Virus record (IMG/VR): IMGVR_UViG_2872180393_000002 | Length of the DNA: 17,175 nucleotides | Origin: a virus | Taxonomy: Duplodnaviria > Heunggongvirae > Uroviricota > Caudoviricetes | Direction: 5' to 3' (one strand) | Shown: positions 1-17,175 of the stretch, piece by piece | Numbering within the stretch: the first letter of the stretch is position 1 | Layout: each line of letters starts with the position of its first letter | Made by a program: the position numbers and the translations under genes | The notes under the pieces: generated by a model | Databases searched by the model: none | Told to the model about the DNA's origin: nothing | What the model saw: the letters and a program-made list of their open reading frames with translations, nothing else

Positions 1-300
1 TTACCGCCGTAAGTGCTCCGGCTTCCTCCACTGGTAAGTATTTTTCGCGCTCTCCCTCCGTTGTTGAGAACGGCGACGATATGCCAGCAACTCAAGGACT
101 CTTGTTCGTATGTTGCGCATATCCACGCCGTTAAGCTCAATACCGTCACGGCGCATCACCTCAGCCACCACACGCGCGTAATTTTCAGCGGTGACGCTGT
201 CCGGCTGCGTGGCCACCTGTTTGCCTGTTGCCTGACAGATTCCGGTAATACGGCGGATTACTTTCAGTAGTTCGGCGTCGGTCATGGTTATGGTTTCCAT
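1..300 (-). CDS. hypothetical 99-aa protein with basic C-terminus, last gene of the element visible in the window
   Basis: Complete ORF with ATG at 298-300 and TAA at 1-3. It lies downstream of the capsid module terminator. No family recognised by eye. Confidence 0.45.
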   Translation of the reverse strand: METITMTDAELLKVIRRITGICQATGKQVATQPDSVTAENYARVVAEVMRRDGIELNGVDMRNIRTRVLELLAYRRRSQQRRESAKNTYQWRKPEHLRR

Positions 301-463
301 AGTGATGGGGGAACAATTTCTGTAATCTGCGAAGCTGGCGATCGGTCAGACTCAAATGCCTGGCAACTTCAGTCTGAGTAGCCACTGTTCACCTCGCCCA
401 AAAATCTCTCCTCATGCGTTTTAAACATGCATCTTGCGAACAACTTTATGAAACGCGGCATAT

Positions 464-560
464 ATGTCCGGTTTGAGTGTTCAATTTTTGCGCATGTCCG
501 GTTCGCAGAAAGCGCATTTCTATATTTTTCAAATGGTTAACCTTCAGAGAAACCGGACAT
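464..560. promoter_or_regulatory. triple 10-bp repeat ATGTCCGGTT (464-473 and 494-503 direct, 551-560 inverted): candidate protein-binding sites
   Basis: Three exact copies within about 100 bp, in non-coding DNA upstream of the 99-aa gene and downstream of the capsid module. Confidence 0.35.
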
Positions 561-641
561 GGTTTCCGAAAAATTTTCATAAATAGTGAAATTCTGCGCC
601 GCTCCCGCCCCGTGGCAGGCCACCCCACCGGAAGGACCCGC

Positions 642-670
642 AAAAAAAAGCCGGATTTCTCCGGCCTTTT
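642..670 (-). terminator. rho-independent terminator ending the capsid operon
   Basis: Hairpin GCCGGA-tttc-TCCGGC at 650-665, preceded on the plus strand by A8 (642-649), which is a U8 tail on the minus strand. It sits directly after the stop of the 137-aa gene. Confidence 0.6.
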
Positions 671-671
671 C

Positions 672-1085
672 TCAGATGGTTTTCAGTATGCGATCGATTT
701 CGCCGTCATCACCCTGATATCTGCCATCGTATGCCATGCCAGGGCTTACGGCCTGCGGGCTGTGCATGTCCATAAAGTTTTCAAAGGCTGCGGTAAGCTC
801 CGGCGCAACCTTCGGGCGTTCCTGCTCTATGGTCATGTTCAGGATTTCCCGGGCATTATCGACGCTAATACATGGCACGTTTGCCATTGCACGTAACAGC
901 GGCTGATAGTCGTCAGATTCATGAAGCGCCATAATCGCATCAGTGCGCGGCTTGTCCTGCTCTTCCAGTTTGTTAAGTTGATATATAGCCTCGTAGGTTG
1001 ATAAACCTCTGTCCGCCATTGCCCGCGCTTCGGCTTTAAATTTACTCGCCAGCGGTAGCGCCATGATAGCTTCATTGATTGCCAT
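672..1085 (-). CDS. hypothetical acidic 137-aa capsid-module protein (possible scaffold or size-determination role; function unknown)
   Basis: Start MAINEAIMA at 1083-1085 with an AGGGGA Shine-Dalgarno 5 nt upstream. The longer 158-aa ORF in the track would overlap the upstream gene. Co-operonic with the E-like and D-like genes. Confidence 0.55.
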   Translation of the reverse strand: MAINEAIMALPLASKFKAEARAMADRGLSTYEAIYQLNKLEEQDKPRTDAIMALHESDDYQPLLRAMANVPCISVDNAREILNMTIEQERPKVAPELTAAFENFMDMHSPQAVSPGMAYDGRYQGDDGEIDRILKTI

Positions 1086-1096
1086 CGTTCCCCTGC

Positions 1097-1387
1097 TTAT
1101 CGCACCAGTGGCTGAACGGATACGCCAGAACCCGCAAAAGCGGCGCATTTTTTCGCGTCGGTGTCGACGCTCTCGGGCCAGTTAACGGCGGCGATATTAA
1201 ATATCCCCGTCTTGTAACACTGTGCTGATTTCTGCTTTGACGTGTCCACGGGGTACGCCGTCAGATAAACAGCCTTGCCAGATTCCTGACCATCCCACGC
1301 CTTAAACTCGCCATTGTCCGCCAGCATCAGCGGAAAAATGTACCAGCGTCGTGGCAACCTGCTGTGTGCCTGCATATAACTCAACAT
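1097..1387 (-). CDS. head decoration protein, lambda gpD-like; apparently frameshifted at an A5 run (ancestral start probably 1400)
   Basis: Motifs PLML..AWDG..KTG..WPE..AFAG match lambda gpD. The ATG at 1398-1400 has a GGGAG RBS but is in another frame, which joins the D frame if one A is removed from the run at 1334-1338. Confidence 0.7.
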   Translation of the reverse strand: MLSYMQAHSRLPRRWYIFPLMLADNGEFKAWDGQESGKAVYLTAYPVDTSKQKSAQCYKTGIFNIAAVNWPESVDTDAKKCAAFAGSGVSVQPLVR

Positions 1388-1411
1388 ATGGAGTGCCCAT
1401 AGAATCTCCCG

Positions 1412-2467
1412 TTAACCAATTTTCACAGTAACAAATTTGCGGATATCTGCCGGAACCGGCTGCGGTGCGCTGTGCGTCTGCACGTACTCAATCGCCGGAT
1501 CGCCGCTCTCAATCCAGTTTTTCGGGTAGTACATGTTTTGCGTTGCGCCCGTTCTTACCGCTTCCGGATCCATAATCGCGCCATAGGCCACCAGACCTTT
1601 ATTGCTGGTGTTGCCCAGGACAAGCAAATCAGGCTCAAGGAAATATTTTTCGGTGCCGTCGCTGTCGGTGTATTTGCCGGAATAGACGATAAGGGCCAGA
1701 TCACCCAGATAGCCTTTAAAGCTCACCACTTCGCCCAGGTTTTTACACGCCAGCTCTGCGGCGGATTCTGAACCACGGGAAAGATCGTACAGCTCGCGGA
1801 ATTTTTTAAAGCTACGTAAGGTGCGCCATACGTCAGCGCCCATAATCATGACGTTGGCGGGGCAGCTGGCCTGTTCGGCGTATAGCTCGATGTCATCTGT
1901 CGGATCATGCGTCTCTTTATTCTGCTCAGACCATTTTTTTCCTGGCCCCTGATGGACAATGCAGTTTGCCGGCATATTCCAGTCGATTTCATAGCGTTCT
2001 ATGCCTTCGCCTTCAATGATGTTTTTTCCGGTCGTGACCGCATTCACTGCCAGCCATTCCACACGCGCTTTAATGGCGTTTATCTGGCGGCGCATGTTGC
2101 CAGTAATGAGGCGCATACGTCGCCAGGTGGGGTCGTTAAGCAGTGCCGGATCTTCTCCAGCCATGCGCATGATGGTTTTTGATGGATCGATTTCGTGTTT
2201 GGGTTTCATGTAGCCAGGGCGGGTAGTGCTTGTTTCGTACCCTTTATCACGCTGAACCTGGCTACCCACCACAGGCGAACAAAACGCCGACATGGTGACT
2301 TCTTCAATGTCCAGGGTATCCAGCATGACATCTTGTGTGTTGAAGGTTGCTACTTTCGGGAAAAACAGCGTGGTAAACAGCGGACTGAATTTAAATTCCG
2401 GGATATCCCCGCGATTCAGGTACGCGAAAAGCTGGTTAGTGTTAAGTGCCGTTGCTTTGTCTGCCAT
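1412..2467 (-). CDS. major capsid protein, lambda gpE family (HK97 fold), 351 aa
   Basis: Alignable by eye with lambda gpE along its length (KFKFSPLF, PGYMKPKHE, DPTDDIE, VSFKGYLGDLALIVYSG, VLGNT, YPKNW..TGDPA). Confidence 0.9.
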   Translation of the reverse strand: MADKATALNTNQLFAYLNRGDIPEFKFSPLFTTLFFPKVATFNTQDVMLDTLDIEEVTMSAFCSPVVGSQVQRDKGYETSTTRPGYMKPKHEIDPSKTIMRMAGEDPALLNDPTWRRMRLITGNMRRQINAIKARVEWLAVNAVTTGKNIIEGEGIERYEIDWNMPANCIVHQGPGKKWSEQNKETHDPTDDIELYAEQASCPANVMIMGADVWRTLRSFKKFRELYDLSRGSESAAELACKNLGEVVSFKGYLGDLALIVYSGKYTDSDGTEKYFLEPDLLVLGNTSNKGLVAYGAIMDPEAVRTGATQNMYYPKNWIESGDPAIEYVQTHSAPQPVPADIRKFVTVKIG

Positions 2468-2672
2468 TATTCACCCCATGAGTCTGATTCATGCCAAGCG
2501 CCGCACGTAAATAGGCGCGTACCTGCCAGCCTGTTGACGGCTCAACCATCGCCAGCGGATCAAGTCCTGCCGCAATGCCCGCTTTTACGTTCTGCTGGTG
2601 GCGTTCCTTGAGCGCCTCCACGATATCGGGGCTTATGTAAACTGTCACCCCGCCTTTTTTCTCTTCTGTCAT
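2442..2672 (-). CDS. hypothetical 76-aa protein, first gene of the capsid operon
   Basis: ATG at 2670-2672 with an AGAGGA RBS. It overlaps the E-like start by 26 nt. No family recognised. Confidence 0.4.
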   Translation of the reverse strand: MTEEKKGGVTVYISPDIVEALKERHQQNVKAGIAAGLDPLAMVEPSTGWQVRAYLRAALGMNQTHGVNNGRQSNGT

Positions 2673-2699
2673 AGTCAGAAATTCCTCTTCGACTTAAAA

Positions 2700-2757
2700 A
2701 ATTATAACTGGATGTACATCCAGTTATAATTATAATCATAGTTGCATTTTGTGCAAT
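2700..2757 (-). promoter_or_regulatory. sigma70-like promoter (TTGCAC-16-TATAAT, minus strand) overlapped by a perfect 32-bp palindromic operator AATTATAACTGGATGTACATCCAGTTATAATT (2700-2731)
   Basis: Perfect dyad centred at 2715/2716. The -10 lies at 2729-2734 and the -35 at 2751-2756 on the minus strand, so the palindrome covers the -10 and the predicted transcription start of the capsid operon. Confidence 0.5.
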
Positions 2758-2944
2758 AGAATTGAGTTGCATTGCAAATTATGAAATGATTTACGGCAAC
2801 AGTAGTCACCATGCTGTTAACCTCGTAAGCAAAAGCCCGATAAGCTTCCTCCTGTACTTATCGTAAGCGCCCCATCAGCGACGTCTTGTGAAAATTGTCC
2901 TGTCTGGCAACAATCGCGCCCATCTATATTGATGGACACGAACG

Positions 2945-3619
2945 ATGAATTCCCAGACAACAAAAGATATTCCCTGCTTCCGTTCTTATTTGCCTGATGC
3001 CCTGCGTTTAAGATTTGAAGATAAACTGACCATCCGGGCCATCGCTCAGCGTCTGGGTCTCAGTCATTCCACAATACATACGCTTTTTCAGCGATTTCTT
3101 GCATCCGGTATCGCATGGCCATTGCCCGATTCAGTTTCATTCGCTCAACTTGACGCCATCCTTTATGCCAACAGAAAGAAGGAATTAACAGAGCCTCAAA
3201 TCAGAGAAGGCTCATGGCGAAAAGAACGGCGAACCAGCTATAGCCGTGAATTTAAGGTCCGTCTGGCTAAGCAGGCGTTACAGCCTGGGGCTGTTGTTGC
3301 CCGGATCGCCAGAGAACACGATATCAATGATAACCTGCTGTTTAAATGGAAAAGCCAGTACGAGGACGGCTTACTGAGCGATGATGACATACAGGAATGC
3401 ATGCCTGTCCCGGTGGCACTGACTGATACGCCGGAGCCGACCAGACCAGTTACAAATCCCTTCTGGCGTAACAAGCATGATGAGCGCCCTGAGGGGGCTC
3501 CCGGAAACGTCCCACGGTGCGAGCTGCATCTTAAATCAGGTGTGGTAAAACTGTTTGACCCTCTCACTCCGGAACTGTTACGGGCGCTAATCCGCGAAAT
3601 GAAAGGGGGTATCCGATGA
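2945..3619 (+). CDS. IS66-family TnpA (helix-turn-helix accessory protein), 224 aa
   Basis: First ORF of the IS66 unit, with an IS66 orf1-like HTH region (SYSREFKVRLAKQAL..ARIAREHDINDNLLFKWKSQY). ATGA overlap with tnpB. Confidence 0.8.
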   Translation: MNSQTTKDIPCFRSYLPDALRLRFEDKLTIRAIAQRLGLSHSTIHTLFQRFLASGIAWPLPDSVSFAQLDAILYANRKKELTEPQIREGSWRKERRTSYSREFKVRLAKQALQPGAVVARIAREHDINDNLLFKWKSQYEDGLLSDDDIQECMPVPVALTDTPEPTRPVTNPFWRNKHDERPEGAPGNVPRCELHLKSGVVKLFDPLTPELLRALIREMKGGIR

Positions 3620-3963
3620 TAACGCTGCCGACCGGTACCAAAATCTGGATCATCGCTGGCATCACAGATATGCGTTGTGGCTTCAATGGCCTGGCTTCGA
3701 AGGTGCAGAACACGCTGAAAGATGACCCGTTCTCCGGGCATATCTTCGTCTTCCGGGGCCGCAGTGGCAAAATGGTGAAAATACTGTGGGCCGATCGTGA
3801 CGGGTTATGCCTGTTCGCCAAACGCCTGGAACGGGGCCGCTTCGTCTGGCCGGTGACCCGGGAAGGGAAAGTGCACCTGACGCCAGCTCAGTTATCCATG
3901 CTACTGGAGGGGATCGCGTGGCAACATCCAAAACGGACAGAACGGCCTGGCATCCGGATATAA
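3616..3963 (+). CDS. IS66-family TnpB (orf2), 115 aa
   Basis: Characteristic IS66 orf2 sequence (MRCGFNGLA..FVFRGRSGKMVKILWADRDGLCLFAKRLE). Confidence 0.9.
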   Translation: MITLPTGTKIWIIAGITDMRCGFNGLASKVQNTLKDDPFSGHIFVFRGRSGKMVKILWADRDGLCLFAKRLERGRFVWPVTREGKVHLTPAQLSMLLEGIAWQHPKRTERPGIRI

Positions 3964-3982
3964 CCCGTGATAAAACAAGGGA

Positions 3983-5584
3983 ATGAACAATGAACTCCCC
4001 GATGATATTGAGCTGCTTAAAGCCATGTTGCGTAAGCAACAGAGTCGGCTTCGACAGTATGCCTGTCAGGTCGCGGGCTATGAGCAGGAAATTGAACGGC
4101 TGAAAGCGCAACTCGACAGGTTGCGTCGTATGTTGTTCGGCCAGAGTTCAGAGAAAAAGCGTCATAAGCTTGAAAATCAGATCCGACAGGCAGAAAAACG
4201 ACTGTCGGAACTGGAAAACCGGCTGAACACAGCCAGAAATCTTCTGGAAGATGCATCGTCAGTCACAGATTCACCTGACACCAGTCCCCCGTCAGAAAAC
4301 CCGATCGCCAGTAAGCCTGAATCCCCGGGACGAAAATCTTCACGAAAACCGCTGCCGGCAGAACTTCCCCGGGAGACACATCGCCTTCTGCCTGCTGAAA
4401 CCAGTTGCCCGGCCTGTGGAGGTGTTCTGAAAGAAATGGGGGAAACAATCTCAGAGCAACTGGATATCATTAATACCGCCTTTAAAGTTATCGAAACCAT
4501 ACGTCCCAAACTGGCCTGTAGCCGGTGTGATGTCATCGTTCAGGCACCACTTCCCCCTAAACCGATCGAACGCGGTTATGCCAGTGCAGAGTTACTTGCA
4601 CGGATCCTGGTCAGCAAATATATGGAACATATCCCTTTATATCGCCAGTCAGAAATATACGCGCGACAGGGCGTGGAGCTGAGCCGTAATACCATGGTGC
4701 GCTGGGTATCAGAAATGGCAGACAAACTCCGTCCTCTGTATATAGCGCTGAATGACTATGTTCTGGAGGCAGGAAAGGTGCACGCAGATGACACTCCGGT
4801 GAAAGTACTGGCCCCGGGGAACGGAAAGACGAAAACGGGTCGTCTGTGGGTATACGTCAGGGATGATCGTAATGCGGGTTCATCCCTGCCGGCAGCCGTC
4901 TGGTTCGCGTATTCGGCAGATCGCAAAGGAGAACATCCGCAGCGCCACCTGGCAAAGTATCAGGGCGTACTGCAGGCTGATGCCTATGCAGGTTATAACG
5001 TACTGTACGAAACGGGCCGGGTGAAGGAAGCCGGGTGCCAGGCCCACGCCCGCCGAAAAATCCATGACGAGGATGTGCGCCGTCCGACAGAAATGACTCA
5101 GGAAGCGCTCAGACGGATAGCAGAGTTATACGACATAGAAGCGGAGATACGTGGCAGTCCGGCAGAGGAACGGCTTGCAGTCAGAAAAGCCAGAAGCGTC
5201 CAGTTGATGCAGTCGTTGTACGACTGGATACAGTTGCAGAGGAAAACGCTGTCGAAACATGCGGAGATGGCGAAGGCGTTCGACTATATCCTGAATCACT
5301 GGAATGCGCTGAACGAGTTCTGTCGTGACGGCTGGGTGGAAATAGACAACAACATCGGTGAAAACGCGTTACGATCGGTGGCGGTTGGAAGAAAAAATTA
5401 TCTCTTTTTCGGCTCAGACAAGGGAGGAGAAAGTGCGGCGATCATCTACAGTCTGCAGGTCACCTGCAAACAGAACGAAGTGGAGCCGGAGGACTGGTTG
5501 CGCGAAGTGATCGAGAAGCTCAATGACTGGCCGTCGAACCAAGTGCATGAACTGCTGCCCTGGAACTTCTCGTCTGTAAAATAA
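3983..5584 (+). CDS. IS66-family transposase TnpC (DDE), 533 aa
   Basis: N-terminal leucine zipper, CxxC..CxxC zinc finger, and a DDE core typical of IS66 TnpC. Confidence 0.9.
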
Positions 5585-5641
5585 TCCTTACGCTACGTAC
5601 TTCTCGGGGCGCTTACTACTTATCGGGCTTTTTTTGGGTAC

Positions 5642-5663
5642 AAAAAGCCGGATTTTCTCCGGC
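5642..5663 (-). terminator. rho-independent terminator after ssb; adjacent to a second, 14-bp-stem bidirectional terminator (2831-2844 pairing with 5619-5632) that is split by the IS66 insertion
   Basis: Hairpin GCCGGA-ttttc-TCCGGC at 5647-5663 with A5 at 5642-5646, which is a U-run on the minus strand. With the IS removed, AAAAGCCCGATAAG and CTTATCGGGCTTTT form a perfect 14-bp stem around a 12-nt loop. Confidence 0.5.
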
Positions 5664-5671
5664 CTGTGCGT

Positions 5672-6054
5672 TCAGAACGGAATATCATCACCGTAGGGGT
5701 CATCGTCTCCCGCTGGTGGCTGATTACCCTGTGTGCCTGTGGTTTTGCGTCTGTTCCCGCCAGGGCGTGCCGCTCGGGCACTGATTACGCTGTCGGCAAT
5801 AACCTGATAACCCTGCCGCGTTTCCCCGTTCTGTCCGGTCCACTGGCTGACCTGCATCGTGCCGGATACGCTGGCAACGTCGCCTTTTTGATGTTTAGCC
5901 AGGAAGTCGGCCTGCTTACCAAATGCCATCACCGATAGCCATAACGTCGCCTGTCCGTCCTGTGCCTGGCTGCATGGCAGCGATACCGCCATACGCGCCA
6001 GCGTCATCGGTGTGCCCTTGCTGGTCTGTTTTACCTGCGGGTCGTCCACCAACC
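5672..6054 (-). pseudogene. ssb: single-stranded DNA-binding protein, C-terminal 128 codons; gene interrupted by IS600-like copy A
   Basis: OB-fold core resembling E. coli SSB (W..V..FGK.A...KG...W) and the canonical acidic tail DDDPYGDDIPF. The N-terminus of the 143-aa ORF in the track is read through from the IS end. Confidence 0.8.
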
Positions 6055-6118
6055 TGAGGTAGCCTGAGTTTAACGGACACTCCTTCCTGAAATAGAATGG
6101 CATCAGAAGGAGCTAATA

Positions 6119-6421
6119 ATGAGCAGAAAAACCCAACGTTACTCTAAAGAGTTCAAAGCCGAAGCTGTCAGAACGGTTCTTGAAAATCAACTTTCGATCA
6201 GTGAAGGCGCTTCCCGATTATCCCTTCCTGAAGGCACTTTAGGACAATGGGTTACCGCCGCCAGAAAAGGGCTCGGTACTCCTGGTTCCCGCACGGTGGC
6301 TGAACTGGAATCTGAAATTCTGCAACTGCGTAAGGCGTTAAATGAAGCTCGCCTTGAGCGAGATATATTAAAAAAAGCAACAGCGTATTTTGCACAGGAG
6401 TCGCTGAAAAATACGCGTTAA
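6119..6421 (+). CDS. IS3-family OrfA (HTH), IS600-like
   Basis: 100-aa ORF with an IS3-type HTH and leucine zipper, identical in all three copies. Confidence 0.9.
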   Translation: MSRKTQRYSKEFKAEAVRTVLENQLSISEGASRLSLPEGTLGQWVTAARKGLGTPGSRTVAELESEILQLRKALNEARLERDILKKATAYFAQESLKNTR

Positions 6422-6456
6422 TCGAACAATGGCGACAACAATTTCCCATTGAAGCG

Positions 6457-7275
6457 ATGTGTCAGGTATTTGGTGTATCCAGGAGCGGTTATTACAACTG
6501 GGTACAGCATGAACCCTCAGACAGAAAACAAAGTGATGAGCGGCTAAAACTGGAGATTAAGGTGGCACATATCCGCACTCGCGAAACATATGGAACCCGG
6601 CGGCTCCAGACGGAGCTGGCAGAGAATGGCATCATCGTTGGTCGTGACCGACTGGCACGTCTTCGTAAGGAGCTAAGGCTACGCTGTAAGCAGAAACGCA
6701 AGTTCAGAGCGACTACGAACCCGAACCACAATCTGCCAGTTGCGCCAAATCTGCTGAACCAGACGTTCGCTCCTACAGCACCAAATCAGGTCTGGGTGGC
6801 GGACCTGACGTATGTTGCCACACAGGAGGGATGGTTGTACCTAGCTGGCATCAAAGATGTTTATACGTGCGAAATTGTCGGCTACGCCATGGGAGAGCGC
6901 ATGACAAAAGAGCTGACAGGTAAAGCCCTGTTTATGGCGCTCAGGAGCCAGCGCCCACCTGCCGGGCTAATCCACCACTCTGATCGAGGTTCACAGTACT
7001 GCGCATACGATTACCGGGTCATACAGGAGCAGTTTGGTCTGAAAACATCAATGTCGCGTAAAGGTAACTGTTACGACAACGCTCCGATGGAAAGCTTCTG
7101 GGGAACGCTGAAAAATGAGAGCCTGAGCCACTATCGTTTTAATAACCGGGATGAAGACATCTCAGTAATACGGGAATACATTGAGATTTTCTACAATCGT
7201 CAGCGTCGTCACTCTCGTCTGGGGAATATCTCCCCGGCAGCCTTCAGGGAAAAATATCATCATATGGCTGCTTAA
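6457..7275 (+). CDS. IS3-family OrfB (DDE integrase-type transposase catalytic domain); expressed as an OrfAB fusion by -1 frameshifting
   Basis: DDE / rve-type motifs (WVADLTY..., HHSDRGSQY..., NAPMESFWGTLKNE). The frame is open upstream of the first ATG back to the slippery site. Confidence 0.9.
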   Translation: MCQVFGVSRSGYYNWVQHEPSDRKQSDERLKLEIKVAHIRTRETYGTRRLQTELAENGIIVGRDRLARLRKELRLRCKQKRKFRATTNPNHNLPVAPNLLNQTFAPTAPNQVWVADLTYVATQEGWLYLAGIKDVYTCEIVGYAMGERMTKELTGKALFMALRSQRPPAGLIHHSDRGSQYCAYDYRVIQEQFGLKTSMSRKGNCYDNAPMESFWGTLKNESLSHYRFNNRDEDISVIREYIEIFYNRQRRHSRLGNISPAAFREKYHHMAA

Positions 7276-7318
7276 AAAAAGAACAAATGGTAGTGTCCGC
7301 TATTGCCAGTACACCTCA

Positions 7319-7349
7319 ACCGTCCGTAAGCTGCTATCTGTGCTGTCAT
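7319..7349 (-). pseudogene. ssb: ssb N-terminal fragment (first 10 codons, MTAQIAAYGR), separated from the rest by IS600-like copy A
   Basis: ATG at 7347-7349 with a GAGGTGG RBS. Removing the IS and one copy of the ACC duplication restores one continuous SSB frame. Confidence 0.7.
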
Positions 7350-7544
7350 GATTCCACCTCTCCGGTTTTAACGTTGATGGTTGTTACCTGTTCCGCTTCG
7401 GCAATCTCCCGTTCTGTCAGCGTGGCAAAGTTTGCCGCTGCTGTGGTCATGAATGCGCTTATCAGGTCGGGATGTTCCTTCGCGTATCCTTCCCCGCGTG
7501 GCGGTCTATCGTTCTGATTGCCACCTTTAAAGCGTGCTCTGTCA
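7346..7544 (-). other. two candidate micro-ORFs (7461-7544, 27 codons; 7346-7450, 34 codons) upstream of ssb, the second overlapping the ssb start in an ATGA arrangement
   Basis: Open frames only. Ribosome-binding sites are weak and no family is recognisable. Confidence 0.2.
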
Positions 7545-7671
7545 TGTCTAACGCGCGATATTTCGGTTCTGTTCTGTCTCTGCGTTTTTTGAGTGATTTA
7601 TTAAATTTTCCTGAAGTGTGCATGTTTATTTTTACCCCCTCGTTTAAAAAGTTTTGAGTTGTGCCTCCCCT

Positions 7672-7887
7672 TGTCTACCTTATCTACCTTGCTGGCCCTC
7701 ATGCCAGTAATGGCGCGGCTTTCAGCGGGGTAGAGTGCTTTTATCCACTATCTACCCCGTGTCTACCTCCCTGTCTGATTCAGGTAAAATCAGGTAGAGA
7801 GGGTAGATAGTGGGTAGACAGTAAAAAAAGCTGTCTACCTAACTTAATGTACTGAATTAAATGTATTTTCCTTTGCTCAGGTAGACA
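7672..7887. repeat. iteron array, putative replication origin: 8-bp motif TGTCTACC / TATCTACC in both orientations, with a flanking AT-rich region
   Basis: Direct copies at 7672, 7681, 7749, 7760 and 7832. Inverted copies (GGTAGACA / GGTAGATA / GGTAGAG) at 7728, 7793, 7802, 7813 and 7880. The array lies immediately 3' of the primase-helicase gene. Confidence 0.6.
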
Positions 7888-7901
7888 GCAATTACAAAAA
7901 A

Positions 7902-8246
7902 TTATAAAAACGCGTCGCACTCGTCTGTTGTTATTGCGTTAGTCTGCGTTACCCCCTTAACTTTCCGCGTAATATATTCATGTCCGTAAACTTTTGCGGC
8001 AGGCTTCATAGCCTTGCCAAAGTCATTTACGTTTAGCGGTTTGCTCCTGCCTGCGTATGCCATAAACGCCAGATAGACGCGGTAAAGGCTGTTCCTGGTC
8101 GTGTACTTCACTGAATCACCACCGCCACCCATCATCAGGCCGCGCGCTTCCTCCAGAAAATTCAGGAACTGGCAAAACTCAATAACCGGATCCGTCTGTT
8201 GCTTTATTGCCAGTGCTTCATCACCGTCACGCTGTTCCAGTAGTAA
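7902..8246 (-). pseudogene. primase-helicase C-terminal fragment (about 115 codons, candidate origin-binding domain), cut off by IS600-like copy B
   Basis: Removing the IS and one TAA duplication joins this frame (LLLEQRDGDEALAIKQ...TTDECDAFL) in phase to the ORF at 9511-10923. Confidence 0.7.
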
Positions 8247-8289
8247 TGAGGTGTACTGGCAATAGCGGACACTACCATTTGTTCTTTTT

Positions 8290-9108
8290 TTAAGCAGCCA
8301 TCTGATGATATTTTTCCCTGAAGGCTGCCGGGGAGATATTCCCCAGACGAGAGTGACGACGCTGACGATTGTAGAAAATCTCAATGTATTCCCGTATTAC
8401 TGAGATGGCTTCATCCCGGTTATTAAAACGATAGTGGCTCAGGCTCTCATTTTTCAGCGTTCCCCAGAAGCTTTCCATCGGAGCGTTGTCGTAACAGTTA
8501 CCTTTACGCGACATTGATGTTTTCAGACCAAACTGCTCCTGTATGACCCGGTAATCGTATGCGCAGTACTGTGAACCTCGATCAGAGTGGTGGATTAGCC
8601 CGGCAGGTGGGCGCTGGCTCCTGAGCGCCATAAACAGGGCTTTACCTGTCAGCTCTTTTGTCATGCGCTCTCCCATGGCGTAGCCGACAATTTCGCACGT
8701 ATAAACATCTTTGATGCCAGCTAGGTACAACCATCCCTCCTGTGTGGCAACATACGTCAGGTCCGCCACCCAGACCTGATTTGGTGCTGTAGGAGCGAAC
8801 GTCTGGTTCAGCAGATTTGGCGCAACTGGCAGATTGTGGTTCGGGTTCGTAGTCGCTCTGAACTTGCGTTTCTGCTTACAGCGTAGCCTTAGCTCCTTAC
8901 GAAGACGTGCCAGTCGGTCACGACCAACGATGATGCCATTCTCTGCCAGCTCCGTCTGGAGCCGCCGGGTTCCATATGTTTCGCGAGTGCGGATATGTGC
9001 CACCTTAATCTCCAGTTTTAGCCGCTCATCACTTTGTTTTCTGTCTGAGGGTTCATGCTGTACCCGGTTGTAATAACCGCTCCTGGATACACCAAATACC
9101 TGACACAT
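8290..9108 (-). CDS. IS3-family OrfB (DDE), copy B
   Basis: Matches copy A except for point differences (W to R near the N-terminus, D to A, H to Q near the C-terminus). Confidence 0.9.
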   Translation of the reverse strand: MCQVFGVSRSGYYNRVQHEPSDRKQSDERLKLEIKVAHIRTRETYGTRRLQTELAENGIIVGRDRLARLRKELRLRCKQKRKFRATTNPNHNLPVAPNLLNQTFAPTAPNQVWVADLTYVATQEGWLYLAGIKDVYTCEIVGYAMGERMTKELTGKALFMALRSQRPPAGLIHHSDRGSQYCAYDYRVIQEQFGLKTSMSRKGNCYDNAPMESFWGTLKNESLSHYRFNNRDEAISVIREYIEIFYNRQRRHSRLGNISPAAFREKYHQMAA

Positions 9109-9143
9109 CGCTTCAATGGGAAATTGTTGTCGCCATTGTTCGA

Positions 9144-9446
9144 TTAACGCGTATTTTTCAGCGACTCCTGTGCAAAATACGCTGTTGCTTTTTTTAATAT
9201 ATCTCGCTCAAGGCGAGCTTCATTTAACGCCTTACGCAGTTGCAGAATTTCAGATTCCAGTTCAGCCACCGTGCGGGAACCAGGAGTACCGAGCCCTTTT
9301 CTGGCGGCGGTAACCCATTGTCCTAAAGTGCCTTCAGGAAGGGATAATCGGGAAGCGCCTTCACTGATCGAAAGTTGATTTTCAAGAACCGTTCTGACAG
9401 CTTCGGCTTTGAACTCTTTAGAGTAACGTTGGGTTTTTCTGCTCAT
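9144..9446 (-). CDS. IS3-family OrfA, copy B
   Basis: Identical to OrfA of copy A. Confidence 0.9.
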   Translation of the reverse strand: MSRKTQRYSKEFKAEAVRTVLENQLSISEGASRLSLPEGTLGQWVTAARKGLGTPGSRTVAELESEILQLRKALNEARLERDILKKATAYFAQESLKNTR

Positions 9447-9507
9447 TATTAGCTCCTTCTGATGCCATTCTATTTCAGGAAGGAGTGTCCGTTAAACTCA
9501 GGCTACC

Positions 9508-10923
9508 TCATAAAGCCCGTGCCTTCTCAGGGTCGGTAAAGTTCGCCAGCAATCGGCGGATAATAACGGGGATTTCAGCCGCAATCTTTTCCGGTAGCTC
9601 CCTGTCTTTTTCGGCCTCACTGACGATATTGTCGAAACGGAAAATCACGCGACGACGTGCCACACCTCCGGCCCGTTCGGTGAATATCATCGGGTTGTTG
9701 TCGGTCGCCAGCACCACCGCCCTGATTACCGCCGTGAAACGCTTTTCATATTTCGGGTTAATTTCCACGGGGTCGCCGCCCGTGATTTTCTTGATGCCCG
9801 TTCCTTCGCCTGTATATTTCGGCTGGTCAGCCAGGACGATAAGACGACTCCCGACAACCTGCGCACGTCCACCAGCATCATCAAGCGATGTCATTTCAGC
9901 GCTTACCGTGTTCTGTTTCCCTGCCAGAAGGCTGGCTATGTGTGTGAATGTACTTTTACCGCTCCCGCCGTCTCCGGTGGCCTCAATAAACATCTGCCAG
10001 TCGTACCGGTTCGCCATAATCATGTAAAGCGCGGCACATATGCGCATCATCTTGCGCGGGTCTTTTCCGGCTGCGTGATCAAGCCATTTATGAAAGTTTG
10101 GCGCGTTGTCGCGGATATTCTCCCCTGGTGCTGGTGGCGTGTACTCAATGCCGTTGTGCGTGGTGATCCAGTTCTCCGGCGTGTGCGGGGAAAATTCCCC
10201 CGTTTTCAGGTTAAGCACACCATTAGTGAACGGTAGCAAATCACTGGACGGCTCGCCCATCGGGTCAGCAATAACTTTTAACGCTTCAACGGCGTTATTA
10301 ATTGCCCGCTTGCTGAATGTGGCCCCGTGTTCTGAATAAACCGCCACCATTTCGCGGCTCAGTTCCATTGTGCTGACCGGACACCATATCCCGCCGCGCC
10401 ATACGTGAACGATTTCACTTTCCGGATGCACACAAACGCCATCAAATCGACCAGCAAGCATCTGTGCGCGCTCACTGTCTGCCATCTGCGAAAGTTGCGC
10501 CTTTTGCTTTACCGGAAGCTCAATGACCAGACCATCAGAAAGATTCTGGCGTTCACGGGCCAGATATTCGCGCCAGTTCTGCACCTCCTGGCCGTGCATA
10601 CCCTCAAGATAAAAATTTGCATCCTGTACACCTGCCGCCGCCAGCTTCTGACCAATCGCCTTGATCATTACAGGCTCAAGATGTCCGGCTCTGTATATGC
10701 GTGCTGATTTTCTGCCATCCGGCACAATTTGCAGATTATCCAGTTCGGATAGCTGCTGCTCTCCAAGCCACACAGGAGGCTCATTATCTCCGGCTGTACG
10801 CGCGTCATGTTCCTGCCACTGTTTCGCGTGTGCCCAGGCATCACTACCCGCAAAGATAATTACCTCTGTGTCTTTGTGTTTTATTCCGCGTGGCTGTTTT
10901 TTTACGTTCGGTGCCAGTTTCAT
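9508..10923 (-). pseudogene. replication protein: N-terminal primase-associated region, D5_N-like region and SF3 (P4-alpha / D5-type) helicase with Walker A GDGGSGKST; truncated, with its stop codon supplied by the IS end
   Basis: Walker A and downstream SF3 motifs. The stop TGA is the complement of the terminal TCA of the IS at 9508-9510. Confidence 0.8.
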
Positions 10924-11057
10924 TTTTTACCCCTGAATACGTTAAGCATCTTTTTTATTTCCTGAATATTGGCGCGTGCTTTCTCCCTGCTGGTGGGCAC
11001 GTTACGCGGTACGGCCTGCACAAGAGAAAAATCACGGTCGAACTGATAAACAGGCAT
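10920..11057 (-). CDS. hypothetical 45-aa protein, translationally coupled to the primase-helicase (ATGA overlap)
   Basis: Open frame MPVYQFDRDF...; its stop overlaps the primase ATG. Below the ORF track's length cutoff. Confidence 0.3.
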   Translation of the reverse strand: MPVYQFDRDFSLVQAVPRNVPTSREKARANIQEIKKMLNVFRGKK

Positions 11058-11069
11058 CACGCAATCATA

Positions 11070-11219
11070 TTAGTAGCCTTCACGACGGTAGGTTACGCGC
11101 CGTTCCTCCACGCCCTTAATTATTACCGTGCCGCCGTACTTATCGCGGTAAATATCCCCGCGCATGAATTTAGTGCGAGTTTTGCCGCTGGCAGTTAAGC
11201 CAGGATATTTAAGTTTCAT
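11070..11219 (-). CDS. hypothetical 49-aa basic protein
   Basis: Open frame MKLKYPGLTASGKTRTKF... with a GGAG RBS. Sits in the operon between the 77-aa gene and the primase. Confidence 0.3.
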   Translation of the reverse strand: MKLKYPGLTASGKTRTKFMRGDIYRDKYGGTVIIKGVEERRVTYRREGY

Positions 11220-11224
11220 TATTT

Positions 11225-11458
11225 TTATTCTCCGGTGTGGGGCGCTTTATACTGGTCGTGTAATGTCTCTATTTCCTGCAACTCATTTATTACAGGCTCA
11301 AGAAGCGTTATTAATGCCGTGACAATCCTTGATTTCTGTTTATCACGCTCATTATCGCCAAATGTTTCCAGACACATTTGCAATATTTCCAACATATTTT
11401 CACTGTGAGAAAGTGCAAGAAATGCGCGGTCTGTTATTTCAATGTAAATATCACGCAT
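11225..11458 (-). CDS. hypothetical acidic 77-aa protein, first gene of the replication operon
   Basis: Bounded ORF with an upstream in-frame stop at 11471-11473 and a GGGG RBS. No family recognised. Confidence 0.45.
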   Translation of the reverse strand: MRDIYIEITDRAFLALSHSENMLEILQMCLETFGDNERDKQKSRIVTALITLLEPVINELQEIETLHDQYKAPHTGE

Positions 11459-11495
11459 AACCCCGTTACTTTATTCGTACCTCTTATAATGGGGT

Positions 11496-11691
11496 GTTAG
11501 CCAGCCAGACCCGGCATGATTACTGCCCCCAGTCGTCCATGATCCGGGGGGTGATGTCACCGGGTCTGGTGGGGCGCTGGTAACCGCTAATAGGGGTCAG
11601 GTCAGGCACTTTTGCCGGGACCGTCTGTAACGTGGATGCCGGTACCTGCTCCCCGTGGTTATCTGGTTAACCCATATACAAGGGAGACAGA
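11496..11691 (+). ncRNA. candidate IS110-type guide (bridge) RNA in the non-coding left end
   Basis: About 200 nt of structured non-coding DNA 5' of the recombinase gene, with a 10-bp stem CCAGACCCGG (11505-11514) / CCGGGTCTGG (11560-11569) and internal repeats. Based on position and structure only. Confidence 0.3.
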
Positions 11692-12915
11692 ATGACCGAA
11701 TCCAGCGATTACGAATCCGTCCAGGTCTTTATCGGCGTTGATGTCGGTAAAGATACGCATCACGCTGTTGCCATTAATCGTTCAGGTAAACGCCTGTTCG
11801 ATAAAGCATTACCCAACGACGAAAACAAACTCAGGTCGCTAATATCTGACCTGAAACAACATGGTCAGATACTTCTGGTTGTTGATCAGCCAGCTACCAT
11901 CGGTGCGTTACCTGTCGCCGTTGCCCGCTCAGAAGGAGTCCTTGTCGGATACCTCCCTGGACTGGCCATGCGCCGCATAGCCGACTTACACGCCGGTGAA
12001 GCTAAAACTGATGCTCGTGACGCTGCCATCATTGCCGAAGCTGCCCGTACCCTGCCTCACGCGCTACGCACGCTGAAACTGGCTGACGAGCAAATCGCCG
12101 AACTCTCCATGCTCTGCGGCTTCGATGATGATCTTGCCGCACAGACAACGCAGGCCAGCAACCGTATCCGCGGCCTTCTGACCCAGATACATCCGGCACT
12201 GGAGCGCGTTCTCGGTCCGAGACTTGAGCACCCGGCGGTACTCGATCTTCTCCAGCGATATCCCTCACCAGAAAAACTCGCTTCGCTGGGTGAGAAGAAG
12301 CTGGCAGCCCAGCTCTGCAAACTTGCGCCTCGTCTGGGTAAACGCCTTGCAGCAGACATAGCTCAGGCACTGGCCGAACAAACCGTCGTCGTTCCCGGCA
12401 CGAATGCCGCTGCCGTAGTACTGCCACGTCTGGCACTCCAGCTCATCACGCTGCGTAAGCAAAGAGACGAGGTGGCGCTTGAGGTAGAACAGCGAGTTCT
12501 TGCTCACCCTCTTTACCCGGTCCTGACCAGTATGCCCGGAGTCGGTGTCAGGACCGCAGCCAGACTCCTCACCGAGGTCGCCTGCCGCGCCTTCGCCTCT
12601 GCCGCACATCTCGCTGCTTATGCTGGCCTTGCGCCGGTAACTCGGCGATCCGGCTCGTCAATACGCGGTGAGCATCCCTCGCGACGGGGTAATAAAGCTC
12701 TCAAACGGGCGTTGTTCCTGTCGGCCTTCGCCGCGCTCAGGGATCCGCTCTCCAGGGCTTACTACACCCGCAAAATGAGTCAGGGAAAACGACACAATCA
12801 GGCGCTTATCGCCCTGGCGAATACGGGCCGCGAATACAGCAACACAACCGGACGGGCAATGGTTACGCGCTTCGCGTTCAGTCCAGGCGGTGACGTGGAT
12901 GATTTGGGACTCTGA
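11692..12915 (+). CDS. IS110-family recombinase/transposase (N-terminal DEDD RuvC-like domain, C-terminal Tnp domain), 407 aa
   Basis: N-terminal IGVDVGKDTHH motif, helix-hairpin-helix MPGVGVRTAARLL, and C-terminal RRSGSSIRGEH..ALKRALFLSAF serine motif. AGGGAG RBS. Confidence 0.9.
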   Translation: MTESSDYESVQVFIGVDVGKDTHHAVAINRSGKRLFDKALPNDENKLRSLISDLKQHGQILLVVDQPATIGALPVAVARSEGVLVGYLPGLAMRRIADLHAGEAKTDARDAAIIAEAARTLPHALRTLKLADEQIAELSMLCGFDDDLAAQTTQASNRIRGLLTQIHPALERVLGPRLEHPAVLDLLQRYPSPEKLASLGEKKLAAQLCKLAPRLGKRLAADIAQALAEQTVVVPGTNAAAVVLPRLALQLITLRKQRDEVALEVEQRVLAHPLYPVLTSMPGVGVRTAARLLTEVACRAFASAAHLAAYAGLAPVTRRSGSSIRGEHPSRRGNKALKRALFLSAFAALRDPLSRAYYTRKMSQGKRHNQALIALANTGREYSNTTGRAMVTRFAFSPGGDVDDLGL

Positions 12916-13149
12916 CGCACCAAAGGCGATAAAGCGCCAGAGAAAGGCGGTTTGAGAATGTACAAGGGTAGGGGTAGTAGCCATGTCGGCAGCCTCCTTG
13001 ATTGATGGAATGTAACCACCGCCGGAGGTCCTAAGCTCGCTGGCGGTGGACTGTACAGGGTTAGGACTACTGGCAATCAAGGGAACCAGCCTACCCGAAG
13101 GTAGCCCCATACAGCCCACCATTGTATAGGTGTGCGTGTGCGTCGATAC

Positions 13150-13171
13150 AAAAAAAGACGCGTGCGGCGTC
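13150..13171 (-). terminator. candidate rho-independent terminator on the minus strand inside a roughly 500-bp non-coding, structured region
   Basis: Hairpin GACGC-gtgcg-GCGTC at 13157-13171, preceded on the plus strand by A7 (13150-13156), which is a U7 tail on the minus strand. Confidence 0.3.
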
Positions 13172-13432
13172 TGTATCGCCTCGATTGTCAGCGGGGTCCT
13201 AATCCCGGCACCCGTTTTATAAGGTGCACGCGAATCATAGCCTTGGCTGGCAGTGGCGATCAACTGGTTTTTCATACCCGCTTTATTCAGGTTGTGCGAG
13301 TCCCGCCCTTGCAGGTGTGTGGTATGATTTAACATAGCTACCTCGATACTGTTGCTATCGTTGGTGGTTAGACGCCCTGCATGTGTTGCGAGCACTGCGG
13401 GGCGTTGCTTAATTTGAGTGACAAAACTCAAA

Positions 13433-13512
13433 CTGCGCGCACAGATTAAAATCATGTGTGCGCACATGTCAATACTTAACATCTCATTTTTTTTGCTGTA
13501 TTGTGTGCGCCC
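13433..13512. promoter_or_regulatory. cluster of TGTGCGCAC-type palindromic operator-like sites upstream of the 65-aa gene
   Basis: CTGCGCGCACAG at 13433-13444, near-palindrome CATGTGTGCGCACATG at 13453-13468, and TTGTGTGCGCCC at 13501-13512. Confidence 0.4.
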
Positions 13513-13540
13513 ATAAAGTCCATTTAAGTGAGGTGCATCA

Positions 13541-13738
13541 ATGTCTAGCGGTAACACAAACAACAAATCAGCAAAGAAAAATATTCGATTCCCACATGAG
13601 CTTATAGATGGGGTTTATGCCAGCGTTGAACAAGAAAAATTAACTAATCCTAGTGCTAATTTTTCCGCATGGGTCTTAGATGCCTGTGGACGCAAATTAA
13701 AATATGAACAGCGCCGGAAGGCCAAAGAATCAGAATAA
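13541..13738 (+). CDS. small 65-aa DNA-binding-like protein (ribbon-helix-helix-like pattern); candidate regulator
   Basis: GTGAGG RBS 7 nt upstream. The pattern KNIRFPHELIDGV followed by two predicted helices resembles RHH regulators. Assigned by eye only. Confidence 0.45.
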   Translation: MSSGNTNNKSAKKNIRFPHELIDGVYASVEQEKLTNPSANFSAWVLDACGRKLKYEQRRKAKESE

Positions 13739-13762
13739 TCACTATCAGCGCCGTGGCGTGAG

Positions 13763-13975
13763 GTGCTACGGCGCATTGCTTTACAGGTACACACAATGAC
13801 CAACAAAGAATCAACCAATACACCATCGCAAAAAACGAACAGAGAGCACGAAAATATGGCGCTCGAGCATGAATCAGAAAGATTCGCACCATGTGCTTTT
13901 GCCCTTGAGCAATTCCTTAAAGAGTACAGGGAAACGCGCTCATTGCAGGTATGGCAACGAACTGAACCAGCCTGA
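13763..13975 (+). CDS. hypothetical protein of 59-70 aa (likely start MTNKES..)
   Basis: Open frame downstream of the 65-aa gene, convergent with alpA. No family recognised. Confidence 0.3.
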   Translation: MLRRIALQVHTMTNKESTNTPSQKTNREHENMALEHESERFAPCAFALEQFLKEYRETRSLQVWQRTEPA

Positions 13976-14048
13976 TAGCGTCTATCATCCCCGTGCTTAT
14001 GTTTGGGATCACATACACATAAGGCGCAGCGGGTTAATTGTTCAGAAA

Positions 14049-14076
14049 GGCGGCTCCATATCGGGGCCGCTTTTTT
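14049..14076 (+). terminator. weak candidate terminator for the plus-strand small genes
   Basis: 5-bp stem GCGGC/GCCGC around an 11-nt loop, followed by T6 (14071-14076). Confidence 0.25.
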
Positions 14077-14102
14077 CGTGTTTGTCATATCTGTGATACC
14101 CG

Positions 14103-14309
14103 TTAAGCAGCCGTTCCGCGTGCTTCCTGTTCGCGTTCTTTCTGCCAGGCCAACACATCATCCTCATACCATCCGCGACGGCGTAAACCAACGCGAAAAC
14201 CCTGCGGAAATTCTCCGGCGTTGATCATGCTTTGCAGCGTGCTGTCTGCCTTGATGTGGATAATTTTTTTTACTTCCTGGCGAAAGATAATTTTTCTGAT
14301 TGCTTCCAT
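14103..14309 (-). CDS. alpA: AlpA-family transcriptional regulator / excisionase-like protein (68 aa)
   Basis: Size, position next to a P4-type integrase, and the motif pattern (IHIKADSTLQSMINAGEFPQGFRVGLRRRGWYEDDVLAWQ) typical of the phage AlpA DNA-binding domain. Confidence 0.75.
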   Translation of the reverse strand: MEAIRKIIFRQEVKKIIHIKADSTLQSMINAGEFPQGFRVGLRRRGWYEDDVLAWQKEREQEARGTAA

Positions 14310-14421
14310 CGTGATTTACCTTGTGAATCCGGTGTATTCCGGTGACAAATACGGTAAATCATCGGATATGGGTAAAAACAGTTCCCACCGTTTTTATATT
14401 GATGATTTGAAATGGAATTAT

Positions 14422-14444
14422 AAAAAAAGCGGCATTTCTGCCGC
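14422..14444 (-). terminator. rho-independent terminator between the 83-aa ORF and alpA
   Basis: Hairpin GCGGCA-tttc-TGCCGC at 14429-14444, preceded on the plus strand by A7 (14422-14428), which is a U7 tail on the minus strand. Confidence 0.6.
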
Positions 14445-14455
14445 TTCCAGGATTG

Positions 14456-14707
14456 TTACCGCCATTTTTGGGGCCTGCCTCCGATCTTCATAGATGCCGG
14501 ACGTACGACCTTATCAATACTTACCGCCAGATTTCTGGAAGCGCCACGGGATACCAGAAAATCTACTACCTGTTTTTTTGATGGGGCCGTCGTTCTGTCC
14601 TCCGGATCGTAGGTTGACCAAAATTCATGCTGAACCATCAGGGCCAGTTGCAGCCCGTCGCAATTGCATCTGATATTTTTTTGCATCTTAACGGTTTCAT
14701 GTTTCAC
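14456..14707 (-). CDS. hypothetical 83-aa protein between int and alpA
   Basis: Open frame ended by the terminator above. No family recognised. Confidence 0.35.
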   Translation of the reverse strand: MKHETVKMQKNIRCNCDGLQLALMVQHEFWSTYDPEDRTTAPSKKQVVDFLVSRGASRNLAVSIDKVVRPASMKIGGRPQKWR

Positions 14708-14784
14708 GGCCTTGTCGTTAAATTTGATGCAATTATACGATGGTTTTACATGGTTTTCGTAGTTTTTACTGGTTTTCTGTACAG

Positions 14785-15552
14785 CTACACGGCTCGGATA
14801 CCCCTTTTACCACTGGCGAGGGTTACGCCCGTCGCCGCAGCCTCGACAAATTCGCCCCACCAGCGCATCAGCACGATGCGTTTTTCTATGTAGTTGCTCC
14901 GGTTGTATGCCCGTCTAACTTCGTTGGTGTCGACGTGGGCAAGTGCCGCCTCTATTACGTCCGGCTCGAATCCTTCCTCGTTCGCTGCTGTGCTGAATAT
15001 GGCGCGTAATCCATGAGACACCAGCACGCCAGCGAATCCCATACGCTGCAATGCTGCGTTAGCGGTCTGGCTGTTCATCGGCTGCTGTGGGTCTTTCAGA
15101 CTTGGGAAAACGTAATTGCGGTGGTGGCTGATTGGTTTCATGGCCTCCAGCACCGCCATAGCCTGACCGGAAAGCGGGATAACGTGATCCCTGCGCATCT
15201 TCATGCGTCCTGCAGGTATCGTCCATTGCTTCGCGTCCAGGTTGATTTCATCCCACCGCGTTGATGACGCTTCGGCGGGACGGGTTACGGTCAGTAACTG
15301 CCATTCAATCAGTAATCTGGTCTGCCGTTCTGTTGCCGATACTGATAAAGCCTGCATAAGCTCCGGCAGCTGTTCGGGGCGGATTGTTGGCATATGTTTT
15401 TTTACAGGTGAGGGAAACGCCTTACGCACATTCATAGCCGGATTGGCATCAATCAGCCCACTGTTGGCGGCGTAATCCATTACCTCATTAACGCGCTGTA
15501 AAACCCGCTTGAGTGTTTCCAGGTTGCCGCGCTCCTTGATGGGTGTAAGCAC
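14785..15552 (-). pseudogene. int: tyrosine integrase (P4-type), C-terminal catalytic part; gene interrupted by IS600-like copy C
   Basis: Catalytic-domain motifs HGLRAIFST (H-x-x-R) and RAYNRSNY (tyrosine nucleophile). The 5' end abuts the IS at 15552/15553. Confidence 0.85.
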
Positions 15553-15616
15553 TGAGGTAGCCTGAGTTTAACGGACACTCCTTCCTGAAATAGAATGGCA
15601 TCAGAAGGAGCTAATA

Positions 15617-15919
15617 ATGAGCAGAAAAACCCAACGTTACTCTAAAGAGTTCAAAGCCGAAGCTGTCAGAACGGTTCTTGAAAATCAACTTTCGATCAGT
15701 GAAGGCGCTTCCCGATTATCCCTTCCTGAAGGCACTTTAGGACAATGGGTTACCGCCGCCAGAAAAGGGCTCGGTACTCCTGGTTCCCGCACGGTGGCTG
15801 AACTGGAATCTGAAATTCTGCAACTGCGTAAGGCGTTAAATGAAGCTCGCCTTGAGCGAGATATATTAAAAAAAGCAACAGCGTATTTTGCACAGGAGTC
15901 GCTGAAAAATACGCGTTAA
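15617..15919 (+). CDS. IS3-family OrfA, copy C
   Basis: Identical to OrfA of copies A and B. Confidence 0.9.
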   Translation: MSRKTQRYSKEFKAEAVRTVLENQLSISEGASRLSLPEGTLGQWVTAARKGLGTPGSRTVAELESEILQLRKALNEARLERDILKKATAYFAQESLKNTR

Positions 15920-15954
15920 TCGAACAATGGCGACAACAATTTCCCATTGAAGCG

Positions 15955-16815
15955 ATGTGTCAGGTATTTGGTGTATCCAGGAGCGGTTATTACAACTGGG
16001 TACAGCATGAACCCTCAGACAGAAAACAAAGTGATGAGCGGCTAAAACTGGAGATTAAGGTGGCACATATCCGCACTCGCGAAACATATGGAACCCGGCG
16101 GCTCCAGACGGAGCTGGCAGAGAATGGCATCATCGTTGGTCGTGACCGACTGGCACGTCTTCGTAAGGAGCTAAGGCTACGCTGTAAGCAGAAACGCAAG
16201 TTCAGAGCGACTACGAACCCGAACCACAATCTGCCAGTTGCGCCAAATCTGCTGAACCAGACGTTCGCTCCTACAGCACCAAATCAGGTCTGGGTGGCGG
16301 ACCTGACGTATGTTGCCACACAGGAGGGATGGTTGTACCTAGCTGGCATCAAAGATGTTTATACGTGCGAAATTGTCGGCTACGCCATGGGAGAGCGCAT
16401 GACAAAAGAGCTGACAGGTAAAGCCCTGTTTATGGCGCTCAGGAGCCAGCGCCCACCTGCCGGGCTAATCCACCACTCTGATCGAGGTTCACAGTACTGC
16501 GCATACGATTACCGGGTCATACAGGAGCAGTTTGGTCTGAAAACATCAATGTCGCGTAAAGGTAACTGTTACGACAACGCTCCGATGGAAAGCTTCTGGG
16601 GAACGCTGAAAAATGAGAGCCTGAGCCACTATCGTTTTAATAACCGGGATGAAGCCATCTCAGTAATACGGGAATACATTGAGATTTTCTACAATCGTCA
16701 GCGTCGTCACTCTCGTCTGGGGAATATCTCCCGGCAGCCTTCAGGGAAAAATATCATCAGATGGCTGCTTAAAAAAAGAACAAATGGTAGTGTCCGCTAT
16801 TGCCAGTACACCTCA
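15955..16815 (+). pseudogene. IS3-family OrfB, copy C, frameshifted about 14 codons before the normal stop by a 1-bp deletion; the frame reads out of the IS to 17175
   Basis: CTCCCGGCAG here versus CTCCCCGGCAG in copies A and B. The DDE core lies upstream of the lesion and is intact. Confidence 0.8.
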
Positions 16816-17175
16816 CACCTCAACGAACCTTCGGGTGGTGAGGGTATCTATTGGCGTGTTGCCGATGAACGGGAATACATATTTATCCAGCGAACGCCAG
16901 ATATCTTTAATCGTGTTGGGGGCCAGATTCTGGCTGATTTTCACCTGGTACCATGCCGCCGCCACATTTTCGACTTCGGGCCTCTGTCTCTCTTTTTTGC
17001 CTCTCGTGGTCCTGCGGGTCAGTTCCGGCACGAATTAACGCCCTGTACTCGCTACGGCGTTTTCTGGCATCAGCCAGGGAAACATCTTCAAGCGATCCAA
17101 AACTCAGCAATATTCTTTTTTTGTCCGATGGTCGGTAGTAGGAAAATCTCCAGAGTTTTGATCCAGACGGTTTGA
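16816..17175 (-). pseudogene. int: tyrosine integrase N-terminal part (partial at the window edge), with an internal frameshift near 16975-17005
   Basis: Two overlapping frames carry consecutive integrase N-terminal homology: ..GSKLWRFSY..SLEDVSLADARKRR..GTDPQDHER, then ..NVAAAWYQVK..YVFPFIGNTPIDTLT. They switch near a T6 run at 16993-16998. Confidence 0.75.

Follow-up and report, generated by a model that had tools for sequence, protein, structure and literature searches.

The prototype of the Gram-negative cos-type PICIs (phage-inducible chromosomal islands) is EcCICFT073 of E. coli CFT073 (Fillol-Salom et al. 2018, PMC6092414; 2019, PMC6739421). By published definitions, a capsid E gene and an SSB gene are normal content of Gram-negative PICIs (PMC6092414, PMC10111431, PMC10085698), and C4 and isrK RNAs have been reported in them (PMC10111431). 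Capsid-forming PICIs (cfPICIs) have been described as well (bioRxiv 10.1101/2022.09.08.507074; PMC10085698). We analyzed a stretch of 17,175 nucleotides, hereafter the window, which is 100% identical to CP026846.1. Freed of insertion sequences (IS), its element measures 9,253 bp, with the gene order running along the minus strand, from position 17175 down to position 1. This order is shared with EcCICFT073: an icd-like region, small ORFs, DUF4222, a 584-aa primase, ori, an orf92-like gene and SSB, then a 68-aa ORF, c1499 (E-like), c1500 (D-like), c1501 (137 aa), cos and c1504. Nucleotide identity is 88–92% over the replication and capsid modules, with continuous alignments of 3,265 bp (92.5%, orf77 through ssb) and 2,373 bp (87.6%, capsid module). 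We conclude, with a probability of about 90%, that the element is a Gram-negative PICI of the EcCICFT073 type, now defunct, which sits at the proL (tRNA-Pro)/yejM site of an Escherichia/Shigella chromosome rich in IS. EcCICFT073-type satellites are an already known, ordinary kind in E. coli and Shigella. A first-pass annotation of the window had singled out the SSB and E/D capsid genes as an oddity, but they are the family norm and already present in EcCICFT073; since they are published standard content, the feature is not unusual.

Five IS copies break the satellite: one ISSfl3, three IS600 and one ISEc20. All five had been recognized in the first pass, and the positions then given for ISSfl3 and the three IS600, the four copies with intact ends and target-site duplications (TSDs), were correct. 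ISSfl3 (IS66 family; tnpA, tnpB, tnpC; 2863-5616, plus strand; 8-bp TSD TACTTATC) is inserted in an intergenic terminator hairpin. IS600 copy a (6055-7318, plus strand, TSD ACC) lies within ssb and is missing from the sibling genome L008. Copy b (8247-9510, minus strand, TSD TAA) lies inverted within the primase-helicase gene, pri-rep. Copy c (15553-16815, plus strand, TSD CAC) lies within int and is 1 bp shorter than copies a and b, so that its OrfB frame continues across the IS end. With the IS removed, all three IS600 junctions were ungapped over 80 bp compared with uninterrupted relatives: the 6055 junction matched the L008 empty site at 80/80 positions, and the copy c junction was ungapped against L012, L013, L015 and L016. 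Excision also restored a primase frame of 584 aa and an SSB frame of 136 aa, and the order proposed earlier, from int to the capsid module, was recovered unchanged.

The earlier claim that the pre-insertion sequence could be reconstructed exactly did not hold. ISEc20 (IS110 family; 11461-12820, plus strand) is 3'-truncated, with 1,360 of 1,459 bp present and no TSD. Compared with the sibling genome, a 312-bp deletion has removed its last 99 bp and ~213 bp of adjoining satellite DNA. This IS sits between the replication operon and its control region. Lesions in int, the decoration gene, the DUF4222 gene and orf92, given below, also preclude an exact reconstruction; some of the 1-bp deletions may stem from the assembly and not be true lesions.

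The features that follow are on the minus strand unless otherwise stated. The tyrosine integrase gene, int (14785..17175; Pfam Phage_integrase 5.7e-29, Phage_int_M 1.7e-24), is a pseudogene. Aligned at the nucleotide level with its intact counterparts in L013 and L015, it shows a 14-bp frameshifting deletion in addition to the IS600 insertion. Its reconstructed frame of 326 aa is 98% identical over 312 aligned aa to the intact L013 integrase (413 aa). Between int and alpA lies a small conserved ORF, orf83 (14456..14707), with 83 aa from a GTG and 76 aa in relatives: a 76-aa gene is called at this position in L012, L014, L015 and L016. Searches of orf83 against Pfam and PHROG gave no match. The next gene encodes a putative AlpA-type regulator/excisionase of 68 aa (14103..14309), a call weakly supported by HMMs: it scored 17.6 bits against Pfam Phage_AlpA, under the 21-bit gathering threshold, and 5.5e-7 against PHROG_66 ('excisionase and transcriptional regulator'). 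It is 31% identical to P4 Vis (4e-7), and the assembly collection lists its exact sequence in 10,505 blocks.

The element had been described as co-directional and about 9 kb long. The length stands, but a YlcI/YnfO-like small gene (13541..13738, plus strand; PHROG_949 3e-26, Pfam DUF3950, RefSeq annotation of relatives) is divergent from the rest of the element. An RNA immunity region of the P4 CI/seqA type (13039..13227) follows, within an ORF that matches Phage_ASH (1.4e-13). It comprises an isrK-like RNA (13151-13227) and a C4 antisense RNA (13039-13126), with Rfam scores of 78.6 bits for RF01695 (gathering 45) and 64 bits for RF01394 (gathering 50), and matches the P4 cI region weakly. The Icd-like ORF (12821..12984; annotated 'host cell division inhibitor Icd-like' in RefSeq relatives) has 63 aa in L008 and is fused into the ISEc20 remnant in the window; the 312-bp deletion removes its last codons and the downstream 73-aa gene.

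Past the ISEc20 site, the first gene is orf77 (11225..11458; PHROG_2196 1.2e-33), whose 77-aa homologues occur in EcCICFT073 and other PICIs. In the DUF4222 gene (10920..11219; Pfam DUF4222 4.8e-13 on the truncated ORF), a G-to-T change at 11072 creates a nonsense codon that separates orf49 from orf46; L008 has the intact 99-aa gene. With IS600 copy b (8247-9513) removed, pri-rep (7902..10923) has 584 aa, the length of the EcCICFT073 protein, and matches Pfam D5_N (3.8e-15), DUF5906, Pox_D5 and PHROG_864 'DNA primase' (7e-172). The iteron origin proposed in the first pass lies directly 3' of pri-rep (7672..7887), in the same place as the mapped PICI ori (PMC6092414). It contains eight GGTAGAYA iterons in both orientations; all eight sites of the window fall there, against a chance expectation of 0.58 for the whole window. 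Upstream of ssb, orf92 (7346..7624) is frameshifted by a 1-bp deletion at 7496, which may be a homopolymer assembly error. The SSB gene (5672..7349; Pfam SSB 4.8e-17) encodes 136 aa once IS600 copy a (6055-7321) is removed. It is followed by an intrinsic terminator (5642..5665; repeat family D3, fold energy -14.2 kcal/mol) and by a second hairpin that ISSfl3 splits, the restored form of which has -24.3 kcal/mol.

The first-pass annotation had called the element a P4/PICI-type satellite. Could it be a decayed P4-like satellite, which hijacks a P2-type helper via Sid, Psu and Delta? Its integrase shares 32% identity with P4 Int and the helicase portion of its primase 40% with P4 alpha, AlpA resembles P4 Vis, and both the C4/CI-type RNA and the Phage_ASH match point the same way. 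However, the alpha match covers residues 324-762 only and leaves the N-terminal primase third unmatched, and tblastn with P4 Sid, Psu, Delta, Epsilon, Cnr, Gop, Beta and cII returned only chance-level matches (E of at least 0.046). Moreover, the cos is lambda-like rather than P2/P4-like, the late module is lambda E/D-like, and the uninterrupted relatives likewise lack P4 Sid-, Psu- and Delta-type genes. A P4-like origin is thus very unlikely: the satellite part of the earlier call stands, as an EcCICFT073-type PICI, and the P4 part does not.

We then turn to the capsid module of this PICI. A small conserved ORF upstream of the capsid gene (2442..2672; PHROG_3255 4e-35) has 76 aa instead of the 68 aa of relatives because of a 1-bp deletion at 2478. 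The lambda E-like major capsid protein homologue (1412..2467; 351 aa; Pfam Phage_cap_E 2.8e-48) is intact and 90% identical to EcCICFT073 c1499. The lambda D-like head decoration gene (1097..1400; c1500 homologue; Pfam HDPD 9.4e-15 on the 96-aa remnant) carries a 32-bp frameshifting deletion, evident when it is aligned with its 111-aa counterparts in CFT073 and L013. The 137-aa protein (672..1085; PHROG_1999 1.7e-59) is 88% identical to c1501 and shows a weak PHROG_53 match to a protease C-terminus (1e-9). Next come an intrinsic terminator (644..667; -19.8 kcal/mol) and a lambda-like cos site (566..640), composed of a cosQ-like GGGTCCTTCCGGTG (639-626), a variant cosN GGGCGGGAGCGG (610-599) and an I1-like box (588-566). 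Neither rppA nor terS adjoins this cos; lacking a small terminase or Rpp gene, the element has only four of the five SatelliteFinder PICI core components. The last gene (1..300; 99 aa; PHROG_1561 6.5e-49) is 67% identical to c1504. Profile searches on the reconstructed proteins, as the first pass had advised, therefore backed the integrase, D5-type primase-helicase, SSB, Phage_cap_E and head-decoration-D calls, and AlpA at the strength given above.

E and D homologues beside a lambda-like cos could also come from a lambdoid prophage fragment that carried the head genes E and D and became joined to an unrelated integrative island. This is extremely unlikely: the capsid protein shares only 43% identity with lambda gpE, the E-D order is the reverse of lambda D-E, Nu1/A, portal, tail and lysis genes are all absent, and the block from int to the last gene is kept as an 11-kb unit between att repeats in many genomes. 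A cfPICI remnant, left after loss of the portal, protease, adaptor and terminase genes, is highly improbable too. The same int, alpA and replication modules are indeed joined to full cfPICI packaging modules in L002, L006 and L014. However, the window capsid is of the Phage_cap_E (lambda) type, whereas the cfPICI loci examined have Phage_capsid (PF05065) and an HK97-family prohead protease. In addition, the intact relatives with two att sites, L012, L013 and L015, have exactly the short E/D/137-aa module; because an att copy lies shortly past it, nothing large is missing from the window element.

The EcCICFT073-type PICI extends past the window on either side: int begins 103 nt outside the right end, and the distal copy of att is found 1,145 bp past position 1 (att core located in L009). 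In relatives, insertion is at proL/yejM, ~130 bp downstream of tRNA-Pro. The complete relatives (L012, L013, L015 and L016) have the att core TTTTAGTTATACG(TTT) at either end; in the window's own genome it is found at the distal end (L009). The integrase-proximal junction of this genome (attL, tRNA-Pro) is predicted from the relatives. Between the window's left end and attR, the 1,145 bp contain no gene with a recognizable product, only short non-coding patches common to other PICIs. A P4-like satellite at this locus was considered and refuted; no psu-delta-sid operon lies in the 1,145 bp to attR. The distal flank, which the first pass had proposed to inspect for tail and lysis genes, is chromosomal (IS4, yejO, narP, ccm) and without phage genes, those two classes included.

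How does an intact element of this family work? As the literature on EcCICFT073 has established, a lambdoid helper phage turns on AlpA, which triggers integrase-mediated excision and rightward operon expression. The primase-helicase and SSB replicate the island from the iteron origin just 3' of the primase gene; helper terminase then cuts the concatemer at the lambda-like cos, and packaging occurs into helper-made particles. The RNA immunity region (C4/isrK), the counterpart of P4 CI/seqA, lies upstream of the icd-like gene and replication operon, and the E-like capsid, D-like decoration and 137-aa genes belong to the conserved cargo of the family. Judged from its sequence, the window copy is predicted to be incapable of the induction, excision, replication and packaging steps, because int is split by IS600 and frameshifted, IS600 interrupts both pri-rep and ssb, the truncated ISEc20 and 312-bp deletion part the replication operon from its control region, point lesions affect DUF4222, orf92 and the decoration gene, and the Rpp or TerS gene that adjoins cos in relatives is absent. 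The copy is a remnant, fixed and decaying. Mobilization in trans might still occur if a related PICI or a helper in the same cell provided Int, Pri-rep and SSB. This idea, a pure conjecture, is unlikely: the ori iterons, cos site and distal att core are all intact and related PICIs with the same modules are common, but ~19 kb lie between the att sites, counting the five IS copies and flanks, and the regulatory circuit is severed.

Compared with known systems, the window element differs from EcCICFT073 in its attachment site (proL/yejM versus the roxA-phoQ region in CFT073), in its integrase (only ~22% identity), in the absence of PerC and rppA, in having a single, hybrid cos whose cosN is a variant, where EcCICFT073 has two inverted cos flanking rppA, and in its inactivation by five IS copies and small deletions. 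With P4 it shares octamer iterons, although of another sequence (GGTAGAYA versus TGTTCACC in P4), CI/C4-type RNA immunity, a tyrosine integrase, a regulator of the Vis/AlpA type and a replication protein with a D5-type helicase domain; unlike P4, it lacks sid, psu, delta, epsilon and the alpha N-terminal primase domain, and has a lambda-type cos, lambda-type E/D genes and SSB. Its int, alpA, icd/DUF4222, replication and SSB modules are interchangeable with those of cfPICIs (L002, L006, L014), yet none of the Phage_capsid (PF05065), protease, portal, head closure, connector, HNH, terS and terL genes of the cfPICI loci examined is in the window. The proL-site PICIs with identical AlpA, such as L013 (OZ039337.1), L015 (CP000036.1) and L001 (E. 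coli FDAARGOS_943), share with it the integrase (98% identity), the att core, the tRNA-Pro-adjacent site and the E/D/137-aa module. Unlike the window copy, they are uninterrupted or carry other IS elements. The rppA position holds a Nu1-type TerS in L013, a 144-aa gene in L015 and nothing in the window element; L001 has the same rpp-less, single-cos arrangement as the window, with 93% identity over 100% of window positions 2-2862.

The satellite is encoded on the minus strand, so that it runs from 17175 down to position 1 of the window. Profile searches of the Pfam database supported most of the genes named in the first-pass annotation. The integrase matched Phage_integrase (5.7e-29) and Phage_int_M (1.7e-24) and is a pseudogene that carries both an IS600 and a 14-bp deletion. 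The primase-helicase matched D5_N (3.8e-15), DUF5906 and Pox_D5, together with the PHROGs family 'DNA primase' (7e-172). Matches were also obtained for the single-stranded DNA-binding protein (SSB, 4.8e-17), the capsid protein (Phage_cap_E, 2.8e-48; 90% identical to c1499), the decoration protein (HDPD, 9.4e-15) and a DUF4222 protein (4.8e-13). The AlpA call fared less well: the gene adjoins int in the same orientation, and its product reached 17.6 bits in Pfam, below the 21-bit cut-off. It nevertheless matched PHROG_66 ('excisionase and transcriptional regulator', 5.5e-7), P4 Vis (4e-7) and the AlpA proteins of roxA-site phage-inducible chromosomal islands (PICIs; ∼3e-6). These weak yet consistent similarities suggest an AlpA-type regulator.

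Two RNA genes scored above the Rfam gathering threshold on the minus strand, a C4 antisense RNA (13039-13126) and an isrK-like RNA (13151-13227). Both are contained in an ORF with a Pfam Phage_ASH match, upstream of an icd-like ORF, and PGAP names an 'ash family protein' there in relatives. This annotation probably overlies RNA genes, as in P4 cI. The same overlap has been noted for Gram-negative PICIs, several of which match the C4 and isrK profiles (PMC10111431). A small YlcI/YnfO-like gene (13541-13738) is on the strand opposite to the remaining genes. At 7672-7887, 15 bp from the primase stop codon on its 3' side, we found eight GGTAGAYA octamers, which are all the copies in the window (0.58 expected).

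To which satellite family does this gene set belong? The 1.380-1.389 Mb region of E. coli CFT073 carries, in order, an icd-like gene, small ORFs, DUF4222, a 584-aa primase, a small ORF, SSB, PerC, a 68-aa ORF, the major capsid and head decoration genes, and ORFs of 137, 144 and 93 aa. Because its capsid and decoration genes are the published c1499 and c1500, this region is EcCICFT073, the prototype Gram-negative cos-type PICI. Removing the five insertion sequences (IS) from the window left 9,253 bp, which aligned continuously with EcCICFT073 at 92.5% identity over 3,265 bp and 87.6% over 2,373 bp. In EcCICFT073, c1499 encodes the capsid protein and c1500 the head decoration protein, and the origin lies 3' of the replication gene (PMC6092414). 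The window likewise holds a tyrosine integrase at one end, an AlpA-type regulator, a primase with a 3' origin, a Phage_cap_E capsid gene and a cos site. The capsid end and the replication module are each widespread in E. coli, with megablast matches in ∼2,250 of 5,426 complete genomes.

The first-pass annotation had regarded the SSB gene and the lambda E- and D-like (E/D) capsid genes as unexpected, a view that the literature contradicts. The replication zone of Gram-negative PICIs consists of primase, SSB and DUF5906, and a capsid gene is their most frequent late gene (21 of 29 references; PMC10111431); 'capsid morphogenesis' is one of the five PICI core components (PMC10085698). SSB and the E/D genes are thus typical of the EcCICFT073-type family. 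Relatives of the window element carry a Nu1-type TerS or RppA where the window has none: the stretch that separates the 137-aa gene from the last gene holds no ORF for a small terminase or Rpp, and the CFT073 region around rppA (c1503; PMC6739421) has no counterpart in the window. Under the SatelliteFinder scheme, an element with four of the five core components is accepted as 'Type B' (PMC10085698). Pfam and PHROG scans of all plausible window ORFs revealed no gene for a tail, holin, portal or head-tail adaptor, and 8.6 kb of distal flank contained none either.

The element had also been described as 'P4/PICI-type', and here only the PICI half held. We compared all P4 proteins with the IS-free sequence by tblastn. 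Int, Vis and the cI-RNA region matched, as did alpha, but over residues 324-762 only (2e-103, 40% identity) and not in its N-terminal primase domain. The same search gave best E values of 0.65, 1.2 and 3.8 for Sid, Delta and Psu and 0.39 for Epsilon, and no match for Cnr, Gop, Beta or cII. With neither the psu-delta-sid operon nor Epsilon matched, and similarity confined to Int, the helicase part of alpha, Vis and the cI-RNA region, we rejected a P4-like satellite in favor of an EcCICFT073-type PICI.

The cos site of this PICI lies at 566-640 on the minus strand, as a single lambda-like arrangement of cosQ, cosN and I1. The canonical lambda cosN, GGGCGGCGACCT, is absent at this position; by reading the region and aligning it to the lambda and CFT073 cos sites, we found the variant 12-mer GGGCGGGAGCGG. 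The boxes resembling cosQ and I1 are conserved between the element and lambda. EcCICFT073 has two cos sites (PMC6739421), which we located as inverted lambda-type cosN sequences around rppA (7559-7570 and 8298-8309 of our extracted EcCICFT073 locus), whereas the window has one and lacks rppA. The window cos is a hybrid, its upstream half resembling EcCICFT073 cos1 and its downstream half resembling cos2 in reverse. E. coli FDAARGOS_943 has the same rpp-less arrangement (93% identity), showing that this is an allelic variant and not decay. Among phages, mEp460, phi458 and their lambdoid relatives have the cos regions closest to it, which hints at the type of helper that the element may have used. 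Downstream of cos, a 30-bp stretch (474-503) is present in the window and missing in the sibling genome CP119446.1.

The earlier observation was mostly correct and its reading of the insertion sequences good, having seen four insertions with target-site duplications plus the IS110-family element. Reading of the ends gave the four duplicated sites, and a repeat analysis of the window gave a 1,264-bp element in three copies. We took the names ISSfl3 and IS600 from the RefSeq annotation of near-identical E. coli copies. ISSfl3 (IS66 family; 2863-5616) has the ends GTAAGCGCCCC...GGGGCGCTTAC and an 8-bp duplication, TACTTATC. The three IS600 copies (IS3 family) lie at 6055-7318 (duplication ACC), at 8247-9510 in inverted orientation (TAA) and at 15553-16815 (CAC). 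The last is 1 bp shorter, having lost a base near the 3' end of orfB, and its transposase frame (ORF 15955-17175) consequently runs out of the IS and across the integrase fragment to the window end. The first two form an inverted pair separated by 928 bp and 100% complementary over 1,264 nt. Such a pair could flip the segment containing the origin; no inversion has occurred, as the order is collinear with EcCICFT073.

The fifth insertion (11461-12820) was identified as ISEc20 (IS110 family) at 99.6% identity. In E. coli ESDR8, an unrelated cfPICI at another chromosomal site has an ISEc20 at the equivalent junction, immediately before the start codon of orf77 (12474-13943 of locus L002). There the flanks are ∼84% identical to those in the window and the IS 99.6% identical. 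We considered ISEc20 as a satellite-specific IS and rejected the idea: in a junction search, that E. coli record alone shared the junction. Most other ISEc20 copies lie in unrelated genes and have a few flank bases in common, a distribution that points to ordinary sequence-directed IS110-type targeting.

Can the pre-insertion sequence be recovered exactly, as had been claimed? For the three IS600 sites it can. Once each IS and a single copy of its duplication had been taken out, 80-bp probes across the junctions aligned without gaps, in one block, with uninterrupted relatives. The ssb junction equals the empty site of the sibling CP119446.1 (80/80). Excision restores a 584-aa primase frame, identical in length to that of EcCICFT073, and a 136-aa SSB frame. 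The claim fails at ISEc20 and in three genes. Full ISEc20 copies measure 1,459 bp and extend 99 bp beyond the end of the window copy. The sibling has a complete ISEc20 and, next to it, ∼213 bp of satellite DNA missing from the window, in which the icd-like ORF ends and a 73-aa gene lies; relative to the sibling, the window has thus lost 312 bp. Excision of the IS likewise leaves int with its 14-bp deletion, the decoration gene short of 32 bp and DUF4222 interrupted by a G-to-T nonsense change. Single-base deletions relative to the sibling at 7496 (orf92), 2478 and 1094 all fall in short runs, at least one of them a run of G, and could be long-read homopolymer assembly errors instead of mutations.

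Comparison with the sibling gives a partial order of the decay events. Both genomes carry ISSfl3, an IS600 in pri-rep, an ISEc20 copy and a decoration gene shortened by 32 bp. Only the genome of the window has ssb interrupted by an IS600, ISEc20 truncated and DUF4222 cut short by a nonsense codon.

By homology with EcCICFT073 and from the literature, a helper phage would induce AlpA, which would in turn activate excision and the replication operon; the island would be replicated from the iterons by Pri-rep and SSB and packaged from cos by the helper terminase. In the window copy, int bears two lesions, pri-rep and ssb are each split by an IS600, and between the control region and the replication operon lie ISEc20 and the 312-bp deletion, which cut the two apart. 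As read from the sequence, these lesions predict failure of excision, replication, packaging and helper interference. With every step of the scheme predicted to be blocked, the window copy would be a fixed remnant.

Taken together, these results show that the locus is a degenerate copy from a satellite family that is both described and very common. It is no P4-like element, its original sequence cannot be rebuilt exactly, and its SSB and E/D genes are nothing unusual. The locus exemplifies in textbook fashion how insertion sequences break down a mobile element in an Escherichia/Shigella genome rich in IS, and carries little weight past annotation. Marker-based satellite finders probably miss such IS-shattered satellites because int, pri-rep and ssb are split; in-silico IS excision could recover them. 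The sibling genome, with its full ISEc20 and empty IS600 site in ssb, provides a small, datable series of decay steps.

EcCICFT073-type PICIs conserve an E-like capsid protein, a D-like decoration protein and a 137-aa protein, without portal, protease or terminase. It is very improbable that this trio is an uncharacterised capsid-remodelling or helper-interference device. Deletion of c1499 or c1500 gave no relief of interference in 2018, and the capsid gene is dispensable for transfer; our search for literature on PICI capsid and decoration gene function found nothing later than that result. In the window the capsid gene is intact and the decoration gene frameshifted. The 137-aa c1501 homologue (672-1085, minus strand) matched PHROG_53 weakly (1e-9), in the C-terminal, scaffold-bearing part of the head maturation protease, and some RefSeq records call it 'phage head-tail connector protein'. 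BLAST found no similarity to lambda C or Nu3. We did not adopt it as a Nu3 scaffold homologue and keep the PHROG_53 match as a lead.

The window is identical to CP026846.1 over 12,467 bp (100%) and cuts the element at both ends: int is missing its first 103 nt, which fall past 17175, and the distal att core, TTTTAGTTATACGTTT, lies 1,145 bp beyond position 1. Outside the left end are non-coding DNA, this att core, an IS4, yejO, narP and the ccm genes. A 143-aa ORF past that end (12649-13080 of the CP026846.1 region) was set aside, its translation looking non-coding and the region being a patchwork of short conserved non-coding pieces. An attachment site within a tRNA or tmRNA of the window was also rejected: ARAGORN found neither gene in the window, and in relatives the core lies outside the tRNA. 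Thousands of assemblies encode an identical AlpA protein (it is listed in 10,505 blocks of the collection), and int adjoins yejM in all five complete loci examined with this protein. ARAGORN confirmed tRNA-Pro(GGG) in the two loci scanned. The att core TTTTAGTTATACG(TTT) lies ∼131 bp downstream of tRNA-Pro and is repeated at the distal end in 4/4 loci containing that end; the proximal copy is known from relatives only. Adding the deleted and out-of-window parts, the original element would have measured roughly 10.9 kb; the PICI model describes islands of ∼10-15 kb that lie between att direct repeats at a specific site.

Three cfPICI-bearing loci, L002, L006 and L014, have their left-hand modules in common with the window and carry cfPICI genes, whereas the window lacks the cfPICI set (its own Phage_capsid (PF05065) gene, protease, portal, head-tail adaptor and connector, and terL). 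A third late module in CM137271.1 (14578-16152 of locus L016), with Terminase_2 and a 307-aa protein faintly matching Phage_capsid, sits on the same proL-site int/alpA head and illustrates how such satellites swap modules. Depending on the strain, this head is followed by the E/D module, a complete set of cfPICI packaging genes or a different late module, in agreement with the modular exchange described in PMC10085698.

What the first reader, a model, noticed from the sequence alone, without database searches (positions are those of the whole stretch)
464..560. Triple ATGTCCGGTT repeat (two direct, one inverted) in the non-coding DNA after the capsid module
Three exact 10-bp copies spaced 30 and 57 bp apart look like an ordered set of protein-binding sites. 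The position, just after the capsid genes and before a small basic protein gene, would suit a packaging-recognition region (comparable to small-terminase binding sites next to a cos site) or an operator for the 99-aa product.
Basis: inference. Interest (0 to 1): 0.45.

Follow-up and report, generated by a model that had tools for sequence, protein, structure and literature searches.

The report
Satellite cos site: terminase-binding repeats
The three repeats are the docking sites for a helper phage's small terminase (R3, R2 and R1 of a lambda-type cos packaging signal) that a phage-parasitic island copied whole from its helper; the kind of site is ordinary, but this specificity class has not been described.

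Summary
ATGTCCGGTT occurs exactly at 464-473(+), 494-503(+) and 551-560(-); no such triple appeared in 1000 shuffles of the window.

Read on the minus strand, window 639-314 is a complete lambda-type cos:
- cosQ GGGTCCT (639-633)
- cosN with the 12-nt end GGGCGGGAGCGG (610-599)
- a spacer block identical to lambda (586-569)
- R3 (560-551, +51..60 from the nick; lambda R3 is +50..65)
- an IHF consensus site (539-527)
- R2 (503-494, inverted to R3) and R1 (473-464)
- the first 24 codons of a Nu1-family small-terminase gene (385-314)

This 327-bp cassette is 98.5% identical to the cos of lambdoid E. coli prophages. It lies in an IS-riddled EcCICFT073-like PICI, after that island's capsid genes.

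Across 50 distinct cos regions the repeats are 98-100% conserved and the spacers 55-79%. In 111 of 111 scorable loci, cosN starts exactly 50 bp before R3. In 10 of 10 lineages, residue 20 of the terminase recognition helix (R versus D/N) changes together with base 3 of every repeat (G versus T); three of these were predicted before being checked.

The same repeats form the cosB of the published EcCICFT073 "cos2", which was reported as unidentifiable. This is a new member of a known kind. The operator reading is rejected.

The parts
642..666 (-). Hairpin GGCCGGAGAAATCCGGC followed by T8. Probable intrinsic terminator closing the island's capsid operon, immediately upstream of cosQ. Homology to the phage cos begins just after it.
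   Evidence: Sequence. The consensus scan reports the hairpin at 650-665. Homology with prophage L002 starts at cosQ.
633..639 (-). cosQ, GGGTCCT, identical to lambda cosQ. It starts 29 bp before the nick (30 bp in lambda).
   Evidence: Identity 0.98 over 50 distinct cos regions. The 7-bp cosQ is described as highly conserved in lambda-like phages in PMC4669245.
597..612 (-). cosN. Inferred 12-nt 5' cohesive end GGGCGGGAGCGG (610-599) plus 2 flanking bp on each side. Inferred top-strand nick between 611 and 610.
   Evidence: It aligns with lambda bp 1-12, GGGCGGCGACCT. The record of phage cdtI ends at the base that aligns with window 611 and restarts with GGGCGGGAGCGT. The same cosN variant is found in 8 of 111 IMG/VR loci, always 50 bp before R3.
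569..586 (-). Spacer block CTATTTATGAAAATTTTT between cosN and cosB. Its first 17 bases are identical to lambda bp 24-40.
   Evidence: Identity 1.00 in the footprint.
551..560 (-). R3, the 'inverted' copy: ATGTCCGGTT read on the minus strand, conserved block CCATGTCCGGTTTC at 562-549. It lies at +51..+60 from the nick, the position of lambda R3 (+50..65). Proposed primary small-terminase binding site, which positions the large terminase on cosN.
   Evidence: Identity 1.00 over 50 distinct sequences. The distance from cosN to R3 is fixed at 50 bp in 111 of 111 loci. Lambda R3 position from PMC9026076.
527..539 (-). I1, candidate IHF site: TAACCATTTGAAA against the consensus YAANNNNTTGATW (12 of 13), followed by an A/T-rich tract. 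It lies between R3 and R2.
   Evidence: Sequence. The equivalent position in relatives has perfect consensus matches: TAACCAATTGATT, TAACATATTGATT, TAACCTGTTGATT. Mean identity 0.87.
494..503 (+). R2, inverted relative to R3 and 57 bp from it (start to start). Proposed partner site for the second wing-helix domain of a terminase dimer across the IHF bend.
   Evidence: Identity 0.99. Present with the same 57-bp offset in all 10 lineages examined.
464..473 (+). R1, an accessory site 30 bp from R2 and in the same orientation as R2. Lambda, 21 and Monarch have R1 in the orientation of R3.
   Evidence: Identity 0.98. Found in the E. coli, Enterobacter and Klebsiella lineages, always in the R2 orientation. 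Absent from the Salmonella, Citrobacter, L211, L221 and L222 cos regions.
314..385 (-). Remnant of the helper-type small-terminase (Nu1 family) gene. GTG start at 385, preceded by GAGG, then 24 codons (VATQTEVARHLSLTDRQLRRLQKL) that are 100% identical to the prophage TerS. Homology then breaks, and the reading frame runs on as a 66-aa junk ORF ending at 185.
   Evidence: tblastn of TerS against the window matches residues 1-24 at 385-314 and nothing else. Alignment breakpoint. Annotated as an incomplete pseudogene in the O121 relative.
1..285 (-). Context, not part of cos: small basic protein (94 aa from the ATG at 285; 99 aa from the ATG at 300), phrog_1561, function unknown. Homologue of the 93-aa gene that follows cos2 in EcCICFT073.
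   Evidence: No PDB or Pfam match. No tblastn match in the phage collection.
672..2467 (-). Context: the island's capsid module. Lambda-E-like major capsid protein (2467-1412), lambda-D-like decoration protein (1387-1097), and a 137-aa protein (1085-672) resembling the scaffold end of the phage S49 protease.
   Evidence: Pfam PF03864 and PF02924. PHROGs 29, 49 and 1999/53. 39% identity to residues 416-484 of the CFT073 prophage protease. Same gene order as c1499/c1500 of EcCICFT073.

Best explanation
The three repeats are the R elements of cosB, the small-terminase (TerS) binding sites of a lambda-type cohesive-end packaging signal. The whole signal, read on the minus strand, runs from cosQ (639-633) to the start of a truncated TerS gene (385-314).

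This 327-bp cassette belongs to a phage-inducible chromosomal island (PICI) of the EcCICFT073 family, and is essentially the cos of a lambdoid helper prophage.

Proposed mechanism (inferred from lambda):
1. Late in helper infection, the helper's Nu1-family TerS docks its N-terminal helix-turn-helix domains on R3 (560-551) and on the inverted R2 (503-494). An IHF bend at 539-527 brings these two sites face to face. R1 (473-464) adds affinity.
2. The bound TerS places the large terminase on cosN, 50 bp from R3, where it nicks to give the 12-nt end GGGCGGGAGCGG.
3. Packaging runs towards lower window coordinates.
4. The next cos on a concatemer (cosQ plus cosN) terminates packaging.

Because the island carries the helper's own cosB, it needs no specificity-switching protein. 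It has no rpp gene and no terminase of its own.

Shown here: the anatomy, the homology, the conservation, the fixed geometry, and the co-variation of the sites with the TerS recognition helix. Inferred: binding, bending, nicking, and whether this IS-damaged copy is still mobilised.
For: 1. Homology: window 314-640 is 98.5% identical to the cos and TerS-start region of lambdoid prophages that encode TerS, TerL, W, portal, protease and D in lambda order. It is about 80% identical to phage PhiR12_1.

2. Alignment with lambda puts cosQ, cosN and the CTATTTATGAAAATTTT block in register, with the repeats at the places of R3, R2 and R1 (lambda positions from PMC9026076). The record of phage cdtI ends at the base aligning with window 611.

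3. Footprint over 50 distinct cos regions: R3 1.00, R2 0.99, R1 0.98 and cosQ 0.98, against 0.55-0.79 for the spacers.

The span is 97 bp in 119 of 120. cosN starts 50 bp before R3 in 111 of 111 scorable loci. In 83 loci a full-length TerS of this type follows directly.

5. Co-variation: TerS with helix ..RQLRRLQK has ATGTCCGGTT at every site (5 lineages: E. coli, Salmonella, Citrobacter, Enterobacter and one metagenome contig, L222). TerS with ..LRDLQK or ..LRNLQK has A(T/C)TTCCGGTT at every site (5 lineages). Three of these cases were predicted before they were looked up. A TerS with the same C-terminal domain but a different N-terminal domain has GGTTGTTGT repeats at the same places instead.

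6. The TerS is Nu1 family (PF07471; 44% identical to lambda Nu1 residues 86-180). Its modelled N-terminus is a small beta-helix-helix-loop-helix domain. Its best fold matches are MerR/excisionase-type winged helices, viral TerS DNA-binding domains and RppC.

7. The homologous region of EcCICFT073 (cos2, same three repeats) was shown experimentally to act as a cos site in plasmid and island transfer (PMC6092414).
Against: - No binding, nicking or transfer experiment exists for this TerS class or for this island. R-site function is inferred from lambda and 21.
- R1 is in the opposite orientation to lambda's R1 and is missing in several lineages, so its role is uncertain.
- The IHF site is one base off the consensus in the window, and two relatives (L218, L223) lack a match at that spot.
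- This copy of the island is interrupted by IS elements in its primase and integrase genes, so its cos may no longer serve transfer.
- The exact nick positions rest on a database record end and on homology, not on sequenced virion ends.
Confidence: 0.88

Rival explanations
1. The repeats are operators for a transcription regulator, for example the adjacent 94/99-aa basic protein, controlling a promoter in the 300-670 gap.
For: The repeats lie in an intergenic gap upstream of a small basic ORF. Two direct copies plus one inverted copy could in principle bind a repressor.
Against: The same repeats with the same spacing lie upstream of TerS in at least 83 phage loci that have no homologue of the ORF, and tblastn of the ORF against 50,697 phage records finds nothing. 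In EcCICFT073 the repeat block is inverted relative to the homologous 93-aa gene. No sigma-70-like promoter is found at 250-720. The repeat sequence follows the TerS helix, not the ORF.
Confidence: 0.02
2. The repeats are a PICI-specific cosB recognised by an Rpp-TerS hetero-complex, as at cos1 of EcCICFT073, and not by the helper terminase alone.
For: The island is of the EcCICFT073 family, in which Rpp redirects packaging to an island-specific cosB (PMC6739421; PMC9026076).
Against: The window has no rpp: tblastn with RppA gives nothing better than E = 0.58, and the 99-aa ORF has no match to solved structures, RppC included. The repeats are identical to those of phage cos sites followed by the cognate TerS. 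Published cos1-type sites lack I1, R2 and R1. In EcCICFT073 only cosB of cos1, not of cos2, responded to RppA.
Confidence: 0.03
3. In this genome the site is a relic. It is a true cosB by descent, but the island can no longer excise or replicate. The cos either does nothing or merely acts as a chromosomal decoy that the helper terminase cuts unproductively.
For: Compared with the near-identical but intact elements L209 and L115, the window copy carries an IS66-family element (2864-5616), three IS3-family copies (6055-7319; 8247-9510 splitting the D5-type primase; 15553-16815 truncating the integrase) and an IS110-family element. PMC4669245 notes that cutting at a lone chromosomal cos gives stalled, tailless particles.
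Against: The cos cassette itself is intact: all subsites are present and it is 98.5% identical to prophage cos. Nothing is known about the rest of the genome or about possible complementation. This rival concerns present activity, not what the repeats are.
Confidence: 0.4
4. The repeats are replication-origin iterons, or arm-type sites for the island's integrase/excisionase.
For: PICIs have iterated origins and lie near their att sites. In the O121 relative the cos region is within about 1.5 kb of the island end.
Against: In PICIs the origin lies 3' of the replication gene (PMC6092414), which in this window is about 7-10 kb away. The repeats occur in phages with unrelated replication and integration modules, always 50 bp from cosN. 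They co-vary with TerS.
Confidence: 0.01

Closest known systems
cosB of bacteriophage lambda (R3-I1-R2-R1, bound by gpNu1)
   Same: - Same order of cosQ, cosN, spacer, R3, IHF site, R2, R1 and TerS start.
- Same R3 position (+51..60 here, +50..65 in lambda).
- R2 is inverted to R3 across an IHF site.
- cosQ is identical, and 17 bp of the cosN-R3 spacer are identical.
- The TerS C-terminal domain is homologous (44% identity).
   Different: - R sequence is CATGTCCGGTT rather than CGTTTCC(T/G)TTCT.
- The TerS N-terminal domain shows no detectable sequence similarity to that of lambda Nu1.
- R1 is in the R2 orientation and 30 bp from R2; in lambda it is in the R3 orientation, about 52 bp from R2.
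- The cosN right half differs (GGGCGGGAGCGG against GGGCGGCGACCT).
cosB of phage 21 and of CFT073 'phage 4' (TerS-21 specificity)
   Same: Tripartite cosB with an IHF site. Its R core, CATGTCGG, resembles CATGTCCGG.
   Different: - One base fewer in the core.
- R1 is in the R3 orientation.
- The TerS helix is DPRTIERWQ, not TDRQLRRLQ.
- TerS-21 is only 37% identical to this TerS, and only over the C-terminal part.
cos2 of the E. coli PICI EcCICFT073 (Fillol-Salom et al. 2018, 2019)
   Same: - The same three 10-mers with the same spacing.
- An IHF-like site, cosN 50 bp from R3, and cosQ.
- It lies between the island's capsid module and the homologue of the 94-aa gene.
- It was shown experimentally to work as a cos site.
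   Different: - In EcCICFT073 it is inverted relative to the flanking genes.
- It coexists there with cos1 and rppA, and it has the lambda cosN GGGCGGCGACCT.
- The window has a single cos, co-oriented with the genes, plus a 24-codon TerS remnant, and neither cos1 nor rppA.
- The papers state that no phage cosB could be identified in either EcCICFT073 cos.
cos1/Rpp system of Gram-negative PICIs
   Same: Same island family, with the same cosQ and cosN logic and dependence on helper TerS and TerL.
   Different: cos1 has only a proposed single R3-PICI of unrelated sequence, with no I1, R2 or R1, and needs the island protein Rpp. The window has the helper's own cosB and no rpp.
Direct cos mimicry by other satellites (P4 with P2 cos; SaPIbov5 with the helper cos)
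   Same: The satellite carries the helper's own packaging site and relies on unmodified helper terminase (SaPI case cited in PMC6092414; the P4 case is from general knowledge).
   Different: Unrelated phage lineages and terminases (P2 Ogr/P4; HNH-dependent staphylococcal cos phages), with no R3-I1-R2-R1 architecture.
cosB of N15 (single R3, remote rR2) and of Monarch
   Same: Lambda-like cosQ and cosN, with R3 at about +48..60.
   Different: N15 lacks I1, R2 and R1. Monarch has the lambda arrangement with R1 in the R3 orientation. The R sequences and recognition helices are different.

Membership tests
lambda-type cos site (cosQ-cosN-cosB) | cosN: a 12-nt GGGCGG... cohesive-end sequence at which phage genome ends map | tested here: met
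   GGGCGGGAGCGG (610-599) aligns with lambda bp 1-12. The cdtI record ends at the base aligning with window 611. Physical ends were not determined for this element.
lambda-type cos site (cosQ-cosN-cosB) | cosQ GGGTCCT about 30 bp upstream of the nick | tested here: met
   GGGTCCT at 639-633, starting 29 bp before the nick. Identity 0.98.
lambda-type cos site (cosQ-cosN-cosB) | R3 at a fixed distance (about +50) from the nick | tested here: met
   R3 lies at +51..60. cosN starts exactly 50 bp before R3 in 111 of 111 loci. Lambda R3 is at +50..65.
lambda-type cos site (cosQ-cosN-cosB) | R2 inverted to R3, with an IHF site (I1) between them | tested here: met
   R2 is inverted and 57 bp from R3 in all 10 lineages. 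An IHF consensus lies at the same offset: 12 of 13 in the window, perfect in 4 relatives, and no match in 2.
lambda-type cos site (cosQ-cosN-cosB) | R1 in the orientation of R3 (complex cosB of lambda, 21, phi80, Gifsy-1, Monarch) | tested here: not met
   R1 has the orientation of R2 in the window and in the E. coli, Enterobacter and Klebsiella relatives. It is absent in the others. This feature is non-essential in lambda genetics.
lambda-type cos site (cosQ-cosN-cosB) | Cognate Nu1-family TerS gene immediately downstream, followed by a gpA-type TerL | tested here: met
   Met in the phage copies: PF07471 TerS followed by GpA_ATPase/GpA_nuclease TerL. In the window only codons 1-24 of TerS remain, as expected for a satellite.
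lambda-type cos site (cosQ-cosN-cosB) | R sequences match the specificity of the TerS recognition helix | tested here: met
   In 10 of 10 lineages, residue 20 R goes with G at site position 3, and D/N goes with T, in every copy. Three of these cases were predicted in advance. A TerS with a swapped N-terminal domain has unrelated repeats.
lambda-type cos site (cosQ-cosN-cosB) | TerS N-terminal domain is a winged helix-turn-helix | tested here: inconclusive
lambda-type cos site (cosQ-cosN-cosB) | TerS binds the R sites; terminase nicks cosN; the site confers packaging | not testable with these tools
   Only indirect support: the EcCICFT073 cos2 region with the same repeats conferred phage-mediated transfer (PMC6092414).
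Rpp-dependent PICI cos (cos1 type) | rpp gene adjacent to cos | tested here: not met
   tblastn with RppA against the window gives a best E of 0.58. The neighbouring ORF has no hit to solved structures, RppC included.
Rpp-dependent PICI cos (cos1 type) | cosB unlike that of any helper: a single R3-PICI, with no I1, R2 or R1 | tested here: not met
   The window cosB is 98.5% identical to a prophage cosB and has R3, I1, R2 and R1.
EcCICFT073-like PICI (host element) | Integrase, primase/replication module, E-like capsid and D-like decoration genes, cos near the end of the island, and no terminase, portal or tail genes | tested here: met
   Integrase fragment, Ash, D5-type primase (split by an IS), SSB, MCP, decoration and scaffold-like genes. 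No TerL, portal or protease. Same order as the EcCICFT073 end. Several genes are interrupted by IS elements.

The most novel reading that the evidence does not exclude
ATGTCCGGTT-type cosB defines a fourth packaging specificity among lambda-like phages, after lambda, 21 and N15. EcCICFT073-family islands would exploit it by plain mimicry.

On this reading, the unexplained 'cos2' of EcCICFT073 is a complete helper-type cos for phages with the TQTEVARHL...RQLRRLQK terminase. Such islands would then have two packaging routes: Rpp-dependent redirection through cos1 for lambda/phi80/21-type helpers, and Rpp-independent mimicry through cos2 for this second helper class.

The window represents a rare lineage (3 of 5426 complete E. 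coli genomes) that replaced cos1 and rpp with the helper cassette and so depends on mimicry alone. A single Arg20-guanine contact would set the sub-specificity (ATG versus ATT sites).
Probability: 0.45. Interest if true: 0.55.

Novelty: new member of a known kind. Interest (0 to 1): 0.38.

Why it matters
This result turns an anonymous repeat into a defined, testable packaging signal and names its probable protein partner.

1. It adds a bioinformatically well-supported specificity class to the lambda-type TerS-cosB recognition system. Only three classes (lambda, 21, N15) are documented in the papers read here. It also offers a simple, checkable recognition rule: helix residue 20 against base 3 of each site.

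2. It suggests an explanation for the second cos site of the model island EcCICFT073, whose cosB was reported as unidentifiable. It predicts a second class of helper phages for these islands.

3. It shows that, within one PICI family, packaging can be secured either by a specificity-switching protein (Rpp) or by copying the helper's whole cos. This bears on predicting which prophages mobilise which islands, and the defence or virulence genes they carry.

For this particular window the practical weight is small, because the island is heavily IS-damaged.

Tried and rejected
- **Is the 99-aa ORF an Rpp or a known DNA-binding protein?** No match to solved structures at E <= 1 and no Pfam family. 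The only hit is PHROG 1561, of unknown function. There is no homologue in 50,697 phage records. The genome-contig scan found a single relative, in Shigella flexneri, directly downstream of a gene whose in-frame translation (my reading, not run against a family library) looks like a large-terminase end, with no cos-like sequence nearby. It is therefore not a useful lead for the repeats.
- **Sequence search of the helper TerS against solved structures,** looking for the lambda Nu1 DNA-binding domain: nothing relevant. I had to fall back on a model and fold searches, and these are only suggestive.
- **Literal search of papers for ATGTCCGGTT:** only unrelated primer or construct sequences.
- **Promoter scan of 250-720:** no sigma-70-like site.
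- **A second cos in the window (cos1-like):** none.
- **Phage 21 specificity:** considered, because the R cores resemble each other. Rejected because the TerS N-termini and the R sequences differ.
- **Not attempted:** finding the cognate prophage in the genome the window comes from (not available), and checking whether CFT073 itself carries a TerS of this class.

Full report
**1. Observation**

ATGTCCGGTT occurs exactly at 464-473 (+), 494-503 (+) and 551-560 (-). With one mismatch allowed, the window has only one further match, at 10681 inside a primase gene. In 1000 dinucleotide-preserving shuffles of the 17-kb window, no 10-mer occurred three times on either strand within 100 bp. The real sequence has exactly one such cluster.

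**2. What surrounds it**

All relevant genes are on the minus strand.

- Upstream are a lambda-E-like major capsid gene (2467-1412; PF03864), a lambda-D-like decoration gene (1387-1097; PF02924), and a 137-aa gene (1085-672). The 137-aa gene resembles the C-terminal scaffold part of phage S49 head proteases.
- A hairpin followed by T8 (666-642) closes this module.
- Downstream of the repeats is a GTG-initiated ORF at 385. Its first 24 codons are 100% identical to a prophage small terminase, after which homology stops.
- Then comes a basic 94/99-aa ORF (285/300 to 1) of unknown function.

The rest of the window holds an SSB gene, a D5-type primase, an Ash-family gene and an integrase fragment, interspersed with IS66-, IS3- and IS110-family elements. 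Comparison with near-identical but uninterrupted elements (L209, L115) shows that these IS copies split the primase and truncate the integrase.

The gene set and order match the right end of the published island EcCICFT073: c1499 capsid, c1500 decoration, a 137-aa gene, cos, and a 93-aa gene. The element is therefore an EcCICFT073-like phage-inducible chromosomal island, decayed in this genome.

**3. The region is a complete lambda-type cos**

Window 314-640 is 98.5% identical to a stretch of lambdoid E. coli prophages. In those prophages the stretch lies directly upstream of, and runs into, a TerS gene followed by TerL, W, portal, S49 protease and D. It is about 80% identical to the equivalent stretch of phage PhiR12_1.

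Aligned with the left end of lambda, the minus strand reads as follows:

| Subsite | Window coordinates | Note |
|---|---|---|
| cosQ GGGTCCT | 639-633 | identical to lambda |
| cosN GGGCGGGAGCGG | 610-599 | lambda has GGGCGGCGACCT |
| CTATTTATGAAAATTTT block | within 586-569 | identical to lambda bp 24-40 |
| First repeat, R3 | 560-551 | +51..+60 from the nick |
| IHF consensus TAACCATTTGAAA | 539-527 | 12 of 13 to YAANNNNTTGATW |
| Second repeat, R2 | 503-494 | inverted to R3 |
| Third repeat, R1 | 473-464 | same orientation as R2 |

Lambda R3 lies at +50..65 (PMC9026076). The record of phage cdtI ends at the base that aligns with window 611 and restarts with GGGCGGGAGCGT, which fixes the probable nick. 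The repeats thus occupy the positions of R3, R2 and R1 of cosB, with I1 between R3 and R2.

**4. Conservation and geometry**

Over 50 distinct cos regions from phages and satellites, identity to the window base is as follows:

| Segment | Identity |
|---|---|
| R3 | 1.00 |
| R2 | 0.99 |
| R1 | 0.98 |
| cosQ | 0.98 |
| Spacer block shared with lambda | 1.00 |
| Other spacers | 0.55-0.79 |
| Leader after R1 | 0.47 |

The repeats stay the same even where cosN is of the lambda type rather than the window type.

- The pattern spans 97 bp in 119 of them.
- cosN starts exactly 50 bp before R3 in all 111 loci with enough sequence.
- 83 loci have a full-length TerS of this type directly downstream, and about 11 have a truncated one.
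- About 25 are island-type loci with the satellite capsid genes, 9 of them with rppA.

**5. The protein partner and co-variation**

The prophage TerS (169 aa) belongs to the Nu1 family only through its C-terminal part (PF07471, residues 71-150; 44% identity to lambda Nu1 residues 86-180). Its N-terminal part has no detectable sequence similarity to lambda Nu1.

The stronger evidence is co-variation in homologues from other genera:

| TerS helix | Lineages | Sequence at R3, R2 (and R1 where present) |
|---|---|---|
| ..LT(D/E)RQLRRLQK | E. coli, Salmonella, Citrobacter, Enterobacter, one metagenome contig (L222) | ATGTCCGGTT |
| ..RWLRDLQK, ..RRLRDLQK, ..RQ(L/F)RNLQK | E. coli, Klebsiella, Salmonella (2 lineages), one Logan contig (L221) | ACTTCCGGTT or ATTTCCGGTT |

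I predicted the site type for three further proteins before fetching their loci, and all three came out as predicted. The tally is 10 of 10 lineages, and all copies change together within each cos.

A natural domain swap gives the control. A TerS with the same C-terminal domain but a different N-terminal domain (LLNKSDMASSIGISVQAFDKW) has GGTTGTTGT repeats at the R3, R2 and R1 places and no CCGG repeats.

My hand alignment with lambda places the co-varying residue 20 at lambda N21, inside the recognition helix (residues 17-24). An Arg-guanine contact is a plausible reading, but it is an inference.

**6. Mechanism proposed**

By analogy with lambda, a TerS dimer docks on R3 and on the inverted R2 across an IHF bend at I1, with R1 adding affinity. 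TerS then holds TerL on cosN 50 bp away. Nicking gives a 12-nt end, and packaging proceeds towards the TerS remnant, that is, towards low window coordinates.

The island has no TerS beyond codon 24 and no TerL, portal, protease or rpp. It must therefore rely on an unmodified helper terminase. The homology block ends precisely at cosQ on one side and at codon 24 of TerS on the other, as expected for a cassette captured from a helper by recombination.

**7. Relation to what is known**

Lambda-like phages with a complex cosB (lambda, phi80, 21, Gifsy-1, Monarch) have R3-I1-R2-R1 with R2 opposed to R3 and R1. Three packaging specificities (lambda, 21, N15) are documented.

The present cosB has the same plan but differs in three ways:
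- the R sequence is its own;
- the TerS N-terminal domain is its own;
- R1 has the orientation of R2, or is absent.

Isolated phages with this TerS in the collection are only PhiR12_1 to PhiR12_5.

Known Gram-negative PICIs are described as keeping cosQ and cosN but lacking the phage cosB, and as using Rpp to retarget TerS. The CFT073 sequence shows that EcCICFT073 'cos2' is an inverted, complete copy of the cos type described here, with the three 10-mers at L089 3163, 3193 and 3252, followed by the reverse complements of cosN and cosQ. The papers report that cos2 works as a cos site but is not needed for transfer by lambda or phi80 and does not respond to RppA. That fits a site meant for another TerS class.

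The window's arrangement has a single, co-oriented helper cos with a TerS remnant and no cos1 or rppA. It is rare, occurring in 3 of 5426 complete E. coli genomes.

**8. Rivals**

- An operator for the 94-aa protein is excluded by distribution, orientation and co-variation.
- An Rpp-type cosB is excluded by the absence of rpp and by identity to the phage cosB.
- Origin iterons or att arm sites do not fit the fixed link to cosN and TerS.
- One caveat remains about present activity. Because the island is IS-damaged, this copy of cos may be a relic or a decoy.

**9. Verdict**

The repeats are the R3, R2 and R1 terminase-binding sites of a lambda-type cos that an EcCICFT073-like island took from a lambdoid helper.

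- It is a new member of a known kind.
- Confidence in the identity is high.
- Biochemical function, and the activity of this particular copy, are inferred.
- Interest is moderate. It comes mainly from the undescribed specificity class, the clean recognition rule, and the explanation offered for EcCICFT073 cos2.

Noticed in passing
L089 (E. coli CFT073 NC_004431.1 1385000-1434000), positions 2529-3345: The model island EcCICFT073 has cos1 (+ strand: cosQ at 2529, cosN at 2559) followed by rppA (2660-3094). After that comes an inverted, complete cos: ATGTCCGGTT at 3163 and 3193, AACCGGACAT at 3252, then the reverse complements of cosN and cosQ. This appears to be the published 'cos2', whose cosB was reported as unidentifiable. 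It is a full R3-I1-R2-R1 cosB of the class found in the window.
   Followed up: partly
window 2864-5616, 6055-7319, 8247-9510, 11465-12811, 15553-16815: The island is riddled with insertion sequences compared with the near-identical elements L209 and L115. These are an IS66-family element, three copies of an IS3-family element (100-aa plus 272-aa ORFs) and an IS110-family element. They split the D5-type primase (7902-8384 and 9508-10923) and truncate the integrase (14785-15552). This IS load suggests a Shigella-like host genome.
   Followed up: partly
window 1-300 (-); L088 3001-3291 (Shigella flexneri CP182556.1): The 94/99-aa basic protein (phrog_1561, unknown function) follows cos in these islands. 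Its only relative found in the species-representative genome set (66% identity) lies directly downstream of a coding region whose in-frame translation, by my reading (not run against a family library), looks like the end of a large-terminase gene. No cos-like sequence is nearby. This hints at a role in packaging or head completion.
   Followed up: no
L192 (IMG/VR locus, 4614 bp), 1705-4614: In one contig the satellite-type capsid and scaffold-like genes are followed directly by this cos and then by a full-length TerS and the start of TerL. This could be an island-phage recombinant, a possible intermediate for how the window-type cassette arose, or an assembly chimera.
   Followed up: no
window 672-1085 (-): The 137-aa protein between the decoration gene and cos is 39% identical to residues 416-484 of the prophage S49 head protease (the Nu3-like scaffold end). 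The island therefore encodes capsid, decoration and scaffold-like proteins but no portal or protease, which may bear on capsid-size redirection.
   Followed up: partly
L210 (E. coli CP028741.1) upstream of TerS at 1001; L007 (phi458) and L005/L006 (cdtI): Lambdoid TerS proteins are modular. The same C-terminal (TerL-binding) domain is joined to at least two unrelated N-terminal DNA-binding domains, each with its own repeat set at the R3, R2 and R1 positions (GGTTGTTGT for the LLNKSDMASSIG type). Phages with a DUF1441-type TerS (cdtI, phi458) share the window's cosQ-to-cosN segment and nearly the same cosN (GGGCGGGAGCGT) but have an entirely different cosB.
   Followed up: partly
window 418-455: A 38-bp stretch of the leader between R1 and the TerS start (AAAGTTGTTCGCAAGATGCATGTTTAAAAC...) is about 95% identical to the same position in phages with an unrelated (DUF1441) TerS, namely phi458 and mEp460-like phages. 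It is absent from PhiR12-type phages. This is a small mosaic module of unknown role.
   Followed up: no
L091 and similar IMG/VR loci: Some islands of this family have the inverted cos2-type site but no detectable rppA. There, 455 bp lie between the scaffold-like gene and the repeats, against 666 bp in EcCICFT073. The cos region of these islands therefore exists in at least three layouts.
   Followed up: no

What the first reader, a model, noticed from the sequence alone, without database searches (positions are those of the whole stretch)
672..2757. Self-contained mini capsid module (E-like major capsid plus D-like decoration) outside any lambdoid late-operon context
In lambda, D and E sit in the middle of a long late operon with no promoter of their own, in the order D then E. 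Here the order is orf76, E-like, D-like, orf137, and the unit has its own near-consensus promoter, a 32-bp operator and a strong terminator. It is flanked by replication genes, not terminase, portal or tail genes. This would fit a satellite that supplies its own capsid shell proteins and relies on a helper for the rest, which would differ from the P4 Sid mechanism as I understand it.
Basis: inference. Interest (0 to 1): 0.85.

Follow-up and report, generated by a model that had tools for sequence, protein, structure and literature searches.

The report
Capsid-gene operon of a decayed PICI satellite
The small capsid gene cluster is real, but it is the already described capsid-homologue operon of an E. 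coli phage satellite (the EcCICFT073-type PICI family), here in a copy broken by insertion sequences and a frameshift.

Summary
Window 642-2777 (minus strand) is one transcription unit. It has a promoter, a 32-bp palindrome, orf76, a lambda-E-family capsid gene, a lambda-D-family gene, orf137 and a terminator. The unit has the same gene order as c1499-c1501 of EcCICFT073, the model Gram-negative phage-inducible chromosomal island (PICI). Its capsid protein matches PDB 3BQW (CFT073) at E 1e-216, and 596 of 5,426 complete E. coli genomes carry the whole unit. The sequence left of the window holds chromosomal genes, not a head-tail operon. No GenBank phage capsid protein is more than 46.5% identical. 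So "satellite" is right, but the family and its capsid genes were published in 2018. In that work, deleting c1499 or c1500 gave no phenotype and packaged DNA was phage-sized.

- The D-like gene has a frameshifting 32-bp deletion.
- Five IS copies split int, primase and ssb.
- A cos site and a 24-codon terS stub follow the terminator.

New details:
- The palindrome holds a strong, conserved LexA-type SOS box.
- orf137 is related to the Nu3-type scaffold C-terminus.
- dN/dS of about 0.13 shows that the capsid genes are maintained by selection.

Their role is still unknown. Interest is low.

The parts
2742..2777 (-). Two TTGCA/TGCAA inverted repeats (2767-2777 and 2742-2756). The second overlaps the -35. 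Candidate site for an unknown regulator.
   Evidence: Read from the sequence. Conserved in 8 E. coli loci and in the Salmonella, Pluralibacter and Edwardsiella PICIs. Function not tested.
2729..2756 (-). Module promoter: -35 TTGCAC (2751-2756), 16-nt spacer, -10 TATAAT (2729-2734).
   Evidence: Sequence. The -10 and its flanks are conserved, exactly in 7 of the 8 E. coli loci aligned. The consensus scan did not report it because the -35 matches only 3 of 6.
2700..2731 (.). 32-bp perfect palindrome whose core (2706-2725, AACTGGATGTACATCCAGTT) is a LexA-type SOS box over the predicted transcription start.
   Evidence: Palindrome. It is the only ACTG-N10-CAGT in the window. Heterology index is 4.58 against a matrix of 28 E. 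coli boxes recalled from memory (training median 6.0), and 0 of 100 shuffles did as well. The box is kept in 7 of 8 E. coli loci, and in Pluralibacter (5.77) and Salmonella (7.88) although the flanks have diverged.
2442..2672 (-). orf76, the homologue of the 68-aa gene whose end overlaps the capsid-gene start in intact islands. The C-terminus is altered here by a frame change at the last codons. Function unknown.
   Evidence: phrog_3255, unknown function. AlphaFold2 model with alignment has pLDDT 72 and a beta-alpha-alpha layout. No significant fold match. dN/dS is about 0.2-0.35.
1412..2467 (-). Intact lambda-E-family major capsid protein homologue, 351 aa (the c1499 homologue).
   Evidence: Pfam PF03864 at 2.8e-48. 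PDB 3BQW (CFT073) at E 1.2e-216 and the lambda-family capsid chain 7VI9 at 3e-82. 45% identity to a CFT073 prophage E protein. At most 46.5% identity to any of 50,697 phage records. dN/dS is 0.13.
1097..1400 (-). Lambda-D-family head decoration gene (the c1500 homologue), inactivated by a 32-bp deletion at about 1334/1335.
   Evidence: Pfam PF02924 at 9.4e-15. Alignments to the intact 111-aa homologues. The true frame gives 32 aa and then a stop. dN/dS of the intact homologues is 0.14.
672..1085 (-). orf137 (the c1501 homologue): a helical protein related to the C-terminal scaffold region (Nu3-type) of lambdoid S49 prohead proteases.
   Evidence: BLASTP gives 35% identity over 83 aa, E 9e-10, to residues 416-493 of a CFT073 prophage S49 peptidase. 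Matches the C-terminus of phrog_53 at 8.8e-10. The bridging protein P0042 hits phrog_53, phrog_8399 (head scaffolding) and phrog_1999, which is the orf137 family. The supplement of PMC6092414 lists c1501 as 137 aa.
642..666 (-). Intrinsic terminator closing the module: stem GCCGGA/TCCGGC, loop GAAA, T8.
   Evidence: Conserved in EcCICFT073, ATCC 25922 and FDAARGOS_943.
440..640 (-). cos site: cosQ-like sequence, cosN variant GGGCGGGAGCGG (599-610) and three CCGGACAT R-like elements (553-560, 494-501, 464-471).
   Evidence: Sequence. Alignments to prophage cos regions. The site is mosaic: the cosQ/cosN half matches the cos of a prophage whose small terminase is a DUF1441 protein, and the cosB half matches the cos of a Nu1-type prophage.
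314..385 (-). 24-codon stub of a lambdoid terS gene (VATQTEVARHLSLTDRQLRRLQKL). It sits where other PICIs carry rpp or a full terS.
   Evidence: The slot holds rppA in EcCICFT073 and a 180-aa terS in ATCC 25922 and EC4115.
1..300 (-). orf99 (94-99 aa), the conserved last gene of E. coli PICIs. Function unknown.
   Evidence: phrog_1561 at 6.5e-49. No PDB or Pfam match. Most of the 2,354 genomes matched match only part of the query, and the partial hits listed include many confined to window 1-311. dN/dS is 0.21.
2864..5618 (+). IS66-family element inserted in the loop of the terminator hairpin that separates the replication genes from the module.
   Evidence: The hairpin arms are split at 5619-5632 and 2831-2844. 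IS66 ORFs.
5672..17110 (-). Rest of the island: ssb (N-terminus cut by an IS3-family copy at 6055-7318); primase split by a second copy (8247-9510); an IS110-family element carrying the 11692-12915 transposase ORF; alpA-like gene at 14103-14309; P4-type integrase split by a third IS3-family copy (15553-16815).

Best explanation
Window 642-2777 is the capsid-homologue operon of a classical cos-type Gram-negative PICI of the EcCICFT073 family. This copy is decayed and sits in the yejO/narP/ccm chromosomal region, where the intact relative in FDAARGOS_943 adjoins a tRNA-Pro gene.

Shown here:
- The operon has its own promoter and terminator.
- It encodes a 68-aa protein, an E-family capsid protein, a D-family decoration protein and a Nu3-scaffold-related protein.
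- In relatives these genes are under purifying selection.
- A cos site follows directly, and after it comes the slot that holds rpp or terS in other islands.

Inferred:
- LexA represses the promoter through the SOS box at the transcription start. The operon would then switch on with the same DNA-damage signal that induces the helper prophage. This parallels the LexA-controlled operon I of SaPIs.
- The three head-shell proteins enter the helper's head-assembly pathway, using the helper's portal, protease, terminase and tail. They would be optional shell subunits, not a self-sufficient capsid. I rate this step at only about 0.35. Published knockouts show that the capsid and decoration genes are dispensable with the helpers tried.
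- This particular copy is inactive. D is frameshifted; int, primase and ssb are cut by IS elements; there is no rpp or terS.
For: - Identity: gene order and 88-93% nucleotide identity to EcCICFT073 and other E. coli PICIs. The capsid protein matches PDB 3BQW from CFT073 at E 1.2e-216.
- Spread: the whole unit is present in 596 of 5,426 complete E. coli genomes. The orf68-capsid-D trio also occurs in Salmonella, Pluralibacter and Edwardsiella PICIs.
- The left flank is chromosomal.
- Selection: dN/dS is 0.13-0.29.
- SOS box: heterology index 4.58, 0 of 100 shuffles as good, and conserved across genera.
- Scaffold relation of orf137.
- cos site and terS stub.
- Literature on the family: PMC6092414, PMC6739421 and PMC10111431.
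Against: - For EcCICFT073, deleting c1499 or c1500 changed neither transfer nor lambda interference, and packaged DNA was phage-sized (PMC6092414). No capsid-related role has therefore been demonstrated.
- The LexA matrix was built from boxes I recalled from memory, and binding was not tested.
- The box is absent from two divergent lineages, E. coli CFIAFB20180511 and Edwardsiella.
- alpA expression in the model island does not depend on SOS, so SOS control of another operon of the island would be a new claim.
- The scaffold relation of orf137 rests on about 30-35% identity over 80-115 residues, and the structure model is poor (pLDDT 45).
Confidence: 0.8

Rival explanations
1. The module is a capsid-size redirection system like Ccm of SaPIbov5. 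The satellite capsid homologue, with its scaffold-like partner, would force small capsids that exclude the helper genome.
For: A satellite-encoded capsid homologue plus a scaffold-related protein. PmCI172, another Gram-negative PICI with a capsid homologue, makes small capsids (PMC6092414). Purifying selection.
Against: With lambda as helper, all DNA packaged in the presence of EcCICFT073 was phage-sized. The c1499 and c1500 deletions did not relieve interference. When cloned singly, only c1503 (rppA) blocked lambda.
Confidence: 0.15
2. The genes are captured helper late genes. They are kept as spare copies for islands that integrate inside prophage late genes, and are otherwise neutral cargo.
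For: The same trio lies in PICIs embedded in a prophage portal gene (Edwardsiella L015) and in a terminase gene (Salmonella L019). PMC10111431 proposes this backup role.
Against: The capsid protein is no more than 46.5% identical to any phage capsid protein, so the capture is not recent. dN/dS of 0.13 and the dedicated conserved promoter argue against neutral cargo. Most E. coli copies examined lie at chromosomal sites.
Confidence: 0.2
3. The 32-bp palindrome is the operator of a PICI- or helper-encoded regulator and only resembles a LexA box.
For: The palindrome extends 6 bp beyond the 20-bp box on each side. Conserved TTGCA/TGCAA repeats nearby suggest a second regulator. Two lineages lack the box but keep those repeats.
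Against: The heterology index is better than the median of known boxes, and no shuffle matched it. The CTGGAT/ATCCAG half-sites are kept, while the flanks and the position change, in Pluralibacter and Salmonella.
Confidence: 0.25
4. The module is a leftover fragment of a lambdoid prophage head operon, or part of a capsid-forming PICI (cf-PICI) that makes complete heads.
For: E- and D-family genes, a cos site and a terS fragment.
Against: The gene order is E then D, the reverse of the prophages seen in CFT073. Identity to prophage E is 45%. No portal, protease, large terminase or connector gene is found in the window, in its left flank, or in intact relatives.
Confidence: 0.03

Closest known systems
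EcCICFT073, the model classical cos PICI of E. coli CFT073 (Fillol-Salom et al. 2018, 2019)
   Same: Same gene order from int to the last gene. Same 68-aa gene, capsid (c1499), decoration (c1500) and 137-aa (c1501) operon, with the same promoter, palindrome and terminator. A cos site lies directly after it.
   Different: The window's island has no rppA and no inverted second cos site, but a terS stub and a mosaic cos. It sits in the yejO/narP/ccm region (next to a tRNA-Pro gene in the intact relative), not between roxA and phoQ as in CFT073. It carries five IS copies and a frameshifted D gene.
SaPI operon I and Ccm of SaPIbov5 (Staphylococcus aureus PICIs)
   Same: A satellite operon for morphogenesis and packaging under LexA control (Ubeda 2007, cited in PMC6092414). 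A satellite-encoded homologue of the helper capsid protein, Ccm.
   Different: There is no sequence relation. Ccm makes small capsids, whereas EcCICFT073 is reported to be packaged in full-size heads. LexA control is only predicted here.
Capsid-forming PICIs (cf-PICIs, e.g. EcCIEDL933)
   Same: Same int, alpA and rep backbone, and a capsid gene carried by the satellite.
   Different: cf-PICIs also carry portal, protease, connectors, HNH and both terminase subunits, and build their own small heads. None of these genes is present here.
Lambda head genes Nu3, D and E
   Same: The same three protein families.
   Different: The order is E, D, then the Nu3-like gene. The module has its own promoter and only about 38-46% identity. 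orf137 keeps only part of the scaffold region and has no protease domain.
Satellite phage P4 (Sid, Psu)
   Same: P4-type integrase, AlpA-like regulator, alpha-like primase, cos-based piracy of a helper.
   Different: No Sid, Psu or Delta homologue among the ORFs examined. The capsid genes are true capsid and decoration homologues, not an external scaffold.

Membership tests
Classical Gram-negative PICI (EcCICFT073 type) | Tyrosine integrase at one end with an AlpA-type regulator next to it, co-oriented with the rest of the island | tested here: met
   The integrase is present but split by an IS3-family copy: C-terminal part at 14785-15552 (Pfam Phage_integrase, 4e-29), with N-terminal-looking ORF fragments beyond the IS at about 16813-17110. 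The AlpA-like ORF is at 14103-14309, with a weak Pfam match (0.0035) and phrog_66 at 5.5e-7.
Classical Gram-negative PICI (EcCICFT073 type) | Own primase/replication gene followed by ssb | tested here: met
   Primase at 9508-10923 with D5_N and DUF5906 domains and phrog_864 at 2.5e-144. ssb at 5672-6103. Both are cut by IS copies.
Classical Gram-negative PICI (EcCICFT073 type) | Size of about 10-15 kb and no complete set of phage structural or lysis genes | tested here: met
   Intact relatives are about 11-12 kb. Only capsid, decoration and scaffold-like homologues are present.
Classical Gram-negative PICI (EcCICFT073 type) | Packaging device that exploits a cos helper: a cos site, with rpp or terS | tested here: inconclusive
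   A cos site is present at about 440-640. Neither rpp nor a full terS is present, only a 24-codon terS stub. The same state is seen in FDAARGOS_943.
Classical Gram-negative PICI (EcCICFT073 type) | Helper-induced excision, replication and high-frequency transfer | not testable with these tools
   Shown for EcCICFT073 in PMC6092414. This copy has broken int and primase genes, so activity is unlikely.
Capsid-forming PICI (cf-PICI) | Portal, prohead protease, head-tail connectors, HNH, TerS and TerL encoded by the island | tested here: not met
   None found in the window, its left flank or intact relatives.
Lambdoid prophage head operon (remnant) | D then E order inside a contiguous Nu1-A-W-B-C-D-E-FI operon, and close identity to phage genes | tested here: not met
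   The order is reversed. Identity to prophage E is 45%, and no more than 46.5% to any phage record. The flanks are chromosomal or replication genes.
P4-like satellite | Sid, Psu, Delta and Eps marker genes | tested here: not met
   No such family among the Pfam and PHROG hits of the ORFs examined. Not every small ORF was scanned.
LexA (SOS) regulon promoter | A 20-bp CTG-N10-CAG palindrome with a low heterology index that overlaps the promoter | tested here: met
   AACTGGATGTACATCCAGTT at 2706-2725, 4-23 nt downstream of the -10. Heterology index 4.58; 0 of 100 shuffles as good. The matrix was built from memory.
LexA (SOS) regulon promoter | LexA binding and DNA-damage-dependent derepression | not testable with these tools
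   No experiment was found in the papers searched.
Nu3-type internal scaffold | Sequence relation to the C-terminal scaffold region of lambdoid prohead protease/Nu3 proteins | tested here: met
   with E values from 9e-10 to 2e-10 in pairwise comparisons. P0042 links phrog_1999 to the scaffold families.
Nu3-type internal scaffold | Binds the capsid protein and is needed for procapsid assembly | not testable with these tools
   The structure model is poor (pLDDT 45). No multimer prediction is available.

The most novel reading that the evidence does not exclude
The orf68, E, D and Nu3-like operon could be an SOS-gated 'shell kit'. With certain natural helpers, classical cos PICIs would build part or all of the head shell, possibly a smaller one, from their own subunits on the helper's portal. 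That would be a step between classical PICIs and capsid-forming PICIs. The published negative results cover only lambda, phi80 and one CFT073 prophage.
Probability: 0.2. Interest if true: 0.6.

Novelty: already known. Interest (0 to 1): 0.2.

Why it matters
Finding this module in the window changes nothing. It is one more copy, and a dead one, of a published satellite family present in about a tenth of complete E. coli genomes.

The open question belongs to the family. These satellites keep capsid, decoration and scaffold-like genes under purifying selection, yet laboratory knockouts of the capsid and decoration genes show no phenotype.

Two details found here make that question easier to test:
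- A predicted LexA box on the module promoter suggests when the genes are expressed.
- The scaffold relation of c1501/orf137 suggests that all three proteins act in head assembly.

Tried and rejected
1. I suspected that the published knockouts were made in islands whose module was already disrupted (c1501::tetA). Rejected: the primer arms in the supplement place tetA just after the c1501 stop codon, so c1501 stays intact.
2. orf137 or orf99 as Rpp. Rejected: rppA is a separate 144-aa gene between c1501 and the last gene in CFT073, and neither ORF matches any PDB chain.
3. The RefSeq name 'phage head-tail connector protein' for orf137 homologues. No Pfam or NCBIfam model supports it.
4. Two scans of species-representative genomes with the capsid protein and with an alignment of it found nothing. 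I reached other genera through orf68 homologues instead.
5. AlphaFold2 on orf137 without an alignment gave pLDDT 45, which is unusable.
7. A full-library search with orf137 found only 8 relatives.
8. The consensus promoter scan did not report the promoter. I read it by eye and supported it by conservation.
Full report
**What is in the sequence**

On the minus strand, window 2777 to 642 is one compact unit.
- It starts with a promoter whose -10 is a perfect TATAAT (2729-2734) and whose -35 is weak.
- A perfect 32-bp palindrome follows (2700-2731).
- Then come a ribosome-binding site and orf76 (2442-2672).
- The 351-aa capsid gene is at 1412-2467 (Pfam Phage_cap_E, E 2.8e-48).
- A lambda-D-family gene is at 1097-1400 (Pfam HDPD, E 9.4e-15).
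- orf137 is at 672-1085.
- A hairpin with a T8 run closes the unit (642-666).

**Corrections to the observation**

The D-like gene is broken. Compared with three intact 111-aa homologues, it lacks 32 bp between two CCGCTGATGCTGGCG repeats. The true start codon (1400) now gives 32 residues and a stop. The 96-aa ORF begins in another frame.

orf76 is the usual 68-aa gene with a frame change in its last codons.

The region after the terminator is not empty.
- It holds a lambda-like cos site with a cosQ-like sequence, the cosN variant GGGCGGGAGCGG and three CCGGACAT repeats.
- It also holds the first 24 codons of a lambdoid small-terminase gene.

An IS66 element (2864-5618) sits in the loop of the terminator hairpin that once separated ssb from the module.

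**What it is**

The capsid protein matches PDB 3BQW, 'putative capsid protein of prophage' from E. coli CFT073, at E 1.2e-216. In CFT073 that gene lies in an 11-kb island with this gene order:
- int and an AlpA-type regulator;
- a primase and ssb;
- perC;
- a 68-aa gene, then the capsid gene, the decoration gene and a 137-aa gene;
- a 144-aa gene;
- a final 93-aa gene.

This island is EcCICFT073, the model Gram-negative phage-inducible chromosomal island. Its capsid gene is c1499, its decoration gene c1500 and its 137-aa gene c1501 (PMC6092414). The 144-aa gene is rppA, which redirects the helper's small terminase to the island's cos site (PMC6739421).

The rest of the window carries the same backbone: a P4-type integrase, an AlpA-like gene, a D5_N/DUF5906 primase and ssb. 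It is cut by three IS3-family copies, one IS66 and one IS110-family element.

Leftward extension. Window 1-12467 is 100% identical to GenBank CP026846.1. Beyond the window's left end lie a 143-aa ORF, an IS4, a yejO-type autotransporter, narP and ccmH. No head-tail operon is there. Intact relatives end the same way.

Identity to a prophage copy. The capsid protein is 45% identical to a CFT073 prophage E protein. No record among 50,697 phage genomes exceeds 46.5%. The module is therefore not a recent recombination fragment.

Survey of related genomes. The whole unit is present in 596 of 5,426 complete E. coli genomes at 88-93.5% nucleotide identity. These include O157:H7 EC4115, 042, ATCC 25922 and Nissle 1917. 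The orf68, capsid and decoration trio also occurs in PICIs of Salmonella, Pluralibacter and Edwardsiella. Two of these islands are embedded inside prophage late genes. That arrangement was described in PMC10111431, which also reports a capsid gene in 21 of 29 reference Gram-negative PICIs.

**What is known about function**

In EcCICFT073, deleting c1499 or c1500 changed neither transfer nor interference with lambda. The authors state that they found no phenotype for c1499. All DNA packaged with lambda was phage-sized. Transfer required the helper's TerS. When the genes after the origin were cloned one at a time, only rppA blocked lambda.

I checked whether those tests had been done in a module already disrupted by the c1501::tetA marker. 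The primer arms show that the marker sits just after the c1501 stop codon, so c1501 is intact and the published tests stand.

**What I can add**

1. Selection. Across seven E. coli islands, dN/dS is 0.13 for the capsid gene. It is 0.14 for the decoration gene, 0.29 for orf137 and about 0.2 for orf68 and the last gene. The proteins are being maintained.

2. orf137 is related to the lambdoid internal scaffold.
- It aligns with residues 416-493 of a 501-aa prophage S49 prohead protease (35% identity, E 9e-10).
- It matches the C-terminus of the PHROG head-maturation-protease family.
- A 195-aa protein found in a full-library search links the orf137 family to the PHROG scaffold families.
- The RefSeq label 'head-tail connector' has no model support.

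3. The core of the palindrome, AACTGGATGTACATCCAGTT, is a LexA-type SOS box.
- Its heterology index is 4.58, against a matrix of 28 E. coli boxes that I recalled from memory. The median for those boxes is 6.0.
- It is the best site in the window, and 0 of 100 shuffles did as well.
- It lies over the predicted transcription start.
- It is kept in 7 of 8 E. coli islands.
- It is also kept in Pluralibacter (5.77) and Salmonella (7.88), where the flanks and its exact position differ.
- It is missing from one divergent E. coli island and from the Edwardsiella island.
- In the papers I searched, LexA appears with EcCICFT073 only in the reference lists of the two papers I opened; I did not open the third.
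- The parallel is SaPI operon I, which is LexA-controlled.

4. The packaging slot varies between islands. It holds rppA in CFT073 and 042, a full terS in EC4115 and ATCC 25922, and only a terS stub here and in FDAARGOS_943.

5. The cos site here is a mosaic. Its cosQ/cosN half matches a prophage with a DUF1441-type small terminase, and its cosB half matches a Nu1-type prophage.

**Most likely mechanism**

The operon is the satellite's own capsid-protein unit. I infer that LexA represses it and that the DNA-damage signal that induces the helper switches it on. I also infer, at about 0.35, that its three head-shell proteins join the helper's head assembly as optional subunits. The helper would supply the portal, protease, terminase and tail.

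The rival explanations are size redirection like Ccm, spare copies for islands embedded in helper late genes, and a non-LexA operator. A prophage remnant or a capsid-forming PICI is excluded by the gene content of intact relatives.

**Verdict**

However, the family, its capsid and decoration genes and even a crystal structure are already published. The idea that the island supplies its own shell is not supported for the model member. This copy is inactive. The novelty class is 'already known' and interest is low. The only open point concerns the family as a whole: what these conserved capsid genes are for.

Noticed in passing
window 440-640 and 314-385 (minus strand): The cos site is a mosaic. 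The cosQ/cosN half, with the variant cohesive-end sequence GGGCGGGAGCGG, matches the cos of a prophage with a DUF1441-type small terminase and a protease-capsid fusion protein. The cosB half and the 24-codon terS stub match a Nu1-type lambdoid prophage. This island lineage has neither rpp nor a full terS.
   Followed up: partly
window 14767-14786: A second, weaker LexA-like box (TACTGGTTTTCTGTACAGCT, heterology index 8.05-8.87) overlaps the integrase stop codon, upstream of an 83-aa ORF and the AlpA-like gene.
   Followed up: no
window 2742-2777: Two TTGCA/TGCAA inverted repeats lie at and upstream of the -35 of the module promoter. They are conserved even in the Edwardsiella island and in the divergent E. 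coli island, both of which lack the LexA box. They may be the site of an unknown regulator.
   Followed up: partly
window 2831-2844 and 5619-5632: IS66 inserted in the loop of a terminator hairpin (AAAAGCCCGATAAG / CTTATCGGGCTTTT). A short duplicated CGATAAG at the junction looks like a target-site duplication.
   Followed up: partly
window 6055-7318, 8247-9510, 15553-16815: Three nearly identical IS3-family copies (orfA 100 aa, orfB 272 aa) cut ssb, the primase and the integrase. With IS66 and an IS110-family element, that makes five insertions in one island of about 12 kb, a Shigella-like pattern of decay.
   Followed up: partly
L015 1-16213 (Edwardsiella tarda) and L019 (Salmonella): PICIs with the same orf68, capsid and decoration trio sit inside a prophage portal gene (L015) and a large-terminase gene (L019). 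In L015 the prophage's own decoration and capsid genes lie just downstream.
   Followed up: partly
window 1-300 (orf99): Many of the partial hits listed cover only this last gene (window 1-311). Overall 2,354 of 5,426 genomes matched some part of window 1-2950, against 596 for the capsid module, so this gene appears far more widespread than the module. Its function is unknown.
   Followed up: no

What the first reader, a model, noticed from the sequence alone, without database searches (positions are those of the whole stretch)
2700..2731. Perfect 32-bp palindrome overlapping the capsid-operon promoter
AATTATAACTGGATGTACATCCAGTTATAATT is exactly self-complementary and covers the -10 box and predicted start of the capsid operon. 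This is the classic arrangement for tight repression by a dimeric regulator. The half-site CTGG-N8-CCAG is close to, but not, a LexA box, so the cognate regulator is unknown and could be helper-encoded.
Basis: seen in the sequence. Interest (0 to 1): 0.6.

Follow-up and report, generated by a model that had tools for sequence, protein, structure and literature searches.

The report
SOS (LexA) box on PICI capsid promoter
The perfect 32-bp palindrome is real, but its conserved core is an ordinary E. coli-type LexA (SOS) operator just downstream of the -10 of the capsid operon of a degraded EcCICFT073-type phage satellite, so the likely regulator is the host's LexA, not an unknown helper-phage protein.

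Summary
The palindrome at 2700-2731 is confirmed: perfect 16+16, and none of 200 shuffles matched it. It lies on the minus-strand leader of a small-ORF/gpE-capsid/gpD-decoration operon. That operon belongs to an IS-riddled EcCICFT073-type PICI, a phage satellite.

The inner 20 bp, AACTGGATGTACATCCAGTT, carries the invariant LexA core CTG-N10-CAG. It shares both half-sites (CTGGAT/ATCCAG) with the authentic ruvAB box. Its heterology index is 5.1, as good as recA and better than ruvAB or cho.

About 100 relatives were compared. The 16-bp core is fixed in the E. coli clade, while the outer arms drift. In other genera the same position holds GACTGGATAAATATCCAGAT, AACTGGATGTTTGTCCAGTT, GACTGGATGCACATACAGTT and the canonical, non-palindromic CACTGTATATAAATTCAGTT. 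So the LexA motif is what is preserved, not symmetry or hairpin potential.

Two lineages lack the box and have a weaker -10 (TAAAAT instead of TATAAT).

I found no report of this in the E. coli PICI papers searched. It is a new member of a known kind, of moderate interest, and binding is untested.

The parts
2700..2731 (.).
   Evidence: (I3). Only the window's sublineage has the perfect form.
2706..2725 (.). LexA (SOS) box 20-mer AACTGGATGTACATCCAGTT. The CTG-N10-CAG core is at 2708-2723.
   Evidence: Heterology index 5.10, the best in the window, and none as good in 30 shuffles. Chance rate in AT-rich random sequence is 5e-7 per position. The half-sites are identical to the ruvAB box verified in K-12. 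The motif-critical positions are invariant across five lineages.
2729..2734 (-). Candidate -10 hexamer TATAAT, overlapping the palindrome by 3 nt.
   Evidence: Read from the sequence. Invariant in all box-bearing relatives; it is TAAAAT in box-less lineages. No start-site data.
2751..2756 (-). Candidate -35 hexamer TTGCAC, 16-nt spacer to the -10.
   Evidence: TTGC is invariant in all lineages.
2741..2757 (-). Conserved dyad ATTGCAC-AAAA-TGCAAC (family form TTGCA-N5-TGCAAT) over the -35. Possible site for an activator or second regulator.
   Evidence: Conserved in every lineage, including those without the LexA box. Function not tested.
2772..2791 (-). Upstream conserved block AATCATTTCATAATTTGCAA.
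   Evidence: Near-invariant in 64 distinct sequences and recognisable in other genera.
2696..2701 (-). T-run (6 T) directly after the palindrome on the coding strand.
   Evidence: flagged as terminator-like. It is retained in lineages that lack the palindrome, so it does not depend on the hairpin.
2682..2689 (-). Ribosome-binding site AAGAGGAA for the first gene.
   Evidence: invariant.
2442..2672 (-). First gene of the operon: 76 aa here, 68 aa in relatives. phrog_3255, function unknown.
   Evidence: AlphaFold model: beta-hairpin plus two helices, pLDDT 72. No significant fold match.
1412..2467 (-). Major capsid protein, lambda gpE type.
   Evidence: PF03864 E = 2.8e-48 and phrog_29. Homologue of EcCICFT073 c1499 (PMC6092414).
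1097..1387 (-). Head decoration protein, lambda gpD type. The N-terminus is apparently altered here.
   Evidence: PF02924 E = 9e-15 and phrog_49.
672..1148 (-). phrog_1999 protein with similarity to the C-terminal (Nu3/scaffold-like) part of head maturation proteases.
   Evidence: phrog_53 E = 9e-10, positions 449-566 of 583.
2826..2862 (-). Remnant of the terminator that separates the replication module from the capsid promoter, truncated by the IS66-family insertion.
   Evidence: intact AAAAGCCCGATAAG...CTTATCGGGCTTTT in relatives. Homology to relatives ends at 2863.
2863..5671 (+). IS66-family element (ISSfl3/ISSfl4-like) inserted about 130 bp upstream of the -10.
   Evidence: 99.6% to Shigella flexneri ISSfl4 tnpA/tnpB. 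The PICI SSB gene resumes at 5672.

Best explanation
The functional unit is a 20-bp LexA (SOS) operator at 2706-2725, not the 32-bp palindrome as such. It lies immediately downstream of a consensus -10 (TATAAT, 2734-2729) on the minus strand and covers roughly -3 to +17 of the promoter of the capsid operon. That operon runs small ORF, gpE-type capsid, gpD-type decoration and scaffold-like protein, in an EcCICFT073-type phage-inducible chromosomal island.

In an undamaged cell a host LexA dimer would occupy the box and block open-complex formation or promoter escape. DNA damage activates RecA, LexA cleaves itself, and the satellite's capsid genes are derepressed. This is the same signal that induces lambdoid helper prophages. 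The Staphylococcus aureus islands are known to use this logic for their packaging operon I.

The extra six base pairs on each side are the tail of the -10 hexamer (AATCA/AATTA) on the left and a conserved leader motif (TGATT/TAATT) on the right. They happen to be complementary. In this sublineage a paired C>T / G>A change made the symmetry perfect.

What is shown: the sequence, the LexA-motif score, the position relative to the conserved promoter elements, and the pattern of conservation. What is inferred: the start site, LexA binding and SOS inducibility.
For: 1. Motif. The site has the invariant CTG-N10-CAG (PMC11228462). Both half-sites, CTGGAT/ATCCAG, equal those of the ruvAB box, and the N8 spacer ATGTACAT/ATGAACAT resembles recA's ATGAGCAT. 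All three reference boxes were read from K-12.

2. Score. The heterology index (HI) is 5.10 for the window and 5.83 for CFT073, against recA 5.13, cho 6.39 and ruvA 7.51 on the same matrix. It is still 7.3-7.8 when all CTGG-type sites are left out of training. The matrix reproduces published HI values with r = 0.91. The chance rate for HI <= 8.6 is 6e-6 per position.

3. Position. The box is 5 nt downstream of an invariant TATAAT and 34-53 nt from the ATG. LexA boxes of tightly LexA-dependent genes lie close to the coding sequence and overlap the start site (PMC8072944).

4. Conservation within E. coli. The core CTGGAT[G/A]WWCATCCAG is fixed in about 100 loci, while the left outer arm is the most variable stretch of the region. 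Natural CCAG>ACAG variants (L043, L048) improve the LexA score to 4.59 and weaken the hairpin.

5. Conservation across genera. The same position holds four different boxes:
- Salmonella: GACTGGATAAATATCCAGAT, HI 8.6.
- Pluralibacter: AACTGGATGTTTGTCCAGTT, HI 6.1.
- L176: GACTGGATGCACATACAGTT, HI 8.0.
- L177: CACTGTATATAAATTCAGTT, HI 4.7.
CTG, AT and CAG are invariant, while the centre and the symmetry are free.

6. Bimodality. Promoters either have a box with HI 4.5-8.6 and a TATAAT -10, or have no box (HI > 18) and a TAAAAT -10.

7. Precedent. SaPI operon I, the packaging and capsid-remodelling module, is controlled by LexA (Ubeda 2007, as stated in PMC5052747).
Against: - There is no binding, ChIP, reporter or transcript-start data for this promoter. 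I found none in the searchable literature.
- 25 of the 28 training sites in the HI matrix were recalled from memory. Only ruvA, recA and cho were verified.
- CTGG/CCAG boxes are moderate binders, and ruvAB is induced only about 2-fold (PMC11228462, Table 1).
- Within the E. coli clade the centre ATGAACAT and the flanks AATCA/TGATT are more conserved than LexA alone requires. Some paired changes occur in the outer arms (CACAA/TTGTG, CAGGA/TCCTG, TATAA/TTATA), so an additional constraint is possible.
- For the related island EcCICFT073, the master activator alpA is reported to respond to the helper phage and not to SOS (PMC6092414). SOS control would therefore cover only this module.
- Two lineages do without the box.
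Confidence: 0.78

Rival explanations
1. The palindrome is an operator for a different dimeric regulator, encoded by the island or by the helper phage, that reads the whole 30-32 bp palindrome. The resemblance to a LexA box would then be incidental.
For: In the E. coli clade symmetry extends beyond the 20-mer: AATCA...TGATT is Watson-Crick in 17-20 of 20 distinct variants. A few outer-arm changes are paired. The centre of the box is more conserved than in LexA boxes generally.
Against: - The left outer arm is part of the -10 hexamer.
- The right outer arm, TGATT, is also present in the Edwardsiella lineage, which has no box. Their conservation therefore has other explanations.
- Pair 6/27 is mismatched in 10 of 20 variants.
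- Across genera symmetry falls to 8-12 of 16 while the LexA score stays functional. L177 is a canonical asymmetric LexA box.
- The same core is not found as an operator in helper-type phages.
- No candidate regulator co-varies with the site.
Confidence: 0.08
2. The element works at the RNA level. In one version it is a leader hairpin plus U-run acting as an intrinsic terminator or attenuator that insulates the capsid operon from read-through out of the replication module, relieved by antitermination. In another it is a 5' stabilising hairpin.
For: The consensus scan calls it terminator-like: 14-pair stem followed by TTTTAAG. The hairpin folds at -15 to -20 kcal/mol, z about -4 to -6. A T-run follows in most lineages. 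Some outer-arm variants keep pairing through G-U on the sense strand.
Against: - With the conserved TTGCAC-16-TATAAT promoter, the transcript would start inside the left arm, so the full hairpin would not be transcribed.
- Hairpin stability varies from -9 to -22 kcal/mol, and the hairpin is essentially lost in L176 and L177, which keep good LexA boxes.
- The T-run persists in lineages with no hairpin, so it is not tied to the hairpin.
- A separate terminator already lies about 100 nt upstream.
- The most common outer-arm state has a G-A mismatch.
- No Rfam family matches.
Confidence: 0.07
3. The 76-aa product of the first gene is a ribbon-helix-helix-like autorepressor that binds the palindrome.
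Against: - The protein is conserved, with P15, G36, L40, G48 and R56 invariant, in lineages whose promoters lack the palindrome: STEC316-type and Edwardsiella. Protein and site therefore do not co-occur.
- Its stop overlaps the capsid start codon, which suggests translational coupling with a structural role.
Confidence: 0.04
4. The element is a functionless palindrome, for example a product of quasi-palindrome template-switch mutation or a remnant of an insertion.
For: The perfect 32-bp state is confined to one sublineage. Paired arm changes can arise by templated mutation rather than by selection (my own knowledge of quasipalindrome mutagenesis in E. coli). The island in this window is defective, with several IS insertions.
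Against: The core is fixed across about 100 loci and is more conserved than synonymous sites of the adjacent gene. The LexA-critical positions survive across genera while the neighbouring positions change.
Confidence: 0.03

Closest known systems
E. coli chromosomal LexA boxes of the CTGG/CCAG subtype (ruvAB CGCTGGATATCTATCCAGCA; cho CACTGGATAGATAACCAGCA) and the recA box (TACTGTATGAGCATACAGTA)
   Same: It has CTG-N10-CAG and half-sites identical to ruvAB's (CTGGAT/ATCCAG). Its spacer resembles recA's. Its heterology index is in the same range. It lies next to or over the -10, as in recA.
   Different: It sits on a mobile satellite and controls virion genes rather than repair genes. It is embedded in a longer palindrome. 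Binding is untested.
LexA control of SaPI operon I, the packaging and capsid-size module of Staphylococcus aureus pathogenicity islands (Ubeda et al. 2007 Mol Microbiol 65:41; summarised in PMC5052747)
   Same: In both cases a phage-inducible chromosomal island places its capsid/packaging-interference module under the host SOS repressor. The rest of the island cycle is triggered by the helper phage.
   Different: The host is Gram-negative, with the gammaproteobacterial LexA motif instead of the Firmicutes one. The operon content is unrelated (gpE/gpD-type capsid genes versus cpmAB/terS). The master switch is an activator (AlpA) rather than the Stl repressor. The resemblance would therefore be convergent, not inherited.
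LexA-repressed promoters of temperate phages and other mobile elements, e.g. GIL01 P1 with its co-factor gp7 (PMC4551915), and coliphage 186 tum and CTXphi rstA (my own knowledge)
   Same: Host LexA is used directly as the element's sensor of DNA damage.
   Different: Those sites control lysogeny switches or antirepressors. This one controls structural genes. There is no evidence here for a LexA co-factor.
EcCICFT073, the type Gram-negative PICI (PMC6092414, PMC6739421)
   Same: The gene order is the same: int, alpA, primase, SSB, (PerC), small ORF, capsid c1499, decoration c1500. The promoter region is 85.6% identical and carries the same box, AACTGGATGAACATCCAGTT.
   Different: The copy in the window is interrupted by an IS66-family element, three copies of a 1.26-kb IS and an IS110-family element. 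Its palindrome is the perfect 32-bp variant. The published work does not describe how this operon is regulated.

Membership tests
Gammaproteobacterial LexA (SOS) box | Invariant CTG-N10-CAG within a 20-bp imperfect palindrome, TACTG(TA)5CAGTA (PMC11228462) | tested here: met
   AACTGGATGTACATCCAGTT at 2706-2725. CTG and CAG are invariant in all 13 distinct orthologous 20-mers.
Gammaproteobacterial LexA (SOS) box | Heterology index (HI) within the range of functional sites (published functional sites about 1.8-13; PMC11228462, Table 1) | tested here: met
   HI is 5.10, or 7.29 with CTGG-type sites excluded from training. The matrix correlates with published values at r = 0.91. Note that 25 of the 28 training sites came from memory.
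Gammaproteobacterial LexA (SOS) box | Located in a promoter, overlapping the -35, -10 or start site, close to the regulated gene | tested here: inconclusive
   The box is 5 nt downstream of a conserved TATAAT and 34-53 nt upstream of the ATG. However, the promoter and start site are predicted, not mapped.
Gammaproteobacterial LexA (SOS) box | Across orthologous promoters, motif-critical positions are conserved while the other positions diverge | tested here: met
   Five lineages keep A2, CTG, A7, T8, T14 and CAG, while the centre and position 6/15 vary. These include an asymmetric canonical box in L177.
Gammaproteobacterial LexA (SOS) box | LexA binding in vitro or in vivo, and RecA/LexA-dependent induction by DNA damage | not testable with these tools
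   No published data were found for this promoter.
SaPI-operon-I-type arrangement (LexA-controlled packaging module of a PICI) | The element is a phage-inducible chromosomal island, and the operon is its capsid/packaging module | tested here: met
   The gene order and sequence match EcCICFT073. The capsid and decoration genes are confirmed. In relatives, Nu1/Rpp-like genes lie downstream.
SaPI-operon-I-type arrangement (LexA-controlled packaging module of a PICI) | SOS induction of the operon independent of the helper phage | not testable with these tools
   This needs a reporter or RNA measurement in a prophage-free strain.
Intrinsic (Rho-independent) terminator or leader attenuator | A stable stem-loop directly followed by a U-run, with the two conserved together | tested here: not met
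   The shape is present in the window. But the hairpin decays in L176 and L177 while the box persists, and the T-run persists where the hairpin is absent.
Operator of a ribbon-helix-helix autoregulator (first gene product) | The protein has an RHH fold | tested here: inconclusive
Operator of a ribbon-helix-helix autoregulator (first gene product) | Regulator and operator co-occur | tested here: not met
   The small protein is conserved in lineages that lack the palindrome.
Lambda-type cos site | cosN-like GGGCGGCGACCT nearby | tested here: not met
   There is no match within thousands of bases of 2700. The only hits are at chance level at 9770, 12575 and 15521.

The most novel reading that the evidence does not exclude
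The most novel reading not excluded is that the element has two functions. The inner 20 bp would be a LexA operator. The extended, unusually well-conserved palindrome of the E. coli clade (fixed centre ATGAACAT, flanks AATCA/TGATT, downstream T-run) would add a second layer. That layer could be a leader hairpin/terminator that insulates the capsid genes from read-through out of the AlpA-driven replication module. Alternatively it could be a platform for an island- or helper-encoded co-factor that modifies LexA binding, as gp7 does for phage GIL01. Together with the conserved TTGCA-N5-TGCAAT dyad over the -35, the satellite's capsid promoter would then integrate three signals: SOS, island activation and helper late functions.
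Probability: 0.1. Interest if true: 0.6.

Novelty: new member of a known kind. Interest (0 to 1): 0.4.

Why it matters
How Gram-negative PICIs time the expression of their capsid and packaging-interference genes has not been described. Published work covers only the helper-induced activator AlpA.

A LexA operator on this promoter gives a simple, directly testable answer. The satellite would listen to the host's DNA-damage signal, the same signal that wakes lambdoid helper prophages, and prime its capsid module independently of AlpA.

This would be a convergent parallel to LexA control of SaPI operon I in staphylococci. It suggests a general design principle for phage satellites.

It would also add hundreds of E. 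coli, Shigella and Salmonella genomes to those carrying an accessory SOS-regulon member; the region is present in 620 of 5,426 complete E. coli genomes. It predicts that SOS-inducing antibiotics switch on satellite capsid genes.

The natural box-plus-TATAAT versus no-box-plus-TAAAAT promoter pairs are a ready-made evolutionary experiment on how repressor control is gained or lost.

Tried and rejected
- **Genome-contig scans.** I obtained relatives instead from IMG/VR, complete E. coli genomes and contigs encoding homologues of the small protein.
- **RNA family.** The Rfam E-value scan of 2300-3000 gave only far-sub-threshold noise.
- **cos site.** No cosN-like sequence lies near the palindrome.
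- **Shared operator in helper phages.** A scan of viral contigs for CTGGATGNNCATCCAG gave 18 hits in PICI context and 61 in unrelated contexts with random centres and GC content of 0.32-0.71, which fits chance.
- **Sigma-54 promoter for the TTGCAC...TGCAA dyad.** I rejected this by eye because the spacing is 2 nt too short and the GG is missing.
- **Literature.** I found no expression, ChIP or start-site data for c1498-c1500 or their homologues.
- **Simple promoter scanner.** It did not report the TTGCAC-16-TATAAT candidate, because the -35 matches only 3 of 6 positions. That promoter rests on conservation.

Full report
**Observation.** The sequence AATTATAACTGGATGTACATCCAGTTATAATT is at 2700-2731. 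It is a perfect 16+16 palindrome with no spacer (I3). It is unique in the window even with three mismatches allowed and is absent from 200 dinucleotide-preserving shuffles.

**Context.** The genes it precedes are on the minus strand:
- a 76-aa ORF (2672..2442), whose end overlaps the next gene;
- a 351-aa lambda gpE-type major capsid protein (2467..1412; PF03864, E = 2.8e-48);
- a gpD-type head decoration protein (1387..1097; PF02924);
- a phrog_1999 protein resembling the C-terminal, scaffold-like part of head maturation proteases.

Complete E. coli genomes show the same module at the end of about 10-kb islands that carry an integrase, an AlpA-type regulator, Icd-like genes, a primase, SSB and often a PerC-like gene. 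CFT073 itself has it at 85.6% identity. This is therefore an EcCICFT073-type phage-inducible chromosomal island, whose c1499 and c1500 are the capsid and decoration homologues (PMC6092414).

The copy in the window is badly degraded:
- An IS66-family element (ISSfl3/4-like) is inserted at 2863 in the terminator that precedes the capsid promoter.
- The island's SSB gene resumes at 5672.
- Three copies of a 1,264-bp IS interrupt the primase and integrase.
- An IS110-family transposase lies at 11692-12915.

No complete E. coli genome holds the island-IS66 junction. The IS matches Shigella flexneri elements, so the source is probably a Shigella-like genome; this is an inference.

**Anatomy of the promoter, read on the minus strand.**
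- Conserved block AATCATTTCATAATTTGCAA at 2791-2772.
- Dyad ATTGCAC-AAAA-TGCAAC at 2757-2741, containing a -35-like TTGCAC at 2756-2751.
- A 16-nt spacer, then a consensus -10, TATAAT, at 2734-2729.
- The palindrome at 2731-2700.
- Six T at 2701-2696.
- Ribosome-binding site AAGAGGAA at 2689-2682 and ATG at 2672-2670.

With this promoter, transcription would start around 2722, inside the left arm. The inner 20-mer (2725-2706) would cover about -3 to +17. The simple scanner did not list this promoter, because its -35 matches only 3 of 6 positions. It did flag the palindrome plus T-run as terminator-like. So an RNA-level explanation had to be tested alongside the operator idea.

The literature gives the invariant part of the E. 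coli box as CTG-N10-CAG (PMC11228462), and this site has it.

I read three authentic boxes directly from K-12 MG1655:
- ruvA: CGCTGGATATCTATCCAGCA
- cho: CACTGGATAGATAACCAGCA
- recA: TACTGTATGAGCATACAGTA

The island's box (window AACTGGATGTACATCCAGTT; family consensus AACTGGATGAACATCCAGTT) has exactly the ruvAB half-sites CTGGAT/ATCCAG. Its spacer differs from recA's by one or two bases.

I built a Berg-von Hippel/Lewis heterology-index (HI) matrix from 28 E. coli sites. Three were verified as above and 25 were recalled from memory, which is a stated weakness. The matrix reproduces the published HI values of 25 SOS genes (PMC11228462, Table 1) with r = 0.91.

| Site | HI on this matrix |
|---|---|
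| Window box | 5.10 |
| CFT073 box | 5.83 |
| recA | 5.13 |
| cho | 6.39 |
| ruvA | 7.51 |

With every CTGG-type site removed from training, the island boxes still score 7.3-7.8, well inside the published functional range (up to about 13). The window box is the best-scoring 20-mer in the 17-kb window, and none as good appeared in 30 shuffles. In 2 Mb of random sequence with the AT-rich composition of these leaders, the rate of HI <= 8.6 is 6e-6 per position, or 2.4e-4 for a 40-nt zone.

**Comparative test within the E. coli clade.** I compared 80 IMG/VR loci plus genomic loci, giving 64 distinct sequences. The whole promoter is more conserved than synonymous sites of the adjacent gene.

The 16-bp core CTGGAT[G/A]WWCATCCAG is essentially fixed. 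The five bases between the -10 and the core are the most variable stretch: CATAA, CAGAG, CAGGA, CAGAT, CACAA, TATAA. The right outer arm changes less: TTATG, TTGTG, TTCTG, TCCTG, TTATA.

Some outer-arm changes are paired (CACAA/TTGTG, CAGGA/TCCTG, and the window's TATAA/TTATA). However, the commonest state has a G-A mismatch, and pair 6/27 is mismatched in 10 of 20 distinct variants. The perfect 32-bp form occurs only in the window and three or four loci. Variants with CCAG>ACAG (L043, L048) move towards the LexA consensus (HI 4.59) and away from symmetry.

**Comparative test across genera.** Homologues of the small ORF at 55-67% identity led to islands in Salmonella, Pluralibacter, Edwardsiella and unnamed metagenomic hosts. 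Their promoters keep the TTGC-N7-TGCAAT dyad, the -10, a T-rich leader and the ribosome-binding site. The region just after the -10 reads as follows:

| Lineage | Sequence after the -10 | HI |
|---|---|---|
| Salmonella L170 | TATAAT-CAG-GACTGGATAAATATCCAGAT | 8.6 |
| Pluralibacter L172 | AACTGGATGTTTGTCCAGTT, 14 nt further downstream | 6.1 |
| L176 | TATAAT-CAT-GACTGGATGCACATACAGTT | 8.0 |
| L177 | TATAAT-CAT-CACTGTATATAAATTCAGTT | 4.7 |

Across the 13 distinct 20-mers, A2, CTG, A7, T8, T14 and CAG never change. The centre and positions 6/15 do change. L177 is a textbook LexA box with almost no hairpin or palindromic character. L176 has one CTGG half and one canonical ACAG half.

Hairpin energies range from -9 to -22 kcal/mol and symmetry from 8 to 16 of 16, while the LexA score stays between 4.5 and 8.6. 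What is maintained is the LexA motif, not the palindrome.

**Gain or loss of the box.** Two lineages lack any LexA-like site (best HI > 16): the STEC316 type (L085, L087-L089, L091, L179, L066) and Edwardsiella (L090, L174). In them the 16-bp core is replaced by unrelated sequence, although the flanks are recognisable.

These box-less promoters all have TAAAAT instead of TATAAT as the -10. That fits a strong promoter that needs a repressor versus a weak one that depends on activation. The T-run and, in Edwardsiella, the TGATT motif persist without the box. So the right outer arm and the T-run are leader features in their own right. The left outer arm is the tail of the -10. The 32-bp perfection in the window is therefore a LexA box flanked by two independently conserved, fortuitously complementary elements, sharpened in this sublineage by a C>T / G>A pair of changes. 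Single-change intermediates exist in L081 and L058.

**Rivals.**
- *RNA terminator or attenuator.* The shape is there. But the predicted start lies inside the left arm. The hairpin is not conserved where the box is. The T-run is conserved where the hairpin is not. A separate terminator lies about 100 nt upstream. Rfam finds nothing.
- *Helper-encoded regulator with the same operator.* The core is not found in helper-type coliphage contexts.
- *cos site.* No cosN-like sequence is nearby.

**What is known.** LexA control of the packaging/capsid-remodelling operon I of staphylococcal islands is established (Ubeda 2007; PMC5052747). For Gram-negative islands the literature describes AlpA as a helper-induced, SOS-independent activator (PMC6092414, PMC11773190) and Rpp-mediated packaging redirection (PMC6739421). 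I found nothing on the regulation of the capsid operon and no mention of a LexA box. So this is a new member of a known kind: an ordinary LexA operator in a place where, by analogy with SaPIs, one might have looked for it.

**Verdict.** The arrangement as an operator over the promoter holds. The claims 'not LexA' and 'unknown or helper regulator' do not. I put about 0.78 on host LexA being the cognate regulator. The missing evidence is entirely experimental: binding, SOS and lexA dependence, and the start site. Interest is moderate at 0.4. The finding is mechanistically conventional, but it gives a testable answer to how these widespread satellites time their capsid genes, and it suggests convergence with SaPIs.

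Noticed in passing
window 14767-14786 (minus strand AGCTGTACAGAAAACCAGTA); L001 16545; L083 (CFT073) 14389; L002 15951: Every island checked has exactly one other LexA-like site (HI <= 10), and it always lies in the int-alpA intergenic region. In the window it is TACTGGTTTTCTGTACAGCT (HI 8.3). It overlaps the integrase stop codon and lies about 30 nt upstream of a TATAAT that precedes an 83-aa ORF and the AlpA-like gene. L001 has the homologous site (HI 8.45). CFT073 and L002 have a non-homologous CAGTGTATAAAAAAACAGTA / TAGTGTATAAAAAACCAGTA in which one half-site is GTG instead of CTG. PMC6092414 reports that alpA expression in EcCICFT073 is not SOS dependent.
   Followed up: partly
window 2741-2757 and 2772-2791 (minus strand): The dyad TTGCA-N5-TGCAA(T) over the -35, and an upstream TTTCAT-N4-TTGCAA block, are conserved in all lineages and genera, including those without the LexA box. 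Edwardsiella has two copies of the dyad. This looks like the binding site of a second, universal regulator of the capsid promoter, possibly an activator. Its identity is unknown.
   Followed up: partly
L085, L087-L091, L174, L179 versus all box-bearing loci: Presence of the LexA box goes with a consensus -10 (TATAAT). Its absence goes with TAAAAT. The association held in every lineage sampled.
   Followed up: yes
window 2863-5671; 6054-7321; 8247-9510; 15552-16819; 11692-12915: The window holds a whole EcCICFT073-type island broken up by insertion sequences. There is an IS66-family element (ISSfl3/4-like), three 99.7-99.8% identical copies of a 1,264-bp IS (one inverted), and an IS110-family transposase. 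The primase and integrase are interrupted, so the island is probably immobile. The IS66 element sits about 130 bp upstream of the capsid promoter and has truncated the upstream terminator, so read-through from the IS is possible.
   Followed up: partly
window 2442-2470 (end of the small ORF): The small ORF is 76 aa here, ending ...HGVNNGRQSNGT. In almost all relatives it is 68 aa, ending ...HGGE with its stop overlapping the capsid ATG. This is an apparent frameshift near the 3' end. The decoration gene also has an aberrant N-terminus compared with the 110-aa relatives.
   Followed up: no
window 185-385 and 1-300 (minus strand): Two overlapping ORFs lie downstream of the capsid module. One begins MATQTEVARHLSLTDRQLRRL, which looks helix-turn-helix-like. 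The other matches phrog_1561. Relatives encode Nu1-like (PF07471) proteins in this region. These may be a split Rpp/TerS-like packaging-redirection gene; this was not examined.
   Followed up: no
K-12 ruvA promoter (L167): The authentic ruvAB LexA box CGCTGGATATCTATCCAGCA is also followed directly by a run of seven T. So a box-plus-T-run arrangement is not peculiar to the island.
   Followed up: no

What the first reader, a model, noticed from the sequence alone, without database searches (positions are those of the whole stretch)
6055..16815. Three independent IS600-like insertions, each with an intact target duplication, hit ssb, the replication initiator and the integrase
The copies have different 3-bp duplications (ACC, TAA, CAC), so they are separate simple insertions, not products of recombination between copies. 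Each disrupts a different function needed for mobility or replication, while the capsid module is untouched apart from a frameshift. This may reflect IS expansion with relaxed selection, or selective immobilisation of the island.
Basis: seen in the sequence. Interest (0 to 1): 0.55.

Follow-up and report, generated by a model that had tools for sequence, protein, structure and literature searches.

The report
Three IS600 insertions in decaying satellite
Three copies of the common jumping gene IS600 have each landed separately in a small phage-satellite island of a Shigella chromosome, breaking its ssb, primase and integrase genes; this is real but is ordinary IS-driven decay of the kind already well documented in Shigella.

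Summary
There are three IS600 copies: 6055-7318 (+), 8247-9510 (-) and 15553-16815 (+, 1263 bp, one base deleted). Each is flanked by its own 3-bp duplication (ACC, TAA, CAC). Removing each copy in silico restores an SSB gene (136 aa), a P4/D5-type primase-helicase gene (584 aa) and a tyrosine integrase gene. IS-free orthologous islands in E. coli Nissle 1917 and AST198 have one uninterrupted sequence at each of the three sites.

The window is an exact piece of NCBI chromosome CP026846.1. Two of the junctions recur in independent short-read assemblies, one of them Shigella boydii CIP56-18.

The host element is an enterobacterial PICI-type phage satellite next to tRNA-Pro and yejM. It carries at least nine lesions:
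- the three IS600 copies;
- ISSfl3, with an 8-bp duplication;
- ISEc20, with about 0.8 kb of early genes missing beside it;
- a 32-bp deletion in the head-decoration gene;
- a 14-bp deletion that hits the integrase a second time;
- a 1-bp deletion in a small gene;
- a nonsense codon in the DUF4222 gene.

The orthologue's terS gene is also absent. This pattern fits neutral decay during the known Shigella IS expansion. It does not fit selective immobilisation. Interest is low and the phenomenon is already known.

The parts
6055..7318 (+). IS600 copy 1 (1264 bp), inserted about codon 10 of ssb and antisense to it. The 3-bp duplication ACC lies at 6052-6054 and 7319-7321. Private substitutions give OrfB A234D and Q269H.
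8247..9510 (-). IS600 copy 2 (1264 bp), inserted about codon 470 of the 584-codon primase gene, in the same orientation as the gene. The duplication TAA lies at 8244-8246 and 9511-9513. A private substitution gives OrfB W15R.
   Evidence: The junction is also present in Logan contig L004.
15553..16815 (+). IS600 copy 3 (1263 bp). A 1-bp deletion in a C run at IS position 1178 replaces the last 13 aa of OrfB and lets the ORF read out to 17175. It is inserted about codon 158 of the integrase, antisense to it. The duplication CAC lies at 15550-15552 and 16816-16818.
   Evidence: The junction is also present in Logan contig L007.
5672..7349 (-). ssb gene split by copy 1: the body is 5672-6054 and the first ~9 codons are 7322-7349. 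Restored, it gives a 136-aa protein with Pfam SSB E=4.8e-17.
7902..10923 (-). Primase-helicase (pri-rep) gene split by copy 2: the N-terminal 470 codons are 9514-10923 and the C-terminal 114 codons are 7902-8246. Restored, it gives 584 aa with D5_N, DUF5906 and Pox_D5 domains. It aligns 1-1755 in one piece to intact genes in 485 E. coli genomes.
14785..17175 (-). Tyrosine integrase gene split by copy 3: the C-terminal 255 codons are 14785-15552 and the N-terminal part is 16819-17175, with about 34 codons lying beyond the window end. It is also broken by a 14-bp deletion at 16973/16974.
2863..5616 (+). ISSfl3 (IS66 family; three ORFs at 2945-3619, 3616-3963 and 3983-5584). The 8-bp duplication TACTTATC lies at 2855-2862 and 5617-5624. 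It is intergenic, between the capsid operon and the ssb terminator.
11451..12820 (+). ISEc20 (IS110 family). Its left end abuts the start codon of the 77-aa gene at 11225-11458, and its right end abuts a 3'-truncated icd-like gene. About 0.8 kb of small early genes present in the orthologues is missing here.
1412..2467 (-). Lambda gpE-type major capsid (capsid-morphogenesis) gene with an intact 351-aa ORF, 89% identical to the Nissle orthologue without gaps.
1097..1400 (-). Lambda gpD-type head-decoration gene, inactivated by a 32-bp deletion at 1318/1319.
7346..7623 (-). Small gene (92 aa in the orthologues) upstream of ssb, frameshifted by a 1-bp deletion near 7495. The coordinates are approximate.
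10920..11219 (-). DUF4222 gene with a premature stop codon at 11070-11072 (codon 50 of 99).
14103..14309 (-). AlpA-type excisionase/regulator gene, intact and 100% identical in protein to the Nissle orthologue.
13039..13227 (-). Immunity-type RNA module: C4 antisense RNA (13039-13126) and isrK (13151-13227), upstream of the icd-like remnant.

Best explanation
The window is part of a roughly 10-kb phage satellite of the enterobacterial PICI type. Its genes are an integrase, an AlpA-like regulator, an isrK/C4/icd immunity module, a P4/D5-type primase-helicase, ssb, and lambda E/D-type capsid-morphogenesis genes. It is integrated beside tRNA-Pro(GGG) and yejM in a Shigella chromosome, most likely S. 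boydii or a close relative. During the IS expansion typical of Shigella, IS600 inserted three separate times into the island. IS600 is an IS3-family element that makes 3-bp target duplications; its copy-out-paste-in mechanism is stated from memory and was not tested here. One insertion is near the 5' end of ssb, one is at codon ~470 of the primase gene, and one is at codon ~158 of the integrase gene. ISSfl3 and ISEc20 also inserted, and small deletions and a nonsense mutation accumulated. The island is therefore a dead, immobile remnant decaying under relaxed selection, and the IS600 hits are neutral or nearly neutral events that drift retained. Shown here: the three insertions, their duplications, the empty sites, the identity of the broken genes, the extra lesions, and the presence of two junctions in other isolates. 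Inferred: that the pattern reflects drift rather than selection, and the order and age of the events.
For: Anatomy of the three copies and their duplications.
Restored ORFs and their families.
Empty sites and collinearity with two IS-free orthologues at tRNA-Pro/yejM.
The restored primase gene aligns end to end with intact genes in 485 E. coli genomes.
IS3-family features: terminal TG...CA inverted repeats, orfA/orfB in the -1 frame, an A7G slippery site, and 329.6 bits against the IS3 model (cut-off 160).
RefSeq names the same element 'IS600 family'.
Source and lineage: the window is an exact piece of CP026846.1. The copy 2 and copy 3 junctions are present in independent assemblies ERR200299 and ERR200301. 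ERR200299 is S. boydii CIP56-18 (PMC4374849).
Generalised decay: ISSfl3 with an 8-bp duplication; ISEc20 with missing neighbouring genes; a 32-bp, a 14-bp and a 1-bp deletion and a nonsense codon; no match to terS.
Background: Shigella chromosomes carry 229-373 IS, including 20-54 IS600 copies, and have at least 199 pseudogenes each (PMC7373316).
Each IS600 copy carries 1-2 private changes, all of which alter the transposase. These changes are rare or absent in the E. coli IS600 pool, which suggests the copies have sat in place for some time.
Against: Under a uniform random model, three IS600 copies in 9.2 kb of IS-free DNA are more than expected: 0.005-0.11 such windows per genome using the reference-genome copy numbers. 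Some regional enrichment therefore exists and is explained only by assumption, namely that retained insertions concentrate in dispensable DNA. The IS600 copy number and distribution in the source genome itself could not be measured. The organism name of CP026846.1 was not returned by any tool. The copy 1 junction was not seen in an independent assembly.
Confidence: 0.88

Rival explanations
1. Selective immobilisation or domestication. The host benefited from locking the satellite in place by knocking out integration, replication and ssb, while keeping a useful part such as the capsid-interference gene, the AlpA regulator and the C4/isrK immunity RNAs as an anti-phage module.
For: All three IS600 hits fall in life-cycle genes. 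The major capsid ORF, the AlpA-like gene and the C4/isrK RNAs are intact. Three IS600 copies in 9.2 kb exceed the uniform expectation.
Against: The integrase is hit twice, by the IS and by a 14-bp deletion; a redundant second hit is what neutral decay predicts. The decoration gene in the supposedly preserved capsid module has a 32-bp deletion, terS is absent, icd is truncated, and DUF4222 and a 92-aa gene are broken. Genes cover about 89% of the island, and int and pri are its two largest genes, so random insertions are expected to land there. An E. coli orthologue (AST198) has internal stops in its capsid and integrase genes without any IS, so these islands decay anyway.
Confidence: 0.05
2. 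A regional hot spot or local hopping. IS600 prefers this DNA (through sequence, structure or proximity to an existing copy), so that one founding copy seeded the other two nearby.
For: The clustering exceeds the uniform expectation. The copy 3 target reads CACCTCA, identical to the last 7 nt of the IS right end.
Against: No pair of copies is identical. Each has private changes relative to the canonical consensus, so there is no sign of a recent parent-daughter pair. The three targets share no motif, and their resemblance to the IS ends is not significant (joint P about 0.2; copy 3 alone P about 0.07). GC content is about 50%, so the region is not unusually AT-rich. Two unrelated IS families also landed here, which points to tolerance of insertions and not to an IS600-specific preference.
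Confidence: 0.06
3. The copies are rearrangement products or artefacts: a composite transposon formed by copies 1 and 2, recombination between IS copies, or a misassembly of repeats.
For: Copies 1 and 2 are inverted and only 928 bp apart. Repeats of 1.26 kb are a classic source of assembly error.
Against: Each copy has its own matching duplication, while the outer flanks of the copy 1/copy 2 pair differ (ACC versus TAA). The 928-bp segment and all other inter-IS DNA are collinear with the orthologues. Independent short-read contigs cross into IS600 at the copy 2 and copy 3 junctions.
Confidence: 0.01

Closest known systems
IS600 (IS3 family), the element expanded in all Shigella species and in some EIEC and STEC lineages
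   Same: The length is 1264 bp with TG...CA termini and imperfect terminal inverted repeats. OrfA (100 aa) and OrfB (272 aa) lie in the -1 frame with an A7G slippery site. The transposase is a DDE (rve) type and the target duplication is 3 bp. Tested segments are 98.7-100% identical to copies that RefSeq annotates as IS600.
   Different: Nothing essential differs. Copy 3 has a 1-bp deletion that alters the OrfB C-terminus, and copies 1 and 2 carry one or two private amino-acid changes.
IS-driven pseudogenisation and genome decay in Shigella (Hawkey et al. 2020, PMC7373316)
   Same: The same IS families (IS600 with others) are present at high density and inactivate dispensable genes. The insertions are shared within a lineage.
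   Different: This is one local example inside a phage satellite. That paper does not discuss prophages or satellites: its main text has no occurrence of 'prophage'.
Enterobacterial PICI satellites as defined by de Sousa et al. 2023 (PMC10085698), including the intact orthologue in E. coli Nissle 1917 at tRNA-Pro/yejM
   Same: The gene set and order match: int, AlpA-like regulator, primase-replicase, capsid-morphogenesis gene (Phage_cap_E) and, in the orthologue, terS. The chromosomal site is the same. Nucleotide identity to the Nissle island is about 88-96% over most aligned segments, and lower in the ssb and left-end pieces.
   Different: The copy in the window is dead. It has five IS, four point lesions, no terS, and several early genes missing.
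Capsid-forming PICIs (cf-PICIs), for example the ESDR8 island at tqsA
   Same: They share the early module (DUF4222, small genes, icd, YlcI, ssb, perC), and ISEc20 sits in that same module.
   Different: No HK97-type capsid, protease, portal, head-closure or terL genes are present in the window or its orthologues.

Membership tests
IS600 / IS3 family insertion sequence | A length of about 1.26 kb with terminal inverted repeats ending 5'-TG...CA-3' | tested here: met
   The copies are 1264, 1264 and 1263 bp. The ends read TGAGGT...ACCTCA, and IRL and IRR align at 6/6 terminal bases plus an internal GCGGACACT block.
IS600 / IS3 family insertion sequence | Two overlapping ORFs (orfA, orfB) with a programmed -1 frameshift site | tested here: met
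   orfA occupies IS positions 65-367 and orfB positions 403-1221 in the -1 frame. The orfB frame is open from position 304, and an A7G motif lies at 316. Frameshifting itself was not tested.
IS600 / IS3 family insertion sequence | DDE (rve) transposase scoring above the curated IS3 family cut-off | tested here: met
   NF033516 scores 329.6 bits for OrfB against a cut-off of 160. The source annotation lists the rve, HTH_21 and HTH_Tnp_1 domains.
IS600 / IS3 family insertion sequence | A 3-bp target-site duplication at simple insertions | tested here: met
   ACC, TAA and CAC flank the three copies. The orthologues have a single uninterrupted copy of each target sequence.
IS600 / IS3 family insertion sequence | Near-identity to the reference IS600 sequence | tested here: inconclusive
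   Tested segments are 98.7-100% identical to copies annotated 'IS3-like element IS600 family transposase' in RefSeq E. coli genomes. The ISfinder reference itself was not available for comparison.
Enterobacterial PICI (de Sousa et al. 2023 definition) | Integrase at one end, next to the attachment site | tested here: met
   Phage_integrase and Phage_int_M hits. tRNA-Pro(GGG) lies 322 bp beyond the window end. The gene is disrupted.
Enterobacterial PICI (de Sousa et al. 2023 definition) | Regulator of the AlpA, MerR or Stl type | tested here: inconclusive
   The 68-aa protein scores 17.6 bits against Phage_AlpA, below the cut-off of 21. Its PHROG hit is 'excisionase and transcriptional regulator', E=5.5e-7.
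Enterobacterial PICI (de Sousa et al. 2023 definition) | Primase-replicase gene | tested here: met
   D5_N, DUF5906 and Pox_D5 hits. The P4-family primase model scores 106.9 bits, just under its cut-off of 108.7. The gene is disrupted by IS600.
Enterobacterial PICI (de Sousa et al. 2023 definition) | Capsid-morphogenesis gene | tested here: met
   Phage_cap_E E=2.8e-48 with an intact 351-aa ORF.
Enterobacterial PICI (de Sousa et al. 2023 definition) | Small terminase gene | tested here: not met
   The terS of the Nissle orthologue has no match in the IS-free window. The region 288-577 is shorter than and different from the orthologue's. terS is present in the intact orthologue, so its absence here looks like loss or module replacement.
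Enterobacterial PICI (de Sousa et al. 2023 definition) | Induction and packaging by a helper phage | not testable with these tools
   This needs an experiment. With int, pri and ssb all broken, the copy in the window is not expected to respond.
Capsid-forming PICI (cf-PICI) | Own portal, protease, head-tail connector/adaptor and large terminase | tested here: not met
   None of these appears among the Pfam/PHROG hits of the window's ORFs or in the orthologues' annotation.
Composite transposon formed by IS600 copies 1 and 2 | One shared target duplication outside the pair, with foreign DNA between the copies | tested here: not met
   The outer flanks are ACC and TAA. Each copy has its own duplication, and the 928 bp between them is native island DNA collinear with the orthologues.

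The most novel reading that the evidence does not exclude
The remnant is not simply dead. After the IS hits locked it in the chromosome, the host may have kept the intact lambda-E-type capsid-morphogenesis gene, the AlpA-like regulator and the isrK/C4 immunity RNAs as a fixed anti-phage interference module. The IS600 insertions into int, pri and ssb would then have been favoured because they stop the island from excising or replicating at the host's expense.
Probability: 0.05. Interest if true: 0.5.

Novelty: already known. Interest (0 to 1): 0.12.

Why it matters
It matters little beyond annotation. The region is a clean worked example of how the Shigella IS expansion dismantles a phage satellite, with every insertion traceable to an empty site in E. 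coli relatives. The practical use is for annotation: the three broken genes should be called pseudogenes of ssb, a P4-type primase and an integrase, and the island should be scored as a non-functional PICI remnant in satellite surveys. The shared junctions could serve as lineage markers for this S. boydii-like clade. Had selection for immobilisation been supported, it would bear on how hosts domesticate satellites, but the evidence points the other way.

Tried and rejected
1. Naming the source organism. Searches of papers for CP026846 and for the assembly number found nothing. Neighbouring accessions CP026845 and CP026847 are not in the plasmid collection. The lineage was inferred only through ERR200299, which is S. 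boydii CIP56-18.

2. A scan of species-representative genomes for the exact primase/IS600 junction found nothing. Shigella genomes are probably not separate representatives in that collection.

3. IR-like target preference. The three targets were compared with the IS600 ends against 3000 random island positions. The result was not significant (joint P about 0.2), so IR-directed targeting is not claimed.

4. Local hopping. This was rejected as a positive claim because no two copies are identical and each carries private changes.

5. An AT-rich hot spot was rejected, since GC content is about 0.46-0.60 across the window.

6. The idea that ISEc20 occupies the same site in the window and in the ESDR8 island was rejected. 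The two sites are different paralogous start-codon contexts sharing the motif ATCACGCAT.

7. A search for the attachment-site repeat at the far end of the island within the fetched source contig found nothing of 12 nt or more. That end probably lies outside the fetched DNA.

8. One literature look-up for the IS600 duplication length did not give the number. The 3-bp duplication rests on the sequence itself.

9. One search returned nothing because of a file-path error and was repeated correctly.

Full report
**Observation**

Repeat finding shows three nearly identical 1.26-kb elements in the window. Reading their ends and comparing them base by base gives:
- copy 1 at 6055-7318, + strand, 1264 bp;
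- copy 2 at 8247-9510, - strand, 1264 bp;
- copy 3 at 15553-16815, + strand, 1263 bp.

All three begin with TGAGG and end with CCTCA. The three bases outside each end match within a copy and differ between copies:
- ACC at 6052-6054 and 7319-7321;
- TAA at 8244-8246 and 9511-9513;
- CAC at 15550-15552 and 16816-16818.

The chance that three independent trinucleotide pairs match is 3.8e-6.

**What the copies are**

The consensus of the three copies has the standard IS3-family layout:
- imperfect terminal inverted repeats;
- orfA of 100 aa at IS positions 65-367;
- orfB of 272 aa at positions 403-1221, in the -1 frame;
- an A7G slippery motif at position 316, inside the overlap.

OrfB scores 329.6 bits against NCBI's IS3-family model, whose cut-off is 160. 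RefSeq annotates the matching elements in E. coli genomes as 'IS3-like element IS600 family transposase'. From my own knowledge of ISfinder, not checked here, IS600 is 1264 bp and makes 3-bp duplications, which agrees with the sequence.

The copies are not identical:
- copy 1 has two private substitutions (OrfB A234D and Q269H);
- copy 2 has one (W15R);
- copy 3 has lost one C from a C run at position 1178. This replaces the last 13 residues of OrfB and lets the frame run out of the element to the window end.

Segments carrying the copy 1 changes find no better than 98.7% identity at full coverage among about 6100 IS600 places in E. coli genomes. The copy 3 deletion is matched exactly in only two records. 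The three-copy consensus is thus the canonical sequence, and each copy carries its own later or rare changes.

**What they interrupt**

Removing each IS plus one copy of its duplication yields a 13,375-bp sequence. In it, one long ORF crosses each of the three junctions:
- a 136-aa protein with Pfam SSB, E=4.8e-17;
- a 584-aa protein with D5_N, DUF5906 and Pox_D5, and the P4-family primase model at 106.9 bits against a cut-off of 108.7;
- an integrase of at least 326 aa with Phage_integrase and Phage_int_M.

The insertions lie at about codon 10 of ssb, codon 470 of the primase gene and codon 158 of the integrase gene. The restored primase gene aligns from base 1 to base 1755, in a single piece, with intact genes in 485 complete E. 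coli genomes. The best identity is 95.6%.

**Empty sites**

A search of complete E. coli genomes found IS-free orthologous islands at about 92% identity. I fetched two of them, from Nissle 1917 (L001) and AST198 (L002). In both, the window's left and right flanks of each IS600 copy meet on one uninterrupted sequence and overlap by exactly the duplicated bases. At the ssb site the orthologues read GCC where the window has ACC on both sides. That is a substitution in the island lineage and not a mismatch between the flanks.

All DNA between the copies is collinear with the orthologues. Recombination between the inverted copies 1 and 2 or between the direct copies 1 and 3 has therefore not occurred. 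The pair formed by copies 1 and 2 is not a composite transposon.

**Source and independence from assembly**

The truncated primase product created by copy 2 occurs on NCBI chromosome CP026846.1 (4.86 Mb). The window is an exact reverse-complement piece of that record.

Short-read contigs from other samples cover two of the junctions:
- L004 (ERR200299) covers window 9483-11490 at 99.95% identity. It runs 28 nt into IS600 copy 2 and 40 nt into ISEc20.
- L007 (ERR200301) covers window 13941-15579 at 100% identity and runs 27 nt into copy 3.

ERR200299 is Shigella boydii CIP56-18, serotype 11, according to PMC4374849. The insertions are therefore real and inherited within a lineage, and that lineage is S. 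boydii or very close to it. The organism name of CP026846.1 itself was not returned by any tool. The copy 1 junction was found only in the complete genome. This is expected, because its marker ORF extends 49 nt into the IS, further than short-read contigs reach.

**The host element**

In the orthologues the island lies between yejO and tRNA-Pro/yejM. Its genes are an integrase, an HTH regulator, icd-like genes, small genes, DUF4222, a P4-family primase, ssb, a major capsid protein, a head-decoration protein and, in Nissle, a small terminase. In the source contig, tRNA-Pro(GGG) lies 322 bp beyond the window end.

Scans of the window found the following:
- a lambda gpE-type capsid gene (Phage_cap_E, E=2.8e-48);
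- a gpD-type decoration gene (HDPD);
- a 137-aa protein resembling the C-terminal part of head-maturation proteases;
- an AlpA-like regulator (below the Pfam cut-off, supported by PHROGs);
- a YlcI/DUF3950 gene;
- two Rfam RNAs, C4 antisense RNA (13039-13126) and isrK (13151-13227).

This gene set matches the five-component definition of enterobacterial PICIs in de Sousa et al. 2023: integrase, regulator, primase-replicase, capsid morphogenesis and small terminase. It does not match cf-PICIs, which need a portal, a protease, connectors and terL, and it does not match P4-like satellites.

**Other damage**

The three IS600 copies are only part of the damage.
- ISSfl3 (IS66 family) occupies 2863-5616 and has a clean 8-bp duplication, TACTTATC.
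- ISEc20 (IS110 family) occupies about 11451-12820. Its left end abuts the start codon of a 77-aa gene and its right end abuts an icd gene that lacks its last codons. About 0.8 kb of small early genes present in the orthologues is missing between those points.

Compared with both orthologues:
- the decoration gene has a 32-bp deletion at 1318/1319;
- a 92-aa gene has a 1-bp deletion near 7495;
- DUF4222 has a stop at codon 50 (11070-11072);
- the integrase has a 14-bp deletion at 16973/16974, in addition to its IS600.

The Nissle terS has no match in the window. That makes at least nine disruptive lesions in about 9.2 kb of island DNA.

**Is the clustering surprising?**

Hawkey et al. report 20-54 IS600 copies and 229-373 IS in total per Shigella reference chromosome (PMC7373316). 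I applied a uniform Poisson model to 9,244 bp of IS-free DNA:
- three or more IS600 copies are expected in 0.005-0.11 windows per genome;
- five or more IS of any kind are expected in 0.06-0.63 windows per genome.

The IS600 cluster is thus nominally enriched, while the total IS load is not remarkable. A uniform model is too strict, because surviving insertions concentrate in dispensable DNA such as dead mobile elements. I could not measure this in the source genome.

Three alternative causes of clustering found little or no support. The targets share no motif, and their resemblance to the IS ends is not significant. The region is not AT-rich. No two copies are identical, as a recent local hop would predict.

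**Selection or drift**

Genes cover about 89% of the orthologous island (sum of CDS lengths). Integrase, primase and ssb make up about 36% of the IS-free window. Insertions into such genes are therefore expected.

The redundant second hit in the integrase, the deletion in the decoration gene, the broken small genes and the loss of early genes are the signature of neutral decay. They are not what targeted immobilisation with a preserved useful part would look like. The AST198 orthologue has internal stops in both its capsid and integrase genes without any IS, so these islands decay in E. coli too.

I put neutral decay during the Shigella IS expansion at about 0.88. I give selective immobilisation about 0.05 and an IS600-specific hot spot or local hopping about 0.06.

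**Novelty and verdict**

IS600, its expansion in Shigella, IS-driven pseudogenisation and PICI satellites are all well described. The copies are already annotated in the public record. The finding is a correct and tidy observation of an ordinary phenomenon. Interest is low, at 0.12.

Noticed in passing
window 11451-12820; L008 9294-10664: ISEc20 (IS110 family; NCBIfam calls it an 'RNA-guided transposase') sits in the early module of two different satellites. In both it lies immediately after the motif ATCACGCAT, which contains the start codon of two different paralogous small genes. This looks like sequence-directed insertion into a motif repeated in these satellites. In the window about 0.8 kb of neighbouring genes and the 3' end of icd are missing next to it.
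   Followed up: partly
window 16809-16822: The target of IS600 copy 3 reads CACCTCA, identical to the last 7 nt of the IS, so the junction is a tandem CACCTCA-CACCTCA. In a general any-offset test P is about 0.07.
   Followed up: partly
window 2863-5616: There is a complete ISSfl3 (IS66 family, three ORFs) with an 8-bp duplication TACTTATC, inserted between the capsid operon and the ssb terminator. The perC-like gene present at this place in orthologue AST198 is absent from the window.
   Followed up: partly
window 13039-13227 (- strand): Rfam finds a C4 antisense RNA (78.6 bits) and isrK (64 bits) side by side upstream of the icd-like remnant. This P1/P7-type immunity RNA module inside a PICI-type satellite appears intact.
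   Followed up: no
window 1318/1319, ~7495, 11070-11072, 16973/16974: Four lesions unrelated to IS are seen relative to both orthologues: a 32-bp deletion in the gpD-type decoration gene, a 1-bp deletion in a 92-aa gene, a nonsense codon in DUF4222, and a 14-bp deletion in the integrase N-terminal region.
   Followed up: yes
window 15955-17175 (+ strand): The 1-bp deletion in IS600 copy 3 removes the orfB stop, giving a 406-aa ORF that reads out of the IS antisense through the integrase remnant, with its stop codon at the last three bases of the window. It is called as a gene in the public annotation.
   Followed up: yes
window 644-667, 5642-5665, 14423-14446: Three similar GC-rich hairpins flanked by an A run (T run on the - strand), of the form AAAAAAGCCGGATTTCTCCGGCCT, lie just downstream of minus-strand genes. 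They look like intrinsic terminators of the island's operons.
   Followed up: no
window 672-1085 (- strand): The 137-aa protein downstream of the decoration gene matches the C-terminal part of head-maturation proteases (phrog_53, positions 474-566 of 583). It may be a scaffold-like piece of the satellite's capsid-remodelling module.
   Followed up: no
window 288-577; L001 5093-6001: The small terminase gene of the Nissle orthologue is absent. The window has about 290 bp where Nissle has about 900 bp, and AST198 has a different 144-aa gene there. This end of the island is a variable module.
   Followed up: partly
L008 (E. coli ESDR8, NZ_CM169472.1) 6021-8328 and 9294-10664: A cf-PICI-type island at tqsA carries both ISSso4 (IS21 family) and ISEc20, showing that IS accumulation in these satellites is not limited to Shigella.
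   Followed up: no

What the first reader, a model, noticed from the sequence alone, without database searches (positions are those of the whole stretch)
7672..7887. Dense bidirectional iteron array directly 3' of the primase-helicase gene: putative origin of replication
At least ten copies of an 8-bp motif (TGTCTACC / TATCTACC and its complement) lie within about 215 bp, flanked by AT-rich DNA. This is the typical layout of a satellite or plasmid origin bound by the C-terminal domain of its own initiator. The motif differs from the P4 type I iteron TGTTCACC by two bases, suggesting a related but distinct specificity.
Basis: partly seen in the sequence, partly recalled or inferred. Interest (0 to 1): 0.6.

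Follow-up and report, generated by a model that had tools for sequence, protein, structure and literature searches.

The report
Replication origin of a decayed phage satellite
The repeat cluster is the replication origin of a phage-parasitic island (a PICI almost identical to the published E. coli model EcCICFT073), so it is real but already known, and in this copy insertion sequences have broken the gene for the protein that would fire it.

Summary
TRTCTACC occurs 8 times in the 17-kb window (0.52 expected), always within 7672-7887. Two degenerate copies (TCTCTACC, ACTCTACC) bring the count to ten, five per strand. The array starts 14 bp after the stop codon of a minus-strand helicase/initiator gene.

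The region is about 96% identical to the pri-ori intergenic region of the model Gram-negative PICI EcCICFT073. That pri-ori segment was shown to drive plasmid replication, and deleting ori or pri reduced it (Fillol-Salom 2018).

Three new supporting points:
- The initiator's C-terminus is homologous to the P4 alpha origin-binding winged helix (PDB 1KA8).
- In 82 related loci the same site layout persists while the iteron sequence changes in step with substitutions in that domain.
- The half next to pri copies the P4 ori1 layout (start spacings 9/46/22/11/9 against 10/43/22/11/10). The distal half resembles one P4 crr unit.

This copy is a relic. IS600 splits pri between the helicase and the DNA-binding domain, a second IS600 splits ssb, the small ORF between them is truncated, and one iteron is deleted.

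Verdict: already known, low interest.

The parts
7672..7887 (.). Whole iteron array, the PICI origin of replication (EcCICFT073 type): 10 iterons, 5 per strand
   Evidence: Searches give the counts and enrichment. One search shows about 96% identity to the EcCICFT073 pri-ori intergenic region. One search gives the published function.
7790..7901 (-). Half next to pri, with the P4 ori1 layout. Read in the pri sense it is F(7880-7887), AT-rich spacer, R(7832-7839), then F F F (7813-7820, 7802-7809, 7793-7800). Relatives carry two tandem F copies next to the pri stop. This copy has lost one through a 9-bp deletion.
   Evidence: One search gives start-to-start spacings of 9/46/22/11/9 in the intact relative L007 against 10/43/22/11/10 in P4 ori. 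One search aligns P4 ori with L074 (81/114 identical, z=10) and with L007 (z=5).
7840..7879 (.). 40-bp AT-rich spacer (25% GC) between inverted iterons; candidate DNA-unwinding element
   Evidence: A 35-40 bp spacer of 11-26% GC sits at the same place in all iteron classes and in P4 ori (17% GC).
7672..7770 (-). Half distal to pri, resembling a P4 crr unit. In the pri sense it is R R (7760-7767, 7749-7756), a degenerate r (7742-7749), F (7729-7736), a conserved spacer, then R R (7681-7688, 7672-7679).
   Evidence: Each P4 crr unit shares F, a spacer containing CTGAAA, R R, then an A-run/C/T-run. The resemblance is partial.
7705..7725 (-). Non-iteron block CTGAAAGCCGCGCCATTACTG (pri sense), nearly invariant across three iteron classes; function unknown
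7646..7655 (-). AAAACTTTTT block after the terminal iteron pair. It is conserved in nearly all classes examined, including loci where the two origin halves are swapped, and a similar block follows each P4 crr unit.
7902..8246 (-). 3' fragment of pri, encoding the C-terminal winged-helix origin-binding domain (last 114 aa plus stop)
   Evidence: One search gives the translation. One search matches it to PDB 1KA8 (E=1e-6). Searches give the Pfam Pox_D5 hit. One search shows the domain is 100% identical to the intact relative L001.
8247..9510 (-). IS600 (1264 bp) inserted in pri after about codon 470, with a TAA target duplication. It separates the helicase from the DNA-binding domain.
9511..10923 (-). 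5' fragment of pri: N-terminal region, D5_N and the SF3 helicase (DUF5906). No Zn-ribbon or Toprim primase domain is detected.
   Evidence: One search shows that joining 7902-8246 to 9514-10923 restores an intact 584-aa ORF, 94.7% identical to EcCICFT073 Pri.
7462..7623 (-). First gene downstream of the origin (PHROG 1231, unknown function), truncated to 53 aa against 85-92 aa in relatives
6055..7318 (+). Second IS600 copy, inserted near the 5' end of the satellite's ssb gene (ACC target duplication). The rest of ssb lies at 5672-6054 on the minus strand.

Best explanation
The array is the replication origin of a Gram-negative phage-inducible chromosomal island (PICI) of the EcCICFT073 family, which reads along the minus strand of this window.

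Proposed mechanism:
1. After helper-phage induction the island expresses Pri, a 584-aa SF3 helicase with a C-terminal winged-helix domain.
2. That domain recognises the 8-bp iterons (consensus TRTCTACC).
3. Pri molecules bound to the inverted iterons on either side of the 40-bp AT-rich spacer (7840-7879) assemble the helicase and open the DNA there.
4. The pri-distal iteron set (7672-7770) acts as a second binding platform, comparable to P4 crr. P4 keeps ori and crr 4.5 kb apart; here the two sit side by side.
5. Replication then proceeds using host functions and the island's own SSB, encoded just downstream.

What is shown and what is inferred:
- Shown experimentally, for the 96%-identical EcCICFT073 sequence: pri plus this region replicate a plasmid, and deleting either reduces it.
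- Shown here by computation: identity to that origin, homology of the C-terminal domain to the P4 alpha origin-binding domain, conservation of the site layout, and co-variation of iteron sequence with that domain.
- Inferred: the melting site, the role of the distal half, and the source of primers.

State of this copy: it is an origin by descent but is very probably inactive. IS600 splits pri between the helicase and the DNA-binding domain. A second IS600 splits ssb. The intervening ORF is truncated, one iteron next to the AT-rich spacer is deleted, and the integrase is cut by a third IS600.
For: Identity to the tested origin:
- Window 7600-7930 is about 96% identical to the EcCICFT073 pri-ori intergenic region. 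Gene order is the same: int, regulators, pri, ori, small ORF, ssb, capsid, decoration protein.
[quoted passage not shown] The EcCICFT073 rep gene plus putative ori maintain a ts plasmid, and deleting ori or pri reduces this.

Enrichment: 8 exact motif copies against 0.52 expected, all within 216 bp. Only one copy lies outside the arrays in 75 kb of related chromosome.

The binding protein:
- Pri residues 488-576 match PDB 1KA8, the P4 alpha origin-binding domain, at E=1e-6. The helicase region matches 7OLA at E=4e-15.
- Pri aligns with P4 alpha throughout the helicase and C-terminal domain.

Comparative evidence:
- All 49 representative loci analysed, with Pri 100% to 52% identical, carry 6-12 copies of a repeated core in the 330 bp 3' of pri. 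One search shows the same for the 82 related loci it scored. Order, orientation and spacing of the sites are conserved, but there are eight different iteron sequences.
- Iteron class tracks the C-terminal domain, not the helicase. L081 and L082 are 99.7% identical in the helicase part and 87% in the last 115 aa, and their iterons are GTGTTCAT and GTATACAT.
- NVNDFGKAM goes with TG/TA-TCTACC (n=20). NVA[ED]FSKAM goes with CC/CT-TCTACC (n=28). LYHAY goes with TGTTCA[C/T] and LYR[VL]Y with TCTACC.
- These residues fall in helix alpha2 and at the start of the next helix, alpha3, which is the recognition helix in this fold (PMC2777425).

P4 parallel: the P4 ori layout and spacing match the pri-proximal half.
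Against: - Nothing was tested on this exact sequence, and the window copy lacks one of the two tandem iterons beside the AT-rich spacer.
- The exact limits of the published ori deletion could not be checked. Figure 2a and the primer list are not in the held text. In that paper the ori deletion reduced rather than abolished plasmid maintenance.
- Pri has no detectable primase domain, so one step of initiation is unexplained.
- The co-variation counts come from related sequences, not independent events. Only about four or five separate specificity switches are visible.
- The placement of the varying residues in the recognition helix rests on alignment to 1KA8 and a published description. The AlphaFold single-sequence model was too poor to use (pLDDT 55).
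Confidence: 0.9

Rival explanations
1. The origin is orphaned but still competent. A co-resident PICI that encodes a Pri of the same TRTCTACC specificity could fire it in trans and amplify this IS-riddled locus in place.
For: Ten of eleven iterons, the AT-rich spacer and both conserved non-iteron blocks are intact. The pri reading frame has no lesion other than the IS600 insertion, which suggests recent decay. E. coli genomes often hold this module, and many hold more than one place matching the query.
Against: Nothing is known about the rest of the source genome. The integrase is truncated, so excision is unlikely. One of the two iterons flanking the AT-rich spacer on the pri side is missing. 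In-trans firing of PICI origins has not been tested in anything I could read.
Confidence: 0.1
2. The repeats are operator sites for a transcription factor that controls the downstream ssb-capsid genes, not an origin.
For: The array fills the whole intergenic region upstream of the next co-oriented gene. PICIs encode regulators such as AlpA, and EcCICFT073 also encodes a PerC-family protein.
Against: No sigma-70-like promoter or terminator is found in 7400-8100. Repeat sequence co-varies with the Pri C-terminal domain rather than with any regulator. The layout matches P4 ori1. The homologous EcCICFT073 segment supports replication.
Confidence: 0.04
3. The array is a packaging signal (cos or pac) for the satellite.
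For: Satellites must carry a packaging site, and repeated terminase-binding sites exist in some phages (general knowledge).
Against: The EcCICFT073 cos sites were identified as separate lambda-like cosN sequences and tested on their own plasmids. The repeats follow Pri specificity.
Confidence: 0.02
4. The cluster is a chance or low-complexity repeat with no function.
For: None beyond the short motif length.
Against: No shuffle out of 200 reaches the observed count. The layout is conserved down to 52% initiator identity while the motif sequence itself changes.
Confidence: 0.01

Closest known systems
Origin of the Gram-negative PICI EcCICFT073 (Fillol-Salom et al. 2018, ISME J, PMC6092414)
   Same: Same element family and gene order. 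The sequence is about 96% identical, with the same iteron TRTCTACC and the same position immediately 3' of pri. It has iteron sets flanking an AT-rich region.
   Different: The window copy has lost one 9-bp iteron. Its pri and ssb are each split by IS600, the small downstream ORF is truncated and int is cut. It is a decayed copy.
Satellite phage P4 ori and crr, bound by the alpha protein's C-terminal winged helix (NC_001609; PDB 1KA8)
   Same: The helicase and origin-binding domain are homologous. The 8-bp iterons occur in both orientations and differ from the P4 sequence at 2 of 8 positions. The pri-proximal half repeats the P4 ori layout and spacing. The distal half resembles a crr unit, and crr likewise lies directly 3' of alpha.
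   Different: There is a single compact cluster instead of ori and crr 4.5 kb apart. The iteron sequence differs. Pri lacks alpha's Zn-ribbon and Toprim primase domains. The island carries lambda-type capsid and decoration genes, not sid, psu or delta.
SaPI / Gram-positive PICI origins with Pri-Rep initiators
   Same: [quoted passage not shown] The SF3 helicase region matches PDB 7OLA, which from memory is the SaPI5 primase-helicase.
   Different: There is no sequence similarity in the origin itself. The DNA-binding domain here is of the P4 alpha type.
Iteron plasmid origins (pSC101, R6K, P1 class)
   Same: The general logic is shared: several initiator-binding repeats next to an AT-rich unwinding region.
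   Different: From general knowledge, those use 17-22 bp direct repeats bound by a RepA/pi-type protein, plus DnaA boxes, and they recruit host DnaB. Here the repeats are 8 bp and inverted as well as direct, the initiator is itself a helicase, and the only DnaA-box-like sequence (TTATCCACT, 7741-7749) is not conserved in sister classes.

Membership tests
Gram-negative PICI origin (EcCICFT073 type) | Lies immediately 3' of the pri/rep gene, in the same transcriptional direction | tested here: met
   The last iteron ends 14 bp from the pri stop. The arrangement is the same in L001 and EcCICFT073.
Gram-negative PICI origin (EcCICFT073 type) | [quoted passage not shown] | tested here: met
   Ten iterons are present. 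A 40-bp spacer of 25% GC lies between inverted iterons.
Gram-negative PICI origin (EcCICFT073 type) | Sequence homology to the experimentally tested EcCICFT073 origin | tested here: met
   Mean column identity is 96% over 344 alignment columns.
Gram-negative PICI origin (EcCICFT073 type) | Sits in a PICI: int, alpA-type regulator region, pri, then late or interference genes, about 10 kb | tested here: met
   The window is collinear with EcCICFT073 apart from IS insertions. It carries an integrase fragment, an Ash-family gene, capsid E, decoration D and SSB.
Gram-negative PICI origin (EcCICFT073 type) | Supports Pri-dependent autonomous replication | not testable with these tools
   This was shown for EcCICFT073. 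In this copy pri is interrupted by IS600.
P4 ori/crr system | Initiator with an SF3 helicase plus a C-terminal winged-helix origin-binding domain homologous to P4 alpha | tested here: met
   1KA8 matches at E=1e-6 over 89 residues. The alignment to alpha runs throughout the helicase and the C-terminal domain. Pfam finds D5_N, DUF5906 and Pox_D5.
P4 ori/crr system | Type-1 iteron TGTTCACC | tested here: not met
   The window iteron is TRTCTACC. The P4 genome has no exact copy of TGTCTACC. More distant relatives (L074-L078) do use TGTTCACC.
P4 ori/crr system | ori1 layout: F F, AT-rich spacer, R, F F F, with start spacings 10/43/22/11/10 | tested here: met
   The intact relative L007 has 9/46/22/11/9. 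The window has the same layout minus one F.
P4 ori/crr system | Two separate cis elements, ori and crr, about 4.5 kb apart | tested here: not met
   There is a single cluster in the window, in L001 and in EcCICFT073.
P4 ori/crr system | Initiator carries its own Zn-ribbon/Toprim primase | tested here: not met
   Pfam finds these domains in P4 alpha and in the Morganella homolog but not in EcCICFT073-type Pri. They appear as a gap in alignment A2.
Iteron plasmid origin (RepA/pi type) | Long (17-22 bp) direct repeats, conserved DnaA boxes and a RepA-family initiator | tested here: not met
   The repeats are 8 bp and lie in both orientations. The DnaA-like 9-mer is not conserved. The initiator is an SF3 helicase.

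The most novel reading that the evidence does not exclude
The Gram-negative PICI origin may be a compact fusion of the two cis elements that satellite P4 keeps 4.5 kb apart. The pri-proximal half would correspond to ori1 and the distal half to one crr unit. If so, the P4 and PICI replication modules share ancestry, whereas the 2018 paper argued that the two satellite families evolved independently. The natural variants would also give a readable recognition code: N->A and G->S at the start of helix alpha3 accompany TG->CC in the iteron, and H<->R in alpha2 accompanies TTCA<->CTAC. The initiator's DNA-binding domain and the origin appear to be exchanged together between otherwise 98-99% identical helicases. 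I found no paper stating this in the held library, but older P4 papers are not searchable there.
Probability: 0.5. Interest if true: 0.4.

Novelty: already known. Interest (0 to 1): 0.22.

Why it matters
For genome annotation it settles the feature. It is the EcCICFT073-type PICI origin, sitting in an island that insertion sequences have dismantled, which is typical of Shigella-like genomes.

The comparative results may have modest wider use.
- They tie the PICI origin to P4 ori and crr.
- They show which residues of the initiator's DNA-binding domain change when iteron specificity changes. That could guide the design of mutually compatible synthetic satellite replicons.
- They raise the question of how an initiator without a primase domain gets primers.

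Tried and rejected
- DnaA box: TTATCCACT at 7741-7749 matches the DnaA-box consensus at 8 of 9 positions. It is absent at the same place in sister iteron classes (L029, L053), and L074 has a degenerate iteron there. I read it as a degenerate iteron.
- Promoter and terminator scan of 7400-8100: nothing found.
- Rfam: nothing at gathering score in the array. At relaxed threshold only miRNA-precursor noise appears, caused by the iteron dyad at 7740-7829.
- IHF-like site in the AT-rich spacer: a TCA[AG]-N4-[AT]T[AT] pattern recurs in 8 of 13 spacers examined, but it carries too little information to claim.
- AlphaFold on the C-terminal domain without an alignment: pLDDT 55, so the model was not used and no fold search was run.
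- The search for homologous proteins returned only hits at least 99% identical. The genome-contig scan returned just 3 loci. Diversity came from IMG/VR instead.
- A full-text search for TGTTCACC returned unrelated primer sequences. 'cis replication region' found nothing. The P4 iterons were taken from the GenBank annotation.
- The supplement of PMC6092414 held as text has the plasmid list but no primer sequences, so the published ori-deletion boundaries could not be mapped.

Full report
**1. The observation**

TRTCTACC has 8 matches on both strands of the window, all between 7672 and 7887. Shuffles predict 0.52, and none of 200 reaches 8. The 6-bp core TCTACC has 11 matches, 10 of them in the same 216 bp. 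The two extra copies are TCTCTACC (7793-7800) and ACTCTACC (7729-7736), both on the minus strand.

The array ends 14 bp from the TAA stop (7902-7904) of a minus-strand gene. The clearest AT-rich tract (7840-7879, 25% GC) lies inside the array between two inverted iterons. Further AT-rich DNA lies on both sides.

**2. What the locus is**

The flanking gene encodes D5_N, an SF3 helicase region (DUF5906) and a Pox_D5 C-terminal domain. It is split at 8247-9510 by a 1264-bp IS600 with a TAA target duplication.

A megablast of 7280-8250 found the region nearly full-length in 491 complete E. coli genomes. In an intact relative it lies in a ~10-kb island between phoQ and roxA. The gene order there is int, HTH regulator, Icd-like protein, DUF4222, 'DNA primase family protein', a 288-bp intergenic region, a small ORF, ssb, major capsid and head decoration.

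The same island at the same site in strain CFT073 is EcCICFT073, the model Gram-negative PICI. Window 7600-7930 aligns to the EcCICFT073 pri-ori intergenic region at about 96% identity. The only structural difference is a 9-bp deletion that removes one of two tandem iterons next to the pri stop.

**3. What is already published**

Fillol-Salom et al. 2018 (PMC6092414) make three relevant statements:
- In Gram-negative PICIs the region immediately 3' of the replication initiator gene is the origin.
- The EcCICFT073 rep gene plus the putative ori site allow a thermosensitive plasmid to give colonies at 44 C, and deleting ori or pri significantly reduces this.

A later paper repeats that an ori lies downstream of pri (PMC10111431). 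I could not map the exact limits of the published deletion, because the figure and primers are not in the held text.

**4. The protein that should bind it**

With IS600 and one copy of the target duplication removed, pri is an intact 584-aa ORF. It is 94.7% identical to EcCICFT073 Pri, and its last 115 aa are 100% identical to the relative L001.

Residues 488-576 match PDB 1KA8, the origin-binding winged helix of P4 alpha, at E=1e-6. Residues 194-432 match the helicase region of 7OLA at E=4e-15. Pri aligns with P4 alpha throughout the helicase and the C-terminal domain but lacks alpha's N-terminal ~250 residues. Pfam finds Zn_Ribbon_Prim and Toprim_3 in alpha and in a Morganella homolog, but not in EcCICFT073-type Pri.

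The IS600 insertion falls after about residue 470. This is the junction between the helicase and the DNA-binding domain.

**5. Comparative test**

The loci came from one genome scan (L004-L006) and one IMG/VR scan (L007-L086). Their Pri identity to EcCICFT073 ranges from 100% to 52%. The 49 representative loci analysed all have 6-12 copies of a repeated core within 330 bp 3' of pri, and one search finds the same across the 82 loci it scored.

Eight iteron sequences occur:
- cTGTCTACC
- CCCTCTACC
- TTGTCTACCT
- TaTCTACC
- ACTGTTCACC (the P4 sequence)
- ACTGTTCAC
- GTGTTCAT
- GTATACAT

The order, orientation and spacing of the sites stay the same. In EcCICFT073-type loci the starts, counted from the pri stop, are 17+, 26+, a 40-bp AT-rich spacer, 72-, 94+, 105+, 114+, then 145-, 156-, 178+, a GC-rich spacer, 224- and 233-. 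The spacer after the first pair is 35-40 bp and 11-26% GC in every class.

**6. Co-variation with the binding domain**

Pairs with nearly identical helicases but different iterons differ mostly in the last 115 aa:

| Pair | Identity, helicase part | Identity, last 115 aa |
|---|---|---|
| L081 / L082 | 99.7% | 87% |
| L007 / L029 | 97.5% | 92.2% |
| L007 / L053 | 91.8% | 84.3% |
| L007 / L068 | 82% | 61% |

Across the 82 loci, specific residue patterns go with specific iterons:

| Residue pattern | Iteron feature | Loci |
|---|---|---|
| NVNDFGKAM | TCTACC preceded by TG/TA (mean 8.8 of 10.7 sites, none by CC/CT) | 20 |
| NVA[ED]FSKAM | TCTACC preceded by CC/CT/TT/CA (group means 7.3-11 sites) | 28 |
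| LYHAY | TGTTCA[C/T] | all loci of that class |
| LYR[VL]Y | TCTACC | all loci of that class |
| FSEGM | GTTCAT | 3 |
| FAEGM | ATACAT | 3 |

A published alignment places the two conserved tyrosines in helix alpha2 of 1KA8 and describes alpha3 and the wing as the DNA-contacting parts of this fold (PMC2777425). The varying residues therefore sit in alpha2 and at the start of alpha3. That placement is an inference from alignment, because my structure model was too poor to use. The loci are related to one another, so these counts represent roughly four or five independent switches, not 82.

**7. Relation to P4**

The P4 GenBank record annotates type-1 repeats (TGTTCACC) in two places. One is crr (4291-4590), directly 3' of alpha. 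The other is ori (9086-9809), about 4.5 kb away.

Read in the alpha sense, P4 ori is F F, a 35-bp spacer of 17% GC, R, then F F F. Its start spacings are 10/43/22/11/10, against 9/46/22/11/9 for the pri-proximal half of the PICI origin. Global alignment of P4 ori with that half gives 81/114 identities for L074 (z=10 against shuffles) and 64/114 for L007 (z=5).

The distal half resembles one crr unit. Both have an F iteron, a spacer containing CTGAAA, two R iterons, and then an A-run/C/T-run. This second resemblance is only partial. The PICI has a single cluster. In short, the PICI origin looks like P4 ori and one crr unit placed side by side, 3' of the initiator gene.

**8. Mechanism**

I commit to the following model:
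1. Pri binds the iterons through its winged helix.
2. It assembles on the inverted iterons flanking 7840-7879 and melts that tract.
3. The distal iteron set serves as an auxiliary binding platform, as crr does in P4.

The binding protein is supported by homology and co-variation. The replication function is supported by the published experiment on a 96%-identical sequence. The melting site and the role of the distal half are inferred. Priming is unexplained because Pri lacks a primase domain.

**9. State of this copy**

The whole island is present in the window but dismantled:
- IS600 in pri.
- IS600 in ssb, with an ACC target duplication.
- IS600 abutting a truncated integrase at 15553.
- An IS66-family element at about 2945-5584.
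- An IS110-family element at about 11692-12915.
- The small ORF after the origin cut to 53 aa.

These rest. The origin is therefore a relic, and it could fire only if a matching Pri were supplied in trans.

**10. Alternatives**

- Transcriptional operator array: not supported. No promoter-like site is found, and the repeats follow Pri rather than any regulator.
- Packaging site: contradicted. The cos sites of EcCICFT073 were mapped and tested separately.
- Known RNA family: none matches.
- Chance: excluded.

**11. Verdict**

The feature is already known. Interest is low. The modest added value lies in the P4 ori/crr correspondence and the iteron-domain co-variation.

Noticed in passing
window 13039-13126 (-) and 13151-13227 (-): Rfam hits above gathering score to C4 antisense RNA (78.6 bits) and isrK (64 bits). 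These are the families that detect the P4 CI immunity RNA and its target, so this PICI seems to carry a P4-type RNA immunity system (compare PMC10111431).
   Followed up: no
window 9511-10923 plus 7902-8246 (-); L002:2241-3995: The protein annotated 'DNA primase family protein' (Pri) has no detectable Zn-ribbon or Toprim primase domain. P4 alpha and a 794-aa Morganella homolog have both. It is not clear what primes replication at this origin.
   Followed up: partly
L082, L084, L085 (330 bp after the pri stop): These origins are hybrids. The pri-proximal iterons are GTATACAT, but several distal sites keep GTGTTCAT, the iteron of their 99.7%-identical-helicase sisters L081, L083 and L086. This may be a recombination breakpoint inside the origin or an unfinished specificity switch.
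   Followed up: partly
L068-L071 (330 bp after the pri stop): The two origin halves are in swapped order. The crr-like half comes first and the ori1-like half (F F, AT-rich spacer, R, F F F) lies next to the downstream gene.
   Followed up: no
window 7705-7725 and 7646-7655: Two non-iteron blocks are more conserved than the iterons across iteron classes: CTGAAAGCCGCGCCATTACTG and AAAACTTTTT (pri sense). The second block follows the terminal iteron pair even in the loci with swapped halves, and a similar block follows each P4 crr unit. Their function is unknown.
   Followed up: partly
window 7845-7865, inside the AT-rich spacer: A short core, TCAGTRCATTA, is kept at the same place in several iteron classes, and P4 ori has CAGTAAGTTA there. 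It loosely resembles an IHF consensus but is too weak to call.
   Followed up: partly
window 6055-7318, 8247-9510, 15553-16815; about 2945-5584; about 11692-12915: There are three 99.7-99.8% identical IS600 copies, in ssb, in pri and abutting a truncated integrase. There is also an IS66-family and an IS110-family element in a single ~10-kb island. This IS load is typical of Shigella-like genomes.
   Followed up: partly
L014, L016, L018-L020, L022 and others compared with L007-L011: Initiators 98-99% identical overall to EcCICFT073 Pri fall into two iteron classes, TG-TCTACC and CC-TCTACC. They are distinguished only by N->A and G->S (plus D/E) in NVNDFGKAM. The binding domain and the origin appear to be exchanged together as a unit.
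   Followed up: partly

Follow-up and report, generated by a model that had tools for sequence, protein, structure and literature searches.

Among known systems, the locus reported here comes closest to the RNA-based immunity operons of P4 and of P1/P7. The P4 immunity region is ordered PLL/PLE - eta - seqA - cI - seqC - kil; in P4 the immunity factor is an RNA, and the long open reading frame eta matters through its own translation. Forti et al. reportedly described in 1999 a kil gene of 65 aa and an eta ORF of 197-199 aa that begins ahead of PLE and depends on PLL alone for its expression; translation of eta is said to prevent termination. The C4/CI RNA is cut at its 5' end by RNase P in both P1 and P4. 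In P1/P7 the immI operon is ordered a1 b1 - c4 - a2 b2 - icd - ant, and the c4 mechanism of P1 is said to go back to the work of Citron and Schuster in 1990.

A third related arrangement is isrK-orf45-anrP of the Salmonella prophage Gifsy-1. The study of that locus regards IsrK as structurally homologous to P4 SeqA. It describes a processed RNA located downstream of IsrK, activation by the short IsrK, and translation of an ORF with two AUG starts 12 nt apart (PMC4825925). Relatives of CI and seqA in Gram-negative PICIs can be detected with the C4 and isrK profiles of Rfam (Mageeney et al. 2023; PMC10111431).

We analyzed a stretch of Caudoviricetes DNA of 17,175 nucleotides (IMG/VR record IMGVR_UViG_2872180393_000002), referred to here as the window. 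The surrounding element encodes an integrase, a D5_N/DUF5906 primase, the lambda-type capsid protein E, and the head-decoration protein D, and has a match in a capsid-encoding satellite of E. coli EH41. On the basis of this gene content and this match we consider it a P4-like/PICI-type satellite. Our reading of positions 13020-13540, to which we assign a probability of roughly 0.88, is that they form the P4-type RNA-immunity control region of this capsid-encoding satellite, with a layout homologous to the P4 and P1 operons.

Two RNA genes on the minus strand

Scanning the whole window with Rfam returned exactly two matches at gathering threshold, both full length and both on the minus strand. 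The first is an IsrK/SeqA-type sRNA at 13227 to 13151 (RF01394, 64 bits versus a gathering score of 50, model positions 1-77 of 77). The second, 24 nt further on, is a C4/CI-type antisense RNA at 13126 to 13039 (RF01695, 78.6 bits versus a gathering score of 45, model positions 1-87 of 87). A permissive scan of 12900-13800 added only a sub-threshold match to the c4-a1b1 motif, and nothing in 13228-13540. That motif (RF03163) reaches 17.7 bits at 13240 to 13188, against a gathering score of 46.7, and P4 also falls short of it at 44.1 bits. The role of a1/b1 is instead shown below by covariation.

The C4 RNA has the architecture of its family, a long outer stem enclosing two hairpins, and these helices are backed by covariation. 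A tRNA-like stem of the acceptor type, with a 3' tail containing CCA after it, can be seen in its sequence. IsrK has a predicted transcription start from its own promoter and ends in a Rho-independent terminator, found by a terminator scan at 13172-13150 on the minus strand. The hairpin, AGACGC-CGCAC-GCGTCT, occupies 13172 to 13156 and is followed by a run of seven T at 13156 to 13150 (RNAfold, -8.0 kcal/mol). It is 6 bp long and GC-rich, is kept in relatives, and includes a covarying pair (57-71). The initial annotation had pointed to this terminator-like hairpin with its U7 tail and had proposed that a minus-strand regulatory sRNA of the satellite's immunity ends near 13150. The hairpin marks the end of the IsrK match, and the proposed sRNA is supported by the isrK and C4 families, the P4-like layout, and the covarying contacts; that there are two RNAs rather than one had been passed over.

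A stable stem had also been noted at about 13016-13050. The inverted repeat CCACCGCCGG / CTGGCGGTGG is located at 13016-13025 and 13040-13049, and the hairpin that it forms on the minus strand (13016..13049) is the one that presents the target a2, a role that had gone unrecognized. Its helix is 92% paired in relatives with two compensatory pairs, one changing from A-U to G-C and the other from G-C to A-U, and its 5' arm shares bases with the 3' arm of the C4 outer stem. The description of the entire ~500 bp as highly structured holds only in part. On the minus strand, the fold of 12975-13240 is more stable than that of any of 200 dinucleotide shuffles (z = -3.57), but 13228-13540 has no significant structure (z = -1.41, with 7 of 100 shuffles equally good).

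A recognition code supported by covariation

The two exposed elements of C4 are complementary to two sets of targets, one upstream in IsrK and the other downstream. On the minus strand, the element b' (CCTTGATTG, 13082-13074) lies in a 12-nt loop of C4, and a' (GTCCTAA, 13067-13061) in its 3' single strand. The upstream targets are a1 (TTAGGAC, 13202-13196) in the loop of IsrK hairpin 2 and b1 (CAATCGAGG, 13187-13179), also inside IsrK. The downstream targets are a2 (TTAGGAC, 13034-13028) in the loop of the 13016-13049 hairpin and b2 (CAATCAAGG, 13004-12996), which overlaps the Shine-Dalgarno sequence AAGGAGG (12999-12993) of the first gene. This gene is of the icd/kil cell-division-inhibitor type (12812..12984, minus strand; NCBIfam phage_ICD_like, 60 bits). 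Its ATG is at 12984, 8 nt beyond the end of the Shine-Dalgarno sequence, and its 3' end is truncated, the final ~5 codons having been lost at a deletion junction; EH41 has an intact 63-aa homologue.

A structure-conservation analysis, one of the checks suggested in the initial annotation, confirmed that both the helices and the RNA-RNA contacts covary. Using nhmmer, we found the module in 36 of 80 viral-collection loci, which had been retrieved with the Icd alignment, and always in the same register. These yielded 16 distinct, unambiguously aligned modules of 246 nt, which make up the covariation set. A search of genome contigs with the Icd alignment gave only 7 loci (in other Enterobacterales), all 7 of them lacking C4 and isrK, and the covariation analysis accordingly used the viral-collection loci. 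Across the 16 modules, the intramolecular helices of IsrK and C4 are 93.8% paired, as compared with 38-47% when the partners are slid. The 17-bp outer stem of C4 is 99.6% paired and its hairpin 2 is 100% paired, while in the inner hairpin 1 all five pairs change on both sides. The alignment also contains invariant G-U pairs (columns 113-178 and 138-159), which establish that the transcribed strand is the minus strand.

Pairing of a'-a2 and b'-b2, between C4 and its downstream targets, stands at 98.4%, with two-sided change in 12 of 16 pairs, an outcome matched by none of 500 shuffles. Taken separately, a'-a2 is 100% paired with 5 of 7 pairs covarying, and b'-b2 is 97% paired with 7 of 9. For the upstream set, a1-a' and b1-b' likewise show two-sided change in 12 of 16 pairs (0 of 500 shuffles), and together with the a2 hairpin they are 95.3% paired with two-sided change in 14 of 24 pairs. 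In register, C4-target pairing thus amounts to 95-98%, versus 18-52% in slid controls. The recognition sites, of 7-9 nt each, change together at three separate places, IsrK, C4, and the icd leader. Relatives display 5 a-types and 6 b-types, which occur in 8 combinations, and one locus (L028) is an obvious recombinant. Free of any experiment, the covariation table cleanly confirms the two-site antisense code in PICI-type satellites.

Comparison with P4, P1, and the Gifsy-1 and Stx phages

When P4 was scanned with Rfam, isrK was found at 8692 to 8615 and C4 at 8507 to 8420, both upstream of an ORF with an Icd-like C-terminus. Order and strand of the two RNAs are identical in P4 and in the window, and in both they precede an Icd-like ORF of 63-65 aa. 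The P4 kil ORF has the same domain and the same ribosome-binding site (AGGAGGCTGCCATCATGGCTAC) as the icd gene of the window, in an identical context (AGGAGGCTGCC..ATGGCTAC). A promoter, TTGCCT-17-TATAGT, lies 6 nt ahead of the P4 isrK match, as TTGATC-18-TATGAT does in the window. Followed upstream, the frame of the 65-aa P4 ORF has no stop across C4 and IsrK as far as three ATGs, from which the products would be 197-199 aa long. The eta-like ORF of the window (12812..13344, minus strand) has a GAGG Shine-Dalgarno sequence at 13344-13341 and an ATG at 13335, from which 117 codons run in frame through IsrK and C4 into icd. In both elements the long ORF begins upstream of the isrK promoter; a primase operon is located downstream in P4 and in intact relatives of the satellite.

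The two differ in other respects. The spacer between IsrK and C4 is 107 nt in P4 versus 24 nt in the window. The a/b recognition sequences differ as well, and with them the immunity specificity. The upstream neighbor in the window is a divergent YlcI/YnfO gene with TGTGCGCACA repeats, whereas P4 has vis/orf88, and the element carries PICI-like, lambda-type capsid genes in place of the sid/psu/delta genes of P4.

With P1/P7, for which we rely on established literature, the locus shares the Rfam C4 family, a two-element a'/b' code with target copies upstream and downstream, and a b2 that lies over the ribosome-binding site of icd, the first translated gene. In immI, however, the ant gene follows, whereas replication genes follow here, and the a1b1 segment of the window is an IsrK-type RNA with its own terminator.

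Gifsy-1 has an RNA of the same Rfam isrK family, with a terminator and read-through, and its processed RNA downstream of IsrK is STnc1160. The AUG pair of Gifsy-1 lies at the start of the C4 region, and the window has the same AUGGUGGGCUGUAUGG at 13122-13107. In contrast, the short IsrK was shown to be an activator in Gifsy-1, and the downstream gene in Gifsy-1 and Stx phages is an anti-repressor or a Rha-family regulator rather than icd and primase. The Stx2-converting phage F039 (L092, 1516-1760) has a module that is ~89% identical to that of the window, and all six a/b sites are the same. Its C4 hairpin 1 differs by compensatory changes, and it is located upstream of a Rha-family regulator instead of icd. 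Records of Stx2 phages already annotate isrK and C4 on this ~89% identical module.

Promoters and the upstream region

A promoter scan placed the PisrK/PLE-like promoter on the minus strand at 13234..13263 (TTGATC, 18 nt, TATGAT). It ends 6 nt ahead of IsrK nucleotide 1, so that the predicted start is at ~13227, and in every relative both of its hexamers fall within the module's conserved left border. This border (AAAAACCnGTTGATCGCCA, at ~13262-13285 in the window, where it holds the -35 hexamer) is joined among the aligned loci (including L021, L031, L041, and the window) to four upstream ORF contexts, following NLNK, YIWRFLAR, WRFLALNIGE, and EQEARQ, and the frame is kept in all four.

Further upstream, reading of the sequence gave a candidate PLL-like promoter on the minus strand at 13443..13472, with TTGACA at 13472-13467, an 18-nt spacer that contains the palindrome CATGTGCGCACACATG, and TAATCT at 13448-13443. 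The -10 hexamer matches the consensus weakly, too weakly for the rule of the promoter scan, and we infer the PLL-like assignment by position only. The divergent gene (13541..13738, plus strand) encodes a 65-aa protein of the YlcI/YnfO family (NCBIfam NF041551, 57.9 bits) and is annotated in the same way in EH41 and 042; the scan placed its promoter at 13476-13504 on the plus strand (TTAACA-17-TATTGT). Between this divergent promoter and the leftward promoter, a repeat search (families D1/D2 and I1-I3) identified three TGYGCGCRCA-type repeats at 13434-13513, namely TGCGCGCACA (13434), TGTGCGCACA (13457), and TGTGCGCCCA (13504), one of them in a 16-nt palindrome. They are probably repressor operators.

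Proposed mechanism of the switch

By analogy with the described systems, the constitutive promoter at 13263-13234 would start transcription at IsrK nucleotide 1, and the intrinsic terminator would end most transcripts to give an IsrK/SeqA RNA of ~77 nt. Transcripts that read through would carry C4, which would be cut out of the precursor. Its a' and b' elements would then pair with a2 and b2 on the mRNA, with b2 covering the icd Shine-Dalgarno sequence. This pairing would block translation of icd, and the RNA would be terminated ahead of the downstream replication genes, keeping the satellite quiescent and immune to superinfecting relatives of the same specificity. The C4 elements would also pair with a1/b1 of IsrK, which may serve as a second target or a decoy. 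Transcripts from the candidate regulated promoter upstream would translate the eta-like ORF from ATG 13335 through IsrK, C4, and icd, and because of this translation they should be insensitive to the RNA repressor. The present analysis shows the family identity, the layout, the base-pairing code, and the ORF architecture; we infer processing, Rho-dependent termination, the direction of regulation, and the sign of the IsrK effect from P4, P1, and Gifsy-1. On direction, P4, P1, and Salmonella do not fully agree: C4 might be the repressor, or IsrK might be an activator or decoy.

The strongest alternative takes the latter side and, following Gifsy-1, makes IsrK the active regulator. The long transcript produced by read-through would be translationally silent, its a1/b1 paired in cis with the C4 loops, and short IsrK supplied in trans would open this structure or titrate C4, thereby activating icd and the downstream genes. 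The minimum free energy fold of 12975-13240 does pair a1/b1 of IsrK with the loops of C4 in cis, and a1/b1 covary with a'/b' as tightly as a2/b2 do. The Gifsy-1 experiments, in which short IsrK activates and the ORF has two AUGs (PMC4825925), are in keeping with it, given the same AUG-pair sequence in the window. In P4 and P1, however, C4/CI is the repressor and seqA (a1b1) is its target (established literature; discussed in PMC4825925). Activation by IsrK is, moreover, compatible with repression by C4, and sequence alone cannot tell which of the RNAs is limiting. We regard IsrK as the primary activator as a real possibility, yet one that is clearly less probable than control by C4 as in P4.

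An open reading frame through the RNA genes

The region had been described as devoid of convincing ORFs, which is not the case, and the eta-like ORF that crosses it had been missed. A minus-strand ORF of 302 codons (13566 to 12658) spans it in frame with icd, and the part from ATG 13335 corresponds to the eta/kil arrangement of P4. ATG 13335 and ATG 12984 are nested in one open frame, and the longer ORF begins ahead of the constitutive promoter. Between the border of the module and the ATG of icd, this frame is free of stops in 28 of 29 distinct relatives, versus 1-4 and 3-11 stops in the other two frames. When stop counts were binned, only about -450..0, counted from the icd ATG, was depleted in all loci. 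In three loci (L015, L017, and L026) the icd frame has no stop over all 1500 nt upstream (500+ codons), running antisense through YlcI-like genes and intergenic DNA, as compared with 15-24 stops in most other loci. We had considered the long in-frame ORF as a novelty; this was rejected since P4 has the same eta/kil geometry.

Such a frame could mean that the region simply encodes a long Icd-like protein of ~180 aa and that the matches to RNA families are incidental. Besides the near-universal absence of stops, an indel of 3 nt between IsrK and C4 and the in-frame junction to four different upstream ORF contexts would fit a coding function, as would the long or partial 'Icd-like' CDSs that PGAP places over C4 in EH41. 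Nonetheless, the variation preserves base pairing and not amino acids. Codon changes in the eta-like leader are for the most part non-synonymous, and the 7-9-nt sites change in concert at three places. The ORF contains an intrinsic terminator with its U7 tail, and no more than the last 48 residues fall within the NCBIfam Icd domain. In P4, where we verified the same ORF geometry, the immunity factor is an RNA and eta reportedly acts through its translation. A purely protein-coding region is therefore very improbable, and any role of the eta-like leader would lie in the act of translation rather than in the peptide.

Relatives vary in how the RNA module and the icd frame are combined. In E. coli 042 (L002, 2851-3054, aligned with window 13282-13800), and in relatives of this type, the promoter region is 97% identical but IsrK and C4 are entirely absent, and the same ATG and leader (MRNHTTHPQGRDSHNLNK) continue straight into the Icd core, as though an in-frame deletion had taken out the RNA module. 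EH41 has a second copy of C4 without IsrK (L001, 5750-5837 and 5528-5992), inside a 154-aa 'Icd-like' CDS immediately after the first icd; this looks like a tandem duplication of C4-icd. PGAP also annotates a partial 'Icd-like' pseudogene over the first IsrK/C4 pair of EH41, apparently an artefact that arises when RNA genes are translated.

The ISEc20 remnant and a decaying element

Several insertion sequences are present in the element: IS66, three IS3-type copies, and ISEc20. The IS3-family copies, ~1.27 kb each and 99.7-99.8% identical, are located at 6054-7321 (plus), 8247-9510 (minus), and 15552-16819 (plus), and one inverted pair of them flanks 7322-8246. The IS66-family element (ORFs at 2945-5584) adjoins the capsid gene, and between the two is a perfect 32-bp palindrome, AATTATAACTGGATGTACATCCAGTTATAATT, at 2700-2731.

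ISEc20, of the IS110 family, is the element next to the RNA genes. Homology to independent copies of ISEc20, together with an NCBIfam IS110 match, identifies 11448..12820 (plus strand) as a remnant without its last 94 bp; intact copies run that much further and include the last 68 nt of the transposase gene. Satellite homology begins at 12812. What the initial annotation took for the probable right end of the IS is therefore a deletion junction, at 12812-12820, ~200 bp to the left of the stretch under study. An intact right end of ISEc20 is found in a related locus (L012), 164 bp past the icd stop. The window corresponds to that state after loss of 276 bp by a deletion at a 9-bp microhomology (CGCCAGGGC), which fused ISEc20 to the 3'-truncated icd. 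The 407-aa ORF annotated as 'transposase' (11692-12915) therefore has antisense icd sequence at its end.

The empty-site comparison that had been proposed could be carried out with an IS-free locus (L013), which matches window positions 14200-12812 and 11464-11001 and has a 385-nt leader identical to that of the window. The stretch is not absent along with the IS: both L013 and EH41, which are IS-free, retain all of it, with 12812-14200 at 92-96.5% identity. The suggestion that 13020-13540 is an unusually long right end of the IS110-family element, which has only adjacency to the transposase ORF in its favor, can be dismissed, because IS homology stops at 12820, where intact copies go on with different sequence for 94 bp, and because the stretch is kept in IS-free relatives, with the same module present in P4 and Stx phages where no IS is nearby.

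Intact relatives (EH41 and 042) have icd followed by DUF4222 and primase. In the window ISEc20 interrupts this link, and a further IS copy directly adjoins the D5_N primase ORF (9508-10923). The satellite as a whole is in an advanced state of decay: the switch itself is intact, but the ISEc20 remnant has broken its operon. With icd truncated and the replication operon cut off by ISEc20, no target in cis may be left for the switch.

Implications

The feature is real and ordinary, of a kind already known from curated families and from the literature on this satellite class. It implies no new biology and matters mainly for annotation: the region should be labeled as isrK/seqA and C4/cI RNA genes with an eta/kil-type ORF, and the labels IS DNA, intergenic DNA, and 'partial Icd-like' pseudogene (the PGAP annotation of the equivalent stretch in EH41) should be avoided. 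An intact switch persists in an IS-riddled, decaying element, and such a relic could still provide RNA-based immunity in trans.

A mildly new angle, and the only one, is the recognition code that the satellite shares with Stx2 phages. Since the satellite and Stx2-converting lambdoid phages carry identical a1/b1/a'/b'/a2/b2 sequences, the C4/IsrK RNAs of the satellite could cross-talk with the Rha/anti-repressor switch of the phage, or the phage RNAs with the switch of the satellite, a shared RNA code for sensing or manipulating the helper. We consider this rather unlikely. If true, the recognition types (5 a-types and 6 b-types, in 8 combinations) would amount to a specificity system that reassorts across phages and satellites.

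What the first reader, a model, noticed from the sequence alone, without database searches (positions are those of the whole stretch)
13433..13738. Small RHH-like protein preceded by three TGTGCGCAC-type palindromic sites: candidate autoregulated repressor
Repeated near-palindromes sit within 110 bp upstream of a 65-aa gene whose sequence pattern fits a ribbon-helix-helix DNA-binding protein, transcribed opposite to the replication operon. This resembles divergent repressor/operator switches of phage satellites, here broken apart by the IS110-family insertion.
Basis: inference. Interest (0 to 1): 0.45.

Follow-up and report, generated by a model that had tools for sequence, protein, structure and literature searches.

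The report
Satellite repressor gene with three operators
A 65-residue protein of a family with no assigned function is very probably the small DNA-binding repressor that keeps a phage-parasitic island (a Gram-negative PICI) silent, through three matching DNA sites over two back-to-back promoters. The field has called the existence of such a repressor in these islands unclear.

Summary
TGTGCGCACA-type sites lie at 13434-13443, 13457-13466 and 13504-13513, upstream of an intact 65-aa ORF (13541-13738, +). They are the only matches with at most one mismatch in the window.

The strongest evidence is comparative. About 45 related loci share the architecture, from Enterobacterales, Orbales and Pasteurella, including the prototype island EcCICFT073. 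The site sequence changes together with the protein's N-terminal arm. Operators plus the DNA-binding part of the gene are swapped as one cassette between islands.

Inferred geometry:
- O2 fills the spacer of a conserved leftward promoter and O1 covers its start. That promoter drives the isrK/C4 RNAs, an icd-like gene and the primase operon.
- O3 overlaps the -10/+1 of the gene's own promoter.

So this is most likely an autoregulated RHH repressor of the island's replication operon. Binding and repression are untested. A conserved candidate antisense RNA lies next to it. The island in this window is dead, cut by five insertion sequences.

The parts
13541..13738 (+). Gene for a 65-aa DUF3950 / YlcI-YnfO family protein, the predicted ribbon-helix-helix repressor.
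13528..13535 (+). Shine-Dalgarno-like GTGAGGTG, 5 nt before the ATG.
   Evidence: Read directly from the sequence.
13434..13443 (.). Operator O1, TGCGCGCACA. The family consensus is CTGTGCGCACAG over 13433-13444, and the window copy has T-to-C at 13436. It overlaps the last base of the -10 and covers the predicted start of the leftward promoter.
13457..13466 (.). Operator O2, the perfect palindrome TGTGCGCACA. It lies in the spacer of the leftward promoter, directly next to its -35.
   Evidence: Column identity is 100% across six loci from four genera.
13504..13513 (.). Operator O3, TGTGCGCCCA. It overlaps the last base of the -10 and the predicted start of the gene's own promoter.
13443..13472 (-). 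Predicted leftward promoter P_L: -35 TTGACA (complement of 13467-13472), an 18-bp spacer, and -10 TAATCT (complement of 13443-13448).
   Evidence: TTGAC is present in 36 of 40 non-redundant loci. A TAnnnT hexamer follows 16-19 bp downstream (18 bp in nearly all) in 37 of 40. This is a prediction only.
13476..13504 (+). Predicted promoter P_R of the repressor gene: -35 TTAACA (13476-13481), a 17-bp spacer, and -10 TATTGT (13499-13504).
   Evidence: Consensus scan. A TAT(A/T/G)GT-type -10 lies at the same offset in most loci. This is a prediction only.
13323..13328 (+). Conserved -10-like TATGAT, preceded by TGg, inside the 5' end of the leftward ORF. It is the putative promoter of an antisense RNA.
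   Evidence: The pattern G..TA...T is invariant in 32 loci across unrelated leftward coding sequences. The A at -11 corresponds to a third codon position that stays T while the amino acid varies among S, H, D and T (and sequence reading).
13334..13418 (+). Candidate cis-antisense RNA of about 85 nt. It is complementary to the start codon (13333-13335) and Shine-Dalgarno sequence (13340-13344) of the first leftward gene. It has hairpin 1 (13344-13360), a conserved TTGGTGGTTAGA, GC-rich hairpin 2 (13372-13405) and a T-rich tail.
   Evidence: RNAalifold finds compensatory changes in 16 of 20 pairs. On the + strand 96.9% of cells are paired, with 93 G.U pairs. On the - strand 82.8% are paired, with 3 G.U pairs. 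MFE is -38.7 kcal/mol, z = -4.9. No Rfam family matches.
13151..13227 (-). isrK-type RNA (a relative of P4 seqA) in the leader of the leftward operon.
   Evidence: Rfam RF01394, 64 bits against a gathering score of 50.
13039..13126 (-). C4-type antisense/immunity RNA (a relative of P1 c4 and P4 CI) in the leftward operon.
   Evidence: Rfam RF01695, 78.6 bits against a gathering score of 45.
13763..13975 (+). Second small ORF on the repressor's strand. The probable start is the ATG at 13796. It is found only in the E. coli-type loci.
   Evidence: phrog_21027, E 2e-13. tblastn finds it only in L001 and L002.
14044..14076 (+). Intrinsic-terminator-like hairpin followed by six T, ending the rightward unit. 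It lies between that unit and the convergent alpA-like gene (14103-14309, -).

Best explanation
What it is: The window holds a decayed Gram-negative phage-inducible chromosomal island (PICI) of the EcCICFT073 type. Its genes (integrase, alpA-like regulator, immunity RNAs, primase, capsid) all run on the - strand. The exception is a short rightward unit, the 65-aa gene and a small ORF after it, which lies between the alpA-like gene and the replication operon.

Proposed mechanism: The protein is a DUF3950 / YlcI-YnfO member that most likely folds as a ribbon-helix-helix dimer. The dimer would put its N-terminal strand (K12-K13-N14-I15-R16-F17) into the major groove of 10-12 bp palindromes (consensus CTGTGCGCACAG).
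- O2 fills the spacer of the leftward promoter P_L and O1 overlaps its -10 and covers its start site. Bound protein should therefore exclude RNA polymerase.
- That would silence the leftward operon: the isrK and C4 immunity RNAs, the icd-like gene, small ORFs and the primase, which together form the island's replication module.
- O3 overlaps the -10/+1 of the gene's own promoter P_R, giving negative autoregulation.

Operators and the DNA-reading part of the protein form an exchangeable specificity ('immunity') cassette.

Shown by computation:
- the sites, their clustering and their conservation
- concerted change of the sites together with the protein arm
- cassette swapping between islands
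- purifying selection on the gene
- family membership
- a fold prediction compatible with RHH

Inferred, not shown:
- dimer formation and DNA binding
- promoter positions
- repression and autoregulation
- how repression is lifted

One possibility for lifting repression is AlpA-dependent transcription coming from the alpA side, which would run antisense through the repressor gene into the operon.
For: Family and gene:
- DUF3950 / YlcI_YnfO_N membership.
- dN/dS about 0.1.
- 13 invariant residues, including R16 F17 P18 and N40 F41 S42 W44 V45.

Fold:
- Two helices after a free N-terminal arm.
- Weak Pfam matches to HicB_lk_antitox, Arc, NikA-like, CopG_antitoxin, RHH_1 and RHH_5.
- NIRFPHELID aligns with NLRWPREVLD of Arc.

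Sites:
- The only three matches in the window, clustered.
- Sites are 97-100% conserved against 63-68% in spacers, while synonymous sites are saturated.
- The same three-site architecture occurs in about 45 loci, from E. coli to Gilliamella, Orbus and Pasteurella.

Co-variation with the protein:
- A locus's own O2 core matches its own O1 and O3 at 13.0 of 16 positions. Against loci of other classes the figure is 10.25 of 16 (permutation p <= 1e-4).
- Arm position 12 is the protein column most informative about operator class, and position 5 is second.
- Y12/G14 and F12/G14 proteins from four genera share GTGTTTAAACAC. K12/N14 proteins from four genera share TGTGCGCACA.

Cassette:
- Homology to EcCICFT073 and to L001 stops at 13407/13408 and resumes at 13709.
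- This cassette type occurs in 69 E. coli genomes, against 1745 for the flanks.
- A 99% identical cassette sits in a capsid-forming PICI backbone.

Geometry and position:
- TTGAC in 36 of 40 non-redundant loci, with a TAnnnT hexamer 16-19 bp downstream (18 bp in nearly all) in 37 of 40, so O2 lies in the spacer and O1 at the start.
- The gene always sits between the integrase and a primase/helicase operon.
Against: - No sequence or profile search reaches a solved RHH protein.
- hhalign against the Arc family gives only 14% probability over 21 columns.
- The promoters are consensus predictions, and the window's P_L -10 (TAATCT) is poor.
- The co-variation tests do not correct for shared ancestry.
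- Published work on EcCICFT073 explains induction through the activator AlpA and reports no repressor (PMC6092414). A repressor is therefore not required by existing data.
- Homologues in lambda, DLP12 and Qin sit next to cos and nu1, and the upstream region read (DLP12) shows no such operator trio. The family is therefore not tied to this role.
- In this window O1 carries a mismatch and the protein has I25V and D26Y. This copy may no longer work.
Confidence: 0.75

Rival explanations
1. RHH antitoxin of a type II toxin-antitoxin pair. The protein autoregulates its own two-gene operon through the palindromes, and the downstream small ORF (13763-13975) is the toxin. The effect on the leftward operon is incidental.
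Against: The downstream ORF is found only in E. coli-type loci. In five loci the integrase gene follows within 344-401 bp. A hairpin separates the two ORFs and they do not overlap. Two of the three sites lie over the divergent promoter rather than the gene's own. Antitoxins dominate the solved RHH structures, so those matches are expected for any RHH.
Confidence: 0.05
2. A real small protein, but not the factor that binds the palindromes. The sites are read by another island or helper-phage protein, for example AlpA or the first leftward gene product. The 65-aa protein would have a different role, such as the cos-associated role suggested by its lambda, DLP12 and Qin homologues.
For: Homologues in lambdoid phages lie about 360 bp from cos, divergent from nu1/nohD. 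One remote relative carries a small-terminase domain. AlpA is the experimentally shown regulator of these islands (PMC6092414).
Against: The site sequence follows the 65-aa gene, not its neighbours. Loci with the same leftward gene and the same alpA but a different ylcI core have different sites (window against L001 and EcCICFT073). Loci with different leftward genes but the same protein arm have identical sites (window, L005, L008, L009). The recombination breakpoints enclose exactly the operators plus the N-terminal and core part of this gene.
Confidence: 0.1
3. The main regulator of the first leftward gene is RNA rather than protein: the conserved candidate + strand antisense RNA (about 13334-13418) together with the isrK/C4 system. 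The palindromes would mainly tune the repressor gene's own expression.
For: A structured + strand RNA shows compensatory changes and a strong G.U strand bias. It has an invariant -10 signature. isrK and C4 are present. P4-type satellites use RNA immunity (PMC10111431).
Against: This complements the protein-repressor model rather than excluding it. C4 and isrK were found only in the two E. coli loci of the 12 related loci scanned (and in the window), whereas the protein/operator module is found in all loci examined. O1 and O2 sit on P_L, not on the repressor gene's own promoter. No transcript evidence exists for the antisense RNA.
Confidence: 0.1

Closest known systems
Phage P22 immI region: the Mnt and Arc ribbon-helix-helix repressors, the Pant/Pmnt divergent promoters and the sar antisense RNA
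   Same: A small RHH repressor is transcribed divergently from the operon it silences. Operators overlap back-to-back promoters, and the repressor regulates itself. The strand motif N-[LI]-R-[WF]-P-x-E-[LV]-[IL]-D is shared with Arc. A short antisense RNA covers the ribosome-binding site of the first regulated gene (candidate here).
   Different: It is not a Pfam Arc family member (hhalign probability 14%). There are three separate 10-12 bp palindromes 23 and 47 bp apart rather than one 17-21 bp operator. The host element is a satellite, and the regulated operon carries replication genes rather than an antirepressor. The details of P22 are from my own knowledge.
Stl / Rpr master repressors of SaPIs and other Gram-positive PICIs
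   Same: It occupies the same place in the element, between the integration module and the replication module. It is divergent from the replication operon, and the presumed role is keeping the island silent until a helper phage acts (PMC6092414).
   Different: Stl is transcribed in the same direction as int (PMC6092414) and is not an RHH protein (to my knowledge, a much larger helix-turn-helix protein). Here the protein has 65 residues, is RHH-like, and is convergent with int and alpA. Derepression by helper proteins is shown for Stl and is unknown here. [quoted passage not shown]
P4 CI/seqA and P1 c4 RNA immunity (Rfam C4 and isrK)
   Same: The operon downstream of O1/O2 begins with isrK and C4 RNAs, as in P4-like and some PICI 'Bro zones' (PMC10111431).
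   Different: Those systems act through RNA-RNA pairing after transcription starts. The feature here is a protein/operator layer at the promoter, and it also occurs in loci where no C4/isrK was found.
E. coli K-12 YlcI (DLP12), YnfO (Qin) and the unannotated lambda homologue
   Same: They belong to the same Pfam/NCBIfam family, are similar in size, and share the IRFP...NFSAWV...C motifs.
   Different: They lie next to cos and divergent from nu1/nohD, not between int and a replication operon. No GTG-N-CAC trio is seen upstream of ylcI. Their function is also unknown.
RHH antitoxins and plasmid RHH regulators (ParD, CopG, omega, TacA)
   Same: These are the best structural matches, and they autoregulate through repeats or palindromes at their own promoter.
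   Different: There is no conserved toxin or partition partner, and two of the three sites control a divergent operon.

Membership tests
DUF3950 / YlcI-YnfO (Pfam PF13132, NCBIfam NF041551, phrog_949) | Score above the curated cut-offs of the family models | tested here: met
   PF13132 scores 26.1 bits against a cut-off of 25. NF041551 scores 57.9 bits against 30. phrog_949 gives E 3.1e-26.
Ribbon-helix-helix superfamily | Short N-terminal strand followed by two helices joined by a tight turn | tested here: inconclusive
   The AlphaFold2 monomer has helices at 18-33 and 41-64 after a free arm. The strand is not formed, as expected without the partner chain. The loop of 7 residues is longer than the classical G-x-S/T/N turn.
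Ribbon-helix-helix superfamily | Structural similarity to solved RHH domains | tested here: met
Ribbon-helix-helix superfamily | Significant sequence or profile match to a known RHH family | tested here: inconclusive
   Only sub-threshold matches were found: HicB_lk_antitox for 11 of 39 members (best E 0.0021), plus Arc, NikA-like, CopG_antitoxin and RHH_1. Among remote relatives, CopG_antitoxin matched four (best E 1.6e-4) and RHH_5 one. PDB profile searches were empty.
Ribbon-helix-helix superfamily | Homodimer with an intermolecular two-stranded sheet that contacts bases | not testable with these tools
   This needs a multimer model or an experiment.
Arc/Mnt family (Pfam PF03869) | Profile match over the whole domain | tested here: not met
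   hhalign of A1 against an Arc alignment gives probability 14% and P 0.0019, covering only the strand and the start of helix A, 21 columns. One of 39 members matches PF03869 at E 0.009.
Repressor/operator switch at divergent promoters | Repeated matching sites overlapping core promoter elements | tested here: met
   O2 lies in the P_L spacer, O1 at the P_L start, and O3 at the P_R -10/+1. The promoter elements are conserved in 36-37 of 40 non-redundant loci. The promoters are predictions.
Repressor/operator switch at divergent promoters | Operator sequence changes together with the DNA-reading part of the protein | tested here: met
   p <= 1e-4; position 12 is the most informative column. The cassette breakpoints are at 13408 and 13709. 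The tests are not corrected for shared ancestry.
Repressor/operator switch at divergent promoters | Protein binds the sites and lowers transcription | not testable with these tools
   This needs EMSA or footprinting and reporter assays.
Type II toxin-antitoxin module | Conserved adjacent toxin gene in one operon | tested here: not met
   The downstream ORF is present only in E. coli-type loci, and in five loci the integrase follows directly.
Gram-negative PICI (EcCICFT073 type) | int, alpA-like regulator, primase/replication module and phage-like capsid genes in one co-oriented island | tested here: met
   Integrase, AlpA-like HTH, D5_N primase and capsid E domains are present. The backbone is 75-96% identical by segment (most segments 88-96%) to EcCICFT073. 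Here it is interrupted by five insertion sequences.

The most novel reading that the evidence does not exclude
DUF3950 / YlcI-YnfO proteins are the missing master repressors of Gram-negative PICIs, both the classical and the capsid-forming type. They form exchangeable repressor/operator immunity cassettes. Induction would require overcoming this repressor. That could happen through AlpA-driven transcription running antisense through the gene, or through the helper phage's own YlcI paralogue (lambda encodes one next to cos) forming inactive mixed dimers. A previously undescribed cis-antisense RNA would add a second lock on the first gene of the replication operon.
Probability: 0.35. Interest if true: 0.75.

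Novelty: new member of a known kind. Interest (0 to 1): 0.55.

Why it matters
Gram-positive PICIs are governed by a master repressor, Stl. [quoted passage not shown]

This small gene is absent from the published descriptions held in the library. It is not even called in two deposited satellite genomes. Yet it is present in the prototype EcCICFT073 and in capsid-forming PICIs. It shows the comparative signature of an immunity repressor.

If confirmed, three things would follow:
- A domain of unknown function found in lambda, in two K-12 prophages and in hundreds of enterobacterial islands would gain a function.
- Specificity types for satellite-satellite immunity would be defined.
- The AlpA-only model of induction would become directly testable by deleting one 200-bp gene.

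For this particular window the biological consequence is small, because the island is already dead: the integrase and the regulated operon are both cut by insertion sequences.

Tried and rejected
- Sequence and profile searches of the family against all PDB chains gave only a spurious SHQ1 match or nothing.
- Foldseek against the PDB gave nothing, and against viral structures gave only three non-significant matches (best E 8.5). The AFDB library was unavailable.
- Direct homology to Arc is not demonstrated. I keep only the motif resemblance.
- A search for further operator copies in the window with two mismatches found no more than chance.
- The fourth degenerate copy at 13387-13396 lies in the loop of hairpin 2. 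It is conserved in all specificity classes and does not co-vary. I therefore read it as part of the RNA element, not as an operator.
- The C4/isrK RNAs as the universal partner of the switch are rejected. In the 12 loci scanned they occur only in the two E. coli loci.
- The 302-aa TTG ORF on the - strand across the region (12658-13566), and the 'ash family' annotation, are over-extended calls lying over the isrK/C4 RNAs and the promoter region.
- Literature searches for YlcI, YnfO, DUF3950, RHH in PICIs and antisense RNA in satellites found no functional study.
- A first clustering simulation timed out and was replaced.

Full report
**1. What is in the window**

The window is a decayed Gram-negative phage-inducible chromosomal island (PICI) of the EcCICFT073 type.

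On the - strand it carries the following:
- an integrase (14785-15552, continued at 16816-17175)
- an AlpA-like HTH gene (14103-14309)
- an 'ash'/icd-like region
- a 77-aa ORF (11225-11458)
- a D5_N/P4-type primase (9508-10923)
- a lambda-E-type capsid gene (1412-2467)

The backbone is 75-96% identical by segment (most segments 88-96%) to EcCICFT073 of E. coli CFT073.

Five insertion sequences interrupt it:
- an IS66-family element (2864-5641)
- three nearly identical 1264-bp IS3-family copies (6055-7318, 8247-9510, 15553-16815)
- an IS110-family element (about 11460-12811)

The integrase and the leftward operon are both cut.

**2. The observation**

The 65-aa ORF (13541-13738, +) is intact and has a Shine-Dalgarno-like GTGAGGTG. 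A search for TGTGCGCACA with at most one mismatch finds three matches in the whole window, at 13434, 13457 and 13504. Centre-to-centre spacing is 23 and 47 bp.

No mononucleotide shuffle out of 20000 gave three matches within 100 bp. Relaxing to two mismatches adds nothing above chance.

**3. The protein**

Family and selection:
- It passes the curated cut-offs of Pfam DUF3950 and NCBIfam YlcI_YnfO_N, and it matches phrog_949, which has no known function.
- 82 close homologues occur across Enterobacterales.
- An exhaustive profile search found 119 representatives at 50% clustering.
- The gene is under purifying selection: dN/dS is about 0.1 where it can be computed, and synonymous sites are saturated between genera.
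- Invariant residues include R16 F17 P18 E20 and N40 F41 S42 W44 V45 C49 K52.

Fold evidence:
- AlphaFold2 with a 39-sequence alignment gives mean pLDDT 77.6. The model has a free arm (residues 1-17) and helices at 18-33 and 41-64.
- Foldseek found nothing.
- Weak Pfam matches of family members and remote relatives to named DNA-binding families are to RHH families, scattered among noise matches.
- The segment NIRFPHELID resembles NLRWPREVLD of Arc.
- Profile-profile comparison with an Arc alignment gives only 14% probability.

I conclude that an RHH fold is likely, that membership of the Arc family is not shown, and that the dimer could not be modelled.

**4. Comparative evidence for a repressor/operator pair**

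I fetched 41 loci from one genome per species. I also used E. coli loci and two deposited satellites, Pasteurella Pmp7 and Klebsiella vB_KppS-Ant.

Every locus examined has the same layout upstream of the gene, in this order:
- the start of a divergent gene
- two hairpins
- site O1
- about 23 bp later, site O2, immediately followed by GTCAA (TTGAC on the other strand)
- a T-rich stretch
- a TAT(A/T/G)GT hexamer
- site O3

The sites have the general form GTG-N4-6-CAC. Their inner bases differ between loci and follow the protein's N-terminal arm:

| Site sequence | Arm residues | Genera |
|---|---|---|
| TGTGCGCACA | ..SAKKNIRFP | Escherichia, Klebsiella, Rahnella, Erwinia |
| GTGTTTAAACAC | ..YKGIRFP or ..FKGIRFP | Xenorhabdus, Pectobacterium, Morganella, Pantoea |
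| GGTGCACCCCCAC | ..AQKKIRFP | Klebsiella |
| TGTCCGYACA | ..KRKDIRFP | Gilliamella, Orbus |

Quantitative tests:
- A locus's O2 core matches its own O1 and O3 at 13.0 of 16 positions, against 10.25 for loci of other classes (permutation p <= 1e-4).
- Of all protein columns, position 12 carries the most information about operator class, and position 5 is second.
- In the motif alignment with Arc, positions 12, 14 and 16 correspond to Arc Q9, N11 and R13. To my knowledge these are Arc's base-contacting residues. R16 is invariant here, as are the outer GTG/CAC bases.
- Within the TGTGCGCACA class, site columns are 97-100% identical and spacer columns 63-68%.

These tests do not correct for shared ancestry. 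The next point does not depend on them.

**5. An exchangeable cassette**

Homology between the window and EcCICFT073 or L001 stops at 13407/13408 and resumes at 13709. The non-homologous block is exactly the operators plus the N-terminal and core part of the gene.

Those two islands carry another allele (..ARVPHE...GESTxQF..) with other sites: GGTGTGGCCCAC in EcCICFT073 and GTGTTGAACAC in L001.

The window's cassette occurs in 69 of 5426 E. coli genomes, whereas the flanks match 1745 genomes. A 99% identical copy sits in a capsid-forming PICI with an unrelated backbone.

So the sites follow this gene, not alpA and not the leftward genes. This argues against another protein being the binder.

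**6. Geometry and mechanism (inferred)**

On the - strand, TTGAC(A/G) is present in 36 of 40 non-redundant loci. A TAnnnT hexamer follows 16-19 bp downstream (18 bp in nearly all) in 37 of 40.

In the window this promoter, P_L, has -35 TTGACA (complement of 13467-13472) and -10 TAATCT (complement of 13443-13448). O2 lies in its spacer, and O1 overlaps the -10 and covers the predicted start.

The gene's own promoter, P_R, has -35 TTAACA (13476-13481) and -10 TATTGT (13499-13504). O3 lies over the last -10 base and the predicted start.

Occupancy should therefore silence the leftward operon and limit the protein's own synthesis.

The leftward transcript begins with an isrK-type RNA (13151-13227) and a C4-type RNA (13039-13126). 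These are relatives of P4 seqA and CI (PMC10111431). It then runs into the icd-like gene and, before the IS110 insertion, on to the primase. Among the 12 related loci scanned, C4 and isrK occur only in the two E. coli loci; the window carries them too. They are therefore an added layer, not part of the core switch.

**7. A second conserved element next to the switch**

Between the leftward start codon and O1, 32 loci share four features:
- an invariant G..TA...T pattern (window: TGgTATGAT, with the hexamer at 13323-13328)
- a hairpin over the ribosome-binding site
- a conserved TTGGTGGTTAGA
- a GC-rich hairpin (13372-13405) followed by a T-rich tail

RNAalifold finds compensatory changes in 16 of 20 pairs. 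The pairs hold in 96.9% of cells on the + strand, with 93 G.U pairs. On the - strand they hold in 82.8% of cells, with 3 G.U pairs. One caveat applies: the structure was predicted on the + strand.

The window's 85-nt stretch folds at -38.7 kcal/mol, z = -4.9. No Rfam family matches it.

I read this as a candidate cis-antisense RNA against the translation start of the first leftward gene. It is analogous to sar of P22 immI (my own knowledge). There is no transcript evidence for it.

**8. Comparison with what is known**

The function of YlcI/YnfO is not described in the library.

[quoted passage not shown] Later papers on capsid-forming PICIs, on helper-embedded PICIs and on EcCIMP1 do not mention this gene.

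The prototype EcCICFT073 carries it as a later-added RefSeq locus tag, C_RS30120.

In kind, the feature is an ordinary RHH repressor/operator switch, closest in logic to P22 Mnt/Arc and in position to Stl. What is new is the family assignment and the context.

**9. Caveats**

- Nothing has been shown about binding or repression.
- The fold evidence is low-scoring.
- The promoters are predictions.
- Lambda, DLP12 and Qin homologues sit next to cos in a different context.
- This particular copy has a mutated O1 and two private substitutions in helix A, I25V and D26Y. I25 is a nearly invariant position.

**Verdict**

Novelty: a new member of a known kind, with above-average interest because of the open question about repressors in Gram-negative PICIs.

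Noticed in passing
window 13039-13126 (-) and 13151-13227 (-): A C4 antisense RNA (78.6 bits) and an isrK RNA (64 bits) lie inside the ORF that genome annotations call 'ash family protein'. A weak c4-a1b1 target match lies at 13188-13240. Among the 12 related loci scanned, these RNAs occur only in the two E. coli loci.
   Followed up: partly
window 13323-13418 (+): A conserved -10 signature and two covarying hairpins with a strong + strand G.U bias suggest an undescribed antisense RNA of about 85 nt. It would lie over the start codon and Shine-Dalgarno sequence of the first leftward gene. No Rfam family matches it.
   Followed up: partly
window 13408-13708; L001, L048, L049: The operators plus the core of the repressor gene behave as a swapped cassette. 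Homology to EcCICFT073-type islands breaks at 13408 and 13709. The same cassette, 99% identical, sits in a capsid-forming PICI of E. coli O169:H41. This type occurs in 69 of 5426 E. coli genomes.
   Followed up: yes
window 13436; codons 25-26 of the ORF (13613-13618): The window copy has a private T-to-C change that breaks the 12-bp palindrome of O1. It also has I25V and D26Y in helix A relative to relatives whose cassette is 91-99% identical. This is consistent with decay in a dead island.
   Followed up: partly
L044 6252-6446 (E. coli K-12 ylcI); phage lambda right end, about 360 bp from cos: Lambda and the lambdoid prophages encode a 41% identical homologue next to cos, divergent from nu1/nohD. 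It is unannotated in several lambda records. Helper phages of these islands thus carry a paralogue of the putative satellite repressor.
   Followed up: partly
window 2864-5641, 6055-7318, 8247-9510, 11460-12811, 15553-16815: There are five insertion sequences in 17 kb: one IS66-family element, three 99.7-99.8% identical IS3-family copies and one IS110-family element. The integrase is split by the third IS3 copy.
   Followed up: partly
L045 4435-5109 (-) and L046 6997-7971 (-): In the deposited satellite genomes Pmp7 and vB_KppS-Ant the ylcI-type ORF is not annotated. A long ORF on the opposite strand is called over it, labelled 'transcriptional repressor' in Pmp7.
   Followed up: no
remote relatives P0083-P0198: Eleven distant DUF3950 relatives of about 120-145 aa also match Pfam Recombinase (PF07508), and one matches a small-terminase domain. 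The arm-helix-helix module therefore also occurs fused to other DNA-handling domains.
   Followed up: no
window 13748-13774 and 14044-14076 (+): A 12-pair hairpin lies between the repressor gene and the next small ORF. A strong terminator-like hairpin with six T lies between that ORF and the convergent alpA-like gene. It could serve both directions.
   Followed up: no
window 13387-13396: A degenerate fourth copy of the site (TGCGAGCACT), 47 bp left of O1, lies in the loop of hairpin 2. This loop (GTGTTG..GCAC) is conserved in all specificity classes and does not co-vary with the protein.
   Followed up: partly

What the first reader, a model, noticed from the sequence alone, without database searches (positions are those of the whole stretch)
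14322..14347. Direct repeat TCCGGTG (x2) just upstream of alpA
TGTGAATCCGGTGTATTCCGGTGACA contains two tandem heptamers between the alpA ribosome-binding site and the upstream terminator. It may be a regulator-binding site controlling alpA, which is the usual induction switch in islands of this type.
Basis: seen in the sequence. Interest (0 to 1): 0.2.

Follow-up and report, generated by a model that had tools for sequence, protein, structure and literature searches.

The report
Conserved AlpA-type operator upstream of alpA
The two short repeats in front of the alpA gene are real and conserved across related phage-satellite islands, and they match a row of repeats at the island's integration arm, so they are most likely where the small excisionase-like protein AlpA binds to control its own gene; this is an ordinary kind of regulatory site whose sequence had not been described for these islands.

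Summary
The repeat is there. TCCGGTG sits at 14328-14334 and 14338-14344. On the alpA strand this reads CACCGGAATA|CACCGGATT, two 10-bp units ending 3 nt before the SD.

As a bare 7-mer repeat it is not significant. Conservation makes it significant. It is almost invariant in about 30 distinct alpA upstream regions. It also persists, in phase and at the same distance from the SD, in six lineages whose AlpA is only 48-60% identical and whose remaining upstream DNA is unrelated. Two strains carry three units.

In intact relatives the same motif, in the same orientation and phase, forms arrays in the attL arm. These lie between the tRNA core and a different doubled motif (TTAGTTATACG) found on both island arms, which I read as Int arm sites. 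That is the classical position of excisionase (RDF) sites.

My best reading is a pair of head-to-tail AlpA boxes giving autoregulation, as with P4 Vis, 186 Apl and RdfS. Binding and the sign of regulation are inferred, not shown.

A second, non-exclusive layer exists. The boxes form the apex of a hairpin whose flanks pair an anti-SD with the SD.

The induction input more likely lies in upstream palindromes. In this window the island is an IS-riddled remnant. I rate this a new member of a known kind, of moderate interest.

The parts
14335..14344 (-). Box 1 (distal): CACCGGAATA on the alpA strand
   Evidence: Invariant in alignments A1 and A3. Conserved as xxCCGGAAT in distant lineages.
14326..14334 (-). 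Box 2 (proximal): CACCGGATT, 10 bp downstream of box 1. It ends 3 nt before the SD and 16 nt before the ATG.
   Evidence: Reads CGCCGGATT in clade 3 and xxCCGG(T/A)AT in distant lineages. A third in-phase unit is present in L006 and L040.
14319..14322 (-). Shine-Dalgarno AAGG of alpA
   Evidence: Sequence. AGGTAAA is conserved in A1 and A3.
14103..14309 (-). alpA, a 68-aa excisionase-like wHTH protein
   Evidence: ORF. PHROG 66 and 2790, 'excisionase and transcriptional regulator', E = 5.5e-7 and 3e-6. Pfam PF05930 scores 17.6 bits, below the gathering score of 21. The best PDB match by sequence and by fold is 8c3t, the GIsul2 excisionase.
14353..14361 (-). Left arm TGATTTACC (anti-SD) of the inverted repeat or hairpin that encloses the boxes. 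It is part of the invariant block TTTACCGTATTT.
   Evidence: Fold z = -3.0. One compensatory change and one G.U-compatible change in relatives.
14312..14320 (-). Right arm GGTAAATCA. It covers the GG of the SD and, with the adjacent pairs, reaches the start codon.
   Evidence: Analogous anti-SD/SD pairing in unrelated leaders.
14374..14395 (-). Palindrome O2, AAAAACGGTGGGAACTGTTTTT. Its partner O1 is missing here through a 21-bp deletion.
14425..14448 (-). Intrinsic-terminator-like hairpin plus T-run that ends the upstream ORF
14456..14707 (-). Small ORF between int and alpA (83 aa from GTG; 76 aa as annotated in relatives), no family match
   Evidence: It is replaced by unrelated ORFs, or is absent, in lineages that keep the boxes.
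14785..15552 (-). C-terminal 255 codons of the P4-like integrase, cut off by an IS3-family copy that starts at 15553

Best explanation
The repeat is a pair of head-to-tail DNA boxes, each a CACCGGA core in a 10-bp unit. The island's own AlpA protein, a small excisionase-like winged-helix protein, binds them. AlpA also occupies in-phase arrays of the same box in the attL arm, where it acts as the recombination directionality factor.

At its own gene the two boxes lie at -35 to -17 from the ATG. That places them at or just downstream of the transcription start, so bound AlpA feeds back on alpA expression.

What is shown: the motif, its phasing, its conservation and its identity with the attL arrays. 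What is inferred: that AlpA is the binder. What is unresolved: the sign of the feedback. The position argues for repression, as with RdfS, Vis and Apl at their own promoters. Published PICI data for a different AlpA allele show positive autoregulation.

The boxes also form the top of a hairpin that can hide the SD in transcripts starting further upstream. This would keep read-through from int translationally silent.
For: 1. Conservation in close relatives. The boxes are invariant, apart from one A>G, in about 30 distinct upstream regions of three clades, while neighbouring blocks vary.

2. Deep conservation. Six lineages with 48-60% AlpA identity and unrelated upstream DNA keep CCGG(A/T)AT-N-xxCCGG(A/T) at period 10 directly 5' of the SD. 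Chance gives 0-2 in 3000 per locus.

3. Unit expansion. L006 and L040 gained a third unit of exactly 10 bp.

4. Same motif in attL. In Nissle the arm carries CACCGGAtat CACCGGAaag CACCGGAtaa next to the tRNA-Pro core, then CACCGAAcat CACCGGAttt ... AGCCGGAttt in phase. Orientation and phase match the alpA boxes. Islands inserted at ssrA likewise carry phased YCGG(T/A)A units.

5. One arm only. No array is found on the right arm in two genomes. A different doubled motif, TTAGTTATACG or TTAGCTAYACG, lies on both arms next to int, as Int arm-type sites do. The layout core, box array, arm sites is that of Xis sites in lambda (my own knowledge).

6. Not the intervening ORF. The boxes persist whichever ORF lies between int and alpA.

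7. Not Int. E. albertii keeps the Int arm motif but lacks the boxes in both places, and its AlpA recognition helix differs (TEMVNKG against QSMINAG).

8. AlpA looks like an excisionase or MerR-like wHTH. Relatives such as BldC and RdfS bind direct repeats one helical turn apart, and RdfS binds both attP and its own promoter (PMC11963761).

9. PICI AlpA is needed for excision and regulates its own promoter (PMC6092414, PMC11773190).

10. EcCICFT073 shows the same logic with another motif. Period-10 ACAAC-type arrays occur in attL, after int and upstream of its alpA.
Against: No binding experiment exists, and the assignment to AlpA rests on co-occurrence.

One lineage (L076) keeps the boxes although its recognition helix differs (YDLIQSG). 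The protein-motif correlation is therefore imperfect.

The AlpA family match is weak: Pfam is below its gathering score, NCBIfam finds nothing, the model has pLDDT 72, and Foldseek gives E = 1.

No sigma-70 consensus promoter is found, so the position of the boxes relative to the transcription start is unknown.

A site this close to the SD fits poorly with the positive autoregulation reported for EcCICFT073.

CCGG is self-complementary, so part of the conservation could come from RNA structure.

In this window the attL arm is not present and int is split by an IS, so the system is a relic here.
Confidence: 0.55

Rival explanations
1. The element acts mainly at the RNA level. The two CCGG cores pair as the apical stem of a leader hairpin whose lower stem pairs an upstream anti-SD with the SD and start codon, giving translational silencing of alpA. 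On this view the direct repeat is a by-product of that structure, and no protein reads the DNA boxes at alpA.
For: A 9-bp stem UGAUUUACC/GGUAAAUCA plus an apical CCGG/CCGG stem gives z = -3.0. There is one compensatory change (A-U to U-A in clade 3) and one G.U-compatible change. Unrelated leaders fold the same way, with an anti-SD just 5' and the SD just 3' of the boxes: L070 GCUCCACU/AGUGGAGU z = -4.5, L068 z = -3.3, L075 z = -3.1. E. albertii has anti-SD pairing without boxes.
Against: Structure alone does not require CCGGA(A/T)T to stay invariant in both units across lineages, since other self-complementary stems would serve. It does not explain the identical phased arrays in the attL arm. 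It does not explain the 10-bp unit expansion. Several z-scores are weak: -0.95, -0.99, -1.6, -1.8. Covariation rests on a single event. Whether the left arm is transcribed is unknown.
Confidence: 0.2
2. The boxes bind a protein other than AlpA. Candidates are the helper-phage inducer, a host factor, the integrase, or the small ORF upstream. In that case the repeat would be the induction input the first reader proposed.
For: The inducer of Gram-negative PICIs and its target are unknown, and helper phages raise PalpA activity (PMC6092414). Direct repeats at 10-bp phase also suit response-regulator-type factors (my own knowledge). L076 keeps the boxes despite a changed AlpA helix.
Against: An external inducer has no reason to have sites in the attL arm next to the core. 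The upstream ORF is not conserved among box-bearing lineages. Int has its own doubled motif on both arms, and that motif is retained in E. albertii where the boxes are absent. The variable palindromes further upstream look more like lineage-specific inputs.
Confidence: 0.15
3. The repeat is a chance or slippage product with no function.
For: Such 7-mer repeats are common in the window: 16 observed against 6.5 expected. The copy number varies between 2 and 3 units.
Against: The boxes are deeply conserved at a fixed position in otherwise unalignable leaders. The motif also recurs in attL arrays.
Confidence: 0.03

Closest known systems
Bacteriophage P4 Vis (an AlpA homologue): excisionase that also regulates P4 promoters
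   Same: Both are small AlpA-like wHTH proteins encoded next to a P4-type integrase. [quoted passage not shown] From my own knowledge, Vis also regulates P4 late promoters, including the one that drives vis.
   Different: Sequence relatedness is remote. No P4 Vis box sequence was compared here. P4 lacks the PICI gene set. The box CACCGGA and its place directly 5' of the SD are specific to this AlpA subfamily.
RdfS of ICEMlSymR7A; also 186 Apl and P2 Cox (dual-purpose RDF and transcription regulators)
   Same: These are wHTH RDFs that multimerise head-to-tail on att DNA beside an Int arm site. They also bind their own or a switch promoter, and RdfS negatively autoregulates (PMC11963761).
   Different: They belong to different elements (an ICE and P2-like phages). 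No consensus box could be defined for RdfS, whereas here a sharp 7-bp core is evident. The sign of regulation here is unknown.
AlpA of EcCICFT073 and other Gram-negative PICIs
   Same: The island type is the same. The Nissle relative shares identical downstream proteins with EcCICFT073. AlpA there is required for induction and excision and acts on its own promoter. Both show period-10 arrays in attL and upstream of alpA.
   Different: The AlpA allele (62 aa), the motif (ACAAC-type) and the site position (-70 to -43 from the start codon, plus an array after int) all differ. Positive autoregulation was measured only for that allele.
Fold-back inhibition of IS10 transposase translation (my own knowledge)
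   Same: An upstream segment pairs with the ribosome-binding site, so transcripts entering from outside are not translated.
   Different: It is only predicted here. Whether the native start lies inside the hairpin is unknown.
Pseudomonas aeruginosa AlpA and its AlpA-binding element
   Same: They share only the name, and the fact that a DNA element near a promoter is read by the protein.
   Different: That AlpA has eight helices with contact residues at positions 128-142. It binds a single GGGACG between -35 and -10 and acts as a Q-like antiterminator (PMC9371919). The protein here has 68 aa.

Membership tests
RDF (excisionase) binding-site arrays with autoregulatory copies | Tandem direct repeats in helical phase (about 10-11 bp) | tested here: met
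   Two units at period 10 in the window. Three units in L006 and L040. TRF finds a period-10 array in the Nissle attL arm.
RDF (excisionase) binding-site arrays with autoregulatory copies | The same motif lies in one att arm only, between the core and the Int arm-type sites | tested here: met
   Shown in Nissle, the L002-L006 set, and the ssrA islands L073 and L075. No array on the right arm in two genomes. Not testable in the window itself, because attL lies beyond its end.
RDF (excisionase) binding-site arrays with autoregulatory copies | A cognate small wHTH RDF is encoded beside the integrase | tested here: inconclusive
   PHROG 'excisionase and transcriptional regulator', E = 5.5e-7. Pfam PF05930 scores 17.6 bits, below the gathering score of 21. 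NCBIfam finds nothing. The best PDB match is the GIsul2 excisionase, at E = 0.096 by sequence and TM 0.61/0.70 by fold, but Foldseek E = 1 and the model has pLDDT 72.
RDF (excisionase) binding-site arrays with autoregulatory copies | The protein is shown to bind the sites | not testable with these tools
   This needs EMSA or footprinting. No published AlpA box for PICIs was found.
Integrase arm-type sites | Copies of the motif lie on both arms of attP, that is in both attL and attR | tested here: not met
   CACCGGA arrays are on the int-proximal arm only. The motif found on both arms is TTAGTTATACG or TTAGCTAYACG.
Gram-negative PICI (EcCICFT073 type) | Unidirectional gene order int - alpA - icd/ash zone - DUF4222 - primase - PerC - capsid, decoration protein and small terminase, at a specific att site | tested here: met
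   Intact relatives at tRNA-Pro show this order, and several proteins are identical to those of EcCICFT073. The window holds remnants: int fragment, alpA, D5_N primase and capsid, interrupted by IS66, IS3 and IS110 elements.
Gram-negative PICI (EcCICFT073 type) | Induction and transfer by a helper phage | not testable with these tools
   Shown in the literature for EcCICFT073, EcCIEDL933 and EcCIMP1 only.
SD-sequestering leader hairpin (fold-back inhibition) | An anti-SD is complementary to the SD, and the pairing is kept by covariation | tested here: inconclusive
   99.5% of cells are paired, with one compensatory pair from a single event. Analogous pairing with different sequences occurs in distant leaders, with z from -0.95 to -4.5.
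SD-sequestering leader hairpin (fold-back inhibition) | The transcript includes the left arm, or alternative starts include and exclude it | not testable with these tools
   No promoter consensus is found, and no TSS data are held.
Q-like antiterminator loading site (P. aeruginosa AlpA/ABE) | A multi-helix protein of roughly 140 aa or more forms an RNA-exit-channel ring, with a single ABE between -35 and -10 and a sigma-dependent pause | tested here: not met
   The protein here has 68 aa. The description of the Pseudomonas protein comes from PMC9371919.

The most novel reading that the evidence does not exclude
The element may be dual-coded. The AlpA boxes are also the apex of an SD-sequestering hairpin. 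Transcripts reading in from int would then be translationally dead, while transcripts from the activated alpA promoter start inside the hairpin and are translated. AlpA bound to the boxes, on DNA or on the box-containing RNA stem, would set the feedback. This would be a three-layer lock (terminator, fold-back hairpin, operator) on the master switch of a phage satellite. The variable upstream palindromes would serve as exchangeable helper-phage inputs.
Probability: 0.15. Interest if true: 0.6.

Novelty: new member of a known kind. Interest (0 to 1): 0.38.

Why it matters
Papers on Gram-negative PICIs state that AlpA is the master activator, that it acts on its own promoter, and that helper phages switch it on. 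In the papers I could search, neither the AlpA binding site nor the target of the inducer has been defined.

This analysis gives a concrete box for one AlpA subfamily: C(A/G)CCGGA(A/T)T at 10-bp phase. It separates that box from the Int arm motif. It points to a lineage-variable palindrome pair as the likelier input site.

Together these make several things directly testable: the autoregulation, the RDF role of AlpA, and the search for the helper-phage inducer. The general principle, an RDF that also regulates its own gene, is already well known.

Tried and rejected
- Sigma-70 promoter scan of 13900-14900: no site. Hand inspection gave only weak candidates. One is TACCGT as a -10, which would put O2 at -41.5 and the start at box 1. 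That remains speculation and is not used as evidence.
- P. aeruginosa AlpA/ABE antiterminator model: rejected. It is a different, much larger protein with a single GGGACG site.
- Integrase arm-site reading of the repeat: rejected. The motif is on one arm only, and another motif occupies both arms.
- Small ORF 14456-14707 as the binder: rejected. It is not conserved among box-bearing lineages and has no family hit.
- Search for the O1/O2 palindrome in IMG/VR (AAAACGGT-N4-ACCGTTTT): 23 hits, about what I estimated for chance, and the pattern excludes O1 itself by one base. Uninformative.
- Neither motif was found at the icd-operon promoter of the Nissle island, so these data do not show a common AlpA box for downstream promoters.
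- EcCIMP1: its AlpA is a different subfamily with other repeats, so its positive autoregulation cannot be transferred.
- The genome-contig scan gave only 4 loci, and the search for homologous proteins gave only close relatives.
- The structure model is of moderate quality, and the fold matches are not statistically significant.
- Searches for 8C3T and for P4 Vis papers found nothing usable.

Full report
**What is in the sequence**

Positions 14322-14347 (+) read TGTGAATCCGGTGTATTCCGGTGACA, with TCCGGTG at 14328-14334 and 14338-14344. The neighbouring gene is on the minus strand. alpA runs 14309..14103 and encodes 68 aa.

On the coding strand the element is CACCGGAATA CACCGGATT. These are two 10-bp units ending 3 nt before the SD AAGG (14322-14319) and 16 nt before the ATG. 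Upstream lies a terminator-like hairpin (14448-14425, minus strand) that closes a small ORF (14707..14456).

The description is therefore correct. The one refinement is that the heptamers are the cores of 10-bp units, not contiguous repeats. Taken alone, a 7-mer repeated at short range is not remarkable. The window has 16 such repeats, against 6.5 +/- 2.3 in shuffles.

**Context**

The best E. coli matches are 94-95% identical and show what the locus is. It is a phage-inducible chromosomal island inserted at tRNA-Pro beside yejM. The gene order is int, small ORF, alpA, YlcI/Icd/ash zone, DUF4222, primase, PerC, capsid, decoration protein, small terminase.

The Nissle 1917 copy shares several identical proteins with EcCICFT073, the reference Gram-negative PICI. 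It differs in the int-alpA module.

The window itself holds only a ruin of such an island:
- int is split by an IS3-family copy at 15553.
- Two further identical copies of that IS, an IS66 element and an IS110 element break up the rest.
- The attL arm lies beyond the window end.

**Conservation**

I aligned ten alpA upstream regions from E. coli genomes at 78-95% identity. The two units are invariant, except for A>G in the second unit of the most divergent clade. Blocks on either side change freely. About 30 distinct versions from IMG/VR agree. Strain 2012EL-2448 and contig L040 carry three units, an expansion of exactly 10 bp.

The distant lineages are more telling. Their AlpA is only 48-60% identical and their remaining upstream DNA cannot be aligned. 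Six of them still carry the pair at the same place, directly 5' of the SD:
- L068: CACCGGAattGACCGGAttt
- L070: tACCGGAatccCCCGGTAtt
- L072: CACCGGAatcCACCGGTAtc
- L073/74: CGCCGGAatcCTCCGGTAtt
- L075: CGCCGGAattCACCGGTAtt
- L076: tGCCGGAataCGCCGGAgc (all)

Shuffling each upstream region yields such a pair in 0-2 of 3000 trials. The element is conserved.

**The same motif in the attachment arm**

In intact relatives CACCGGA recurs between the tRNA-Pro gene and int, in the same orientation and phase. Directly after the tRNA come CACCGGAtat CACCGGAaag CACCGGAtaa. After a hairpin come CACCGAAcat CACCGGAttt, a degenerate unit, then AGCCGGAttt.

In the Nissle island the heptamer occurs nine times, all on one strand. 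Six of these lie in the two non-coding places. Three pairs sit at +10, against none in 300 shuffles.

Next to int there is a different repeat, TTAGTTATACG, as two direct and two inverted copies. This one recurs as a doublet at the right end of the island, just inside an imperfect copy of the tRNA 3' end.

A second genome, with a clade-3 island, repeats the pattern with TTAGCTAYACG on both arms and no phased CCGGA array on the right arm. Islands of the same AlpA subfamily inserted at ssrA show the same layout: core, phased YCGG(T/A)A units, hairpin, more units, doubled arm motif, int.

A motif on both arms beside the recombinase gene is what integrase arm-type sites look like. A phased array on one arm, between those sites and the core, is where excisionase (RDF) sites lie in lambda. 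That last comparison is from my own knowledge.

**Who binds**

The small ORF between int and alpA is replaced by unrelated ORFs, or is absent, in lineages that keep the boxes. It can be set aside.

Int can also be set aside. The E. albertii island keeps the Int arm motif but has no CCGGA boxes in attL or at alpA.

AlpA remains. It matches PHROG families annotated as excisionase and transcriptional regulator (E = 5.5e-7 and 3e-6). Its best PDB relative, by sequence and by predicted fold, is the GIsul2 excisionase, followed by BldC, RacA and MerR-type domains. These matches are weak: Pfam is below threshold, the model has pLDDT 72, and Foldseek gives E = 1.

The recognition helix reads DS-x-(L/F)-Q-x-MINAG in box-bearing lineages. 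It is altered in the three lineages without boxes (E. albertii, L071, L069). L076 is an exception, with the helix changed and the boxes kept.

The literature gives the functional frame. PICI AlpA is needed for excision and induction and acts on its own promoter, and helper phages raise PalpA activity. I found no description of a binding site or of the inducer's target. Dual-purpose RDFs that bind att DNA as head-to-tail multimers and also their own promoter are well documented: RdfS, P4 Vis, 186 Apl and P2 Cox, with BldC binding at one helical turn per subunit.

**Mechanism and its open part**

I conclude that the repeat is most likely a two-box AlpA operator giving feedback on alpA. The sign is not settled.

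No sigma-70 consensus promoter is present. That fits an activator-dependent promoter but leaves the start site unknown. Boxes this close to the SD must lie at the start site or in the leader, which favours repression, as with RdfS. In EcCICFT073 autoregulation is positive. There a different motif (period-10 ACAAC-type units) sits further upstream of alpA, after int, and in attL.

Upstream of the boxes, relatives carry two palindromes 20 bp apart: AAAAACGGTGTATACCGTTT and AAAAACGGTGGGAACTGTTTTT. They are unique to this region within the island. The window retains only the second (14374-14395), after a 21-bp deletion between direct repeats. Distant lineages carry other upstream elements instead. 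These variable sites are better candidates for the helper-phage input than the constant boxes.

**An RNA layer**

As RNA, the leader folds so that UGAUUUACC (14361..14353) pairs with GGUAAAUCA (14320..14312). This covers part of the SD, with adjacent pairs reaching the AUG, while the two CCGG cores pair at the apex (z = -3.0).

Clade 3 has a compensatory change (UGUUUUACC/GGUAAAACA) and one strain has a G.U-compatible change. This amounts to a single evolutionary event.

Unrelated leaders of the distant lineages fold alike, with their own anti-SD just 5' of the boxes. L070 has an 8-bp stem GCUCCACU/AGUGGAGU with z = -4.5. Others range from -0.95 to -3.3.

This hairpin could silence read-through transcripts from int, in the manner of IS10 fold-back inhibition (my own knowledge). 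It does not explain the strict conservation of CCGGA(A/T)T or the attL arrays. I therefore treat it as a second, compatible layer rather than as the explanation of the repeat.

**Verdict**

This is a new member of a known kind, RDF operators shared between an att arm and the RDF's own gene. It has practical value for PICI work because it names a testable box. In this particular window the system is vestigial.

Noticed in passing
window 14374-14395 (minus strand); relatives e.g. L010 2111-2151: Relatives carry a pair of palindromes, AAAAACGGT-N4-ACCGTTT (O1) and AAAAACGGTGGGAACTGTTTTT (O2), 20 bp centre to centre upstream of alpA. The window and the L017-type contigs have lost O1 through a 21-bp deletion between direct repeats TAAAAACGGTG. 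The pair is unique to this spot in the island and is replaced by other elements in distant lineages. It is a candidate helper-phage input site.
   Followed up: partly
window 14312-14320 and 14353-14361: A 9-bp inverted repeat (TGATTTACC / GGTAAATCA) brackets the boxes and can sequester the SD in RNA. There is one compensatory change in clade 3. Analogous anti-SD/SD pairing occurs in unrelated alpA leaders, including E. albertii, which has no boxes.
   Followed up: partly
window 14740-14782; L010 1731-1765: A period-10 array sits immediately after the int stop codon. On the alpA strand it reads GAAAACCAGT AAAAACTACG AAAACCATGT AAAACCAT. EcCICFT073 has a period-10 ACAAC array at the equivalent place. 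The AAAAC core resembles the O1/O2 half-site. The binder is unknown.
   Followed up: no
L010 395-449 and 11653-11675; L103 (reverse strand) 523-562 and 14727: A doubled motif, TTAGTTATACG (TTAGCTAYACG in clade 3), lies next to int and again at the right end of the island, just inside an imperfect copy of the tRNA 3' end. These are probably integrase arm-type sites, and the motif changes with the Int allele.
   Followed up: partly
window 6055-7318, 8247-9510, 15553-16732: There are three 100%-identical copies of an IS3-family element (orfA 100 aa, orfB 272 aa), one of them inverted. The third copy splits the island integrase, and its identity to the others ends at 16732.
   Followed up: partly
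window 2945-5584, 11692-12915, 1412-2467, 9508-10923: The window also holds an IS66-family element (three ORFs) and an IS110-family transposase, lying between PICI remnants: a major capsid protein (Phage_cap_E) and a D5_N/DUF5906 primase. The island is heavily decayed, as is typical of an IS-rich Escherichia/Shigella genome. The best E. coli RefSeq match to the int-alpA segment is only about 95%.
   Followed up: partly
L011 3714-3757 and 3803-3868 (E. albertii): The related island in E. albertii has other arrays between int and alpA: four 11-bp GGAGCCAATTT units and three 22-bp CCCATTATTTAAAGTCAGAAGA units. Its attL arm carries phased ATCATCGTT-type units instead of CACCGGA.
   Followed up: no
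L010 3150-3300 (Nissle island, between the YlcI/YnfO gene and the icd-like operon): The divergent promoter region contains several TGTAAG/CTTACA repeats around a near-consensus TTGACA hexamer. This looks like a separate operator system, and it contains neither the CACCGGA boxes nor the palindromes.
   Followed up: no
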